Origin: Candidatus Omnitrophota bacterium
GTDB taxonomy: Bacteria; Omnitrophota; Gorgyraeia; Duberdicusellales; 4484-171
Length of the DNA: 43,322 nt
Direction: 5' to 3'
NCBI GenBank assembly: GCA_043820815.1
Contig: JBDRDJ010000029.1
Location: 1-43,322 of the forward strand
A program made the translations under genes and the position numbers. The notes under the pieces were generated by a model. That model saw only the letters and a program-made list of their open reading frames with translations, was not told the origin of the DNA and ran no database searches. Each line of letters starts with the position of its first letter. The stretch's first letter is position 1. Below are positions 1 to 43,322 of this stretch, in pieces.

Positions 1-19
1 AATTAACAGATCTTCTCAC
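1..19 (-). CDS. Possible 5' end of a divergent gene running off the window (MRRSVN...)
   Basis: Minus-strand AAGGAGG (33-27) lies 7 nt before a GTG at 19, and the frame is open to the window edge. Only 6 codons are visible, so the product is unknown. Confidence 0.35.
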
Positions 20-72
20 GGCATATCCTCCTTGTTAAAAAGGTTGTTATTTAGCGATTACACACCTTTTTG

Positions 73-101
73 AGGATATGCCTTTTTTATTTATCTGTCA
101 A
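73..101 (-). promoter_or_regulatory. Putative sigma70 promoter for the divergent gene
   Basis: Minus strand TTGACA (101-96), 17-nt spacer, TATCCT (78-73). Confidence 0.45.
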
Positions 102-162
102 TCAGCTCATTTAGAATTTGCGAATAATAGTTTACACTATCTTTAAAAAAATAATAAAATTG

Positions 163-190
163 TTGACACTAAGCTTTTATATGTTAAAAT
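163..190 (+). promoter_or_regulatory. Sigma70 promoter of rpmH-yidD-yidC
   Basis: TTGACA (163-168), 16 nt, TG-n-TAAAAT (extended -10, 182-190). Confidence 0.65.
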
Positions 191-199
191 TTTATACTT

Positions 200-337
200 A
201 TGAAAAAGAATATTAAGACACCGACTAAATTAAAGGGCAAAAAAAAGCACGGTTTTAGATCAAGAATGGAATCCGCTAACGGAAGAAAGGTACTCAGCCG
301 TAGAAGGAAGAAGGGCAGACATAAAATTTCGCTTTAA
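200..337 (+). CDS. rpmH: 50S ribosomal protein L34 (not in the ORF track)
   Basis: Manual translation [45 protein letters not shown] contains the HGFRxRM...GRKVLxRRRxKGR signature. Lies upstream of yidD/yidC. Confidence 0.97.
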
Positions 338-375
338 TACATTCTTTTAAACCGCCCAGCATATTTCGTTTCTTA

Positions 376-582
376 ATGAAAAGATTAGCGATTTTACTGA
401 TTAAATTCTATCAGAATCGGCCATTATTACGGCCTCCTTGTTGTAAGTTTTACCCCTCGTGTTCCGAATATGCCTGTTCAGCAATTGCAAAACACTCTTT
501 TTTGAAAGCTATTTTTCTTGCATCCTTACGCATTTTAAAATGTAATCCATTTTCTAAAGGAGGCTTTGATCCTTTAACTTAG
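376..582 (+). CDS. yidD: Membrane protein insertion efficiency factor YidD
   Basis: CKFYPSCSEY...RILKCNPFSKGGFDP motif; synteny. Confidence 0.95.
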   Translation: MKRLAILLIKFYQNRPLLRPPCCKFYPSCSEYACSAIAKHSFLKAIFLASLRILKCNPFSKGGFDPLT

Positions 583-592
583 GAAATTATTT

Positions 593-2077
593 ATGCCTCG
601 AAACCTGAAAATAGTTTTATTAACCTTTGCGGCTCTTATGGTTTGGACTTTTTTTGTCCACAATCGCTTTCCTCAAAAAGCTCCTCTTTCTGAGCCAACA
701 AATCAAATTGCCGATAACCAGGGTTTATCCCAGACAACCGAACAGGAGCAACCGCTTAATAAAATTGCAACATTTGCCGAAGTAACCACGGAAACAAAAG
801 ACTTTGAAATTGGCGAATATTTTGTAAAGGTTTCTGAAATGGGCGGTTACATAAGCGAGATATCATTTATTAATGACCAGAATCCTCTAAATATTTCTTA
901 TATCGGTTTAGTTCCTGGTGAAGAACAAAAACCATTTACAGTGGCTAGGGACGGCGATTCACTAATTTTTGTATCTGGCGAAAACACTACAAAAAAATTC
1001 ATTTTCGAAAACTTTACAATCTCCTTACTCCTAAATTACACCCCTGAATCAATTATCTTTTTCCATAACTATCAGTCTAAGAATGGTTTAGACCAAAGAT
1101 ATCAAGAAATTTTTTATGGGCAAGGCCCTCAAATTATACGCAATCCGCACCAAAAACAGAAGCAATCCTTACTTTCAAACATCAATTTTATCGGCACCCG
1201 CGACAGATATTACTGTTTTTCACTTTTAAAAGGTAATTACACAGTTAATCTTTTAAAGGATGCTAAACGCGGCGTTTCGGCTTTGTTAAACTTTCCATCT
1301 TCTGAAGTCCAGTTTTTTGTTGGCCCCCAGAAAAGCGAAATTCTTAACGAATATGGACTGTCCGAAATTATTAATTTTGGCTTTTTTCACACAATTGCTC
1401 TCTTCCTCCTTAAAATTATTCTCTTTTTCCATTTTTTAACCAAAAATTTTGGTTTTAGTATTATTTTATTTACAATCTTTCTATACGCCGTATTTTTACC
1501 TCTTACCATTAAGAGTACTAAGGGTATGAAAGGAATGCAGGATTTCCAAGCTATTCATAAATCAGAAATTGAGAAGCTTCGCCAGAAATATAAAGATAAT
1601 CCTCAAAAAATTCATAAAGAAACCATGGATCTTTATAAGAAGCATGGGTTTAACCCTTTAAAAGGGTGTTCAAGCGGATGCTTGCCTATGTTTTTTCGGA
1701 TACCGGTAATTTGGGCTTTTTGGAGCATTGCTCCCCGTTTTTGGGGCTTCAAAGGAGCTAATTTCTTGTGGATCAATGATTTATCTAACCCCGATCATTT
1801 ATTTAAGTTACCCTTTACCCTTCCTGTTGTAGGCAATTGGATTAATATTCTTCCGATATTGACCACGGTACTTCTTTTTTTACAGATGAAAATGTCAAAT
1901 CCCAATGTCGATCCAGAACAAAAACAACAACAACAGATGATGGCTACAATTTTTCCAATTATGTTAGCTGTTTTTCTCTACAATTTGCCTGCCGCTCTTC
2001 TTTTATATTGGTTTACTGATTCAATTTTGACTTTCTTTACTCAAAGAAAGCTCATGAAAGTAAAATCTACAAATTAA
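593..2077 (+). CDS. yidC: Membrane protein insertase YidC
   Basis: N-terminal TM, periplasmic domain, NFGFSIILFT, NPLKGC..GCLP, FLWINDLSNPD, PAALLLYW. Confidence 0.95.
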   Translation: MPRNLKIVLLTFAALMVWTFFVHNRFPQKAPLSEPTNQIADNQGLSQTTEQEQPLNKIATFAEVTTETKDFEIGEYFVKVSEMGGYISEISFINDQNPLNISYIGLVPGEEQKPFTVARDGDSLIFVSGENTTKKFIFENFTISLLLNYTPESIIFFHNYQSKNGLDQRYQEIFYGQGPQIIRNPHQKQKQSLLSNINFIGTRDRYYCFSLLKGNYTVNLLKDAKRGVSALLNFPSSEVQFFVGPQKSEILNEYGLSEIINFGFFHTIALFLLKIILFFHFLTKNFGFSIILFTIFLYAVFLPLTIKSTKGMKGMQDFQAIHKSEIEKLRQKYKDNPQKIHKETMDLYKKHGFNPLKGCSSGCLPMFFRIPVIWAFWSIAPRFWGFKGANFLWINDLSNPDHLFKLPFTLPVVGNWINILPILTTVLLFLQMKMSNPNVDPEQKQQQQMMATIFPIMLAVFLYNLPAALLLYWFTDSILTFFTQRKLMKVKSTN

Positions 2078-2173
2078 TTTTTTCCCAATATCAATCTAAT
2101 CCCGTTCTTTGTCCCATAGTACATTATTTTTCTAAAAGCTTAAAAAGCATTGATAAACATAGGTGTTTCGCAC

Positions 2174-2191
2174 CGTTTTCACGTGAAAACG
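2174..2191. promoter_or_regulatory. parS-like centromere site 1
   Basis: Perfect palindrome CGTTTTCACGTGAAAACG. Shares the TTTCACGTGAAA core of canonical parS and lies upstream of parAB. Confidence 0.85.
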
Positions 2192-2329
2192 CGAGTGGTT
2201 TGTCCAATTATTTTTAGATTAAGTTGATTAAAAACCACTTTTATGGATTCCGCCACTTGCAACTGCATGGAGGGAATCTGTGTCAATTTAGGGACCACGC
2301 GCATGCGCGGGACTCCACCAAAATTTAGC

Positions 2330-2370
2330 TTGACAAATATATTTGAATTCGTGTAAAATATTGATATAAT
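2330..2370 (+). promoter_or_regulatory. Putative parAB promoter(s)
   Basis: TTGACA (2330-2335), 18 nt, TAAAAT (2354-2359); also TTGAAT (2343-2348), 16 nt, TG-a-TATAAT (2362-2370). Confidence 0.55.
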
Positions 2371-2384
2371 ATAAAGTTAGAAAC

Positions 2385-2402
2385 CGTTTTCACGTGAAAA
2401 CG
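2385..2402. promoter_or_regulatory. parS-like centromere site 2
   Basis: Identical palindrome. The 22-bp ACCGTTTTCACGTGAAAACGCG is repeated at 2172-2193 and 2383-2404. Confidence 0.85.
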
Positions 2403-2421
2403 CGTAACCAACACTAATCAC

Positions 2422-3216
2422 ATGGGCAAGATTATTGGGGTTTGTAATCAAAAGGGCGGTACAGGAAAAACAACCACAGCTATAAATCTAAGCTCATTTC
2501 TAGGGCTTGCATCCAAAAAAACCCTTTTGGTAGACATGGACCCTCAGTGTAATGCAACCAGCGGTTTAGGTTTTGACCCGGAAAATAAGTATTCAATATA
2601 CGACGTATTGTCACAGAGCACCCCTATTCAAAAAGCAATTTATCCAACAAAATGGCCACAGCTTTTTATTATACCTTCAAATATATCACTAACCGGCGGG
2701 GAGATAGAACTCGTTCAAATCGAGGATAGAGAATACCAGCTAAAACTGCAGTTAGGTAAGATTTCTAATGAATTTACTTACATAATTATCGATGCACCGC
2801 CGTCTTTGGGTTTATTAACCGTCAATGTTTTAGTGGCTTCCGACAGCCTTATGATACCAATTCAATGCGAGTATTATGCTTTAGAGGGCGTTTCAAAACT
2901 CGTAAATACTGTTGATATAATACGGGACAGATTTAATCCGGCTTTAGACATAGAAGGGGTTTTGTTAACCATGGCCGATTTTAGAACCCGTCTTTCTCTC
3001 CAAGTGATAGAGGAAGTAAGGAGCTATTTTAAAGAAAAAACTTTTAATTCAATTATACCTAGAAACATTAAGCTTGCCGAAGCTCCAAGCTTTGGTAAAC
3101 CGATTTATTTTTACGATAGGTTCTGCGTTGGGGCAGGTGCATACAAAAATTTGACACAAGAATTATTAAAAGAAAATTTCTCAATATCGGAAGCTTTGAC
3201 TGAGATTAAACTGTAA
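2422..3216 (+). CDS. parA: Chromosome partitioning ATPase ParA/Soj
   Basis: Deviant Walker A NQKGGTGKTT, DMDPQCNATSGLG, IPIQCEYYALEG, LAEAPSFGKP. Confidence 0.96.
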   Translation: MGKIIGVCNQKGGTGKTTTAINLSSFLGLASKKTLLVDMDPQCNATSGLGFDPENKYSIYDVLSQSTPIQKAIYPTKWPQLFIIPSNISLTGGEIELVQIEDREYQLKLQLGKISNEFTYIIIDAPPSLGLLTVNVLVASDSLMIPIQCEYYALEGVSKLVNTVDIIRDRFNPALDIEGVLLTMADFRTRLSLQVIEEVRSYFKEKTFNSIIPRNIKLAEAPSFGKPIYFYDRFCVGAGAYKNLTQELLKENFSISEALTEIKL

Positions 3217-3306
3217 TTTCCGCAATTCTTTTCATAACTCTTAGTTGCCCTTATTGTTACAGACGAAAAATGCAGAAGCATTTTCGTGTTAAGGAGGTAA
3301 ATTTTA

Positions 3307-4140
3307 ATGGAAAGAAAAGTTTTAGGAAAAGGGTTAGAAGCCTTAATGCCAAAAAAATCTTCAGCATTAAGCCCTCGTGAGTTTATTTATATTAAAATTG
3401 ATAATTTGAAGCCGTCACCTTATCAACCCCGTAAAACAATAGATGTTTCTGAACTAAACGATTTGAAAAAATCAATCAAGGAAAAAGGGCTTATCCAACC
3501 AATCGTAGTTAGAAAAACTAAAGAGGGGTTTTATGAAATAGTAGCAGGGGAGAGGAGGTATCAAGCGGCTAAGTCATTGGGTATCAATGAGTTACCATCA
3601 ATGGTAAAGGATCTTTCCGACAAGGAAACCTTAATAATATCTGTTGTTGAGAATCTTCAAAGAAAAGATTTAAATCCATTAGAAGAAGCCAATGCTTTCA
3701 AGAGATTAATGGATGATTTTGAATTTAGCTTAGATGAAGTTGCAAATGTTATCGGTAAAGACAAAACGACAATCTCTAACACTATAAGACTCTTAAAGTT
3801 ACCAACTAAGATACAGGAAGCATTGGAAAAAGGGATAATTAACCGCAGCCAGGCAAGGACTATTCTTACCGCAGAAAGCCAGAATGACCAATTTATAATT
3901 TTCCAGCAAATTATAAAAGAAGGACTTTCAGTCCGTGAAATTGAAAAAAGAGTAAACCCTAAACCAAAACGAAAAAGCAAAAAAGACCCTTATGTTTTAG
4001 AGATCGAGGATACCCTTCAAAAAGCCTTAGGGACAAAAGTTAAAATTTTAAATCTAAATAATAATAAAGGTAAAATTATTATTGAGTATTATTCGTTGAA
4101 TGACTTAGATAGGATAATAGGAAGGTTTGTTGAAGGATAG
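3307..4140 (+). CDS. parB: Chromosome partitioning protein ParB/Spo0J
   Basis: LGKGLEAL, PYQPRK, VAGERRYQA, ENLQRKDLNPLEEA; AAGGAGG RBS. Confidence 0.96.
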   Translation: MERKVLGKGLEALMPKKSSALSPREFIYIKIDNLKPSPYQPRKTIDVSELNDLKKSIKEKGLIQPIVVRKTKEGFYEIVAGERRYQAAKSLGINELPSMVKDLSDKETLIISVVENLQRKDLNPLEEANAFKRLMDDFEFSLDEVANVIGKDKTTISNTIRLLKLPTKIQEALEKGIINRSQARTILTAESQNDQFIIFQQIIKEGLSVREIEKRVNPKPKRKSKKDPYVLEIEDTLQKALGTKVKILNLNNNKGKIIIEYYSLNDLDRIIGRFVEG

Positions 4141-4162
4141 GTTTCAAAAGGAGGCTATGCTT

Positions 4163-4669
4163 ATGGAGAATCAGGCAACACTTGTTATAATTAAGCCCGA
4201 CGGCCTAATAAAGTCTCTAACCGGTAATGCGCTGACCCGCCTCTCAGAAACGAAGCTAAAAATTATTGGAGCAAAAATTGTTAGTGTAGACAACGAACTC
4301 GCACACAAACATTACCACCATTTAAGAAATGAGCCCTTTTTTCCCGAATTGATTAAATACTTAACCGGTAAATTACATCATGAAAACAGAGTAATGTCTT
4401 TGGTCTACTGGGGCCTTGATGCTATCACAAAAGTCCGTATAATATCAGGGGCCACCAACCCCGAAAAAGCAGATCCCGTAAGTATACGAGGTGCCTACGG
4501 CAGGATCCTTACCACCGGCCTTTATGAAAATGTTGTTCATGCCTCAAGCAGCCCAGAGGAAGCACAGCGGGAAATCAAATTATGGTTTCAGCCGGATGAA
4601 ATCGTTTATGATTTATATGAAACAGAGATCAAAATCGAAACTAATTTTAAAAGGAGAGTCTGGAAATGA
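4163..4669 (+). CDS. ndk: Nucleoside diphosphate kinase
   Basis: TLVIIKPDG, GATNPEKA, SIRG, NVVHASSS. Start moved to ATG 4163, 8 nt after AAGGAGG. Confidence 0.93.
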   Translation: MENQATLVIIKPDGLIKSLTGNALTRLSETKLKIIGAKIVSVDNELAHKHYHHLRNEPFFPELIKYLTGKLHHENRVMSLVYWGLDAITKVRIISGATNPEKADPVSIRGAYGRILTTGLYENVVHASSSPEEAQREIKLWFQPDEIVYDLYETEIKIETNFKRRVWK

Positions 4670-5448
4670 AGTCAATGACAGCTTACGCCTACGTTACAAA
4701 AAAAAGCAATTCACAGCTTCTTAATTTAATTTTAAGGTCAACTAATTTCAAGTATCTCGATATATCAATCCACAATTTACCGACCGAACATATTTTTTTA
4801 GAGGAGAAAATTAAAAAGCAAATTAAAAAGTTAATTAACAGGGGCAAAATCGAAGTTTTTATTTTTTTTCGAAAGCAAAACGCACGTACAGTGAAAATTG
4901 ACGAAAATTCTTTAGGCAATTATATCCGCCAAACCCGTAAGCTGGCAAAAAAATTTAATTTAACTTATAATTTAGATATCGGACAATTTTTAAGTTTACC
5001 GAATGTCGTGCAATACGAGGAAAAACATACCGGCGAAACCGATATAATTCTCTCCGCCGTTAAGGAAGGCCTCCAATCTCTTTTACGTTTTAAAAAAAAT
5101 GAAGGCAAAGCAATCGCCCGCGAAATGTTAAAAAATCTCAAATCATTAAAAAAGAACGGCGAACATATAATGAATAAAAGCCCCCATGCCAATAACTCAG
5201 AAAACAACAAAGAAGCCATAGAGGAGGAGACCGCTTTAATTTCTTTTTACTCAATTATGTTAGAAAAAAAAATCCATTCTAACGATAGTGAACCAAAAGG
5301 TAAATCAATTGATTTTCTAACTCAGGAACTTTTGCGGGAACTTAATGCGGCGTCGAGCAAGACCAAAGATAAAACCTTAGCAACACTTATTGTTGAGTCA
5401 AAGAATTATTTGGAGCGCATAAGAGAGCAGGCGCAGAATGTAGAATGA
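4666..5448 (+). CDS. yicC: YicC/YloC family endoribonuclease (shortened middle region)
   Basis: MKSMTAYA N-terminus, RGKIEV, GKSIDFLTQE..RE, REQAQNVE C-terminus; upstream of gmk. Confidence 0.88.
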   Translation: MKSMTAYAYVTKKSNSQLLNLILRSTNFKYLDISIHNLPTEHIFLEEKIKKQIKKLINRGKIEVFIFFRKQNARTVKIDENSLGNYIRQTRKLAKKFNLTYNLDIGQFLSLPNVVQYEEKHTGETDIILSAVKEGLQSLLRFKKNEGKAIAREMLKNLKSLKKNGEHIMNKSPHANNSENNKEAIEEETALISFYSIMLEKKIHSNDSEPKGKSIDFLTQELLRELNAASSKTKDKTLATLIVESKNYLERIREQAQNVE

Positions 5449-6122
5449 GTATCAGTAACCATAAACCAGGCCTTCTACAAAGCTCGGGAATGGACATGAG
5501 TAAAATCGAAGGGCCGGTAACCAGAAACCTGAAAAAAAACAGAAATAAACACGGCATAAAGGTGTTTATTGTTTCCGGCCCGGGAGGAGCAGGCAAGACA
5601 ACGATTATTAAAACTCTTTTTAAGAAGAAGCGCATCAGGGATAGATTTTTAAAGGCCATATCCTATACAACAAGGGATAAGCGTTTGGGAGAGAGGAACG
5701 CTATAGACTATTTCTTTGTAGATAAGAAAAAATTTGATGATCTAAAAAAACAAAATTTCTTTCTCGAAAGCGAAAAAGTAGTTAATAATTATTACGGCAC
5801 GCCTAAGTTTTTTTACAATCGCGCAAAGAAAGAGAAAAAAAATCTAATATTGTGCATCGATGTAAAAGGAGGAGCTTACCTTAAAAAGACTTTAAACCCG
5901 CAAGAGATAAGTACTGTTTTTATTTCGGCTCCCAGCCAAAAAGAGCTTATTGGGCGCTTGACAAAAAGGGTCGAGAAAAATGCCACAATAAAAACAAGAA
6001 TCGAACTGGCAAAAAAAGAGTTGAAATTTTCAAAAAAATATGATTATGTATTAGTTAACCACAGCCTGAAAAGTGCTGCTGAAAAACTTGCATCTATTCT
6101 TTTTCAAGAAAGCTTCCTTTAA
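5445..6122 (+). CDS. gmk: Guanylate kinase (start uncertain)
   Basis: VSGPGGAGKTT, SYTTR..R.GE...DYFFV, NYYGTP. ATGA overlap with the yicC stop. Confidence 0.93.
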   Translation: MSISNHKPGLLQSSGMDMSKIEGPVTRNLKKNRNKHGIKVFIVSGPGGAGKTTIIKTLFKKKRIRDRFLKAISYTTRDKRLGERNAIDYFFVDKKKFDDLKKQNFFLESEKVVNNYYGTPKFFYNRAKKEKKNLILCIDVKGGAYLKKTLNPQEISTVFISAPSQKELIGRLTKRVEKNATIKTRIELAKKELKFSKKYDYVLVNHSLKSAAEKLASILFQESFL

Positions 6123-6142
6123 TGAAGCAGAGGGGGATTTAA

Positions 6143-6352
6143 ATGGGGTCAAATCAAATTCCGGTAGAAAAACTTCTTTATGCAAGCGGCGACTCAATTT
6201 ATAGGTTAACAATTCTTGCTGCAAAAAGAGCCTTACAGCTTTCAGACGGGGATAATCCCTTAGTTGAAAATCCCGGCAAAGCTTTAAACGCCGCATTGAA
6301 TGAAATTCTGGAAGGAAAAATAAGAGCAAAATCCCCTGAGAAAAAAACTTGA
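6143..6352 (+). CDS. rpoZ: RNA polymerase omega subunit
   Basis: SIYRLTILAAKRALQL...ALNEILEGKI; follows gmk. Confidence 0.92.
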   Translation: MGSNQIPVEKLLYASGDSIYRLTILAAKRALQLSDGDNPLVENPGKALNAALNEILEGKIRAKSPEKKT

Positions 6353-6436
6353 ATTTTCCAATGCCTGGCTATACGGTAATGGAAGTATTTGTAATCCTGA
6401 GTTTGTCACCATAAACAATGCAAGCTGCATTTTTAT

Positions 6437-6508
6437 GGCGCGGTAGCCAAGTGGTAAGGCAGCGGTCTGCAAAATCGCTATGCGCCGGTTCAAGTCCGGC
6501 CCGCGCCT
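6437..6508 (+). tRNA. tRNA-Cys (GCA)
   Basis: Acceptor GGCGCGG/CCGCGCC, anticodon loop CTGCAAA, GGTTCAA T-loop. CCA not encoded. Confidence 0.95.
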
Positions 6509-6513
6509 CTACT

Positions 6514-6541
6514 TGCAAATGGCAAATAGCCATTCGCCATT
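6514..6541. repeat. Heptamer array (TGCAAAT GGCAAAT AGCCATT CGCCATT)
   Basis: Four 7-nt units filling the tRNA-Cys/tRNA-Leu spacer. Confidence 0.55.
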
Positions 6542-6543
6542 AA

Positions 6544-6629
6544 GCCGGGGTGTTGGAATTGGCAGACAACACAGACTTAAAATCTGTTGTTCCGTAAGGA
6601 GCGTGCGGGTTCGAGTCCCGCCCCCGGCA
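6544..6629 (+). tRNA. tRNA-Leu (TAA)
   Basis: GCCGGGG/CCCCGGC acceptor, ACAGA-CTTAAAA-TCTGT anticodon arm, long variable arm, GGTTCGA. Confidence 0.95.
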
Positions 6630-6784
6630 TCAATTAGCCAGTTATTTTCCGAGGAAAAACCTGAAAAAATAACCGGCTAATTGATCTCGAGCGAAGCGAG
6701 AGATCTTATAAAGGCATCTCGCTGATGTCAGCTCGATGCCGATGAAAAATAAGGAATAACCCTTAATAATTGCTTTTTCATCGG
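6629..6784. repeat. Four consecutive hairpins between tRNA-Leu and tRNA-Val
   Basis: Inverted repeats at 6629-6685, 6683-6705 (GATCTC-GAGCGAAGCGA-GAGATC), 6713-6740 and 6739-6784. Confidence 0.7.
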
Positions 6785-6856
6785 GCGGTTAGCTCAGTTG
6801 GTTAGAGCGCAACGTTGACATCGTTGAGGCCACAGGTTCGACCCCTGTACCGCCCA
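6783..6856 (+). tRNA. tRNA-Val (GAC)
   Basis: GGGCGGT/ACCGCCC acceptor, CAACG-TTGACAT-CGTTG anticodon arm, GGTTCGA. Confidence 0.95.
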
Positions 6857-6977
6857 TTTTTACGAAGCTAAGCCTCGAATTTTTCCTGAAAATCATCTTT
6901 TTTATTGCATTTTCCTCTGAAAAATGTTATTCTTTACTCAGGGGTTCCAGAAAAAACACCAATGTATATTAATTGTT

Positions 6978-7313
6978 ATGGCAAAATATCAAGAAAATAT
7001 AAAATGTGTAGCGGCTGCTTTTATAATCACTATAATTTTTTTTAATATGGCAGATAAAACTTTTGCTAATTCAAATGAATCCGAAAAAATTCCAAAGGAT
7101 GTAGTAGAGTTTCAAGAGCGTCGAGATTTATGCGACCATTTTCGGGGTGAACCACCATATGATGAAAAAAGGCGTAAATTTCTTATAATAAAAATGAAAG
7201 AAACTTGCACCGGAGCCGATACTGAGTTAAAAGCCTTAAAGAAAAAGTATAAAAATGATGCCGAAGTTATGAAAATTCTGAGAACATATGAAGAAAACAT
7301 TGAAACCGAATAA
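6978..7313 (+). CDS. Hypothetical exported helical protein with two Cys (CDHFRGE..YD...CTG)
   Basis: Signal-peptide-like N-terminus from ATG 6978; charged helical body. Confidence 0.65.
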   Translation: MAKYQENIKCVAAAFIITIIFFNMADKTFANSNESEKIPKDVVEFQERRDLCDHFRGEPPYDEKRRKFLIIKMKETCTGADTELKALKKKYKNDAEVMKILRTYEENIETE

Positions 7314-7434
7314 CATAATGTTAGCCATAATCCCTATAAAGCCCCGTTGTCAAGAGAAAATAGCACTCCTTAAACAACCTCTTTTTCTAAATTTACCTTG
7401 ACATTTCCCGGTAAATAAGTTATATATTAATGAA

Positions 7435-7466
7435 CCTTTAAGCTGGTCCAGTGAGGCCAATAAGGA
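7435..7466 (+). promoter_or_regulatory. PyrR binding loop (attenuator leader)
   Basis: CCTTTAA...GGTCCAGTGAGGCC...AAGGA matches the PyrR consensus (CUUUAA, RUCCNGNGAGGY). TTGACA at 7398-7403 upstream. Confidence 0.88.
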
Positions 7467-7489
7467 ATAAAAATGAAGAAAAGAATAAT

Positions 7490-7529
7490 AAAATCCCGTT
7501 TTCATCAGATAATGGAAACGGGATTTTTT
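7490..7529 (+). terminator. Attenuator terminator upstream of pyrR
   Basis: AAAATCCCGTTTTCAT-loop-ATGGAAACGGGATTTTTT hairpin plus U-tract. Confidence 0.85.
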
Positions 7530-7542
7530 CATGGGCTGTTGT

Positions 7543-8112
7543 ATGGTAAATAATTCAAAAATACTTTCCTGTGATGATATACGCAGGGTGCTATACCGCC
7601 TCACTCACCAGTTGATTGAGAAAAATACAAATCCCCAAGAGCTTGCCCTTATAGGTATTCAGACAAGAGGCGCTTACCTGGCAAGGCGAATCCAGGGGCT
7701 GATAAAGGAGATAGAGGGCACCGAGATACCTTTAGGCGTGATAGACATTACGCTTTACAGAGATGATTTGACTGCTATCGGGCCAAAACCTCTGGTAAAA
7801 CAGACTGATATCGGTTTTGATTTAAGCGGTAAAGTTATTGTTCTGGTTGACGATGTTCTATATACCGGCCGAACAGTAAGGGCGGCCTTAGATGAAATTA
7901 TGGATTTCGGGCGGCCAAAAAGAGTCGAGCTTCTGGTGCTGATTGACCGGGGATTTAGAGAGCTGCCAATAAGGGCTGACTTCGTAGGTAAAAACATACC
8001 GACTTCTCAGGATGATTCGGTTGAAGTCCGCTTGAAAGAAGTTGATAGTGAGGATTGCGTTATAATCAGGCCTCAGGCTCAAGGCTCAAGGCCGCAGGCG
8101 GGATATCCATAG
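7543..8112 (+). CDS. pyrR: Pyrimidine operon regulator / uracil PRTase PyrR (alternative start 7531)
   Basis: [47 protein letters not shown]. Confidence 0.96.
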
Positions 8113-8197
8113 TCCACGGCCCATAGTTTTGGAATGCGTATCTAGGGGCAGAGGCCAGACTTATTCGGTTTTCGGTATTCGCTTCTCGGTATTCGTG
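8068..8197. repeat. Three different heptamer arrays at the pyrR-pyrB junction
   Basis: AGGCTCA-type x5 (8068-8102), TCCATAG-type x3 (8106-8126), ATTCGGT-type x5 (8163-8197). Confidence 0.7.
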
Positions 8198-8199
8198 TT

Positions 8200-9126
8200 A
8201 TGCAAGAGTGGAATAAAAAACACATATTAGGAATTAAAGAATTGAGCCGGCAGGAGATAGAAACCATATTTTCTCTTTCCGGCTCTTTTAAAGAGATTTC
8301 GGAAAGGGAAGTTAAAAAAGTCCCTGCTCTTAGGGGAAAAACAATAATAAACCTTTTCTTTGAAAACTCAACGCGCACCCGGACATCGTTTGAGCTGGCG
8401 GCAAAGCGTTTAAGCGCCGACGTAGTTAATTTTTCCTCTTCCGCCAGCAGCCTCAAGAAAGGTGAAACAGTAGTCGATACGATTAAAAACCTTGAGGCAT
8501 ACCACCCCGACATCATGATTATCCGCATAGCACAAAGTGCGTCTTTGAGCACTCTTTCAAAATATACTCAGGCAAGCATAGTAAATGCCGGAGACGGAAG
8601 CAATGAGCATCCCACCCAGGCTCTTTTAGATATGTTTACCGTTTTTCAGGAAAAGGGAAGCCTTGACGGTTTAAACGTTCTTATTGTCGGTGATATTTTG
8701 CACTCGCGGGTAGGACGGTCTAACATTTTCGGATTTAAGAAATTCTCCTGTCAAGTCGGCGTTTGCGGGCCGCCAACCCTTATTCCATACCAATTCCAAG
8801 AAATGGGAGTGAGTGTTTCATATGATTTTGACAGCGCTTTAGAAAAAGCCGATGTTATTATGATGCTTAGAATCCAGAGAGAAAGGCAGATGTCATCATT
8901 CTTTCCCACTGTTCGCGAATACGTAGATAATTTTTCGTTAACAAAAAAGAGAGCAGGCCGGCTTAAAGAAAATTGTCTTATAATGCATCCCGGCCCTATA
9001 AACTGGGACGTTGAAATCAGCTCTTCACTCAAAGAAAAAGTTCACCCTTTGATTCTCAGGCAGGCTGAAAACGGGCTTGCTGTACGTATGGCAGTTTTGT
9101 ATCTGGTAGGCAATAAAAAAGCATAA
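8200..9126 (+). CDS. pyrB: Aspartate carbamoyltransferase
   Basis: FFENSTRTRTSFE, NAGDG..EHPTQALLD, GDILHSRV, RIQRER, MHPGP. Confidence 0.97.
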   Translation: MQEWNKKHILGIKELSRQEIETIFSLSGSFKEISEREVKKVPALRGKTIINLFFENSTRTRTSFELAAKRLSADVVNFSSSASSLKKGETVVDTIKNLEAYHPDIMIIRIAQSASLSTLSKYTQASIVNAGDGSNEHPTQALLDMFTVFQEKGSLDGLNVLIVGDILHSRVGRSNIFGFKKFSCQVGVCGPPTLIPYQFQEMGVSVSYDFDSALEKADVIMMLRIQRERQMSSFFPTVREYVDNFSLTKKRAGRLKENCLIMHPGPINWDVEISSSLKEKVHPLILRQAENGLAVRMAVLYLVGNKKA

Positions 9127-9157
9127 GATTTAAAGATATATTGAGGGAAAAACCGAA

Positions 9158-10441
9158 ATGAAAATTCTTATTAAGAACGGAACAGTTGTTAACCATGATT
9201 CAGAAGCCCTTAAAGATGTCCTCATTTCAGACAGTAAAATAATCCTCACTGACAAGAATATTACTGAAAAAGCAGATAAAGAAATTGACGCAAAAGGCAA
9301 ACATCTATTTCCCGGTTTTATCGATATGCATGCGCATTTGCGCACCCCCGGAAGAGAAGATGAAGAAGATTTATCAAGCGGCTCGGCGGCAGCGGCAAAA
9401 GGAGGCTTTACTACCCTTTGCTGTATGCCTAATACAAACCCGGCCATTGATACAGAAGGCCTTGCAAAATGGATTGTTTCCGAGTCACAAAGATTAGGGA
9501 CAATAGATATCTACCCCATAGGAGCTATTACTAAAGGCAGAAAGGGCAAGGAATTGACAGAATTCGGAGCCTTAAAAAAATCCGGGTGCGTTGCTCTTAG
9601 CGATGACGGTAACTCTCTGCCTGACAGCTTGATTCTCCGGAGAGCCTTAGAGTATGCGAGAATGCACGGGCTCCTGATTATTTCTCATTGTGAGGATTCA
9701 CATCTTTCAAATAAAGGGGCTATGCGTGAAAGTTTTGTTTCGTCAAAATACGGGATGCCCGCGATACCCAATATCTCCGAAAGCTTGATTGTTGCCCGTG
9801 ATATCGAGGTTGCGAAATATTTAGACAGCCGGATTCATCTTGCCCATATAAGTTCGGCTAAAAGTATTGAGGTAATAAGGAACGCAAAAAAACACGGAGC
9901 CAGCGTAACCTGTGAAACCTGCCCTCATTATTTTTCACTGACCGTAGAGGACATAGAAAAGCGCGCTTTTGACGGTAATCTAAAAGTAAACCCTCCTCTT
10001 GGGACAAAAGATGATATCGAGGCGATAAAACTGGCGCTTAAAGAAGGGGTAATTGATTGCATTACAACAGATCATGCTCCGCATTCGCTGGCCGGAAAGG
10101 AACTTCCTTTTGAAGAGGCACCTTTTGGTGTCATCGGTTTAGAATTCGCATTTTCACTCTCTTATGAAAAATTAGTAAAAACACGTTTCTTAAAACTACG
10201 GGAACTTGCGGAAAAGCTGTCATACAATCCCGCTAAAATTTTGAACTTAACCAATAAAGGAAAAATAGAGCAAAATTATTGTGCCGATATTGTGATAGTC
10301 GATCTTGAAAAAAAATGGCAGATTAAAGAAGAAGAGATACTTTCAAAATCCAAGAATACCCCGTTTTTAAATTACGAACTGAGCTCAACCGTAGAAATAA
10401 CTATCCAAAAAGGAAAAATAGCCTATAGCCGGCAAAGCTAG
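9158..10441 (+). CDS. pyrC: Dihydroorotase
   Basis: DMHAHLRTPG, MPNTNP, HCED, KVNPPL, TDHAPH, SKSKNTPF. Confidence 0.95.
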   Translation: MKILIKNGTVVNHDSEALKDVLISDSKIILTDKNITEKADKEIDAKGKHLFPGFIDMHAHLRTPGREDEEDLSSGSAAAAKGGFTTLCCMPNTNPAIDTEGLAKWIVSESQRLGTIDIYPIGAITKGRKGKELTEFGALKKSGCVALSDDGNSLPDSLILRRALEYARMHGLLIISHCEDSHLSNKGAMRESFVSSKYGMPAIPNISESLIVARDIEVAKYLDSRIHLAHISSAKSIEVIRNAKKHGASVTCETCPHYFSLTVEDIEKRAFDGNLKVNPPLGTKDDIEAIKLALKEGVIDCITTDHAPHSLAGKELPFEEAPFGVIGLEFAFSLSYEKLVKTRFLKLRELAEKLSYNPAKILNLTNKGKIEQNYCADIVIVDLEKKWQIKEEEILSKSKNTPFLNYELSSTVEITIQKGKIAYSRQS

Positions 10442-10493
10442 GCTAAAAAGAAGAACCATTAAGTCAATTAATTTAATAGTAGGATCATAAAAC

Positions 10494-11729
10494 ATGCAAT
10501 TCGTAGCCGATTTTCATATCCACTCTAAATATTCCCGGGCAACCTCAAAGGATATGAACGTTGCTAATCTTAGCCATTGGGCAAAGTTAAAAGGGGTAAA
10601 TCTATTGGGCACAGGAGATTTTACCCATCATCTATGGCTGCAGGAGTTAAAGGCCAACATTGTGCCGGAAGAAAAAAAAGGATTGTTTTCTTATGAAAGA
10701 GTGTCTTTTATTTTATCCGGAGAGATATCAAGCATATTTTCTCAAGGGGGGAGAGGCTACAGGGTTCATAATTTAGTAATGGTGCCGTCGTTTGGCATGG
10801 CTGAAGAAATAAACGATATGCTTTCACACTACGGCAATCTGGCTTCCGACGGAAGGCCTATTCTCGGGATAAGCTGCATCCAGCTGGCAAAGGAATTATC
10901 GCGAATATCCCCGGATATAATGCTTGTTCCGGCGCATATCTGGACTCCCTGGTTCTCGGTGTTCGGGTCAAACTCAGGATTTAATTCTCTCGAAGAAGCT
11001 TTCGGGAAATATACAAATACAATAACAGCCTTGGAAACCGGCCTTTCATCGGACCCCGCAATGAACTGGCGGTGTTCTAATTTAGATAAGTATTCTCTGA
11101 TTTCAAACTCTGATTCCCATTCTCCTAACCGCATAGGGCGCGAAGCTAATATTTTTGACTGCGGGCTTGATTACTGGGAAATAAAAAAGGTTTTAGAAAC
11201 AAAGGATAGAGAAAAATTTTTATATACAATTGAGTTTTTTCCGGAAGAGGGAAAATATCATTATGACGGGCACCGTAATTGCAATATCCGCTTTGAGCCA
11301 AAACAAACAAAAGAGCATAAGGGAATATGCCCCCAGTGCAAGAGGGCTCTTACAAGAGGAGTGCTTTATAGAGTCGATGAGCTTGCCGATAGAGAGGATG
11401 GTTTTATCCCCGAAAGTAGTATCGGTTACAAGAGTTGTGTTCCCCTCGATGAAATTATAGCTGAAGCCAAAGGTTTAGGTAAACAGAGTAAAGCAGTATC
11501 AAAAACTTATTTAGATTTGGTTTATGCCTTTGGGTCAGAATTTAATATATTAATTAATGCCGGCGAAAAGGAACTTTTTTCAAAAGCACCTGAGCAGATA
11601 GCCGAGGGAATAAAACGCATAAGAAACAAAGAGCTCAATATTATCCCCGGTTACGACGGAGAATACGGTATTATAAAGATCTTTGATAAAGAAGAAAAGA
11701 AAACCAACGAACAACTTATGTTATTTTAA
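10494..11729 (+). CDS. Endonuclease Q family (PHP-like domain plus Zn finger)
   Basis: ADFHIHSKYSRATS, GTGDFTH, PAHIWTPWFS, ETGLSSDP, SNSDSHS, GKYH, CPQC, PGYDGEYG. Confidence 0.85.
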   Translation: MQFVADFHIHSKYSRATSKDMNVANLSHWAKLKGVNLLGTGDFTHHLWLQELKANIVPEEKKGLFSYERVSFILSGEISSIFSQGGRGYRVHNLVMVPSFGMAEEINDMLSHYGNLASDGRPILGISCIQLAKELSRISPDIMLVPAHIWTPWFSVFGSNSGFNSLEEAFGKYTNTITALETGLSSDPAMNWRCSNLDKYSLISNSDSHSPNRIGREANIFDCGLDYWEIKKVLETKDREKFLYTIEFFPEEGKYHYDGHRNCNIRFEPKQTKEHKGICPQCKRALTRGVLYRVDELADREDGFIPESSIGYKSCVPLDEIIAEAKGLGKQSKAVSKTYLDLVYAFGSEFNILINAGEKELFSKAPEQIAEGIKRIRNKELNIIPGYDGEYGIIKIFDKEEKKTNEQLMLF

Positions 11730-11762
11730 TTGCAGGGAACGGCCGCGGCCGTTCCCTGCAAT
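11729..11762. repeat. Perfect 34-bp REP-like palindrome
   Basis: ATTGCAGGGAACGGCCG|CGGCCGTTCCCTGCAAT. Confidence 0.85.
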
Positions 11763-11778
11763 CTTCGGTCCCGAGATA

Positions 11779-11851
11779 GTCCCTATAGCTCAAACGGATA
11801 GAGCGCTGGCCTCCGGAGCCTGAAGTGCAGGTTCAATTCCTGCTAGGGACA
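11779..11851 (+). tRNA. tRNA-Arg (CCG)
   Basis: GTCCCTA/TAGGGAC acceptor, loop CTCCGGA, GGTTCAA. Confidence 0.92.
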
Positions 11852-11864
11852 CGTTTGTAGAATA

Positions 11865-11893
11865 TGCAGGGGCGGCCCTTGCGGCCGTCCGTA
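11865..11893 (+). repeat. REP-like hairpin GCAG-GGGCGGCC-CTTGC-GGCCGTCC
   Basis: Tetranucleotide plus GC stem with the same CTTGC loop as 37179-37203. Confidence 0.7.
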
Positions 11894-11920
11894 ACACCGG
11901 TATGTTCGTTAATTCGTGTT

Positions 11921-12382
11921 ATGAATGTAGCAGTAGTAGGTGGATATAGATGTTCCAAAAAAGCCTATAAGACGGCATATGAGGTAGGTAAACTTATTGC
12001 CCAAGAAGGGTGGGTTTTAACCTGCGGCGGGGGCAGCGGCGTTATGGAAGCTGCCTGCCGCGGGGCAAAAGAAAAAGGCGGTTTGACAGTGGGGATTCTT
12101 CCCGGTTATGATGTTAAAGAAGCCAATAAATACCTTGATGTAAAGATCCCTACCGGTTTAGGGTATGCCCGGAATATTTTGGTTGTGCGTTCAGCAAGCG
12201 CAATAGTAGCAGTCGATGGAAAATACGGGACATTATCAGAAATAGCATTCGCTTTAAACGAGGATAAGACAGTCATAGGAATTGGCTCATGGGATATACC
12301 CGGAGTTGTTAGAGTAAAAACTCCCTCTAAAGCCCTGGAGCATATACACCGCGCTATCTTAAGAAATAAAAAAAATGCTTAA
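11921..12382 (+). CDS. LOG/SLOG family Rossmann-fold protein (TIGR00725-like)
   Basis: LTCGGGSGVMEAACRGA, GLGYARN, GKYGTLSEIAFAL. Start moved to ATG 11921 because the upstream extension is repeat sequence. Confidence 0.88.
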   Translation: MNVAVVGGYRCSKKAYKTAYEVGKLIAQEGWVLTCGGGSGVMEAACRGAKEKGGLTVGILPGYDVKEANKYLDVKIPTGLGYARNILVVRSASAIVAVDGKYGTLSEIAFALNEDKTVIGIGSWDIPGVVRVKTPSKALEHIHRAILRNKKNA

Positions 12383-12887
12383 CAGGAAAGAAATAAAAGA
12401 ATTAATCGAAAAAGAAAACCTTATCCAGGATTATATTAACTTAGAAATTCAGATTACACCCAACGGGTTCGATCTAACAGCAGCAAAAATTTTTAAGTTT
12501 GAATCAAAAGGGAATCTGGATTTTTCAAATTCAGAACGTAAACTTTCAGAGGCAAAAGAATTAGAACCCGTTAAGAACTCCTCAGGCGATAAATACGGAT
12601 GGTGGAAACTTTCAAAAGGATCGTATAAAGTTAAAACCAATGAAACAATAAATATGCCGAATACAATATCTGCCTTGGCATTAAGCCGGACATCGCTTCT
12701 TAGGATGGGAGCGGCTTTGTCTACGGGTGTTTGGGATGCGGGGTTTAAAGGTAAGAGCGAATTTATGTTAAATGTTGCAAACCCGGAAGGTATATGCATA
12801 AAGCAAAATGCCCGCATTGCCCAGCTTGTTTTCTTTAAAATTAATGAGAGCAAAGGCTACAACGGCATCTACCAAAACTCGAAATAG
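12375..12887 (+). CDS. dUTPase / dCTP deaminase family (archaeal-like)
   Basis: PNGFDLT, SRTSLLRMG, GVWDAGFKG, ARIAQLVF, GYNGIYQ. Confidence 0.85.
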   Translation: MLNRKEIKELIEKENLIQDYINLEIQITPNGFDLTAAKIFKFESKGNLDFSNSERKLSEAKELEPVKNSSGDKYGWWKLSKGSYKVKTNETINMPNTISALALSRTSLLRMGAALSTGVWDAGFKGKSEFMLNVANPEGICIKQNARIAQLVFFKINESKGYNGIYQNSK

Positions 12888-12900
12888 CATTCATTGAAAA

Positions 12901-13125
12901 ATGGAAACAGACAATTTCGATTTTAAAGATGATAGCGAAGAACCAGAACAGCTCGATTTTAGCAAAACTACAAACTGCCCTCATTGTATGAAACCGATAC
13001 CTAAAAACTCAACCATGTGCCTGTATTGCGGCGATGAGGTTGATTTAGCAGAAAAGACGCAATGGATTAAGTGGGCGGTCACAGTTATTGTAATTATTTT
13101 CCTAGCCGCTATTTTATTGCGGTGA
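12901..13125 (+). CDS. Small zinc-ribbon membrane protein
   Basis: CPHC-x10-CLYC plus C-terminal TM helix. Confidence 0.7.
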   Translation: METDNFDFKDDSEEPEQLDFSKTTNCPHCMKPIPKNSTMCLYCGDEVDLAEKTQWIKWAVTVIVIIFLAAILLR

Positions 13126-13126
13126 A

Positions 13127-13552
13127 TTGGGCGAGGAGGTGAAGGTGGTGGATAAAGAGTTTGGAGGAACAGAGAGAAGAAAACATGTGCGCTGGGCCGA
13201 GAAATTTCCCAGCGAATTTATTTTCTGCAGCAATTTTGTTGCGCCTGGGCTTCCTAAGAAATTGAAGGGGACGATCATAAACATATCATCTTCCGGGGCT
13301 TGTGCAAAAGTTGAGAATTTTGAAGAGAAATGGAAAGAAAGCTTGCGTTCCGGGATTATAAGAGTGATAATAAAAGCTGCGATTTCAAAAAACGAATCCC
13401 AAATCAAAGCTTTGGCTAAAGTCGTGTGGGTTAAAAAACATGTTGAGGGGGGCTCTATTTTTGATATGGGGATGGAGTTTATCGATATTACCACAAGGGA
13501 CCGCGACATTCTTACAGAAAGTATATTAGATTCATTCTTAGAAGGCGTTTAA
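13127..13552 (+). CDS. PilZ domain protein (c-di-GMP receptor)
   Basis: ERRKHVR (RxxxR) and NISSSGA ([D/N]xSxxG), AKVVW, GMEF. Start may be GTG 13139. Confidence 0.85.
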   Translation: MGEEVKVVDKEFGGTERRKHVRWAEKFPSEFIFCSNFVAPGLPKKLKGTIINISSSGACAKVENFEEKWKESLRSGIIRVIIKAAISKNESQIKALAKVVWVKKHVEGGSIFDMGMEFIDITTRDRDILTESILDSFLEGV

Positions 13553-13573
13553 ATTCAATAAGACAAGTGTAAT

Positions 13574-13966
13574 ATGAGAACAATAGATATAACAACAAAA
13601 AACAGAAGCGAACTTATAGATATTACATCCGAATTAAAGCAGTCGGTTAAAGCAGAGAAAATAAATAACGGTATTTGCGTTGTTTTTTGTCCCCATACAA
13701 CAGGGGCGCTGACAATTAATGAGAACGCAGACCCTTCTGTTAAATCAGATATTCTAAACCACTTAGAAAAACTCGTTCCTGTAATCGGGCCTTATGAGCA
13801 TCAAGAGGGTAATTCCGATTCTCATGTAAAGAGCGCTTTAACGGGAATTTCCCTGATTCTTATTGTGAATAAAGGCGAACTGGTTTTAGGCACCTGGCAG
13901 AGCGTATATTTCTGTGAATTTGACGGGCCCAGGCGCAGGAAAATATATACCCAGACCATAGGATAA
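13574..13966 (+). CDS. yjbQ: YjbQ/UPF0047 family protein
   Basis: PHTTGALTINENADP, GNSDSHVK, LGTWQSVYFCEFDGPR. Confidence 0.92.
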   Translation: MRTIDITTKNRSELIDITSELKQSVKAEKINNGICVVFCPHTTGALTINENADPSVKSDILNHLEKLVPVIGPYEHQEGNSDSHVKSALTGISLILIVNKGELVLGTWQSVYFCEFDGPRRRKIYTQTIG

Positions 13967-14009
13967 AATAGTAAAAAGATTAAATACCCTTTTTAAATAA
14001 AGTAACACA

Positions 14010-14813
14010 ATGCCTGAACTTCCGGAAGTAACGACAATTGTCAACCAGCTGAATAAAGAAATACTGCTAACTAATATAAAAAAAGTTACTGTTACGGATA
14101 AGCGCCTTATTAAGGATGTAGAACCAAATGAATTTATCAAAAAAGTAACCGGTTCGACAATCAAGGAAGTTTTACGCCGGGGAAAAGTAATAATCATAAA
14201 GCTAGAGGATAAGCTGTTTCTCATTTTTCATTTGAGAATAAGCGGATGGCTGCTTTTACACTCCGAATACCAGAAATCGGCACGTGTCAGCTTTGAACTT
14301 TCAAACAACCTTAAGCTTAGTTTCTGTGACCAAAGAGTTTTAGGAGAGATACGCCTGGTAGAAGACTGGCATAACCTGCACATAATCAAGAGCATGGGGC
14401 CTGAACCGTTAAGCCTTTCGGGGGAAAAATTTATTGAATTATTTAAGGGGAAAAAATTAAAAATAAAGCCACTGCTTATGGATCAAACTTTTATAGCAGG
14501 AATAGGGAATTTATATGCCCAGGAGCTGCTTTTTTGCGCCAAAATTAATCCTGAGAAAAGAGCAGATTCGCTAACCAAAGATCAACTGGAAAAACTATAC
14601 AGTTGCCTTATCAATATCCTGAAAGATGCCATTGAAAAAAAAGGTTCATCAGTTGATACTTATCGCCAGGTTAGCGGAAGCAAAGGGGCATATGCAGAAG
14701 TGTTGAAAGTTTATCAGCGTGAAAAGGAGCCTTGCTGCCGGTGTAATCACCCGATTGTAAGAAAAACTATCGCAGGCCGGGGAACATATTTTTGTCCGGA
14801 GTGCCAGAAATAA
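14010..14813 (+). CDS. mutM: Formamidopyrimidine-DNA glycosylase
   Basis: MPELPEV, RRGK, LMDQ..IAGIGNLYA, C-terminal Zn finger. Confidence 0.96.
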   Translation: MPELPEVTTIVNQLNKEILLTNIKKVTVTDKRLIKDVEPNEFIKKVTGSTIKEVLRRGKVIIIKLEDKLFLIFHLRISGWLLLHSEYQKSARVSFELSNNLKLSFCDQRVLGEIRLVEDWHNLHIIKSMGPEPLSLSGEKFIELFKGKKLKIKPLLMDQTFIAGIGNLYAQELLFCAKINPEKRADSLTKDQLEKLYSCLINILKDAIEKKGSSVDTYRQVSGSKGAYAEVLKVYQREKEPCCRCNHPIVRKTIAGRGTYFCPECQK

Positions 14814-14819
14814 ACGCCT

Positions 14820-14900
14820 CGTCCTTCGGCTCATTTCATTCGCTCAGGACGACCCTGAGTCAAGCCTTTAAACAGAGTGTAGAGCGAAGCCGAAGGGTCG
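14820..14900. repeat. Double hairpin of the TTCG/CTCA family
   Basis: CGTCC-TTCG...CTCA-GGACG followed by the inverse CGACCC-TGAG...GCGAAGC-CGAA-GGGTCG. Confidence 0.75.
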
Positions 14901-14939
14901 TTACCCTAACCGAAAGACGTTACCAAAAGTTACTAAATC

Positions 14940-15638
14940 ATGGATATTTCGGCGGTTGTTCCGGTATATAATGAAGAAGAATCCGTTCCGGTACTGAATA
15001 AACGCCTTTTTGATGCCTTAAGCCGCAGTAAACTAAGTTTTGAAATAATTTATGTCAATGACGCAAGTTCTGACTGTTCAAGGGAAATACTTAACAAGAT
15101 AGCAAGCAGCCAAAAAAACACACGCTGTATATCATTTAAAGAAAACAGGGGCCAGTCAGCGGCCCTTAGCTTAGGGTTTAAAGAGGCGCAAGGCATATGG
15201 ATTATTACCCTTGATGCTGATTGTCAGAATCCTCCTGAAGAAATAGATAAGCTTTTAAAACTTAGGAATTCCTATGATTTTATAACAGGAGTCCGCATGC
15301 GCAGGCAAGATACCATAATGAAAAAACTATCTTCTAAGATAGCCCTGTTTTTTAGGAAATTAGTCCTTGGTGATTCAACGAGAGATACGGGATGTTCTTT
15401 GCGCCTGTTTAAAAAAGAGATTGTTGAAAAAATCCCTCTCTTTATAAATTTTCATAGATTCTTTACCTTTCTGGTCAGAGAGGCAGGATTTTCGATTGTA
15501 GAGGTGGAAGTGGGCCATAACAAGCGGGATTTCGGAAAGTCAAAATACAACAATTTTCGCAGAGGTAAAGAAGGCTTGTTTGATTTATGGGGTGTATACT
15601 GGTTAAGAAAACGTGTCATTAAGTATAAAATCCAATGA
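14940..15638 (+). CDS. GT2 polyprenyl-phosphate glycosyltransferase (DPM1/ArnC-like)
   Basis: VVPVYNEEE, NDASSD, NRGQSAA, TLDADCQNPP, DTGCSLR, HRF. Confidence 0.9.
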   Translation: MDISAVVPVYNEEESVPVLNKRLFDALSRSKLSFEIIYVNDASSDCSREILNKIASSQKNTRCISFKENRGQSAALSLGFKEAQGIWIITLDADCQNPPEEIDKLLKLRNSYDFITGVRMRRQDTIMKKLSSKIALFFRKLVLGDSTRDTGCSLRLFKKEIVEKIPLFINFHRFFTFLVREAGFSIVEVEVGHNKRDFGKSKYNNFRRGKEGLFDLWGVYWLRKRVIKYKIQ

Positions 15639-15916
15639 ATTCTGAAATAGTATGGATTACTATCGGAATGTTAGGGCAGTTTCTTTTTTTCTTGCGCTTT
15701 TTCTTTCAGTGGATTGCTTCCGAAAGAAAAAAAGAAAGTGTCATACCGGTTTCATTCTGGTATTTTAGCATTTTAGGAGGGGCTATCCTTCTTACTTATT
15801 CCATATGGCGGCGCGACCCGGTATTTATTTTAGGCCAAAGCTTAGGCATTATCATATACGCACGCAACCTTTATTTTATATACCGCCGCAAGCGTAAGAA
15901 TCTTGCTCAGTCATAA
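15635..15916 (+). CDS. Lipid A biosynthesis N-terminal (LAB_N) domain membrane protein
   Basis: GQFLFFLRFFFQWIASE...SVIPVSFWYFS..G...RDPVFILGQ. Confidence 0.88.
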   Translation: MNSEIVWITIGMLGQFLFFLRFFFQWIASERKKESVIPVSFWYFSILGGAILLTYSIWRRDPVFILGQSLGIIIYARNLYFIYRRKRKNLAQS

Positions 15917-15918
15917 AT

Positions 15919-17544
15919 TTGATTAGAGCTGGGCCCTGTGTGACAAAATTCCCAAGACTTGTCGGTTTTATGTCTTTAACCATACATATAAGAGGCTTGT
16001 TCGAAAAAATCCGCAAAACCAACCCCTATATATTTCTCCTTTTATTATGCGCGTTTCTGTATCTACCGTCTTCTCTTGCCCGAGACCCGCTTGCCCCGGA
16101 TGAGATTCGAAATATTTACATAGCCCAGAATATGGAAGAATTTAATGATTTTCTTTTCCCTAAATATTACGACGAAACTTACTACGAGAAGCCCCCTTTG
16201 TATTTTTGGATTCTTAAAGTTCTTATTTTGCCGGGAAGAAATTATACGTTGTTTTTGACAACGCTTTTTAATGTTTTTGTCGCATGGGGGATATTGTCTT
16301 TAAATTATACACTGTTAAAAAAACGTGCCTCGGCCCTCACTGCTATGGTTTCCTGTATTGTTCTTGCTACAACCGCGATATTTCTCGGTATGAGCGTTTT
16401 GATAAGGATGGATCTTCTTTTTGTTTTTTTTATTTATTTGAGCCTTTTCTTTTTTATACGGGCAATTGAAGAAGAAGATACCTACTGTTTGTTGTTTTCG
16501 GGCATTTTTAGTTTTCTGGCCGTGTTTACCAAAGGCGCTTTAGGAATAATTTTTCCCATAGTTATCGAATCGGCCATGGCGGTTGTACTTTTATTGCGGC
16601 AGAGAAGGGGTATCTTTGAGGACAGAGGAATTACCCCGCAGCAAGTTATATCGTTTTCTGCTTTAGCAAATGCTCTGGCTATAGTTCTTGTTTTCGCATG
16701 GATAACCTTTTTTGCATCAAAAGACCCTTTGTATTTCAGTAAGATGTTTTTTGAACAAACATATTCGCGCGGGCTCAACCCGTCAAACCACACACAGCCG
16801 TTCTTTTACTATATACCGGTTTTTTTTCTTCTGTTTTTGCCCTGGTCATTGGTGGGAAGCGGGTATTTTCTTATAAAAAATAAAAATAGCCGGCCTTTGT
16901 GGGAAACCTTTTTCCTCGTATGGTTTATAGGCGGCCTTGTTGTCCTTTCATTAATCCGTTCTAAATTGCCGATGTATCTTCTTTCGCTTACCATTCCTTT
17001 CAGCGGCCTAACCGCTAAGTTTATTTTAAGTGAAAAAAAGAAAACAAGAAGGGCGCTGTTTATTATAAGTGTTTTTTTCTTTTTCTTTACTTGGGCTGCA
17101 GGATTCGTTTACGCGGTTACACAGAAAATAGGAATACCCTTATTTGCATATTTTACTATACCGCTGTTTGTTGCAATGGCTTGGGCTGTTATTGTTTTTC
17201 CTAAGGAACAAGTCAGGGTTTTTTGTATTTTCTGGATAATATTTATACAGGCTTTAAACATTTTCTGCCTTTCCGTGGTGAGTAACTCCTCAAAATATAA
17301 AAGGATAGTAAATATAATAAACGAATCAACACTTCCTTTTGACAGTATTATTGTTACTGAGAAAAAGCTTATGTTTTTAAACGCTTACCCTTTGAAGAAG
17401 CCCATTGAATACGTTTCCAGCATAGAAAAAGTATGCCGGTCCAATTCTTTTATGTTAATAACCAGACATGATCAATTTCCCTGTGAATTGGAGAAAATTA
17501 TTAAAATAAAAAAATTTTCACTGATGTATAAAAACCATGACTAA
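15919..17544 (+). CDS. ArnT/PMT-like (GT-C) glycosyltransferase (start may be ATG 15970)
   Basis: PDE.R, YYEKPPLYFW, TKG, H.QPFFYY, LPWS, SK.PMY; many TM helices. Confidence 0.87.
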   Translation: MIRAGPCVTKFPRLVGFMSLTIHIRGLFEKIRKTNPYIFLLLLCAFLYLPSSLARDPLAPDEIRNIYIAQNMEEFNDFLFPKYYDETYYEKPPLYFWILKVLILPGRNYTLFLTTLFNVFVAWGILSLNYTLLKKRASALTAMVSCIVLATTAIFLGMSVLIRMDLLFVFFIYLSLFFFIRAIEEEDTYCLLFSGIFSFLAVFTKGALGIIFPIVIESAMAVVLLLRQRRGIFEDRGITPQQVISFSALANALAIVLVFAWITFFASKDPLYFSKMFFEQTYSRGLNPSNHTQPFFYYIPVFFLLFLPWSLVGSGYFLIKNKNSRPLWETFFLVWFIGGLVVLSLIRSKLPMYLLSLTIPFSGLTAKFILSEKKKTRRALFIISVFFFFFTWAAGFVYAVTQKIGIPLFAYFTIPLFVAMAWAVIVFPKEQVRVFCIFWIIFIQALNIFCLSVVSNSSKYKRIVNIINESTLPFDSIIVTEKKLMFLNAYPLKKPIEYVSSIEKVCRSNSFMLITRHDQFPCELEKIIKIKKFSLMYKNHD

Positions 17545-18778
17545 ACCGCTTGTTTCCGAAAGCAGGCTTGAAAACTGCCTGCTGCCTTTAAGTGACCCAC
17601 AAGTTTTACTCGAAGGTGATTTTTGCAGTGAGCAAAAAGCATCCGCTTATCTATTCAGGGATTTCGAAAAAGTCATTTTGTTTTACGGTGATGATAACCC
17701 TAAGAAATTTTTTGCTGAAATCGAAAAATTCTTAAAGAAAGGGTTTTGGGTATGCGGATATTTTTCTTACGAATTCGGATATTGGCTGGAACCGGCCCTG
17801 CGGTACCTTAGGCCAAAAATAGAGCAGCCGCTTGTTTGGCTCGGGGTCTGTAAGAGGCCTTTTTTGATTTCTAACAAACAAGAAGCTCCTGTATATAAAA
17901 ACTCTATAAAATACAGTCTGTGTAACTTGAAATGCAGCTTAAGCTTTCCAGAATATGAGAAAAAGATAAAGAGAATAAAATATTACCTGGAAAACGGATT
18001 AACATACCAGGTAAATTTAACATTCAAATTAGAATTCGAAATATCAGCAGATGTATTTGATTTTTATCTGGCATTAAGGAGAGCTCAGCCTGCTCCCTAC
18101 AGGGCTTTTATAAATACCGGAACGCAATATATACTTTCTCTGTCTCCGGAGCTGTTTTTCCGCATAGACGGCAAAAGAATTATGAGCCGGCCCATGAAAG
18201 GGACGGCTGCACGGTCCGCATCCATAGAGAGAGACAGGCGTAATAAGGAAGCCCTTTTAAAAAGCAAAAAAATTCAAGCGGAAAATGTAATGATTACCGA
18301 TTTGCTAAGAAACGATTTAGGCAAGATATGTTCGAATGTAACTGTTGATCAATTATTTAAGGTTGAGGAATACAGCACCTTGTATCAGGTAACTTCTACT
18401 ATTTTGGGCAGCCTTAATAACGGCACTGCTTATAGTGATATTTTTACATCTTTATTTCCCTGCGGTTCGGTGACCGGCGCTCCTAAAATAAAAACTATGG
18501 AAATAATAAAGATTCTTGAAAAGCAAAACAGGGGTATATATACTGGAGCCATAGGGTATATTTCGCCCTCAAAAGATACCTGTTTTAATGTTGCCATAAG
18601 GACGGTTGTGCTAAACAAAAATCATGGCGAGATCGGTATCGGAGGAGGAATCGTATATGATTCGGTTGCTTTTAACGAATACAAGGAAGCACTTCTTAAA
18701 TCCGAATTTTTGACAAAATTTTCTTATCCGTCTGACAAAAATGTCTCGCCGGTTATTAAACAGGGCGGGTATTTTTAG
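17537..18778 (+). CDS. pabB: Aminodeoxychorismate synthase component I
   Basis: GYFSYE, YQVNLT, SPELFF, RPMKGT, AENVMITDLLRNDLG, FPCGSVTGAPKI, FNVAIRT. Confidence 0.88.
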   Translation: MTKPLVSESRLENCLLPLSDPQVLLEGDFCSEQKASAYLFRDFEKVILFYGDDNPKKFFAEIEKFLKKGFWVCGYFSYEFGYWLEPALRYLRPKIEQPLVWLGVCKRPFLISNKQEAPVYKNSIKYSLCNLKCSLSFPEYEKKIKRIKYYLENGLTYQVNLTFKLEFEISADVFDFYLALRRAQPAPYRAFINTGTQYILSLSPELFFRIDGKRIMSRPMKGTAARSASIERDRRNKEALLKSKKIQAENVMITDLLRNDLGKICSNVTVDQLFKVEEYSTLYQVTSTILGSLNNGTAYSDIFTSLFPCGSVTGAPKIKTMEIIKILEKQNRGIYTGAIGYISPSKDTCFNVAIRTVVLNKNHGEIGIGGGIVYDSVAFNEYKEALLKSEFLTKFSYPSDKNVSPVIKQGGYF

Positions 18779-18909
18779 CCCAATATCTGCCTTGCTAATT
18801 TATAAAAAAAGTGTAAAATAAGTCAATCGATTATCAAAAATGAGGCTTATTTATCAGCAGGAACTGCAAGTTTAAAAGGAGTAAATTTTAATAAGGATAA
18901 ACTTCTGCA

Positions 18910-19740
18910 ATGCGTGAATTTAATGTAAAAATAAGCACCACCAAAAAGATAAAAACAGATATATACTTACTGGCCTTTAAGCATGCCTATGTTGCTAATC
19001 GTATAAAGCCGGGGCAATTCTTACACATAAAGATTGATGAGAATCAAACCATACTGCGCCGCCCCTTAAGTGTTCACAAAGTCAAAGCCGGAACTGTTTA
19101 TGTTCTTTTTGAGGTCCGCGGAAGAGGCACAAAGCTCCTTTCTACTTATAAAAGAGGCAAGATACTTAATATTATAGGGCCTCTGGGCAATGGATTTAAT
19201 TTAAAGCCTTGGGTCAAAATACGAAATACGAAACACGAACCGCAAACCACAGCATCTTCAGCAAATATTCTGATAGGCGGAGGAATTGGTGCTGCCCCAT
19301 TATTCTTCCTGGCTCAGAAATTAAAAAATGAAAACAATACGGTATTAATTGGCGCTCCGGCAAAAGATAAGATTGTCTGCGTGGAAGATTTTAAGAAGCT
19401 TGGGTGCAATGTTCAAATAGCAACTGACAACGGCACTAAAGGTTACAAAGGCCCTGTCACCGGCCTGCTAAAAAAGTTGTTGCCAAACACGAACCACCCT
19501 TCGGCTTCGCTCAAGGGCCGCTCACCACGAACCGCGATATATGCCTGCGGGCCAAAAAGTATGTTTGCTGAGATATATAAAATCATAAAACCTTATAAAA
19601 ATATATACTGTGAGGTATCCTTTGACCAATTTATGGGCTGTGGTTTGGGTTTTTGTTATACCTGCGTTATAAAAACAAAAGACGGTTATAAAAAATTATG
19701 TAAAGAGGGGCCGGTTTTCAGGATAGACCAAATCTGGTGA
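18910..19740 (+). CDS. pyrK: Dihydroorotate dehydrogenase electron transfer subunit
   Basis: PGQF, LRRPLS, GPLGNGF, GGGIG, ACGP, MGCGLGFCYTC...CKEGPVF ([2Fe-2S]). Contains two repeat-derived insertions. Confidence 0.94.
   Translation: MREFNVKISTTKKIKTDIYLLAFKHAYVANRIKPGQFLHIKIDENQTILRRPLSVHKVKAGTVYVLFEVRGRGTKLLSTYKRGKILNIIGPLGNGFNLKPWVKIRNTKHEPQTTASSANILIGGGIGAAPLFFLAQKLKNENNTVLIGAPAKDKIVCVEDFKKLGCNVQIATDNGTKGYKGPVTGLLKKLLPNTNHPSASLKGRSPRTAIYACGPKSMFAEIYKIIKPYKNIYCEVSFDQFMGCGLGFCYTCVIKTKDGYKKLCKEGPVFRIDQIW
19218..19252 (+). repeat. Heptamer array inside the pyrK reading frame
   Basis: AATACGA AATACGA AACACGA ACCGCAA ACCACAG. Confidence 0.75.
19486..19537 (+). repeat. Heptamer array with a nested TTCG/CTCA hairpin inside pyrK
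   Basis: AACACGA ACCA[CCC-TTCG-GCTTCG-CTCA-AGGG]CCGCTC ACCACGA ACCGCGA. Confidence 0.7.
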
Positions 19741-19790
19741 TTGCAGATTCTTGATGAATGCCAAACGTTAAAAAATAAAAAGGAGGTCTG

Positions 19791-20936
19791 ATGCAGCCGC
19801 TTATTTCAATAATTGTACCTGTAAGAAACATGGAAAGGACCATTGGGACTACTTTTAACTATCTGATGAATGTTGATTACCCGCGCAAAAGAATGGAGGT
19901 CATTTTCGCTGACGGAGGAAGTAATGACAGTACGGTTTCCATTATAAAAAATTACCAAAAAGAGCACCCCTTCATAAAACTGGTTGAGATTCCAAACTGT
20001 CCTTCTCCGGGGTTTGCCCGCACAAAAGCCCTTAAGGAAGCCGAGGGAGATTATGTATTCTTTACCGACGGGGATTGCGCTCCCTGCGGGGACTGGATTT
20101 ATAAGATGTTAGAGGTTTTTGGAAAAGACCCTAAAATAGGCGCAGTGGGCGGAGAAATTCTGACTTTACGCGTAGACCCTGACAATCTAGTTGAAATTTT
20201 TTGCGAGGCCTTTGGGTTTAACCGCGTTGCCTGGCGTTACGGTAACCTGCAGGAAGGTTACTATCCTGATTTAGACAATTTTACCCCTGTTGAAATCTGC
20301 GGACACAGGGCTTATTTCTTTGTAACGGCAAATGTCGCATACAGAAAGGAAGCTATTGAAGAAAATGAAAGAAGATTTTGGGACCTTCCTACAGGTGAAG
20401 ATATTGATTTTGGCATAAGGGCAAGAAAAAAAGGCTGGAAGTTTTATTTTTTACCTTCGGCATCAGTTGAGCATATGCATAGGGCGGATTTAAAAGCATT
20501 AGGCAAAGTATGGGCTTCATACGGTGCGGCGCACCCGCCTCTCATAGGGGCACACGCAAGAAAATATTTTGAAATTATCCCGCAGTTTATAGGCAGCTGG
20601 CCCAATCACAAAATCATAAAATTCCCTTTTATTGTTAAAGGGTTTTTATATCTGGGCAATTTTCATTTTATGCACCTTTTCGGCTTGTTATTCTTTATCT
20701 TTTTCGTGCTGCAGTGGTTTTTGCCTGTATTGTGGATTCGAATCTTGGCCTGGGTATTGCTGCCTGTATTTTCATTTTTTGTGTTTAGATTTTTCAGGAC
20801 CGCTTTTAATATCCAGCCGTACAACAAGTGGCTTGAATATTCCAAAATGAAATATCTCACAAACCTTTATTTCATAATAGGCGGAATGAAAGGATCGATT
20901 AAGCATAAGACATTTTGCATAGAACCCAGCTTTTAA
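19791..20936 (+). CDS. Family 2 glycosyltransferase with C-terminal TM helices
   Basis: SIIVPVRN, DGGSND, FTDGDC, GEDIDF; AAGGAGG RBS. Confidence 0.88.
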   Translation: MQPLISIIVPVRNMERTIGTTFNYLMNVDYPRKRMEVIFADGGSNDSTVSIIKNYQKEHPFIKLVEIPNCPSPGFARTKALKEAEGDYVFFTDGDCAPCGDWIYKMLEVFGKDPKIGAVGGEILTLRVDPDNLVEIFCEAFGFNRVAWRYGNLQEGYYPDLDNFTPVEICGHRAYFFVTANVAYRKEAIEENERRFWDLPTGEDIDFGIRARKKGWKFYFLPSASVEHMHRADLKALGKVWASYGAAHPPLIGAHARKYFEIIPQFIGSWPNHKIIKFPFIVKGFLYLGNFHFMHLFGLLFFIFFVLQWFLPVLWIRILAWVLLPVFSFFVFRFFRTAFNIQPYNKWLEYSKMKYLTNLYFIIGGMKGSIKHKTFCIEPSF

Positions 20937-20940
20937 ATGA

Positions 20941-20987
20941 GGCAGCATCTTTTGCCGAAGTGTTGCGAGAGCAAGAGTGCTTAGCCT
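20941..20987. repeat. Hairpin element, copy 1 (copy 2 at 41307-41372)
   Basis: GCAGCATCTTTTGCCGA...GCGAGAGCAAGAGTGC.TAGC. Confidence 0.7.
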
Positions 20988-21010
20988 AGCGTGTAATTTT
21001 TCAGAATGCA

Positions 21011-21160
21011 GGTAACAGTTAGGGTTATGGTGACGTAAATAAATTAAAAATCAAATATCAAAAATTTAAATGGCAACGTAAAATTTTAAGAGTTAAATCT
21101 AAACATTTTGAATTTTAATTTGTCGTTTTGATATTTACATTTTTATTTTTGATTTTGCAA
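21011..21160. repeat. ~150-bp AT-rich inverted-repeat element, copy 1
   Basis: 6-nt-period prefix, then an AAAAATCAAATATCAAAAAT... arm and a ...TTTTGATATTTACATTTTTATTTTTGATTTTGCAA arm. Colinear with 34745-34901. Confidence 0.8.
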
Positions 21161-21187
21161 AATGAACACTTAATAAAGGAGAGGTTT

Positions 21188-21544
21188 ATGCTGGCAGCTT
21201 ATATTGCATTAGGTTTAATTGCGGGGATATCGAGCGGATTTTTAGGAATCGGCGGAGGCACAATTTTAATACCGGTTTTAGTCTATGCTTTCGGCTTAAC
21301 CCAGCATCAAGCGCAAGGCACAACGCTTGCGTTAATGGTGCCGCCGATTGGGCTATTGGCGGCAATAAAATATTACGCAGAGGGAAATGTAAAAATATAT
21401 ACCGCAGCATTTATCTGTCTTGGTTTTTTTATCGGCGGTTTAGTCGGAGCGCATTTTGCCCATAAAGTACCCGACCTCGTGTTAAAACGCGTTTTCGGGT
21501 TTTTTCTTATGGCAGTTTCCATAAAAATGATTTTAGGAAAGTAA
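21188..21544 (+). CDS. TSUP (TauE/SafE) family half-size membrane transporter
   Basis: GLIAGISSGFLGIGGG, QHQAQGTTL, GGLVGA. GGAGAGG RBS before ATG 21188. Confidence 0.87.
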   Translation: MLAAYIALGLIAGISSGFLGIGGGTILIPVLVYAFGLTQHQAQGTTLALMVPPIGLLAAIKYYAEGNVKIYTAAFICLGFFIGGLVGAHFAHKVPDLVLKRVFGFFLMAVSIKMILGK

Positions 21545-21545
21545 G

Positions 21546-22454
21546 ATGAATTTAAATATACATATAGGAAAATTAAAACTGAAAAATCCCGTTGTTTGCG
21601 CCTCGGGAACCTTTGGATTTGACGAAAACCTTAAGGGCATTGTTAATTTTAATAAAATTGGGGCAATAACCACAAAAACAGTAACTCTTAAGCCCCGTCA
21701 GGGCAATCCCCCTCCGCGTATTTTCGAGACCAGCTGCGGAGTAATAAACTCCGTCGGTTTGGATAATCCCGGGATAGAGGCATTTATTAAGGTAAATATA
21801 CCCCGGCTTGCGAAACTAAACACAAAATTTATCGTTAGTATCGGAGGATTTTCTAAAAGCGATTACACCAGGGCAGTAGAAAAATTAGACAAAATAAAAA
21901 CATTAGAGGCATTTGAAATAAATCTTTCCTGCCCTAATTTAAAGATGAAGAAGATGATTTCTCAAAACCCGCAGGCTACTTACAGGCTTATTAAAGCAAT
22001 AAGGGGCTTAACACAAAAAACTATTATTGCCAAGCTTACGCCCGAGGTAACTGATATCGTCTCTGTAGCAAAGGCCGCAAAGGATGCCGGCGCAGACGGC
22101 CTGTCTTTGATAAATACATTCTATGCCATGGCTATAGATGTTTGTTCCCGCAGGCCTTATTTGGGTAATATATATGGAGGTTATTCAGGAAAAGCAATAA
22201 AGCCGTTGGGCATATATAGGGTGTGGCGGGTGGCAAAGAGCGTAAAAAATATACCTATAATCGCCGGAGGCGGTATCCAGGGGCCGGTTTGCGCCTTGGA
22301 ATATATTCTTGCCGGAGCATCGGCAGTAAGCTTAGGAACCGTTAATATGGTTTACCCGAATACTTCCCAGTCTGTTGTAGAGGGCATAATTAAATATCTG
22401 AATAGGCACAAGATTAAAGATATAAACGAGCTGCGCGGCAGCTTGAAGTGTTGA
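21546..22454 (+). CDS. pyrD: Dihydroorotate dehydrogenase 1B catalytic subunit
   Basis: ASGTFG, GNPPPRI, NSVGLDNPG, EINLSCPN, KLTP, LINT, GGYSGKAIKP. Confidence 0.95.
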   Translation: MNLNIHIGKLKLKNPVVCASGTFGFDENLKGIVNFNKIGAITTKTVTLKPRQGNPPPRIFETSCGVINSVGLDNPGIEAFIKVNIPRLAKLNTKFIVSIGGFSKSDYTRAVEKLDKIKTLEAFEINLSCPNLKMKKMISQNPQATYRLIKAIRGLTQKTIIAKLTPEVTDIVSVAKAAKDAGADGLSLINTFYAMAIDVCSRRPYLGNIYGGYSGKAIKPLGIYRVWRVAKSVKNIPIIAGGGIQGPVCALEYILAGASAVSLGTVNMVYPNTSQSVVEGIIKYLNRHKIKDINELRGSLKC

Positions 22455-22462
22455 AGGTGTAA

Positions 22463-23164
22463 ATGCAAGGGTTTAAAAAATTAATTGTTGCTTTAGATAT
22501 TGAGGACAGAAAGAAAATAGCAAGGGTCATTGACTCGCTTTATCCGCATGGGGCAAAATTTAAAATCGGCTCAGTTGCTTTTACAAAATTCGGACCCAGA
22601 TTAGTAAAGGGCCTTGTTAAAAAAGGCATAGATATATTCCTTGATTTAAAATTGTACGATATTCCCAATACTATGAAAAATACGGCAAAGATTATAACCG
22701 AACTGGGCTGCTGGGCATTTACCGTGCATATTAGCGCCGGCCCTAAGGCCTTAGGGCAGGTAAGAGAGGAAGTTTTGTCAGCATCTAAAAAATTGAAGGT
22801 AAGGAAACCCTTAATTTTAGGAGTTACCGAGCTAACAAGCAGGAATACAGATATTAAGAAAATTATTAAACTTTCCTCTTTGGCAGAAAGCGCTAAGATT
22901 GACGGCGTCATTTCTTCGGCATTCGAAGCCGCTCAAATAAAGGAGAAATATAAAAAATTAAAGGTTATAACACCGGGGATCAGAAACCAGAATCAGGAAA
23001 ATATGGATGATCAAAAAAGAGTGGCAACCGCTTCATTTGCTTTAAAAAACGGGGCAGATTATATTGTTGTCGGCCGGCCCATAATCAATGAGAAAGATTA
23101 TGTTGCCGCAGCCAAAGCAATCTTGTCATCAGGCCGAACACCGAAAATGAAAACAGGAGAATAA
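22463..23164 (+). CDS. pyrF: Orotidine-5'-phosphate decarboxylase
   Basis: LIVALD, FLDLKLYDIPNT, TPGIR, DDQKR, VVGRPI. Confidence 0.96.
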   Translation: MQGFKKLIVALDIEDRKKIARVIDSLYPHGAKFKIGSVAFTKFGPRLVKGLVKKGIDIFLDLKLYDIPNTMKNTAKIITELGCWAFTVHISAGPKALGQVREEVLSASKKLKVRKPLILGVTELTSRNTDIKKIIKLSSLAESAKIDGVISSAFEAAQIKEKYKKLKVITPGIRNQNQENMDDQKRVATASFALKNGADYIVVGRPIINEKDYVAAAKAILSSGRTPKMKTGE

Positions 23165-23165
23165 A

Positions 23166-23774
23166 ATGGAAGTTAGTTTGGATAGTTTAATCGAGAAGAT
23201 AAAAAAAGAAGGTGTAGATGAGGCAAAGAAGGCCCAAGAGTCAATAGTTAAAAAAGCCGAAAAAGAAGCCAAAGAGATAATTAATCAAGCACGCCGGCAA
23301 GCCGAGCAATTAAAAGCTGATGCTAAAAAAGAAGCGGACGGTTTGATTGCGAACGGGAAAAGTTCGATAAACCAGGCGTTAAGAGATACTGTGCTTACCG
23401 TGCGCCAGAGGCTTAATGAGGTTGCAAACAGCGTTTTAAATAAAGAAATTTCCGGCACGCTCAGCCCTGAATTTACAAAAGAGCTGATACTTAAGATAAT
23501 AGATAAATGGGCGCCAAAGCAAAACTTAGATTTGGAATTAATTATAAGCGAAAAAGATAGGGTAAAAATTGAAGAGATGATCCTTGAAAAAATAAAAGAA
23601 AAGGCAAAACAAACCTTGAATATTAAAGTAAGCAAAAATATAAATAAAGGGTTCCTTATCGGCCTGCGTGATAATGATTATTATTATGAGTTTACCGATG
23701 AAAGCATTACAGAGGCATTAAAAGAATTTCTTAATGCCTCAACCCTTGCGCAGCTTAAAGATAAGAATGGATAA
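23166..23774 (+). CDS. V/A-type ATPase subunit E
   Basis: LIEKIKKEGV coiled coil, GFLIG; first gene of the V-ATPase cluster. Confidence 0.88.
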   Translation: MEVSLDSLIEKIKKEGVDEAKKAQESIVKKAEKEAKEIINQARRQAEQLKADAKKEADGLIANGKSSINQALRDTVLTVRQRLNEVANSVLNKEISGTLSPEFTKELILKIIDKWAPKQNLDLELIISEKDRVKIEEMILEKIKEKAKQTLNIKVSKNINKGFLIGLRDNDYYYEFTDESITEALKEFLNASTLAQLKDKNG

Positions 23775-24306
23775 ATTTTATTATTTAGCTGCCCAGCTGC
23801 CGGCTGTTAAATTTTCAAAGCCGTCACCAATTAGCTGTGAAGCCTTTTTAAAAGAAGCTTCTAAGCGGCTCGATAGAAAAGAGTATTTACAGTTGGCAAG
23901 CGCAAAACTCGGTAATATTGCGGCCGAGCCTAAGGGTTCGAAAACCGCTAAAGAATTCTTTCGGTTTGAATTGAACTTACGCAAGGAGCTTTTTGCCATA
24001 AGGCAGGCGCGCATTGAATTGGGGCAAACCGGCAGAGATTATTCAAAAGAAAAGGTAAACATAAGTAAACCGCAGGGCTTAAATTTATTAGGCCAGGAGC
24101 TTATTTCCGGTAATCCCTTGGAAGTTGAGAAAAATCTTCTTGGATTTAGATGGAGGTTCCTTGGCGATTTAGAACCCGGCCATTATTTTGATTTAGATTT
24201 CCTAACTGTTTATTTCCTGAAATTGCAAATTTTAGAACGCCTTTTTTCTTTCGATAAAGAAAAAGGCATAAAGGTTTTTGATAAGATGTGCGAGGTTAAA
24301 TTATGA
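23767..24306 (+). CDS. V/A-type ATPase subunit C-like (DUF2764)
   Basis: YYLAAQLP, FELNLRKEL...R, NPLEVEK, HYFD, YFLKLQILER; between E and A. Confidence 0.82.
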   Translation: MDKFYYLAAQLPAVKFSKPSPISCEAFLKEASKRLDRKEYLQLASAKLGNIAAEPKGSKTAKEFFRFELNLRKELFAIRQARIELGQTGRDYSKEKVNISKPQGLNLLGQELISGNPLEVEKNLLGFRWRFLGDLEPGHYFDLDFLTVYFLKLQILERLFSFDKEKGIKVFDKMCEVKL

Positions 24307-26054
24307 GAGAAACCTGCGGCAAAGTAGTCTTGGTGCAAGGAAATATGATATCCGTTGAAGTGGATGGGAGAATTTTTCAAAACGAAGTAGGCTATGTTAT
24401 ATCCAACGAAGAACGTATCAAAGCGGAAGTAATCAAAATTCAGGGGCCTCTTGCTGACATGCAGGTATTTGAAGCAACAAAAGGGTTAAAAGCCGGCGAT
24501 AAAGTCGAATTTTCCGGTGAGATGATTTCAGTAAGTTTAGGCCCGGGTTTGCTTGGGCAAATATATGACGGCCTTCAAAACCCCTTGCCGGAATTGGCAG
24601 AGAAGTTTGGATTTTTTCTTCCCCGGGGGGTTTCTCTCAATGCCTTAAATTCAGATAGAATTTGGCATTTCACGCCTATGGTTAAACCAAAAGATATAGT
24701 TAGGCGGGGAAATCCCCTTGGTTATGTCCAAGAGGGAATCTTTAAACATTATATAATTGTCCCCTTGGATTTATACGAAGAATATTCTGTCCAGGAAATT
24801 AAACAGGAAGCTGATTATAAGATAAATGATATCATTTGCACCCTTAAATGCCCCCGCGGAAATAAAATCGAACTCGATATGGTTTTTGAGTGGCCGATAA
24901 AAATACCCATTGACGCTTACAAGCAGAAGTTCATACCCACCGAGCCTTTGGTAACAAAAATACGGATTATCGATACTTTTTTTCCTATTTCTAAGGGGGG
25001 AACTTATTGTGTGCCCGGGCCGTTTGGAGCGGGAAAAACCGTTCTGCAGCAGCTAATCAGCCGTTTTGCCGAAGCAGACATAGTTATTATCGCTGCCTGC
25101 GGCGAGAGGGCAGGTGAAGTTGTTGAGACTCTGCGCAGGTTTCCCGAGCTAATTGACCCGCGGACCAACAGGGCTTTAATGGAGAGGACTATAATTATAT
25201 GCAATACCAGTTCTATGCCGGTTGCCGCTCGTGACGCAAGCGTCTATACGGCAGCGACACTGGGCGAGTATTACCGCCAGATGGGTTTGGATGTTCTTCT
25301 TCTTGCTGATTCGACTTCACGCTGGGCGCAGGCTATGAGGGAAATTTCCGGAAGACTGGAGGAAATACCGGGAGAAGAAGCTTACCCGGCCTATCTTGAA
25401 TCCCGCATTGCTGAATTTTATGAGAGGGCAGGGGTGGTTGAGCTTTTTTCCGGCGAGAAAGGGAGTTTAACCATAGGAGGCACCATAAGCCCGGCCGGAG
25501 GAAATTTTGACGAGCCGGTAACACAGTCCACGCTTAAAGTTGTGGGAGCTTTTGTGGGATTGTCCCGTGACCGTGCGGATGCCCGGCGGTTTCCTTCAAT
25601 AGACCCTCTTGAAAGCTGGTCACACTATAACAGTTTTGTTAAAGAGGAGAGTGTTAAAAACGCAAAGGAAATTCTTTCATCCGGAAACGAAGTGCGCCAG
25701 ATGATGATGGTTGTAGGAGAGGAAGGGACTTCCATAGAAGATTTTATCAAATACCTGAAAGCGGAATTTCTCGACAGCGTGTATTTGCAACAAAACGCTT
25801 TCGATAGCGTTGATGCTGCAACAACTCCCGAGAGGCAGAAACATGTCTTTGACACGGTAAGCGGTATTCTTGATGCTGATTTTGTTTTTGATAAAAAAGA
25901 GCAAGCGCGGGATTTCTTCTATGAGTTAAGGCAGCTTTTTGTCGATTGGAATTATAAACCATGGGATTCTGAGGAATTTAGAAATCAGCAAAAGGCGGTT
26001 GAGGATTTTCTTGAAACCAATACAGATAAAAACAATGAAAAAAGTTTACAGTAA
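24303..26054 (+). CDS. V/A-type ATPase subunit A
   Basis: [37 protein letters not shown]. Confidence 0.96.
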
Positions 26055-27333
26055 GATATTAAGCGTTATCGGAAATGTTATCACAGTGCGGGCAAGCGGT
26101 ATTGCTTATGAGGAGCTTGCAGAAATAACTTCGTACCGCGGTAAATCTTTAGCCCAGGTGATTAAACTCCACGGAGATACCGTATCGCTTCAGGTATTTT
26201 CCGGAAGCAGGGGGGTTTCTACCGATGATAATTTAAGATTTCTGGGGCATCCCATGAGGGTTTCTTTTTCAGAAAATATGCTGGGAAGAATCTTTGACGG
26301 AAGCGGCGCCCCCCGTGACAAAGGCCCACACTTATTAGAGAATCTTATTGAAATTGCCGGGCCTTCAGTTAACCCTTCAAAGAGAATAATACCGGGCAGG
26401 ATGATAAGAACCAATATCCCCATGATAGATGTTTTTAATTCTTTAGTTGTATCTCAAAAACTGCCTATATTTTCAGTATCGGGTGAGCCTTACAATGAAC
26501 TTCTTGCCCGCATTGCTCTTCAAGCCCAAGCCGACTTAATTATTTTAGGAGGCATAGGACTTAAGTATGATCAGTACATGTTTTTTAAAAATGAGATTGA
26601 GGCCGGGGGGTCACTTTACAAGTCTATATTCTTTATGCACACGGCATCGGATCCGGTTGTTGAGGGGTTAATGGTTCCTGATCTTTGTTTGGCGGTTGCC
26701 GAAAAATTTGCCCTTGGCGGCAAGGATGTCCTTGTTTTGCTGACTGACATGACAAATTTCTCCGACGCCCTTAAGGAAATATCGATAACAATGGAAAAGG
26801 TTCCTTCCAATAGAGGTTACCCCGGAGATTTATACAGCCAGCTTGCCGCCCGATATGAGAAAGCTGTTGATTTCGAAGGTGCCGGATCAATTACTATTCT
26901 CGCTGTTACTACCATGCCCGGAGATGACATAACGCATCCGGTTCCCGACAATACCGGCTATATAACCGAAGGGCAGTTTTATCTTCGGGGAGGAAGAATT
27001 GAGCCTTTTGGCTCTTTGAGCCGTCTAAAACAGCAGGTAAATGACAAAACAAGGGCTGATCATCGTGCGATTATGGATGGAATGATTCAGCTCTATGCTC
27101 AATATAAAGAATCTGAGGAAAAACGGGCTATGGGCTTTAGGATGTCTGAGTGGGATCAGAAACTGCTTAAGTACGGCAGCCTCTTTAAAGCGCAAATGAT
27201 GGATTTATCTGTAAATATACCTCTCGAACAGGCCCTTGATAACGGCTGGAAGATTTTAGGCGAGTGTTTCCGCCCTGAAGAAACAAGTTTTCGCACTGAG
27301 TTAATAAAGGAATTCTGGCATGGCAAGGATTAA
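26035..27333 (+). CDS. V/A-type ATPase subunit B
   Basis: [37 protein letters not shown]. Start moved to ATG 26035. Confidence 0.96.
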
Positions 27334-27919
27334 ACTAACAAAGAACGAACTAAGACGGCAAAAGGAGGCTTTAAAAAGGTTTAGAAGATACCTGCCCATG
27401 CTTTTATTAAAAAAACAGCAGCTGCAGGCCGAAATTTTTAAGATTCATAAGAAAATAAATGAGCTGGAAAAACAATTTAACGGTGTTCGGGAAAATGTTT
27501 TTATCTGGGCGGATGTGTTTGCCGAAGATGCCGGCATTGATAAAATAATTTCCGTAGAAGATATTCTAACCGAGAACGGCAACATTGCCGGCTTAGATAT
27601 ACCTTTGTATAAAGGCATAAATTTTAAAATTGAATCTTATGATCTTATGCTTACGCCTTTATGGGTGGACAGCGCTTTAGTGGAAATCAAGCGGGCAGCA
27701 GAGCTTAATGCCCGGCTTATTATAGCTGATAAACAATCAACCATCCTGCAAGATGAGCTTAGAATAACAACCCAGAGGGTAAATTTGTTCGAGAAGATAA
27801 AAATCCCCGAGGCAAAGGAAAATATACGCTTTATAAGTATTTATCTGGGAGAACTTCAAACTCAAGAAGTGGTGCGAGGTAAAATAGCCAAAGCTAAAAT
27901 CGAGCGTACCCGCGTGTAA
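27320..27919 (+). CDS. V/A-type ATPase subunit D
   Basis: TKNEL...[24 protein letters not shown]. Confidence 0.94.
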
Positions 27920-27967
27920 TTACTAATAGTAGAAGCGGATATCCGCCTATAATCTTGGTTTTATAAT

Positions 27968-29758
27968 ATGATAGTTCCGATGCAAAAAATAACATTGCTG
28001 GTTTCCGATGGAAACAAAGATGCATCCCTTACAAAGTTACGAAAACTCGGCCTTTTACATATCACTCATCTTAAAAATCCGCAAAGCCGGGAGATAACTA
28101 ACCTTGAAAATAAGTTAGAGGATATTGATGGAGCCCTTATAATCCTTGATTCTAATAATAAAAAAACAACCGCAGGGAATATAGATGAAAAAGAATTAAC
28201 TAACAGCTTGCAGCAAGTCCTTGCCCTTGAGAAAGAAAAACAACAGCTTCTCATGCATGTTGAGGAATTAACCCGGGATACTGGCTGGTTCAAGGAGTGG
28301 GGCGATATTAATCCTGCATCGCTTATTGAGCTAAATAAAGCCGGTATTTTTATTAAATTGTATATTGTTAGCCCCGCGGAACTTAAGAAAATAGGTAAAG
28401 ACAAAACAGTTAAGGTTCTCAAAATAAAGAAATCTAAAGTGTGCCTGGCGTTTATAGCCAGGCAGGAATCCCAAAAACTTAATTACCAGCAGATAAATAT
28501 ACCTAAGAAGAGCCTTTTATCTATTGAAAAAGATATTGTCCTTTCGCAAAAAAAACTTCGGAAAATAAACGAAAGCTTAGATAAATTAGCTGATTTAAAA
28601 GCCGTTTTTCTTGAGTACAAAGAAGATATAAAAAAACAACTTGAATTTAACAGGGTAAAATCAGGCATGGCAGATGAGGAAGGTTTCTCTTACATAGAGG
28701 GCTATTGCCCAAGGTATTCATCCAAGAAAATTAAAAATGCCGCGGCCTTAGAGGGCTGGGGTATATTATCTCAGGAACCCGATAAGCCCCAGGAAACACC
28801 CACTCTTATAAAGAACCCCGCCTGGATTAAAGTCATAAACCCTGTTTTTAAAATCATGGGCGCTATTCCGGGATACCGTGAATTCGACATCAGCTTTTGG
28901 TTTTTGTTATTTTTTACTGTTTTTGTTGCAATGCTGATTGGCGATGCCGGGTATGGATCGTTATTCTTAGCCGCTACATTTTTTATGCGTAAGAAATTAT
29001 CCTTTCTTAAGCGAGAGATGATTTTTCTTATTTATATATTAAGTGCCGCAACTGTTTTCTGGGGCGCTGTTACCGGAACATGGTTTGGTTTTGAGAAAAT
29101 CGCCCGGCTGCCTTTCTTAAGAGGAGCCGTTATTCCTAATATTGCGAGTTTCGGCCACGGGGACAACCAAATATTTATGATCCATATATGTTTTATTATA
29201 GGGTGTATTCATCTTACGGTTGCCCATTCATTAGCGGCATTTCGCTGCGGCACTTCTTTAAAAATGTTATCGCAGGCCGGATGGATAGCTATTATTTGGA
29301 GCCTGTTTTTTTATTCGGAAATGTTTGTTTTGGGAAAAGAGCTTCCTAAACTGGCAAATTTCCTTGCATACGCGGGATTATTCTTAGTTTTACTTTTCTC
29401 AAATCCCGAAAAGGGCGTAATCAAGGGTATTTTAACTGCGTTGGCAGATATTCCCTTGAAAATAATCGGTTCTTTTTCCGATGTAATGTCATATATACGT
29501 TTATTTGCGGTTGGTTTTGCCACAGTTGCCATGGCAGTAAGCTCAAACGCGATGGCAGGGGAGGTTTTAGGAAGCACGGCTCATGTAATCATTAAAGGTT
29601 TTCTTTCGGCAATAATTTTATTTTTGGGGCATACTCTTAATATAGCATTAGCAGTCATAGGAGTTCTTGTTCACGGGGTAAGGCTTAATTTACTCGAATT
29701 CTCGAACCATCTCGGTATGGAGTGGTCAGGGAAAAGTTATGCGCCGTTTAAAGAATAA
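27968..29758 (+). CDS. V/A-type ATPase subunit I (a)
   Basis: MIVPMQK, GDAGYG, DVMSYIRLFAVG, VHGVRLNLLEF. Confidence 0.94.
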   Translation: MIVPMQKITLLVSDGNKDASLTKLRKLGLLHITHLKNPQSREITNLENKLEDIDGALIILDSNNKKTTAGNIDEKELTNSLQQVLALEKEKQQLLMHVEELTRDTGWFKEWGDINPASLIELNKAGIFIKLYIVSPAELKKIGKDKTVKVLKIKKSKVCLAFIARQESQKLNYQQINIPKKSLLSIEKDIVLSQKKLRKINESLDKLADLKAVFLEYKEDIKKQLEFNRVKSGMADEEGFSYIEGYCPRYSSKKIKNAAALEGWGILSQEPDKPQETPTLIKNPAWIKVINPVFKIMGAIPGYREFDISFWFLLFFTVFVAMLIGDAGYGSLFLAATFFMRKKLSFLKREMIFLIYILSAATVFWGAVTGTWFGFEKIARLPFLRGAVIPNIASFGHGDNQIFMIHICFIIGCIHLTVAHSLAAFRCGTSLKMLSQAGWIAIIWSLFFYSEMFVLGKELPKLANFLAYAGLFLVLLFSNPEKGVIKGILTALADIPLKIIGSFSDVMSYIRLFAVGFATVAMAVSSNAMAGEVLGSTAHVIIKGFLSAIILFLGHTLNIALAVIGVLVHGVRLNLLEFSNHLGMEWSGKSYAPFKE

Positions 29759-29805
29759 TTAAGAAAATTAGATTTTTCTTAAATTGCGGCCTTATCGGAT
29801 TAAAA

Positions 29806-29900
29806 GATTTCTCATCCCGCCTGTTGCGGGATTCGAAATCAATTCGCATCAGTGACTTATGTTCTCTTTCGATCCATAAGTCACGTGCTCATTGAGGAGG
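29806..29900 (+). repeat. Two-hairpin TTCG/CTCA cassette fused to the SD of subunit K
   Basis: GATTTC-TC-ATCCCGC..GCGGGAT-TC-GAAATC, then CAA-TTCG...GTGACTTATG..CATAAGTCAC...CTCA-TTG-AGGAGG. Confidence 0.8.
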
Positions 29901-29906
29901 TTTGTC

Positions 29907-30353
29907 ATGATAGGAGGTTTTGGCGATTTAAATTTTTCTTTAGCTTTTTCAGCCATTGGCTCAGCATTAGGAACGGGAGTGGCAGGGATGGCTGCCGTGG
30001 GCGCTATGAAAAAAGCTTTTCTTTCAAAAAAAAGCGTTCCTTTCCAGCTCATCGTGTTCAGCGGTTTTCCCTTATCGCAGACCCTATACGGTATGCTTTT
30101 GAGAAACGCAATAAAGAGCGCGGCATTGCCGGCCACATGGGATAATTATATATTAATGATGCTTGTTGGCCTAATAGGCGGCAGTGCCATAGGCATGAGT
30201 GCATTTATGCAGGGTAAAGCAGCTGCTTGTGCATGCGATGCTCTTGTTGAAACCGGAGAAGGGACAGGCAAATATATAGCAATCCTCGGTATTATTGAGT
30301 CTGTGGCAATTCTTGTTATGGCCTTTTGCGTTTTGGCAATACCCAAGGCATAG
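29907..30353 (+). CDS. V/A-type ATPase proteolipid subunit K (c), 4 TM
   Basis: GSALGTGVAG, PLSQTLYG, SAFMQG, GIIESVA. AGGAGG RBS before ATG 29907. Confidence 0.93.
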   Translation: MIGGFGDLNFSLAFSAIGSALGTGVAGMAAVGAMKKAFLSKKSVPFQLIVFSGFPLSQTLYGMLLRNAIKSAALPATWDNYILMMLVGLIGGSAIGMSAFMQGKAAACACDALVETGEGTGKYIAILGIIESVAILVMAFCVLAIPKA

Positions 30354-30509
30354 AGCAGCTTAAGATTACTGATAATTTTAAGTGCTTGATTTTTTGCGTA
30401 AATTTGATATTATTGGTCTTTTCTTATTGACCTTGTAATTAATAATTATTCTTGATAAACTTGTATTCAGATAATGACGCAATGGCTTTTTAATGGTATT
30501 ATAGCCATA

Positions 30510-30551
30510 TTGCTATTTGCCATAAGCTATTTGCAATTTGCCATTTGCTAT
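30510..30551. repeat. Heptamer array (TTGCCAT/TTGCTAT) x6
   Basis: TTGCTAT TTGCCAT AAGCTAT TTGCAAT TTGCCAT TTGCTAT, ending 3 nt before tRNA-Val. Confidence 0.8.
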
Positions 30552-30554
30552 TAT

Positions 30555-30626
30555 GGGCGGTTGGCGCAGCGGAAGCGCATCTCGTTTACACCGAGGGGGT
30601 CGTGGGTTCAAATCCTACACCGCCCA
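30555..30626 (+). tRNA. tRNA-Val (TAC)
   Basis: GGGCGGT/ACCGCCC acceptor, loop TTTACAC, GGTTCAA. Confidence 0.95.
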
Positions 30627-30675
30627 TTTGTATATTTAATAGCCTTAGTGTAGATTAAAGAGTTTGGAGACAGGC

Positions 30676-31164
30676 ATGAGCGTAAACACTCCGGCCCTTG
30701 CTTTAAGCATTTGTTCTGCCTTAGCGATTATTATTTTTGTGAGTGCTTATCTTCGCACGGTCTTAAGGTACAGTGCGCTTTTAGAATCAGTCGCTTCTCT
30801 TATAGAAGGTAAGGTTACAGCAGGAATATTTTATTCGTCAATCCACTTAACAGGCAGTTACAAGGGGAGGAAAATAAAGTGCAGCCTTGAGCAGCTTAAA
30901 GAAGGGAGTAATGCGTTTCTTCTTAAGGCTAAACCTCATAAGTTTCCCCTCATGAAAAAAAGCTTAGGCAACCAGCCTTATGTTTTCGGTGATGCTATTC
31001 TTTATGAAGGCTGGGTAATGACGAATTATTTCCTTTCTCCCAATACGTTCACGAGAAACTCTTTTTTAAGTGTCCTGGAAGAGCTCAGCACAATTTGCGA
31101 GAAAGTAGAAAGAAGAAGCATTACCGCCAGCGTTGAGTATAAAGGAGATACTCCTCATATATAA
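30676..31164 (+). CDS. Hypothetical membrane-anchored protein
   Basis: N-terminal TM helix; GGAG RBS before ATG 30676; family not recognised. Confidence 0.65.
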   Translation: MSVNTPALALSICSALAIIIFVSAYLRTVLRYSALLESVASLIEGKVTAGIFYSSIHLTGSYKGRKIKCSLEQLKEGSNAFLLKAKPHKFPLMKKSLGNQPYVFGDAILYEGWVMTNYFLSPNTFTRNSFLSVLEELSTICEKVERRSITASVEYKGDTPHI

Positions 31165-31206
31165 TATCAAAAATCAAAAATTAAAATGATATTGATTTTT
31201 GATATT
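31163..31206. repeat. Short copy of the AT-rich inverted-repeat element
   Basis: 15-bp perfect IR AATATCAAAAATCAA / TTGATTTTTGATATT. Confidence 0.7.
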
Positions 31207-31218
31207 TAAAAGGCAAAT

Positions 31219-32934
31219 ATGATGGATTTAAACACATTACGGCATTCATGCTCGCACATAATGGCTTCGGCGGTTAAAAGGCTTTTTCCCCAGGCCAGCC
31301 TTGGTATAGGGCCGGCTATTGAAAATGGATTTTACTACGATTTTCTTATACCCGAAGGCATAAAAGAAGAGTATTTAGAAAAAATAGAAAGCCTTATGAA
31401 AAAAGTTATAGAAAAAGATTACCCTTTCAAGCATGAAGAATGGAATGCCCGGGACGCAATCGATTTCTTCAAAAAGCAGGGAGAACCTTTTAAGGTTGAG
31501 TTAATAGAAGACTTAGGCCAAGAAAAAGTTTCTGTTTACAAACATAACGAGTTCACCGATCTTTGCAAAGGGCCGCACGTAGCTGCAACCGGAGGTGTTA
31601 AGCATTTTAAGCTTCTTTCAGTCTCGGGGGCGTATTGGAAGGGTTCCGAGAGCAACCAGCAGTTCGTGCGTATTTACGGGACCGCTTTTTACAATGAAGA
31701 GGATTTAAGAAAGCATCTCGATAATTTAGAAGAAGCCAAGAGAAGAGACCACCGTACATTAGGCAGGCAGCTAAATCTTTTTGAAATATACCACAATCAG
31801 GCCGGCGCCGGCCTTGTTTTCTATCTTCCAAACGGCGCAATACTTCGAAGAATTATTGAAGACTACGAGATTGCCGAACACCGCCGCCGCGGATATCAAA
31901 TGGTAATAACTCCTCACATAATGGATAAAAAACTATGGCAGAAAAGCGGCCATGCGGATTTTTACCAGGAATATATGTATTCGGTTACAAAAGATAACCA
32001 GGAGTTTATTTTAAAACCAATGAACTGCCCCGGGCATATCCTCATTTATAAATCGCAAGCTCATAGTTTCCGGGACCTTCCTTTGAGAATGTTTGAGCTT
32101 GGCACGGTGTATAGATTTGAGAAAAGCGGGGTTTTGCACGGCCTTCTTCGTTTAAGAGGTTTTACTCAAGACGATGCTCATATATTTTGCCGCAAAGAAG
32201 ATTTATATTCTGAAATAGAAGGCGTTTTAGATTTTGTAGATTCGGCTATGAAAAAGTTCGGTTTCGACCATTTCGATGCCGAATTAAGCACGCGCCCCCA
32301 TGATTTTATAGGAGACAAGAATGATTGGGACTTGGCAGAAGAAGTTTTAGAAGGCGTGTTAAAGAAAAAAAATTTCAATTATAAAATTAACAGAGGCGAC
32401 GGAGCTTTCTACGGGCCGAAGATTGATATAAAACTTAAAGATGCCCTGGATAGAGAATGGCAGTGTGCAACAGTCCAGTTAGACTATAATATTCCCAATA
32501 GATTTGACTTAACTTACAGGGATTCTTCCGGAAAAGATGAACGGGTGATAATGATTCACAGGGTAATTTTAGGAAGCCTTGAGCGGTTTACGGCAACTCT
32601 TATCGAACATTATGCAGGCAAGTTTCCTTTATGGCTTGCGCCTGTTCAGGTGAGCGTCCTCAATGTCACTAAAGACTCAGCTGGGTACGCCTGCCAAATA
32701 AGCGGCAGCCTTAACAAAAATGGTTTTAGGGCCGAAGCCGACACAGATAATGAAACCCTGCAGAAGAAAATACGAAAAAAAGAGCTTTTAAAAATACCTT
32801 ATATGATTATTGTCGGCAAAAAAGAACAAAATGAGGGCACAATCTCTGTAAGACGCAGAGGCATGAAAGATTTAGGAAAGATGGCAGTGGATGAGTTTGA
32901 AAAGATGTTGAATGAGGAGCTGGAAAAACAATAA
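31219..32934 (+). CDS. thrS: Threonyl-tRNA synthetase (no N-terminal TGS domain)
   Basis: LRHSCSH, DLCKGPH, RDHR, KPMNCPGH, FTQDDAHIF, GAFYGPKID, GSLERF. Confidence 0.97.
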   Translation: MMDLNTLRHSCSHIMASAVKRLFPQASLGIGPAIENGFYYDFLIPEGIKEEYLEKIESLMKKVIEKDYPFKHEEWNARDAIDFFKKQGEPFKVELIEDLGQEKVSVYKHNEFTDLCKGPHVAATGGVKHFKLLSVSGAYWKGSESNQQFVRIYGTAFYNEEDLRKHLDNLEEAKRRDHRTLGRQLNLFEIYHNQAGAGLVFYLPNGAILRRIIEDYEIAEHRRRGYQMVITPHIMDKKLWQKSGHADFYQEYMYSVTKDNQEFILKPMNCPGHILIYKSQAHSFRDLPLRMFELGTVYRFEKSGVLHGLLRLRGFTQDDAHIFCRKEDLYSEIEGVLDFVDSAMKKFGFDHFDAELSTRPHDFIGDKNDWDLAEEVLEGVLKKKNFNYKINRGDGAFYGPKIDIKLKDALDREWQCATVQLDYNIPNRFDLTYRDSSGKDERVIMIHRVILGSLERFTATLIEHYAGKFPLWLAPVQVSVLNVTKDSAGYACQISGSLNKNGFRAEADTDNETLQKKIRKKELLKIPYMIIVGKKEQNEGTISVRRRGMKDLGKMAVDEFEKMLNEELEKQ

Positions 32935-32957
32935 GTTATTTGAAAATATTTATTAGA

Positions 32958-33051
32958 GATACTTCGCCCGTTTATAGCGGGCTCAGTATCAATTCGGCCA
33001 AATGACTTATGTTCGTTTTCGCTCCATAAGTCATGGCCTCATTGAAGGAGG
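32958..33051 (+). repeat. Two-hairpin TTCG/CTCA cassette fused to the SD of infC
   Basis: GATAC-TTCG-CCCGT..GCGGG-CTCA-GTATC, then CAA-TTCG-GCCA..TGACTTATG..CATAAGTCA-TGGC-CTCA-TTG-AAGGAGG. Confidence 0.8.
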
Positions 33052-33061
33052 TAGATAAAAT

Positions 33062-33565
33062 TTGAAGTTTGTAAGGGTAAACGAAAGAATATTCGCAAAG
33101 ACTTTGCGCGTTGTCGGCCCGGAAGGGGAACAGCTGGGTATTTTTCCCAAGGCCATGGCTCTTAGTAAAGCGAATGAACTTAATCTTGATTTAGTTGAAG
33201 TAGCACCCGCGGCGAAACCACCTGTGTGCAGGATTATGGATTTTTCTAAATACAGGTATGAGCAGGAAAAAAGAGAAAGGGAAGTAAAGAAACACCAGAA
33301 ACAGTCTCAGCTTAAGGAAATACGCCTTAGGCCGCGAATAGGTAAACACGATTACGAAGTTAAATTAAAGCATATAAAGGAATTTCTGGAAAAGAAGCAT
33401 AAAGTGAGAATAAGGATGATGTATAAAGGCAGAGAAATTGCACATAAAGATATAGGGGATAGATTGATAAGCCAGCTTATACAGGATATCGATAAAATAG
33501 GAAGGGTTGACCGCGACCCTCATATGTTCGGTAAAACCCTGGTTATGGTGCTGGCACCTAAGTGA
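33062..33565 (+). CDS. infC: Translation initiation factor IF-3 (TTG start)
   Basis: LDLVEVAP...PPVCRIMDF.KY.YE, KEIRLRP.I..HD, GRE. Confidence 0.96.
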   Translation: MKFVRVNERIFAKTLRVVGPEGEQLGIFPKAMALSKANELNLDLVEVAPAAKPPVCRIMDFSKYRYEQEKREREVKKHQKQSQLKEIRLRPRIGKHDYEVKLKHIKEFLEKKHKVRIRMMYKGREIAHKDIGDRLISQLIQDIDKIGRVDRDPHMFGKTLVMVLAPK

Positions 33566-33636
33566 AATCGAATAGTAGGGTATGTGAAAATCTCAAAAAG
33601 ATTTTGAATTGAGATATTTTACAAATAATAATATAA

Positions 33637-33771
33637 GATACTTCGTCCGCTTATTGCGGACTCATTGAAATGACCTAAATAAGATTCTTCGCCTGCCATT
33701 GGCAGACTCAGGATCAATTCGGCCTTATCCCGCTCCTTTTGGAAAAGGGGCGGGATGGCCTCATTGAGGAG
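33637..33771 (+). repeat. Partial plus complete TTCG/CTCA cassette fused to the SD of rpmI
   Basis: GATAC-TTCG-TCCGC..GCGGA-CTCA-TTG (33637-33667); GATTC-TTCG-CCTGCC..GGCAGA-CTCA-GGATC; CAA-TTCG-GCC..ATCCCGCTCCTTT..AAAGGGGCGGGAT-GGC-CTCA-TTG-AGGAG. Confidence 0.8.
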
Positions 33772-33779
33772 ATTTGAAA

Positions 33780-33977
33780 ATGCCAAAATTAAAAACAAAG
33801 AAAGCATTAGCAAAAAGAGTAAAAGTAACCAAAAAGAGAAAAGTCATCCGCGCAAAGGCCAACAGGAGGCATCTTCTAAGCCACCGTTCCAGTAAAAGAA
33901 AGCGTAAGCTGCGCCACGGCGGTTTAGTCTCAAAAGCTGATAAGAAAACTATTTTGCGCGCCATGCCTTATTCTTAA
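33780..33977 (+). CDS. rpmI: 50S ribosomal protein L35
   Basis: MPKLKTKKALAKRVKVT...RHLL...KRKRKLR. Confidence 0.96.
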   Translation: MPKLKTKKALAKRVKVTKKRKVIRAKANRRHLLSHRSSKRKRKLRHGGLVSKADKKTILRAMPYS

Positions 33978-34001
33978 AAATAAAAATAAAGGAGATGGAT
34001 T

Positions 34002-34346
34002 ATGAGGACAAAACACGCTGTACCTAAAAAAAAGAGAAGAAAAAAGATTCTTAAAGCAGCAAAGGGGTATTGGGGAGACCGCTCGAAAAATTACCGGCGC
34101 ACCATTGAGAGCGTGCGCAGGGCGTGGGCTTATTCTTACAGGGACAGGCGGGCAAAAAAGAGAGAGTTCCGTTCTCTATGGATTATGCGGATTAATGCGG
34201 CCGCACGCGAAAAAGGCTGGACGTATCGCGGATTAATTAATGGGCTGAAGAAAAACAACATAATTTTATCGCGAGACATACTGGCTCAAATCGCGGCACA
34301 ACACCCTGTAACTTTTGATAAAATAGTTGAAACCGCTAAAAATTAA
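34002..34346 (+). CDS. rplT: 50S ribosomal protein L20
   Basis: KILKAAKGYWG, YSYRDRRAKKREFRSLWIMRINAAAR. Confidence 0.97.
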   Translation: MRTKHAVPKKKRRKKILKAAKGYWGDRSKNYRRTIESVRRAWAYSYRDRRAKKREFRSLWIMRINAAAREKGWTYRGLINGLKKNNIILSRDILAQIAAQHPVTFDKIVETAKN

Positions 34347-34349
34347 ATC

Positions 34350-34745
34350 ATGAAATATATAATAGTAGTTGGATGCGGCAAGACAGGCAGAGAGCTGGCT
34401 TTTGAGCTTTCAAAAACAGAGAACGTCGTTGTTGTAGACAGGAACCTTCGCGCCCTTGATGCGCTGGGGGATGATTTTAACGGGAAAAAGATTTGGGCTG
34501 ATGCTTTGGACATGAATGTTCTTGAAGATGCCGGGATAAAAGAAGCAGGCGTGATTTATCTTCTTACAGGCAACGATAATCTCAATTTAGTTATCGGGAA
34601 AGTTGTAAAAAGAAAATACGGTGTTCAGAAAGCCATCTTGCAGGTAAACGACATAACTAAAAAGAAGATTTTTAAAGAGGAAGGTTTAACTATTGTAAGC
34701 CGCACTTACTTGATAGTTGAAGTTCTTAAGAAGTGCATTGCATAA
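34350..34745 (+). CDS. TrkA-family RCK_N-only protein
   Basis: IIVVGCGKTG Rossmann motif, LEDAGI, TGNDNLN; no RCK_C domain. Confidence 0.85.
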   Translation: MKYIIVVGCGKTGRELAFELSKTENVVVVDRNLRALDALGDDFNGKKIWADALDMNVLEDAGIKEAGVIYLLTGNDNLNLVIGKVVKRKYGVQKAILQVNDITKKKIFKEEGLTIVSRTYLIVEVLKKCIA

Positions 34746-34901
34746 ATTACAATTACGGTAACGGTTATGTAAATAAATCAAAAATTAAATATCAAAAATA
34801 AAAATGACAATGAAAAAATTAAAAATTTAAGATTTAAATCTAATCATTTTGAATTTTTATTTGTCATTTTAATATTTACATTTTGATTTTTAATTTTGCA
34901 A
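34745..34901. repeat. ~150-bp AT-rich inverted-repeat element, copy 2
   Basis: AATTAC AATTAC GGTAAC GGTTAT GTAAAT prefix plus arms colinear with 21011-21160. Confidence 0.8.
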
Positions 34902-34926
34902 TCTGGATATTAATTTGGGGTAAATT

Positions 34927-35592
34927 ATGTATATAGTAATAGCAGGAGTAGGCAGGCTTGGGCTAATTTTAGCCAGAAAGCTTAGAGAAGACAAACATCA
35001 AGTCTGTGTTATTGATAAAAGCGAGAGCCTTTGCAACAGGCTTGCCGCTGAATTAGAAGACATTTTGATCATTTGCGGCGATGCCACTTATCCAGATATT
35101 CTGCACCAGGCAAAGATGGAAAAAGCCGATGTATGCGTAAGCGCAACATCTACCGACGAAGATAATATTATTATTTGTAATTTGTCAAAAGAGCTTTTTG
35201 GAGTAAAAAGGGCGGTTTCCAGAGTAAATGACCCCAAACACCTCCCCCTTTACAAATATATGGAGGTTGATAATCCGGTAGATTCCACTTCTATTATTGC
35301 CCGCATTGTAGAAGAGGAGGCTTCTTTTACCGATTTTATGAATTTGCTGAGCATAAAAAAGGGAAGGCTCTCTATAGTCCGCGTTGATATACCTGAAGAT
35401 TCCCCCGTTGCCAAAAAGATCCTTAAAGATATTCGCCTTCCTTCCAATTCCGTTCTGGTTTCGATAATTAGAGGGCCGGATATTATTATTCCTTCAGGGT
35501 CAACGCAGATTTTACCCGGAGACGAAGTAATAGCCGCGACTCTTATTGATGTCGAAAAAGATCTTATCAAGGCTCTGATCGGAAAATTATGA
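34927..35592 (+). CDS. trkA: Trk potassium uptake NAD-binding protein TrkA
   Basis: IVIAGVGRLG, GDAT, DEDN, RCK_C (IIRG...IPSG). Confidence 0.92.
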   Translation: MYIVIAGVGRLGLILARKLREDKHQVCVIDKSESLCNRLAAELEDILIICGDATYPDILHQAKMEKADVCVSATSTDEDNIIICNLSKELFGVKRAVSRVNDPKHLPLYKYMEVDNPVDSTSIIARIVEEEASFTDFMNLLSIKKGRLSIVRVDIPEDSPVAKKILKDIRLPSNSVLVSIIRGPDIIIPSGSTQILPGDEVIAATLIDVEKDLIKALIGKL

Positions 35593-35681
35593 AGGTAATC
35601 TCAGGGATAATTGTTGAAATTCTGTTTTGCCTTTTTATTTTTGGTCTGAGCTTTGCCCTTTCTTTTCTATTCAATTAAAAT

Positions 35682-37166
35682 ATGATTATTTCCCCCGACA
35701 GAAAAGATTTCTTTACCATTCTTAATATTCTGGGAAGGCTTATTTTAGGTTTGAGCTTCTTTTTGGTTATCCCTATAATCGTAGCTCTAATAAGAAAAGA
35801 AGCTTCTCCCTTCTTCGATTTTCTTATAACTTTTTTTGTTACATCTTTTTTGGGCATGTTTTTGGTTCTTCTTTTCCCTTTAAAAAAAGAGCCCGGATGG
35901 ATTCATGCCTTTTTTACGGTAAGCGCGGGATGGCTTGTCTCATCTTTACTCGGGGCAATACCTTTATACCTATCGGCACATTTCGGCAGCTTTATAGATG
36001 CATGGTTTGAAGCGATGAGCGGTTTTGCTACAACCGGCCTAGTTCTCATTCAGGACCTCGACCATCTTTCTTACTCGCATAATATGTGGCGCCACCTTAC
36101 CATGTTTATCGGGGGCCAGGGAATTATTCTGGCAAGCCTTTCGATATTGACCCGCGCACGTTCTGCAGCTCTTGGTTTTTATATCGGCGAAGCCCGCCAG
36201 GAAAAAATACTCCCTAACGTATTGGCCACATCACGGTTTATCTGGAGGGTCAGTTTTACTTTCCTAATTATCGGAGTGTCAGCCTATACAGCTATTTTAT
36301 TTTATAAGGGGCTTAATATCGAAAGGGCATTTTTCCACGCGATCTGGCTATTTTTTGCATCTTTCGATACAGGAGGATTTGCGCCGCAGGCCCAGAACAT
36401 TGCCTATTATCACTCGCGCTTGCTTGAGGCGGTAACCGTTGTGTTTATGATTATGGGCGCGATTAATTTTAATCTGCATTTCTGGCTTTGGACTAAAAGA
36501 AAACGGGAAATTTTTAATAATTTTGAAATTCGCACATTCTTTCTTACGTTCTTTTCTTTGCTTATCCTTGTGTACCTTCCTCTTAAAGGGCTGGGTAATC
36601 TTTCAATGTTTCACAAAGGATTTTATCAGCTGATCTCTGCCCACTCAGGCTGCGGTTTTTCTAATATGGGAACAATTGAGTTAGCGGGTTTTCCGCCCTT
36701 AGCGCTCTTAGCTGTTATTTTTGCGATGATGATAGGCGGCGGAGTATGCTCTACAACCGGCGGAATAAAATTAATGCGCATAGGGATAATTTTAAAAACA
36801 TTTATCATGGAAACAAAAAGATGGATGATGCCGTTTAAAGCGGTTTATAAAGACAGGCTGCACCATCTGCAGGATATTATACTTTCCGAGAAAAGAATAA
36901 AAGAAGCTTATGTCTTTTTCTCGCTTTTTCTGTTTACCTATGTTTCAGGAGCAATTATCGGTATGATTTACGGCTACCCGGCATTATTTTCGCTTTTTGA
37001 GTCTGTATCGGCAACAGCAAATGTAGGCTTGTCAGTCGGCATAACCAACCCGGCAATGCCGGCGGGATTAAAGTTAGTATACATTTTTCAAATGTGGGCA
37101 GGCAGGTTAGAGTTCCTGTCAATCTTTGTTGCTTTAGGATTTATAGTCTCTGTGTTTAGAAAGTAA
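35682..37166 (+). CDS. trkH: Trk potassium uptake membrane protein TrkH
   Basis: FEAMSGFATTG, GGQGI, DTGGF, STTGGIK, SATANVGLS, GRLE. Confidence 0.93.
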   Translation: MIISPDRKDFFTILNILGRLILGLSFFLVIPIIVALIRKEASPFFDFLITFFVTSFLGMFLVLLFPLKKEPGWIHAFFTVSAGWLVSSLLGAIPLYLSAHFGSFIDAWFEAMSGFATTGLVLIQDLDHLSYSHNMWRHLTMFIGGQGIILASLSILTRARSAALGFYIGEARQEKILPNVLATSRFIWRVSFTFLIIGVSAYTAILFYKGLNIERAFFHAIWLFFASFDTGGFAPQAQNIAYYHSRLLEAVTVVFMIMGAINFNLHFWLWTKRKREIFNNFEIRTFFLTFFSLLILVYLPLKGLGNLSMFHKGFYQLISAHSGCGFSNMGTIELAGFPPLALLAVIFAMMIGGGVCSTTGGIKLMRIGIILKTFIMETKRWMMPFKAVYKDRLHHLQDIILSEKRIKEAYVFFSLFLFTYVSGAIIGMIYGYPALFSLFESVSATANVGLSVGITNPAMPAGLKLVYIFQMWAGRLEFLSIFVALGFIVSVFRK

Positions 37167-37178
37167 CCAGAAAAAAAC

Positions 37179-37203
37179 GTAGGGGCAGGGCTTGCCCCTG
37201 CCC
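37179..37203 (+). repeat. GTAG-type REP hairpin
   Basis: GTAG-GGGCAGGG-CTTGC-CCCTGCCC. Confidence 0.8.
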
Positions 37204-37217
37204 GTTTAATATACAAA

Positions 37218-37724
37218 ATGTTAAAAATAATGAAAACCAGAAATATTTATGCCTTATGCGTTGTGTCTTGTGTCTTGTGTCTGGGCACAGCTTACGCTGA
37301 AGTAACCAGCATCCAGGAAGTGCTTAGCTCGCCGGCGTTATTCGATAAGAAGCAGGTCGAAATCGAAGGCGAGATAATAGGGGAGCTTTTGAATGATAAG
37401 GCCGGAGCCTGGGTAAATATTTCTGACCGGGGAAATAATATTGGTATTTTTCTGCCCGGGCAGGATATGGTTAAAAATATTTCTTATTGGGGAAAATATG
37501 GGATAATCGGTGACCGGGTAAAAGTTACAGGAACTTTTTTCAATAATTGTTCCCAGCATCAAGAGATTGATGTTCATTCTGAGAAAATAGAAGTAATAAA
37601 AGCAGGCTTCAAGGATATTAAGCCTCCTTCCCCGCGCAAGATAGAAATTACTCTGGCTTTATTTATTATCTGGTTGACAATAACCATAGTTTACCTTATA
37701 AGATTATACATATCTAAGATATAG
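37218..37724 (+). CDS. Exported OB-fold-like protein with C-terminal TM anchor
   Basis: Signal peptide (..TAYA|E), V.IEGE.IG, GDRVKVTGTF, C-terminal TM. Confidence 0.7.
   Translation: MLKIMKTRNIYALCVVSCVLCLGTAYAEVTSIQEVLSSPALFDKKQVEIEGEIIGELLNDKAGAWVNISDRGNNIGIFLPGQDMVKNISYWGKYGIIGDRVKVTGTFFNNCSQHQEIDVHSEKIEVIKAGFKDIKPPSPRKIEITLALFIIWLTITIVYLIRLYISKI
37247..37281 (+). repeat. Heptamer array encoding the signal-peptide core
   Basis: TTATGCC TTATGCG TTGTGTC TTGTGTC TTGTGTC. Confidence 0.75.
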
Positions 37725-37740
37725 GTTTTTTCGTTACAAG

Positions 37741-38844
37741 ATGGAACAGGAACTAAAACAATTAGAAGAGCAATTTAACCGGGATTCTCAAGGTGCCAAA
37801 ACTCAAGAAGACCTTGAGGTTCTAAGGGTAAAATATTTAGGAAGGAAGTCTTCTTTTAACGAGCTGTTCTCACGGATTCCTTCGTTGCCTAAAGAGCAGA
37901 GAGGTTTGTGGGGCAAAAACCTCAATATTCTTAAACAAAAGATTACCCGGGCGCTTTCAGACAAAGGAAATCAATTTAATTCTCAAGAAAAGAAGATTGA
38001 CCTTAGTTTTCCTCCCGTTGAAATTGATAGAGGATCAATCCATATTTTAAGGTCAGTCCTTGCCCGCATATGCAGAATTTTTGAAAAATTAGGATTTGCC
38101 GTAGTTGAAGGAGGCGAAATTGAGGATGAATGGCATAATTTTGAAGCGTTAAATATTCCTCTCGAGCATCCTTCGCGCGATGTTTTTGATACTTTTTATC
38201 TGCAAACCCCAAAAGGCACACACATACATAAGTCAAAAAAGGAGAAACCCCAGGGAAGTTATCTTCTACGAAGCCATACCTCACCTTCTCAGATAAGAGT
38301 TATGAAGGAGAATCCCCCCCCGCTCGCCGTTATCTCTCCGGGAAGGGTATACAGGCCTGATCAGGTTGACGCAACCCATTCGTTTATGTTCCATCAAATA
38401 GAGGGTTTTGCCGTAAGCAGGGAGTTAAATTTTGCTCATTTAAAAGGAGTTTTGCTTTATTTTGCCCGTGAATTTTTTAATCCCGGGGTAAATTTGCGTT
38501 TACGTCCCCATTTTTTCCCTTTTACAGAGCCTTCAGCAGAAGTTGATATTTCTTGTTTTATATGTTCCGACACCAGAAGTCAGAAGCCAGAGGTCAGACG
38601 TCAGAAGTCAGAAAAAAATAACGCAATACGAAAGTGCAGTGTATGCAAAGGCAAAGGATGGCTTGAAATTCTTGGCTGCGGGATGATCCATCCAAATGTC
38701 CTTGAAAGCTGCGCAATTGACTCGAAAAAATATAAAGGTTTCGCCTTTGGCATGGGCGTTGAACGCATTGCCATGCTGAAATACGGTATAGACGATATAC
38801 GTTTATTTTACGAGAATGATGTCAGATTCTTATCACAATTTTGA
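37741..38844 (+). CDS. pheS: Phenylalanyl-tRNA synthetase alpha subunit
   Basis: NFEALNIP..HPSR, LLRSHTSP.Q, PGRVYR, FHQIEG, FPFTEPS, GFAFGMGVER. Confidence 0.97.
   Translation: MEQELKQLEEQFNRDSQGAKTQEDLEVLRVKYLGRKSSFNELFSRIPSLPKEQRGLWGKNLNILKQKITRALSDKGNQFNSQEKKIDLSFPPVEIDRGSIHILRSVLARICRIFEKLGFAVVEGGEIEDEWHNFEALNIPLEHPSRDVFDTFYLQTPKGTHIHKSKKEKPQGSYLLRSHTSPSQIRVMKENPPPLAVISPGRVYRPDQVDATHSFMFHQIEGFAVSRELNFAHLKGVLLYFAREFFNPGVNLRLRPHFFPFTEPSAEVDISCFICSDTRSQKPEVRRQKSEKNNAIRKCSVCKGKGWLEILGCGMIHPNVLESCAIDSKKYKGFAFGMGVERIAMLKYGIDDIRLFYENDVRFLSQF
38574..38615 (+). repeat. In-frame (CAGAAGT)n heptamer array inside pheS
   Basis: CAGAAGT CAGAAGC CAGAGGT CAGACGT CAGAAGT CAGAAAA. Confidence 0.85.
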
Positions 38845-38893
38845 TTGTAGATGCTGATTCTCGCAGATATCCGTTTCTAGAGAAAAAAGCGAC

Positions 38894-40879
38894 ATGAAAT
38901 TTAGCTTAGATTTTATCAAAGAGTTTATCGATGTAGAGATACCGCCGGAAGTGGTAGCTGCCCGGCTTACCATGAGCGGTATGGAGGTTGAAAAATTAGA
39001 GAGGCATCAAGCTGACTGGATATTTGATATAGAGGTTACCTCTAACAGATTCGACTGGCTTTCTATGCATGGGATAGCCAGGGAATTATCCGCATGTTTA
39101 GGCAAAGCCTTTAAAGTTAAATATCCCGCGATTACAAAGAAACCTCTTTTAAAAAAGCCGTCAGTTGTGATAGAAAACCTTAAAGATTGTCCATATTATG
39201 TGGGCAGGTCTTTAAGCGGAGTAAAAGTTTCGCAATCTCCCCGCTGGCTTAAAGAACGCATTGTTAATTGCGGTATAAACTCAATAAATAATGTAGTCGA
39301 TATTACTAACTACTGTATGCTTAAATGGGGTAACCCTCTGCATGCTTTTGATCAAGATAAAATAGAAGGGAACGTTTATGTAAGAAGGGCGTGTAAGGGT
39401 GAGAAGTTTATAGGAATCGATGAAAAGGAACGTGTTTTAACGAAAGACAATTTAGTTATAGCTGATGACAAAAAGATAATAGCCTTAGCAGGTGTGATTG
39501 GGGAAAAATTTACCGAAGTCACCGAGTCAACGACTAATGTTTTCTTAGAGGCAGCAATATTTTCTCCTTTAACCGTAAGGCGTTCCCGGAGGCTTGCAGG
39601 AGTAGACACAGAGTCATCTTACCGGTTTGAGAGAATGGTGCACCCTGATTGCCTGGAGTATGCATCATCTGAGGCTTCTAAAATTATTGAGCAGCTGGCA
39701 AAAGCAAAACAAAAAGGATATTGCCAGTCCGGGAAAAAGCCCCTTTTAAAAAGAAAGGCAATTGAAATATCGCCGGCAAAAGTTTCAAGTTATCTGGGAG
39801 AAGAATTCTCCTTTAGCATACTTACCAAAATTCTTAAATCTCTTGATTTTACCGTTATAAATCAGGGTAAAGGAGAATTAAAAATTAGCCCCAGCCGGTT
39901 CCGTTTTGACATAGACCGGGAGGTTGACGTTTATGAAGAGATTTCCCGCATACACGGATATGAGCATATAAGGCCTAAGATTCCTTTCTTGCTTTCAGGC
40001 GTAAGGCAGGATGAACTTTACGAGTTTAAGAACGCCCTCAGGCTTTTTCTCTCTTCTTTGGCCTTACGTGAAATCGTAAGCTTTAGCATAGAGGCTCAGG
40101 AGGAATTAGGTAAATTAAGCAAAATAAAGCCTATTATGATTGCTAACCCCCTGCGAAACCAGGAAAACGCAATGAGGGCAACTTTACTTATTGGAATGCT
40201 AAAGAGCATAAAAAATAACTTAAACCGCAACCAGACAAGGCTTAAATTTTTCGAGATAGCAAATGTTTATTCCATGAAAGATAATACAATATACGAGGAG
40301 CCTTTCCTTTCGATGGGTATATGCACCCAGGATAAGGGCCTATTCCTTCTTAAGGCTTATTTGGAAGAATTGCTTCGATATTTAAATATCGAACAGGTAG
40401 AAATCAACGAGAATGCCCGCGATAACTTTACCAATTGCCTTGAATTTATCAGTGAAAAACAGGAATTAGGTTTCTTAGGAAAGCTTAATTGCCAGACAGC
40501 TAAAGAATTTGATATTAAAGAAGACGTTTTTTATGTTGAGCTAAACATTAATATTTTAAACAAAATTAAAAAAAACACATTATTTGAGCATTTCAGCCCA
40601 TACCCGGCAGTATCCCGGGACATAAGCCTTACAATAAGAGAGGATACCAAATTTGCCGAAATAGAATCTCTTATGCGAAAGCAAGCCCCGGATTGTCTGG
40701 CTAACGTAAAGGTGATTGATGAGTATGAGGGAAAGGATATCCCCGAAAACGTACGTGCGTTTACACTGCGGGTTCTGTATCAATCCAAAGAGCGTACGCT
40801 CACCTCTGCCGAAATCGATCAAATTCATACAAACATAAGAAATTCCTTAAACAGCCTCGACGGCATCACCCTCCGCTAA
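38894..40879 (+). CDS. pheT: Phenylalanyl-tRNA synthetase beta subunit (short form lacking B2)
   Basis: EVTSNR.D, INNVVDITNY, PLHAFD, SSYRFER, RFDI..EVD..EEI.RI.GY, FDX-ACB tail. Confidence 0.95.
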   Translation: MKFSLDFIKEFIDVEIPPEVVAARLTMSGMEVEKLERHQADWIFDIEVTSNRFDWLSMHGIARELSACLGKAFKVKYPAITKKPLLKKPSVVIENLKDCPYYVGRSLSGVKVSQSPRWLKERIVNCGINSINNVVDITNYCMLKWGNPLHAFDQDKIEGNVYVRRACKGEKFIGIDEKERVLTKDNLVIADDKKIIALAGVIGEKFTEVTESTTNVFLEAAIFSPLTVRRSRRLAGVDTESSYRFERMVHPDCLEYASSEASKIIEQLAKAKQKGYCQSGKKPLLKRKAIEISPAKVSSYLGEEFSFSILTKILKSLDFTVINQGKGELKISPSRFRFDIDREVDVYEEISRIHGYEHIRPKIPFLLSGVRQDELYEFKNALRLFLSSLALREIVSFSIEAQEELGKLSKIKPIMIANPLRNQENAMRATLLIGMLKSIKNNLNRNQTRLKFFEIANVYSMKDNTIYEEPFLSMGICTQDKGLFLLKAYLEELLRYLNIEQVEINENARDNFTNCLEFISEKQELGFLGKLNCQTAKEFDIKEDVFYVELNINILNKIKKNTLFEHFSPYPAVSRDISLTIREDTKFAEIESLMRKQAPDCLANVKVIDEYEGKDIPENVRAFTLRVLYQSKERTLTSAEIDQIHTNIRNSLNSLDGITLR

Positions 40880-41094
40880 ATATATCAGTTAAAAATAAAT
40901 CTCCTGATCGCACTATCATGATAGAAATCAGTGCAATCTGTGGTTTAAAAAAGTCCGGCATATATTATTAATCCCGATATTCCTGTCAAAAGAAATTTGA
41001 TATTTTCTAGAATAGCCGGCATTTAATTACGTAACTCATTCATAGATAAAAGGAAGCAAATTCGGCATTTTATTCAAAATAAGGCTTGCTTAGA

Positions 41095-41123
41095 TTGACA
41101 TTTTGGATTTGGTATGTTATACT
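41095..41123 (+). promoter_or_regulatory. Sigma70 promoter of 6S RNA
   Basis: TTGACA (41095-41100), 17 nt, TATACT (41118-41123), with TG extension. Confidence 0.75.
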
Positions 41124-41138
41124 CAAAATGAAGAAAAC

Positions 41139-41297
41139 AAAACCCTGCATGTCGCGTAAGCAGGTACAAGTGCTACAGCCAATATTTACTAAAGGGAGCC
41201 AAATTTTTCTTCCGTTGCGGCGGACAGAATGCGGTGCCCACCTGTATGAGAACAGGACTGTATGCAGCATACCTGCGACGGACAAGCGCAGGGTTTT
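41139..41297 (+). ncRNA. ssrS: 6S RNA
   Basis: ~160-nt rod: AAAACCCTGC/GCAGGGTTTT closing stem, GCAGGTA/TACCTGC and TACAG/CTGTA stems, A-rich bubble before GGGAGC, GTGCCCACC. Downstream of pheT with its own promoter. Confidence 0.82.
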
Positions 41298-41306
41298 TTT
41301 AATGAA

Positions 41307-41415
41307 GCAGCACTTTTGCCGAGCCCTTCGGCAATACTCAGGGTAAACTCCGCGAGAGCAAAAGTGCGTAGCTGAATTAATCCCGTTACGAGCGAAGCGA
41401 GTTTACGGGATTAAT
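41307..41415. repeat. Composite hairpin cluster after 6S RNA
   Basis: GCACTTTTGC/GCAAAAGTGC stem with nested CCC-TTCG..CTCA-GGG, then ATTAATCCCGT..GCGAAGC..ACGGGATTAAT. Confidence 0.75.
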
Positions 41416-41432
41416 GAGGCCGTAATCTAACC

Positions 41433-42698
41433 ATGCAAAATCAAAATACCCCTCTTGCAACCCGCCTTCGCCCAAAAACTCTCGATGAGTTCGTAGGCCA
41501 AAGCCACCTCTTGGGAGAAAATAAACTCCTAAGGAGGGTAATTATATCAAAAAAAGTCCCTTCTTTGATTCTTTATGGCCCTGCCGGCTGCGGCAAAACC
41601 ACCCTCGGTTTTATTATCGCATCAACAATAGATGCAGGCTTTGAGTATTTGAATGCCGCCTTCACCTCAACCCAGGAAGTGAGAAAAGTATTAAAGCAGG
41701 CAAAGGATAAACTCAACAAAGAAAGCCGCAAAACCATTCTTTTTATTGACGAAATACACCGCTTTAACAAGCTTCAGCAGGAAACTTTAGTTCCCGACAC
41801 AGAATCCGGCGGTATTATCTTTATCGGAGCAACTATATACAACCCCCATTACTACCTTATTAACTCAATGATTTCCCGCTCAATTGTCGCTAATTTCAAG
41901 CCGCTTTCTAAAGAGGATATTCAAGCTCTTATAAAGAGAGCTTTAACCGATAAAGAAAATGGCTTAGCAGCTTATAATGTGGATATTACAGATCAGGCAC
42001 TCGATCATATAGCTATAATGGCATCAGGCGATGCAAGAAAAGCTTTAAGCGGCCTCGAAGTTGCTGCTTTTAGCACGCAAAAAGATTCCAAGGGACGAAT
42101 TATAATTGACCTTTCTGTTGCCAAAGAAAGTATCCAGAAGTACGCATTCTATGACAGAAAGCAGGACTATCACTACGATACAATATCTGCCTTTATAAAA
42201 TCAATGCGCGGAAGTGATGTTGACAGTGCGCTTTACTGGCTGGCTAAAATGCTTAAATCAGGAGAAGACCCGCGTTTTATTGCAAGGCGAATGACAATAC
42301 TCGCATCGGAAGATATCGGAAATGCCGACCCTTTTGCGCTTGTGCTTGCAACGAGCTGTTTTAAGGCGGTTGAGTTTGTGGGGAGCCCTGAGGCAAATTT
42401 GATTTTAGCCCAAACCGTAATTTACCTTGCCTGTTCTCCAAAATCAAACAGTGTTTATAAGGCGATTTCAAAAGCTGAAAGTGACGTAGAAGCTGAAGAA
42501 ACCCAGGAAGTTCCCTCCCATATAAAAACCCACGCAAAATCCTATAAATACCCCCATATGGCCCAAACCGGAAATACCCATATAGGCGGTTTTGCCTCTC
42601 AAGACTACGGCGCAAAAAACAAATATTATTTTCCTCTTGATGTCGGCCAGGAGAAGAAATTAAAGGAATTTCTGGAGAATATTGAGAATCTAAAATAG
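41433..42698 (+). CDS. rarA: Replication-associated recombination protein RarA/MgsA
   Basis: PLATRLRP..LDEFVGQ.HL, YGPAGCGKTT, FIDEIHRFNK.QQ, ISAFIKSMRGSD, SEDIGNADP. Confidence 0.95.
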   Translation: MQNQNTPLATRLRPKTLDEFVGQSHLLGENKLLRRVIISKKVPSLILYGPAGCGKTTLGFIIASTIDAGFEYLNAAFTSTQEVRKVLKQAKDKLNKESRKTILFIDEIHRFNKLQQETLVPDTESGGIIFIGATIYNPHYYLINSMISRSIVANFKPLSKEDIQALIKRALTDKENGLAAYNVDITDQALDHIAIMASGDARKALSGLEVAAFSTQKDSKGRIIIDLSVAKESIQKYAFYDRKQDYHYDTISAFIKSMRGSDVDSALYWLAKMLKSGEDPRFIARRMTILASEDIGNADPFALVLATSCFKAVEFVGSPEANLILAQTVIYLACSPKSNSVYKAISKAESDVEAEETQEVPSHIKTHAKSYKYPHMAQTGNTHIGGFASQDYGAKNKYYFPLDVGQEKKLKEFLENIENLK

Positions 42699-42749
42699 AA
42701 TCAGGAATAAATAATAAAAAATAATGGGATTATGATATAATCAACATAT

Positions 42750-42935
42750 ATGGACAAAAAAAGCTTAGAAATAACTTCTCTTCGGGATGGAAATGGCAGA
42801 TCCTACTGGAAAAAAAAGACTTATCTAGAAAGGATGTTTGCCTTAGAGCAGTTACGAATAATTATTTTTGGCTATGATCCATCTACCTCAAGACTTCAAA
42901 GAACTCTTACAATTACTCAACTCAAAGAAAATTGA
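42750..42935 (+). CDS. Small hypothetical protein, probable partner of a nucleotidyltransferase
   Basis: YW.KKT..ER..ALEQLR....GYD....RLQR. TG-a-TATAAT (42733-42741) directly upstream. Overlaps the next ORF. Confidence 0.6.
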   Translation: MDKKSLEITSLRDGNGRSYWKKKTYLERMFALEQLRIIIFGYDPSTSRLQRTLTITQLKEN

Positions 42936-42984
42936 CAATGTTGAAGTAAATTTTATATCTCTTAAAGATTTAAAGGAAAATAAA
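42874..42984 (+). pseudogene. Internally deleted nucleotidyltransferase-family remnant
   Basis: N-terminal LPQDFKELLQLLNSKK joined directly to C-terminal IDNVEVNFISLKDLKENK. The GG.A / T.D.D catalytic core is absent. Family recognised from memory. Confidence 0.6.
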
Positions 42985-43202
42985 ATATTTTCTAAAGCAT
43001 ATCCAGCGGGCTCTTGGGAGCATTCGACATATCCCTTAAAATATACCTCCAACCGTACATCTACCCAACAAATACCAAAATAATTGACATTCATCAATAA
43101 CCGCCCCTCTTATATAAAAGACGTATAAGAAACCCAAATTCTTTCAAATATTTTGCCTTTTTATTGCATTTTTGCCTAAAAAGCAATGGTATAAAAATAA
43201 AA

Positions 43203-43322
43203 TTGAATGAAATTGGTTTAATCGTTGACGAAGAATTGAAAAATACCGAAAATATTCGAAATGAAATAAAATTGGACCGTTATATTATTATGCCAAACCA
43301 TTTACATTGTATAATTATAATT
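43203..43322 (+). mobile_element. REP-associated tyrosine transposase (RAYT, IS200-like HUH), partial
   Basis: Manual translation LNEIGLIVDEELKNTENIRNEIKLDRYIIMPNHLHCIIII contains the MPNHxH HUH motif. Runs off the window; start uncertain. Confidence 0.8.

Follow-up and report, generated by a model that had tools for sequence, protein, structure and literature searches.

We consider it rather probable that an ordinary housekeeping region of a small uncultivated bacterium, Candidatus Omnitrophota (GCA_043820815.1; G000 below), has recently been invaded by short selfish DNA of three classes that differ in mechanism. These would be heptamer arrays (in which we include the AT-rich fold-back), GTAG REPs, and hairpins with a TC/TC internal loop. 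The window is the whole stretch analysed, JBDRDJ010000029.1:1-43322 (43,322 nt), and the span under study is 6514-41415; the G000 assembly consists of 32 contigs (1.57 Mb, about 40% GC, 77% complete). The backbone of the window is formed by pyr genes, a V-type ATPase, thrS-infC-rpmI-rplT, trk and pheST. We presume that insertions would persist where they do the least harm, i.e., at operon junctions and in the tails, variable loops and signal peptides of proteins; any influence on the mRNA is likely a by-product and not the reason why the repeats exist.

The initial annotation, made from the sequence of the window, reported at least six distinct 7-nt families, TTCG/CTCA hairpins, GTAG REPs and an AT-rich fold-back. 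All of them were confirmed (Table 1), the heptamer families in the window being seven, and every class was found above null models and beyond the window, genome-wide. The span holds ten period-7-type loci, whereas 40 Markov-3 nulls average 0.4 and never exceed 2. Genome-wide, TRF yields 71 period-7 rows with a score of at least 40, against 2, 1 and 0 in three nulls and against one row each for periods 6 and 8. Perfect hairpins of at least 8 bp are not enriched over the whole span (6 against 6.05 expected), and 8055-8199 is unstructured (fold z -0.4).

Table 1. Repeats and related features of the window (z, fold z)
Feature	Position	Strand	Remarks
TGGCAAA-type array	6510-6543	+	between tRNA-Cys and tRNA-Leu; inverse of the 30510-30552 array
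Three adjacent hairpins	6630-6745	+	z -6.8
GGCTCAA-type array	8066-8099	+	encodes PyrR C-terminal tail, 9 residues longer
TATTCGG/TTTTCGG array	8162-8195	+	in pyrR-pyrB spacer
Palindromic REP-like hairpin, GCAG variant of GTAGGGAACGG..CCGTTCCCTAC family	11730-11761	.	five loci genome-wide; z -7.6
Nested hairpin with TTCG..CTCA motifs	14820-14905	+	edge of GT2-LAB_N-ArnT insertion; z -2.3; partial copies on contigs C5, C27
AAATACG/AACCGCA array	~19213-19250	+	encodes part of 14-15 residue PyrK loop insertion
"Empty" copy, hairpin family GCAGCA..GCGAGAGCAA.AGTGC.TAGC	20937-20990	+	
AT-rich fold-back	21017-21163	.	inverted AAAAATC-type heptamer arms, no ORF; fold weak, z -1.5
AAAAATC-type AT-rich arrays	21041-21156, 31162-31210, 34775-34898		arms of fold-backs or of short hairpin
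GTAG-tagged palindrome GCGGATATCCGC	27926-27950	+	atpD-atpI spacer; 3 genome copies
Modules A (flipped CTCA..TTCG form) and B	29806-29895	+	ends CTCATTGA directly 5' of atpK Shine-Dalgarno; z -7.2
TTTGCCA array	30510-30552	+	immediately 5' of tRNA-Val
Short AT hairpin	31162-31210	.	AAAAATC-type arms; z -5.9; 12 partners
Modules A and B	32957-33045	+	between thrS and infC; z -6.4
Modules A, A, B in tandem	33638-33767	+	between infC and rpmI; z -5.8
AT-rich fold-back	34751-34903	.	splits trkA1 from trkA2; z -3.6
GTAG REP, perfect copy	37179-37205	+	trkH-orf168 spacer
(TTGTGTC)x3	37261-37282	+	encodes hydrophobic core of orf168 signal peptide
CAGAAGT-type array, six units	38568-38613	+	42 nt = 14 residues, zinc-knuckle loop of PheS
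"Filled" copy of 20937 hairpin family	41299-41432	+	nested 29-nt TTCG..CTCA unit, then second hairpin; z -3.9
RAYT-like Y1 transposase gene, 5'-truncated	43164-43322	+	runs off contig; outside the span

Operon junctions and coding sequences compared with relatives

Spacers of G000 were compared with those of one to three syntenic genomes of the same family (G135, G260 and G278). Twelve operon junctions are longer in G000, each by at least 26 nt, and their counterparts mostly overlap or are shorter than 20 nt. In nucleotides, with the three relatives in the above order in brackets, the spacers are 87 (1, 0, 5) for pyrR-pyrB, 48 (-4, -4, -4) for atpD-atpI, 142 (9, 9, 66) for atpI-atpK, 127 (-4, -23, 4) for thrS-infC, 214 (58, 60, 34) for infC-rpmI, 181 (-16, -16, -13) for trkA1-trkA2, 51 (-7, -13, -1) for trkH-orf168 and 49 (14, 16, -11) for pheS-pheT. 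The overlap of trkH and orf168 is found in 5/5 relatives. Since the junctions are longer than in the relatives, the repeats located there are insertions and not ancestral sequence. Many of the longer spacers hold repeats, as had been claimed, and the search for empty orthologous sites succeeded: the same junctions lack the repeats in one to three same-family genomes (three to five for the pheS region). Over the 44-50 kb that are syntenic, the three relatives have 1, 2 and 0 period-7 loci, compared with ten in the span. Public runs showed no polymorphism for insertion or excision.

Four coding sequences were entered with the frame kept, as described initially: the arrays occupy one tail (pyrR), two variable loops (pyrK, pheS) and one signal-peptide core (orf168). 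These sites match what tolerance predicts, and the idea that the host co-opts the repeats for signal peptides and loops is not supported. Neither is co-option for the context of ribosome-binding sites, because these sites are ancestral: at thrS/infC, atpI/atpK and infC/rpmI the hairpin ends directly 5' of a Shine-Dalgarno already found in the relatives.

The suggestion that uncharacterised enzymes spread the repeats was retained in part. Dedicated machinery, as opposed to base composition or local slippage on their own, is supported by the empty junctions in relatives, by units common to a 60% GC genome, by the tracking of PF05635 and by the adjacency of REPs and RAYT-like genes; the machinery is, however, only partly uncharacterised, REP/RAYT being of a known kind and the heptamer cassette being IVS-like.

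TC/TC-loop hairpins

All hairpin modules centre on a TC/TC internal loop (TTCG...CTCA), which is conserved. They occur in tandem stacks and nested in one another's loops, and most of them stop at CTCATTGA, immediately 5' of a Shine-Dalgarno site that was already there. No enrichment is seen for a loose TTCG-stem-CTCA pattern (34 against 22-27), but the strict motif, which includes an outer helix, is found 18 times; other loop dinucleotides give 0-5 and nulls 1-2. The hairpins of 6630-6745 are, in order, a long TCAATT..AATTGA hairpin, a reverse-oriented GATCTC-TCG..CTC-GAGATC module with seven genome copies, and GGCATC-TCG-..-CTC-GATGCC. The reported nesting of repeats was shown: of the four copies of the host hairpin, two contain the 29-nt TTCG..CTCA unit, which also occurs by itself at four further loci. 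An exact 14-mer is found 18 times in G000, in none of 10 genomes of the same family or order, and patchily elsewhere (40/301 genomes).

It is tempting to regard the hairpins and fold-backs as RNA devices evolved by the host and selected to tune the expression of operon genes, i.e., as sites for RNase III or other processing, 5' stabilisers, ribosome-binding-site insulators or terminators. Indeed, 21/26 family members are gene-oriented and abut a Shine-Dalgarno that stays unpaired immediately 3' of the stem, several apical loops contain CTTCGG, the helix sequences differ with pairing kept, and RNase III cuts the IVS stems of related cassettes, according to passages of PMC4990558. Nonetheless, we consider this reading unlikely. 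The elements are missing at the same junctions in three same-family genomes, where the genes overlap or abut and have the same Shine-Dalgarno; near-identical copies precede unrelated genes, and three copies are antisense to local genes. The sense strand has no excess of G.U pairs (12 against 22), and in 23/28 copies it is the antisense strand that folds better. Finally, the spread across the phylum is patchy, and the Rfam matches at or above the gathering threshold in the window are five tRNAs and 6S RNA only, no family being matched by hairpins or fold-backs.

In our reading the hairpins, as selfish DNA, behave as DNA palindromes. They are oriented both with the gene and with the G-rich strand, and the two are not separable. 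Cyanobacterial nested small dispersed repeats and Rickettsia palindromic elements are likewise tiny palindromes that enter each other and genes in frame. By description, the present units resemble them, being tiny, palindromic, nested and located in coding sequences with the frame kept; we know of no TC/TC internal loop or placement 5' of ribosome-binding sites in those families. The TTCG/CTCA hairpins are the sole class without a candidate enzyme; as a guess, a Y1 transposase might move them.

Heptamer arrays and PF05635 cassettes

The heptamer arrays are probably arms, or orphan arms, of fold-back cassettes. In its complete form, a cassette holds a TIGR02436/PF05635 four-helix-bundle (Avd-like) ORF, on either side of which lie arrays of a single 7-nt unit, inverted relative to each other. 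G000 has four PF05635 ORFs over the cut-off (TIGR02436 scores of 119.9 and 80.4 bits), and 4/4 are enclosed by inverted arrays, the unit being a different one for each ORF; at least seven unit families are without a cognate PF05635 ORF in the assembly, which is 77% complete. The arms of the window fold-backs align with those of the cassette at C4:59842, and the ORF-less AT-rich fold-backs putatively derive from one such cassette by internal deletion. The AT-rich fold-back was rejected as a separate class, being composed of inverted heptamer arrays. With regard to a MITE, defined by terminal inverted repeats, a target-site duplication and an autonomous parent element, the fold-backs have the inverted arms matching C4:59842; at trkA1/trkA2, which overlap by 13-16 nt in relatives, about 16 nt of the overlapping sequence is found on both sides of the insert (one case). 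For the ORF assigned a start at 21128, ATG 21189 is the more likely start, which would make the AT-rich element there intergenic.

The proposed comparison of repeats with candidate genes across genomes showed that array presence follows PF05635. Period-7 rows (score at least 40) occur in 0/11 PF05635-negative genomes (43-100 kb sampled each, two of them from the family of G000) against 9/10 positive ones; as related genomes are not independent, such counts overstate the case. G252 and G270 were selected for a repeat feature, and the contigs taken from them for their PF05635 hits. G035 has three PF05635 copies yet no array in the 120 kb sampled, and G023 has none in its first 60 kb. PF05635 and Y1_Tnp are strongly correlated with each other across 61 genomes; Y1_Tnp is carried by 6/11 of the negative, array-less genomes, and G288 is PF05635-positive with period-7 rows and without Y1_Tnp. 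At 80 PF05635 loci from many phyla, the array density reaches 3.1 and 3.6 per kb at distances of up to 250 nt from the gene and is 0.1-0.3 per kb beyond, except in the outermost upstream bin (2.0-2.5 kb), which has 0.63 per kb. Identity among PF05635 proteins that share a unit is 66.5%, compared with 50.1% among the rest, a difference reached in 0/1000 permutations. The four-helix-bundle protein may recognise its own unit; to our knowledge, neither a catalytic activity nor a transposition mechanism is known for it.

Alternatively, the arrays might arise locally by polymerase slippage favouring 7-nt units, with no factor and no mobility; the idea is already in print (cited in a passage of PMC4692102). 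The arrays are degenerate and variable in unit number, and in run X3 the stretch 30443-30821, which holds the TTTGCCA array, has 7 gapped letters of difference in a close relative. We find slippage alone quite improbable, considering that array presence follows PF05635 as counted above, that the CAGAAGT and AGAAACC units are common to G000 (40% GC) and G252 (60% GC), and that inverted array pairs flank PF05635 genes at 29 of the 33 two-sided loci among the 80, across phyla. Under the cassette reading, single arrays would be remnants or seeds, their length then altered by slippage.

Among the closest known systems is the 23S rRNA IVS (intervening sequence) with an S23p/PF05635 ORF, known from Coxiella, Leptospira and Xanthomonas according to sections of PMC4990558; the Coxiella IVS there combines an S23p ORF with a terminal stem of 28 bp and with heptamers of the unit GACAGAT. 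Common to both systems are a small four-helix-bundle ORF flanked by terminal inverted repeats that form a long stem, heptamers in tandem within the element, and a sporadic distribution suggesting horizontal transfer. In contrast to the IVS, the window copies lie between or inside protein-coding genes and not in rRNA helices, the cassette arms are whole arrays of one 7-nt unit, and copies without an ORF, together with orphan arms, number in the dozens per genome. PF05635 also resembles DGR Avd (part of PMC10053308). Identity with Avd was rejected: a G000 PF05635 protein scores 28.4 bits on the Avd model NF033474, far below the cut-off of 80, and the G000 assembly has no DGR reverse transcriptase, its sole reverse transcriptase (RVT_1+GIIM) being that of a group II intron.

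Cyanobacterial STRR are heptameric simple-sequence repeats. As in such repeats, tandem 7-nt units are mostly intergenic here, with several families per genome, a patchy phylogenetic spread and shorter spacers in close relatives. The units differ: TAACTGA (the MacGregor family), found in Beggiatoaceae, Cyanobacteria and Bacteroidetes (passages of PMC4679880), is absent among the heptamer families listed for G000, and GGGAATC/GGGGATT is described from Xanthomonas and Nostoc (passages of PMC4692102). Many inverted pairs and a presence that tracks a gene family are found here and are unreported in the corresponding parts of both papers, which state that the mechanism of heptamer repeats is not known. 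Heptamer repeats travelling with a small four-helix-bundle gene offer a handle on the origin of such repeats.

GTAG REPs and RAYT-like genes

An assembly or binning artefact (chimeric joins or DNA of other metagenome organisms) might be suspected from the fragmented assembly, the repeats at the ends of several contigs and a repeat depth inflated in public runs by contigs of other organisms, but is hardly credible: short contigs from three other runs show 0 differences over 32971-33121, 37068-37218 and 36980-37261 (hairpin B, the REP and the start of orf168), the 32957-33045 modules recur on an identical contig in run X2, and the pheS, pyrK, pyrR and orf168 frames stay open across the arrays.

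GTAG is by a wide margin the commonest head of GC-rich perfect hairpins genome-wide (26, the runner-up having 10), with the consensus tGTAG-GGGCnnnn-loop-nnnnGCCC-GTtA. Hairpins with GTAG at the foot number 33 in the 1.57 Mb of the 77%-complete assembly, dispersed but few; the remaining GTAG spots that the initial annotation perhaps meant are unique sequence. GTAG REPs are associated with RAYT-like genes: a 189-aa gene on contig C7 has one REP 24 nt upstream and two inside its ORF. We presume that the GC-rich, GTAG-headed REPs may be mobilised by these RAYT-like HUH/Y1 transposases.

GTAG-tagged REPs and REPtrons with RAYT transposases are well described (PMC3733652, PMC2817692), and share with the present elements the unpaired GTAG head on a short GC-rich stem-loop. 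The stems vary with compensatory changes, and REPs lie beside a Y1/HUH transposase gene and occasionally inside genes, as in the known system. Unlike there, only about 28-33 copies occur (classically more than 100), the RAYT-like genes are multi-copy, partly broken or truncated and at contig ends (classical RAYTs being single-copy), and two REPs lie in frame within the transposase ORF. The C7 protein scores 25.5 bits on PF01797 (cut-off 23); on the RAYT equivalog NF047646 the scores are 64.9 bits for this protein and 71.7, both below the curated cut-off of 80. The 189-aa protein is found in one of three hairpin-rich genomes.

Heptamer arrays and the four-helix-bundle cassette

The assembly studied here (G000; 1.57 Mb in 32 contigs, about 40% GC, completeness 77%) contains the window as the entire 43.3-kb contig C29. 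Its genes lie nearly all on the + strand and are of the housekeeping kind: yidC, parAB, ndk, gmk and a tRNA cluster; pyrR-pyrB-pyrC, dut, fpg, pabB, pyrK, pyrD and pyrF; the V-type ATPase operon, thrS-infC-rpmI-rplT, trkA/trkH and pheS-pheT; 6S RNA and rarA. The initial annotation described this backbone as remodelled by tiny repeats. The finding is real and was mostly well read; it concerns three known or half-known kinds of selfish repeat.

At least six heptamer array families had been proposed; TRF finds seven unit families among the period-7 arrays of the window. In 40 third-order Markov nulls of the span 6514-41415, period-7-type loci number 0.4 on average and 2 at most, whereas the span itself contains 10, and the whole genome contains 71 period-7 rows (score at least 40) against 2, 1 and 0 in the nulls, so that array density exceeds the null models at both scales. 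Periods 14 and 21 are also enriched, and periods 6 and 8 are not. (TRF took the place of a lag-7 self-match detector, whose strictness did not suit degenerate arrays.) Merging yields 132 arrays of more than 10 unit families in G000: 58 intergenic, 28 at gene edges and 46 within crude ORF calls, some of the latter lying in false ORFs that the repeats themselves create. Perfect hairpins as such show no enrichment in the span (6 vs 6.05).

All four PF05635/TIGR02436 (Avd-like) four-helix-bundle ORFs of G000 are flanked by inverted heptamer arrays, each pair having its own unit. The AT-rich fold-back reported earlier is present; it does not stand as a separate class, because its arms in the window align with those of one of these cassettes (on C4), which makes it an ORF-less derivative built of heptamer arms.

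Whether arrays go with PF05635 or with the Y1 transposases was considered in samples of 43-120 kb per genome from 20 further members of the class, an array being a period-7 row with a score of at least 40. Arrays occur in none of the 11 PF05635-negative genomes, six of which carry 1-5 Y1_Tnp genes, and in 9 of the 10 positive ones, G000 included; these counts are to be read with the facts that two genomes (G252 and G270) were chosen via a repeat feature, that kin are not independent and that PF05635 and Y1_Tnp are mutually correlated. One positive genome without Y1_Tnp (G288) has eight period-7 rows in 50 kb; another with three PF05635 copies (G035) has none in the 120 kb sampled, and the single row of G103 is doubtful.

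A second, independent comparison covered relatives of one G000 protein that are encoded at 80 loci in Planctomycetota, Elusimicrobia, Nitrospirota, Bacteroidota, Acidobacteriota, Patescibacteria, several proteobacterial groups and others. Within 250 nt of the gene, the density of period-7-type arrays is 3.1 and 3.6 per kb on the two sides; between 250 nt and 2.5 kb it is 0.1-0.3 per kb in most bins (0.63 in the most distal upstream bin, 2.0-2.5 kb). The positional enrichment around PF05635-type genes is 10- to 30-fold in these 80 loci from many phyla. An array lies within 300 nt in 54 of the 80 loci, on both sides in 34 (period 7, 14 or 21) and on one side in 20; where period-7 arrays occupy both sides (n=33), 29 pairs are inverted, 3 are direct and 1 is neither. 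Proteins that share a flanking unit are 66.5% identical vs 50.1% for the rest, a difference reached in 0 of 1000 label permutations, and the unit AGTGA[AT]T is common to 13 loci with at least six phylum-level labels.

We presume that the four-helix-bundle protein would recognise its own flanking 7-nt unit, and that single arrays may be remnants, or seeds that later slip. For G000, the link between heptamer repeats and the cassette appears probable to us; as a general law it is doubtful. Equally tentative is the broader proposal that stand-alone TIGR02436/PF05635 proteins might be the specificity component of pan-bacterial, unrecognised mobile fold-back elements with arms of tandem heptamers, each protein clade being matched to its own 7-nt unit, and that the heptamers described piecemeal might be such arms, orphan arms and ORF-less derivatives. 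If this were true, STRR, TAACTGA, GGGAATC and the heptamers of 23S rRNA intervening sequences (IVS), described since 1990, would be covered by one element class. A link to diversity-generating retroelements (DGR) is rejected, since the only reverse transcriptase in G000 is that of a group II intron.

As for earlier work, one report describes a Coxiella IVS with GACAGAT heptamers, an S23p ORF and a terminal stem of 28 bp (PMC4990558), and another likens PF05635 to Avd of the DGRs (PMC10053308). Many bacteria have an excess of heptamer repeats, with no mechanism known according to PMC4679880 and PMC4692102; in the passages searched, these two papers make no mention of the PF05635/TIGR02436 gene. 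A literature search that covered few subscription journals returned no paper that connects PF05635/TIGR02436 in general with flanking heptamer arrays, nor any paper about TTCG/CTCA hairpins. We believe that the main value of the analysis is the link between heptamer repeats and the cassette: the presence/absence contrast, the positional enrichment and the match of protein to unit lead to a testable protein-DNA (or protein-RNA) hypothesis for the origin of heptamers. The earlier suggestion that enzymes write or spread the repeats is supported in the form of a dedicated, horizontally moving machinery.

Insertions into operons and coding sequences

Synteny with the window extends from pyrR to pheT in three genomes of the same family (G135, G260 and G278); another two (G145 and G269) were compared around pheS only. 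Twelve junctions have a spacer in G000 that exceeds, by 26 nt or more, the length seen in the one to three relatives available at each. The relatives' genes mostly overlap or lie less than 20 nt apart there, with the exceptions of infC>rpmI (34-60 nt), atpI>atpK (66 nt in G278) and pabB>pyrK (38-391 nt). The syntenic stretches of the relatives have 1, 2 and 0 period-7 loci and no GTAG hairpin. Junctions that are mostly short or overlapping in relatives are filled with repeats in G000. The repeats are insertions, and the extra spacer DNA consists of them.

Spacer length (nt) at gene junctions in G000 and three relatives of the same family
Junction	G000	G135	G260	G278
pyrR>pyrB	87	1	0	5
atpD>atpI	48	-4	-4	-4
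atpI>atpK	142	9	9	66
thrS>infC	127	-4	-23	4
infC>rpmI	214	58	60	34
trkA1>trkA2	181	-16	-16	-13
trkH>orf168	51	-7	-13	-1
pheS>pheT	49	14	16	-11

The inserts are not an assembly artefact, because in three unrelated public runs short contigs match hairpin B, the REP and the beginning of orf168 with 0 differences. Among the public runs listed there is no RNA run; the four DNA runs contain only small shares (0.07-0.12) and gave no clean joint across any insert; the joints listed have sides of less than 50 nt and probably originate in repeats of other organisms.

Repeats were said to enter four coding sequences in frame, and alignment with relatives bears this out. In PheS, the loop between the two Cys pairs, 2-19 residues long among relatives, owes 14 residues to six CAGAAGT-type units (42 nt); in PyrK, AAATACG-type units encode part of a loop insertion of 14-15 residues. 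GGCTCAA units encode a C-terminal tail of PyrR which exceeds that of relatives by 9 residues. In orf168 the hydrophobic core of the signal peptide comes from (TTGTGTC)x3. A fifth apparent case was a false extension (see the table below). If its start codon is called correctly, an AmiA-like amidase may likewise have a signal peptide encoded by repeats.

The view that the host co-opts the repeats found no support: they are placed at the least harmful sites, and the ribosome-binding sites are ancestral. The window can be considered a natural experiment with empty sites that shows the load of foreign DNA tolerated by tightly coupled operons. Gene pairs that otherwise overlap stand up to 181 nt apart, ribosome-binding sites persist where an insert stops immediately upstream of them, and even proteins as conserved as PheS, PyrK and PyrR accept repeat-encoded peptides. 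For annotation it matters that repeats generate false ORF starts and extensions and that assemblies break at RAYT-like genes.

Coordinates of individual features in the window, in other G000 contigs and in a relative
Feature	Sequence	Position	Observation
71-nt element upstream of rpmH	window	30-100	GGCATATCC..GGATATGCC hairpin; 100% identical at the ends of C2, C11 and C8
GT2, LAB_N and ArnT-like genes	window	14814-17544	insertion; fpg and pabB adjoin in G135 and G260; nested TTCG/CTCA hairpin at left edge
Second PyrK insertion	window	~19500-19560	8 residues relative to relatives
Falsely extended ORF	window	from 21128	likely start ATG 21189, good SD upstream
Stretch with TTTGCCA array	window	30443-30821	7 gapped letters in a contig of public run X3
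orf166	window	30664-31164	small membrane-anchored protein between tRNA-Val (with heptamer array) and AT hairpin; not found in three syntenic relatives
Fold-back, trkA1/trkA2	window	34730-34950	flanked on both sides by ~16 nt common to trkA1 and trkA2 in relatives
Second PheS insertion	window	~38215-38250	10 residues (KGTHIHKSKK) relative to relatives
Contig end with RAYT-like gene, 5'-truncated	window	43084-43322	contig ends inside this Y1 transposase gene
Continuation of the truncated gene	C15	31339-31479	exact 141-nt overlap
Cassette aligned with fold-back arms	C4	59842	
Region of the intact RAYT-like gene (L001)	C7	3872-4484	189 aa; one GTAG REP 24 nt upstream
tRNA-Phe locus	C7	~4700-4890	tRNA, hairpin modules, then second copy of the last 17-19 nt of the tRNA
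AmiA-like amidase arrays (L198)	C12	23782-23849	AAGACCA, then TTTGTCA/TTTGCCA, adjacent, in codons 9-31
Island near contig end (L115)	C25	86500-95488	MjaI-like restriction enzyme and methylase, group II intron RT, LexA, nucleotidyltransferase, Y1 fragment, REPs, heptamer arrays
rpmI-rplT spacer (L055)	G260	14255-14430	147 nt; different palindromic insert, outer helix ATACAAT/ATTGTAT

Some minor points concern these features. The duplication around the trkA1/trkA2 fold-back looks like a target duplication that preserves both ORFs. The X3 contig comes from a close relative (~96-97% identical), and its gap is consistent with a difference of one unit. The rpmI-rplT junction is short in G000 and long in the repeat-poor G260. 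No relevant family was found for orf166, which has no family match, for orf129 or for three array-adjacent ORFs (nitroreductase, amidase or no match).

TC/TC hairpins, GTAG REPs and RAYT-like genes

The TTCG/CTCA hairpins are real once the initial definition is sharpened by the outer helix; under a loose definition they are not enriched. A scan for "TTCG + stem + CTCA" gave 34 matches vs 22, 25 and 27 in nulls, which is uninformative, and outer-helix motifs were therefore required. The invariant design has an outer helix, then a symmetric TC/TC internal loop with T-A and G-C as closing pairs, and inside it a hairpin that varies; the flipped CTCA...TTCG form is also present. The strict TC/TC motif occurs 18 times in G000, other loop dinucleotides 0-5 times, and null genomes have 1-2; the copies in the window have fold z-scores of -7.2, -6.4 and -5.8.

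Hairpin units occur in tandem as modules A-B and A-A-B, and identical stems carry differing apical inserts. The regular expression for module B has 35 matches vs 9-13 in nulls. Some 26 of the 35 are family members, of which 21 end at CTCATTGA, directly 5' of (A)GGAGG and a start codon. The Shine-Dalgarno (SD) site is already present in relatives at thrS/infC, atpI/atpK and infC/rpmI, and the insert sits just upstream without supplying it. Since all 21 SD-abutting copies are on the G-rich or neutral strand, gene orientation and replication strand are inseparable here. One clear event documents the nesting noted initially: a 29-nt TTCG...CTCA unit, found by itself at four other loci, occupies the loop of another hairpin family in 2 of its 4 copies.

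We read the TC/TC hairpins as palindromic elements at the DNA level. The sense strand shows no trace of RNA-level selection: G.U pairs are not in excess (12 vs 22), and the antisense strand is the more stable one in 23 of 28 copies. Three copies are antisense to local genes. The exact 14-mer hairpin end, present 18 times in G000, is patchy elsewhere (40 of 301 genomes, most matches in G252, G215 and G270) and absent from the 10 same-family and same-order genomes searched. A link to one Y1 paralogue was not found, its 189-aa protein being present in one of three hairpin-rich genomes. PF01797 and PF05635 are not discriminated as partners, because both are in all three hairpin-rich genomes and neither is in two negatives.

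The GTAG REPs are confirmed as well. GTAG is by far the commonest head of GC-rich perfect hairpins in G000 (26, the next 10), and these hairpins yield a REP consensus with variable, compensating stems; the window has one perfect copy, one GCAG variant and one GTAG-tagged palindrome. The overlap joins the truncated RAYT-like gene at the window end to the end of C15, where a second RAYT-like N-terminal fragment follows; immediately upstream of the gene are 77 nt that have copies at five other loci. Further copies, full or partial, are on C7, C4, C13 and C25, several at contig ends. The 189-aa ORF itself contains two in-frame GTAG REPs in the stretch between its HUH and Tyr motifs, where they split the Pfam match; the best NCBIfam match of this protein is the REP-associated tyrosine transposase model (64.9 vs a cut-off of 80). 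The REPs and RAYT-like genes fit the GTAG-REP/REPtron kind as outlined in the relevant part of PMC3733652; unusual in G000 are the multi-copy transposase genes and the low REP count.

The 71-nt element near the window start is a further multi-copy element that breaks the assembly. The tRNA-Phe locus on C7 has the look of an insertion into the 3' end of the tRNA by which that end is restored, and other non-SD copies of this hairpin subfamily also adjoin tRNA genes.

What the first reader, a model, noticed from the sequence alone, without database searches (positions are those of the whole stretch)
29806..33779. Top candidate: covarying two-hairpin cassette welded to the SD of atpK, infC and rpmI
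Seen: three copies (29806-29900, 32958-33051, 33683-33771, plus a half copy at 33637-33667) share the scaffold GATWY-[TC/TC loop, stem 1]-ATC-AATTCG-[stem 2]-CTCATTG-(A)AGGAG. Stem 1 differs in sequence among copies (ATCCCGC/GCGGGAT, CCCGT/GCGGG, CTGCC/GGCAG). Stem 2 is TGACTTATG/CATAAGTCA twice and ATCCCGCTCCTTT/AAAGGGGCGGGAT once. Pairing, loops, orientation and exact abutment to the SD are kept. The downstream genes are operon-internal and need higher or separate expression (c-ring subunit, IF3, L35-L20). Inference: a repeat-derived cis-regulatory RNA module (processing site, 5' stabiliser or translation enhancer) that sets stoichiometry within long operons. I do not recognise it as a described family.
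Basis: partly seen in the sequence, partly recalled or inferred. Interest (0 to 1): 0.85.

Follow-up and report, generated by a model that had tools for sequence, protein, structure and literature searches.

The report
Mobile hairpin repeat beside ribosome-binding sites
The three two-hairpin cassettes are real, but they are copies of a mobile DNA repeat found across the Omnitrophota, whose full-length relatives in other genomes carry a small nuclease gene and which sits directly against ribosome-binding sites; they are not a leader RNA specific to atpK, infC and rpmI.

Summary
Three full cassettes and one deletion copy lie at the stated coordinates, fold stably, covary, and end directly against the SD. 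No Rfam family matches. The cassette is a dispersed repeat: 29 strong copies in this 1.57 Mb Omnitrophota MAG, and 23 of them end at an SD plus start codon of functionally unrelated genes. It occurs in 43 of 61 related genomes at 0 to 98 copies, and in 60 of 121 genomes across the phylum. It is not conserved at orthologous sites: atpK 0 of 27, infC 1 of 18, and no match at E<0.1 in 17 rpmI spacers. A.C mismatches are nearly as common as G.U, so the constraint is strand-symmetric, as expected at the DNA level. Other copies lie antisense in a tRNA group I intron or inside duplicated tRNA ends. In at least six other genomes the same hairpins flank a 86-107 aa Slx1-like GIY-YIG nuclease gene that sits in the loop of hairpin 1; this looks like the autonomous form. 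Best reading: the window copies are MITE-like, non-autonomous elements that integrate directly against strong SDs. Any regulatory effect is untested. The targeting mechanism is inferred, not shown.

The parts
29806..29894 (+). Non-autonomous element copy upstream of atpK. Hairpin 1 is 29806-29840 (GATTTC / UC-UC / ATCCCGC stem). Hairpin 2 is 29841-29894 (AATTCG ... CTCATTG).
   Evidence: Sequence; fold z = -4.7; covariance model 84 bits, E = 1e-15
29895..29909 (+). SD AGGAGG (29895-29900) directly after the element end, and the atpK start ATG at 29907
   Evidence: Pfam ATP-synt_C
32958..33044 (+). Non-autonomous element copy between the thrS stop (32934) and infC. This is the best-scoring copy in the genome.
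   Evidence: z = -6.3; 99.3 bits
33045..33064 (+). SD AAGGAGG (33045-33051) directly after the element end, and the infC start TTG at 33062
   Evidence: Pfam IF3_N and IF3_C
33637..33668 (+). Deletion derivative ('half copy'): hairpin 1 fused directly to the terminal CTCATTGA. It lies in tandem 14 nt upstream of the next full copy.
   Evidence: z = -4.8; nhmmer partial hit at 33630-33664
33683..33766 (+). Non-autonomous element copy upstream of rpmI. Hairpin 2 is of the ATCCCGC...GCGGGAT type.
   Evidence: z = -4.5; 74.5 bits
33767..33782 (+). SD AGGAG (33767-33771) directly after the element end, and the rpmI start ATG at 33780
   Evidence: Pfam Ribosomal_L35p
33604..33632 (+). Weak sigma-70-like match (TTGAAT-17-AATAAT) just upstream of the half copy. 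It may be the rpmI promoter. It is not part of the repeat.
   Evidence: 9 of 12 matches, but the region holds no more such sites than shuffled sequence (8 found against 10.3 expected)

Best explanation
The cassettes are non-autonomous, MITE-like copies of a mobile palindromic DNA element family found across Candidatus Omnitrophota.

Shown:
- The constant core is AATTCG, hairpin 2 and CTCATTG(A), with a conserved tandem pyrimidine mismatch. It is preceded by a swappable hairpin 1.
- Copy number and location differ between genomes.
- In other genomes the full form reads TCAATGAG, hairpin 2 (reverse), 5' arm of hairpin 1, an 86-107 aa stand-alone Slx1-like GIY-YIG nuclease ORF, 3' arm of hairpin 1, hairpin 2, CTCATTG. 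Its right end sits directly against the SD of a host gene that runs in the same direction.
- The ~90-nt form (hairpins 1 and 2, as in the window) and a ~145-nt form (hairpin 2 reversed, hairpin 1, hairpin 2) are this structure without the ORF.
- Two close-relative site comparisons show that the AAGGAG SD belongs to the host gene and that the element ends exactly at its 5' edge.

Inferred:
- The nuclease, which is structure-specific by family, acts on the hairpin or cruciform ends.
- New copies arise by break repair or transposition anchored at the strong SD consensus.
- ORF-less copies are mobilised in trans.
- In the window the cassettes are simply co-transcribed as 5' UTR. They fold on their own and leave the SD free, with at most a secondary effect on expression.
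For: Dispersed family:
- 29 copies at E<1e-4 and 27 covariance-model hits at E<1e-3 in the window's genome.
- 43 of 61 related genomes carry it, with 0 to 98 copies each.
- 60 of 121 genomes sampled across the phylum carry it.

Not orthologous:
- atpK loci: 0 of 27 relatives.
- infC: 1 of 18.
- The infC-rpmI spacers of 17 relatives are unrelated sequences of 26-177 nt.

Constraint looks DNA-level:
- 95.8% of cells are paired and 27 of 30 pairs show compensatory change. The covariation score is 0.527, against 0.044-0.064 for slid controls.
- A.C/C.A mismatches number 57, against 92 G.U/U.G. In hairpin 2 it is 27 against 16.

Both orientations and transposon-like contexts:
- One copy lies reversed in the P1 loop of a tRNA-Asn group I intron (RF00028, 83.4 bits).
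- Others lie between 13-16-nt direct repeats of tRNA ends.
- Head-to-head composites occur, and a burst of near-identical copies in G038.

Autonomous form:
- 7 of 30 loci of one GIY-YIG subgroup have the element within 60 nt, and 3 are flanked on both sides.
- Three 70%-identical paralogous composites sit at three different loci of G028.
- Inverted arms of 18 and 23 nt bracket the ORF.
- The ORFs match the UPF0213 structures 1zg2 and 1ywl. PMC1564403 (passages read) places these among bacterial stand-alone Slx1-like domains.

Preference for strong SDs:
- 23 of 29 copies abut an SD and start codon.
- 18 of 23 linked SDs read AGGAGG, against 162 of 657 background SD sites (P = 1e-7).

The SD belongs to the host.
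Against: - No nuclease activity, excision or transposition event has been observed.
- The window's genome (77% complete) holds no ORF-bearing copy of the SD-linked type. Its GIY-YIG ORFs lie next to tRNAs.
- Most GIY-YIG ORFs examined are not bracketed by the element: only 4 of 29 loci of the subgroup closest to the window genome's ORF have an adjacent match, and only 2 of 32 have inverted arms of 18 nt or more. The ORF could therefore be a secondary invader of the hairpin loop and not its mobilising enzyme.
- No clean target-site duplication was found.
- In the filled-versus-empty comparisons the whole upstream spacer differs, so this is not a simple insertion. The 'empty' sites may themselves be footprints: TTCATTA directly before AAGGAG in two of four species.
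- A 90-aa nuclease with no DNA-binding domain is an unlikely sequence-specific reader of the SD.
- A second, unrelated repeat family in the same genome also ends directly against the SD. Ending at the SD may therefore reflect selection or SD-anchored recombination in general.
- In hairpin 1, G.U outnumbers A.C by 76 to 30, which fits some RNA-level selection on the sense strand.
Confidence: 0.72

Rival explanations
1. The cassette is primarily a selected cis-acting RNA: a 5' stabiliser, processing site or translation enhancer placed against the SD, which was copied to genes that benefit from it.
For: - 23 of 29 copies are in the sense orientation and end directly against an SD and start codon; 50 of 109 do so in other genomes.
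- The hairpins are stable and leave the SD unpaired.
- Linked SDs are unusually strong.
- G.U exceeds A.C in hairpin 1, 76 to 30.
- Ribosomal and translation operons are hit again and again in different lineages: infC, rpmI, rplT, and rplL-like and rplS-like genes.
Against: - It is not conserved at orthologous genes.
- 52 of 109 copies elsewhere lack an SD.
- Antisense and tRNA-embedded copies exist.
- The same conserved core occurs in sub-families with no SD link.
- A.C mismatches are nearly as frequent as G.U overall.
- Predicted SD accessibility is no higher than for other genes: 0.44 against 0.38, p = 0.16, n = 16 against 200.
- The downstream genes are functionally heterogeneous.
Confidence: 0.12
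2. The cassette is a reused 5' leader that spreads by recombination anchored on the shared SD sequence, with no dedicated enzyme. The GIY-YIG genes are later invaders of the hairpin loop.
For: - A second, unrelated ~80-nt repeat with a TATAAT-like box also ends exactly at the SD of 8 genes in this genome.
- In the close-relative comparisons the whole spacer upstream of the SD is replaced, not interrupted.
- Highly similar promoter regions shared by unrelated genes have been described (PMC3575422; search listing and start of the abstract seen).
Against: - Whole ORF-plus-hairpin composites occur at three different loci of one genome.
- Copies without an SD, in tRNA genes and in an intron cannot be explained by SD anchoring.
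- The conserved mismatch-bearing termini point to recognition by a protein.
Confidence: 0.1
3. The cassette is a REP/BIME-like or IS200/IS605-type hairpin repeat, moved as single-stranded DNA by a Y1 (HUH) transposase.
For: - The genome encodes Y1_Tnp domains: C4:63874-64170 within a 263-aa open frame, and two partial matches at contig ends.
- The hairpins carry conserved mismatches. On the opposite strand these read as tandem G.A, and one hairpin 1 type reads GCGAAGC there (read).
Against: - No element copy lies near any Y1_Tnp match (coordinates compared).
- The ORF actually found inside the element is a GIY-YIG nuclease.
- The GTAG or CGTC end tags named for REPs in PMC3733652 (search listing only) were not seen at the element ends.
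Confidence: 0.06

Closest known systems
Bacterial MITEs that are co-transcribed with neighbouring genes, such as the Correia elements of Neisseria
   Same: Short, structured, multi-copy and ORF-less. They sit in intergenic DNA and become part of the 5' UTR. Copy number differs between lineages, and inverted ends are present in the composite form.
   Different: The ends here are themselves bulged hairpins. No TA-type target duplication was found. One end sits directly against the SD in about half or more of the copies. The ORF-bearing relative encodes a GIY-YIG nuclease and not a DDE transposase.
REP/BIME repeats with RAYT Y1 transposases (PMC3333891, abstract seen in the search listing)
   Same: Intergenic palindromes with conserved imperfections, often clustered or in tandem, and structure conserved through compensatory change.
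   Different: No association with a Y1 gene was found here. The position is 5' of start codons and not 3' of genes. The units are longer and have two hairpins.
GIY-YIG homing endonucleases, in introns or free-standing (PMC1564403 passages; PMC2988022 search listing)
   Same: A GIY-YIG gene embedded in a selfish element that persists in essential, highly expressed operons. Some copies are linked to tRNA genes and to a group I intron.
   Different: The ORFs are 86-107 aa and consist of the nuclease domain only. There is no DNA-binding domain: TIGR01453 scores 20 bits against a cut-off of 56. They belong to the Slx1-like UPF0213 branch, which PMC1564403 describes as mostly vertically inherited. 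Spread is to many non-allelic sites, and ORF-less derivatives exist.
Putative mobile promoters, or promoter reuse (PMC3575422, search listing and start of the abstract)
   Same: Near-identical upstream sequence in front of unrelated genes within one genome and across relatives.
   Different: No promoter was detected in the window copies. Two of the three are operon-internal. The defining feature is hairpin structure with conserved termini, and an ORF-bearing form exists.
Ribosomal-protein and infC leaders such as the L20 leader (recalled)
   Same: A structured RNA upstream of infC-rpmI-rplT.
   Different: No Rfam match. It is not conserved at this operon in relatives, and the same cassette precedes about 20 unrelated genes.

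Membership tests
Any Rfam 15 family | Score at or above the family's gathering threshold | tested here: not met
   the only matches over the cassettes are chance-level microRNA hits (18-19.5 bits against thresholds of 66-98; E = 2.7-4.7).
MITE (non-autonomous transposable element) | Many dispersed copies whose number and location vary between related genomes | tested here: met
   Orthologous sites are empty.
MITE (non-autonomous transposable element) | Terminal inverted repeats | tested here: inconclusive
   Composite forms read TCAATGAG...hairpin 2 reversed...hairpin 1...hairpin 2...CTCATTGA. The window's form (hairpins 1 and 2 only) has just one such end.
MITE (non-autonomous transposable element) | Target-site duplication | tested here: inconclusive
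   None is evident at the SD-linked copies. Direct repeats of 13-16 nt of tRNA ends flank three tRNA-linked copies.
MITE (non-autonomous transposable element) | A longer relative with the same ends that encodes the mobilising enzyme | tested here: met
   a GIY-YIG ORF sits in the hairpin 1 loop between inverted hairpin 2 ends in G028 (3 loci), G018, G054 and G036, with partial forms in G044, G008 and G035. That this enzyme does the mobilising is inferred.
Conserved cis-regulatory leader RNA | Present upstream of the orthologous gene in related genomes | tested here: not met
   atpK 0 of 27. infC 1 of 18 at E<1e-3. rpmI spacers: no match at E<0.1, and 17 unrelated spacer sequences.
Conserved cis-regulatory leader RNA | Strand-specific (RNA-type) substitution pattern, with G.U tolerated and A.C avoided | tested here: inconclusive
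   overall 92 G.U against 57 A.C. Hairpin 1 is 76 against 30; hairpin 2 is 16 against 27.
REP/RAYT or IS200/IS605 hairpin repeats | Association with a Y1 (HUH) transposase gene | tested here: not met
   One search gives three Y1_Tnp matches. No element copy or 37 lies beside them.
GIY-YIG homing endonuclease (I-TevI type) | Two-domain protein: nuclease domain plus a C-terminal DNA-binding domain | tested here: not met
   The ORFs are 86-107 aa. TIGR01453 scores 20.4-20.6 bits against a cut-off of 56. The best solved relatives are the single-domain UPF0213 proteins 1zg2 and 1ywl.
Group I intron | Match to RF00028 over the element | tested here: not met
   RF00028 matches C28:10315-10531, next to the element copy and not over it. 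That copy fills the loop of P1.

The most novel reading that the evidence does not exclude
A phylum-wide class of bacterial mobile elements is driven by a minimal Slx1-like GIY-YIG nuclease housed in the loop of its own hairpin. It uses the Shine-Dalgarno consensus (AAGGAGG) as its landing site. This is the most conserved and least mutable non-coding motif in the genome, present in hundreds of copies. The element rides on host operon transcription and leaves ORF-less hairpin cassettes as the 5' UTR of about 20 genes per genome.
Probability: 0.3. Interest if true: 0.8.

Novelty: new variant of a known kind. Interest (0 to 1): 0.6.

Why it matters
If the reading is right, stand-alone Slx1-like GIY-YIG proteins, usually treated as housekeeping genes of unknown role, include the enzyme of a transposable or homing element family with MITE derivatives. 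No such element turned up in my three literature searches with GIY-YIG terms.

It would also be a selfish element that persists by sitting exactly at ribosome-binding sites of highly expressed operons. That bears on how 5' UTRs are built and rewired in streamlined, uncultivated bacteria.

In practice, these cassettes will be mistaken for riboswitch-like or leader RNAs in comparative screens. They also break assemblies: several copies lie at contig ends.

Tried and rejected
- **Rfam.** Whole window at gathering thresholds and the 4.4-kb region at E up to 10: nothing over the cassettes.
- **Expression data.** No RNA holder was listed for window 29000-35000. Laying four DNA contig sets gave only fragments, plus extra depth over hairpin 2 from other copies; no informative joint across a cassette.
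- **Promoter and terminator scan of 29600-34100.** No more sites than in shuffles, and none inside the cassettes.
- **SD unmasking.** The predicted unpaired probability of the SD is 0.44 for element-linked genes (n = 16) and 0.38 for 200 other genes (p = 0.16). Against 86 other AAGGAGG genes it is 0.41 (p = 0.33).
- **Y1 transposase link.** Three Y1_Tnp matches, none beside a copy.
- **Viral contigs.** 0 matches to the pattern AATTCG...CTCATTGAAGGAGG.
- **Riboswitch reading.** Rejected because the loops are not conserved, hairpin 1 is swapped at orthologous loci and copies occur on either strand of transcripts.
- **Integron attC reading.** Rejected because the copies are dispersed in front of housekeeping genes on many contigs.
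- **boxA/Nus site resemblance of GCTCATTGA.** This was a recalled lead only and was not pursued.
- **An early guess that one downstream gene was EF-Tu was wrong.** The translation shows a membrane-type protein, and Pfam finds only a sub-threshold HAMP match (23.9 bits against a cut-off of 25).
- **Paper supplements** were not consulted.

Full report
**1. The observation**

The window holds three full cassettes: 29806-29894, 32958-33044 and 33683-33766. There is also a shorter piece at 33637-33668. Each full copy reads GAT-helix, UC/UC loop, helix, loop and return, ATC, AATTCG, helix, long hairpin, CTCATTG. It is followed at once by (A)AGGAG(G), and the start codon follows 12-17 nt after CTCATTG. 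Pfam confirms the downstream genes as a V-type ATPase c/K subunit, IF3 and L35. thrS lies upstream of infC and L20 lies downstream of L35.

As RNA, the copies fold into two independent hairpins. The energies are -35.9, -38.0 and -42.4 kcal/mol, with z = -4.7, -6.3 and -4.5, and none of 200 shuffles folds as well. The SD is unpaired in each fold.

- The 2x2 UC/UC internal loop is present in both hairpins.
- Hairpin 2 has a short covarying base helix (GGCC/GGCC, GCAC/GTGC, GCAT/GTGC) under a bulge.
- The 'half copy' is hairpin 1 joined to the terminal CTCATTGA, as if the stretch between the two CTCA motifs had been deleted.

No Rfam 15 family matches.

**2. It is a genome-wide repeat**

The window is contig C29 of a 1.57 Mb assembly with 32 contigs, 39.7% G+C and 77% completeness. 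Record titles of IF3 relatives place it in Candidatus Omnitrophota.

An nhmmer profile finds 42 matches at E up to 1, of which 29 have E<1e-4. I built a covariance model from 12 copies and deliberately left the SD out of it. It finds 27 matches at E<1e-3.

Of the 29 strong copies, 23 are followed on the same strand by an SD and a start codon that opens an ORF (three junctions re-read). One more has an SD but no nearby start. Five lie in tRNA contexts.

A random oriented position meets the same SD-plus-ORF rule with probability 0.011, so 23 of 29 has P about 5e-40.

The linked SDs are unusually strong. 18 of 23 read AGGAGG, against 162 of 657 SD sites genome-wide (P = 1e-7). 16 of 23 read AAGGAGG, against 100 of 657. 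One A of AAGGAGG may belong to the element end.

The downstream genes are heterogeneous: secretin, NusA, PilZ, rubrerythrin, CsgG-like, response regulator, START-like, MlaD, SPFH, NYN, LemA, LTXXQ, an HMGL-like enzyme, pilin-like, MscS, HU and several unknowns. Only about 12 of 29 copies have a same-strand upstream open frame ending within 60 nt. 'Operon-internal genes that need special stoichiometry' therefore does not describe the set.

**3. Comparative evidence**

The model matches 43 of 61 related genomes (same family to same class, own genome included). Counts run from 0 to 71 under that call's scoring cap. One genome, G038, has 98 when searched alone. Across the phylum, 60 of 121 sampled genomes match at E<=1e-4.

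- None of 27 relatives' atpK loci has it.
- Of 18 Omnitrophota-like infC loci, one (L100) has a clear copy ending at the infC SD (41.1 bits). The other six matches in that search are weak (13.8-25.3 bits, E = 0.0013-0.56). By their coordinates none ends at the infC SD, and I did not inspect them further.
- In most relatives infC follows thrS directly, with the SD inside or just after thrS.
- The infC-rpmI spacers of 17 relatives are unrelated sequences of 26-177 nt.

I then examined copies from about 25 other genomes. These came from the best-scoring listing, and G038 was left out. The set holds 111 matches, of which 109 are distinct: 50 abut an SD and an ORF, 7 have an SD-like motif without a confirmed ORF (several limited by short flanks), and 52 have no SD. 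Of the 30 best copies in G038, 9 abut an SD, 4 are internal units of tandem arrays with a period of about 140 nt, 1 is none of these, and 16 belong to a burst of near-identical copies of a longer (~170 nt) sub-family with no SD link.

**4. Is the constraint on RNA or on DNA?**

On the 109 distinct copies, 95.8% of cells form a standard pair and 27 of 30 pairs show changes on both sides. The covariation score is 0.527, against 0.044-0.064 when partners are slid by 1-3 columns. That alignment was fitted to the model, which favours the structure.

Compensation of this kind is equally expected for a DNA palindrome. The strand test is informative here. G.U/U.G pairs number 92, while A.C/C.A pairs, which would be G.U on the other strand, number 57. 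In hairpin 2 the A.C class is the larger, 27 against 16. In hairpin 1, G.U leads 76 to 30. This near-symmetry fits a DNA-level constraint better than a sense-strand RNA. Hairpin 1 leaves some room for RNA-level selection.

The UC/UC loop of hairpin 2 is kept in 100-101 of 109 copies. That of hairpin 1 is kept in 33-44 of 109. On the opposite strand these loops read as tandem G.A, and one hairpin 1 type reads GCGAAGC there (seen). One copy has hairpin 1 'corrected' to a perfect palindrome (C8:15082-15168).

**5. Contexts that a leader RNA cannot explain**

- The tRNA-Asn(GUU) gene at C28:10190-10577 is split by a group I intron (RF00028, 83.4 bits). The element lies reversed in the loop between the 5' splice site and the internal guide sequence. 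The same arrangement is seen in two other genomes, G060 and G014.
- Three further copies lie between 13-16-nt direct repeats of tRNA ends. One of these insertions carries an 88-aa GIY-YIG ORF that starts inside the reversed hairpin 1.
- Related ORFs in other genomes show the same tRNA-end duplications.
- In several genomes two hairpin 2 units face outward around one long, perfect hairpin 1, giving a symmetric unit of about 145 nt with ends TCAATGAG...CTCATTGA. One end sits directly against an SD.

**6. The ORF-bearing form**

Three SD-linked copies in three genomes had a GIY-YIG ORF immediately upstream (coordinates). Reading those loci showed that the ORF sits in the loop of hairpin 1. The order is reversed hairpin 2, 5' arm, ORF, 3' arm, hairpin 2, CTCATT(G/A), AAGGAG(G), 5-7 nt, ATG of a host gene on the same strand.

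I searched relatives with that protein. 7 of 30 loci have the element within 60 nt in this outward-facing arrangement, and 3 have it on both sides.

G028 has three paralogues, about 70% identical in protein, each inside such a composite at a different locus. Two of them precede genes whose N-termini look like L7/L12 and L19; I read this by eye and did not test it. In G018 the composite lies between rpmI and rplT.

Inverted arms of 18 and 23 nt bracket the ORF in two cases. The other 30 of the 32 GIY-YIG ORFs examined have arms of 11 nt or less. Only 4 of 29 loci of the subgroup closest to the window genome's own ORF have an adjacent model match. The association therefore holds for a sub-lineage, not for all such genes.

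The proteins carry only the GIY-YIG domain (Pfam). They fall far below the group I intron endonuclease model, at 20 bits against a cut-off of 56. Their closest solved relatives are the UPF0213 proteins 1zg2 and 1ywl. Dunin-Horkawicz et al. (PMC1564403, passages read) classify these as bacterial stand-alone Slx1-like domains. Slx1-Slx4 is cited there as a structure-specific endonuclease.

**7. Whose SD is it?**

In genus g65 two filled sites could be compared with close relatives.
- G131:C28 (filled) and G143:C58 (flanks 88-91% identical) share the string AAGGAGATTGTTTATG. In G131 it follows ...CTCATT directly. In G143 it follows unrelated spacer.
- G082:C13 (filled) compares with G143:C11, where only TAA plus 9 nt precede AAGGAG.

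So the SD belongs to the host gene and the element ends exactly at its 5' edge.

The comparison is not a clean insertion, because the whole spacer upstream differs. Two other species carry TTCATTA directly before AAGGAG at the second site, which looks like a remnant of an element end.

**8. How it most likely works**

Shown:
- The family is dispersed, variable in copy number, modular and not orthologous.
- Its structure covaries in a strand-symmetric way.
- ORF-bearing composites share the same ends.
- It ends directly against strong host SDs.

Inferred:
- The nuclease acts on the mismatch-bearing hairpin or cruciform ends.
- Copies spread by break repair or transposition anchored at the SD consensus.
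- The ORF-less copies in this genome are mobilised in trans or are relics.
- The nuclease gene has no promoter of its own and depends on host operon transcription.

At the RNA level the window copies are part of the atpK, infC and rpmI 5' regions. They fold on themselves and leave the SD free. I found no sign that they make the SD more accessible than in other genes.

**9. What weakens this reading**

- No event or enzymatic activity has been observed.
- No target duplication is seen at SD-linked copies.
- The nuclease could be a later invader of hairpin loops.
- A tiny single-domain nuclease is an unlikely reader of a 7-nt sequence.
- A second, unrelated ~80-nt repeat in this genome, with a TATAAT-like box, also ends directly against the SD of 8 genes. 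This recalls reused promoters (PMC3575422, search listing and start of the abstract). It suggests that ending at the SD can arise by selection or by SD-anchored recombination alone.

**10. Novelty**

No Rfam family matches. Three literature searches that combined GIY-YIG with MITE, mobile element/tRNA/hairpin, and insertion sequence/palindromic terms returned no paper describing a bacterial element of this kind. A search on Omnitrophota repeats also returned none, as did one on MITE with Shine-Dalgarno. These searches cover only the held open-access library.

I file the finding as a new variant of a known kind: MITE-like palindromic repeats. The bolder reading, an SD-targeting element driven by an Slx1-like nuclease, remains open at about 0.3.

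Noticed in passing
G000:C28:10190-10577 (L002:1376-1763) and G000:C4:17937-18176 (L001:1501-1740): Two tRNA genes are split by group I introns: tRNA-Asn(GUU) at 83.4 bits and tRNA-Tyr(GUA) at 88.3 bits against RF00028. A third, sub-threshold match (41 bits) lies in the region of the 23S rRNA gene (C5:116179-116417). ARAGORN with intron search reports only 24 tRNAs in the assembly.
   Followed up: partly
G000:C5:105380-105960; also L197 (G014), L193 (G041), L195 (G013): Small GIY-YIG ORFs are inserted in the D-arm region of tRNA-Ser or tRNA-His genes. The tRNA 5' end is duplicated (12-16 nt, and in G014 about 120 nt of upstream DNA as well), so an intact tRNA is kept. This looks like a tRNA-targeting mobile unit related to the SD-linked one.
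   Followed up: partly
G000: C7:1965(-), C8:44703, C12:43938, C13:23825, C13:28865, C15:14304(-), C20:88899, C28:14351: A second, unrelated repeat of about 80 nt (...TTGTAATCAGGTATAATCC...GATTATACCAG) ends directly against the GAGG SD of 8 different genes. It contains a TATAAT-like box, so it may be a reused promoter plus leader.
   Followed up: no
L056, L136, L138 (genome G058): In G058 several copies end CTCATTGACA, followed 17 nt later by TATACT or TAAAAT. The element end overlaps a -35-like TTGACA placed at promoter spacing from a -10-like box.
   Followed up: no
L289 (G131), L291 (G143), L292 (G166): At one orthologous locus in three species of a genus, hairpin 2 and the downstream flank are conserved but hairpin 1 is three different sequences. 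This points to modular replacement of hairpin 1.
   Followed up: no
G038: C89:4146-4508, C3:27584-27958, C4:35539-35903, C25:14383-14607: Tandem arrays of 2-3 units with a period of about 140 nt lie upstream of genes. Only the last unit abuts the SD.
   Followed up: partly
G000:C22:29690-29854 (L044): A tRNA-like 5' half (through the anticodon loop) is joined to a reversed element copy at ...GCCTT|CAATGAGG. Neither ARAGORN nor Rfam finds a 3' half or an intron core nearby. An intact tRNA-Pro lies about 100 nt away.
   Followed up: partly
window 41139-41298 (+) and 30555-30626 (+): A 6S RNA gene (54.6 bits). Also a tRNA between atpK and thrS that Rfam finds (62.8 bits) but the ARAGORN intron-mode run did not list.
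   Followed up: no
window 27968-29758 (+): The 596-aa ORF between the V-ATPase D subunit and atpK, in the position of subunit I, has no Pfam match at E<=0.001.
   Followed up: no
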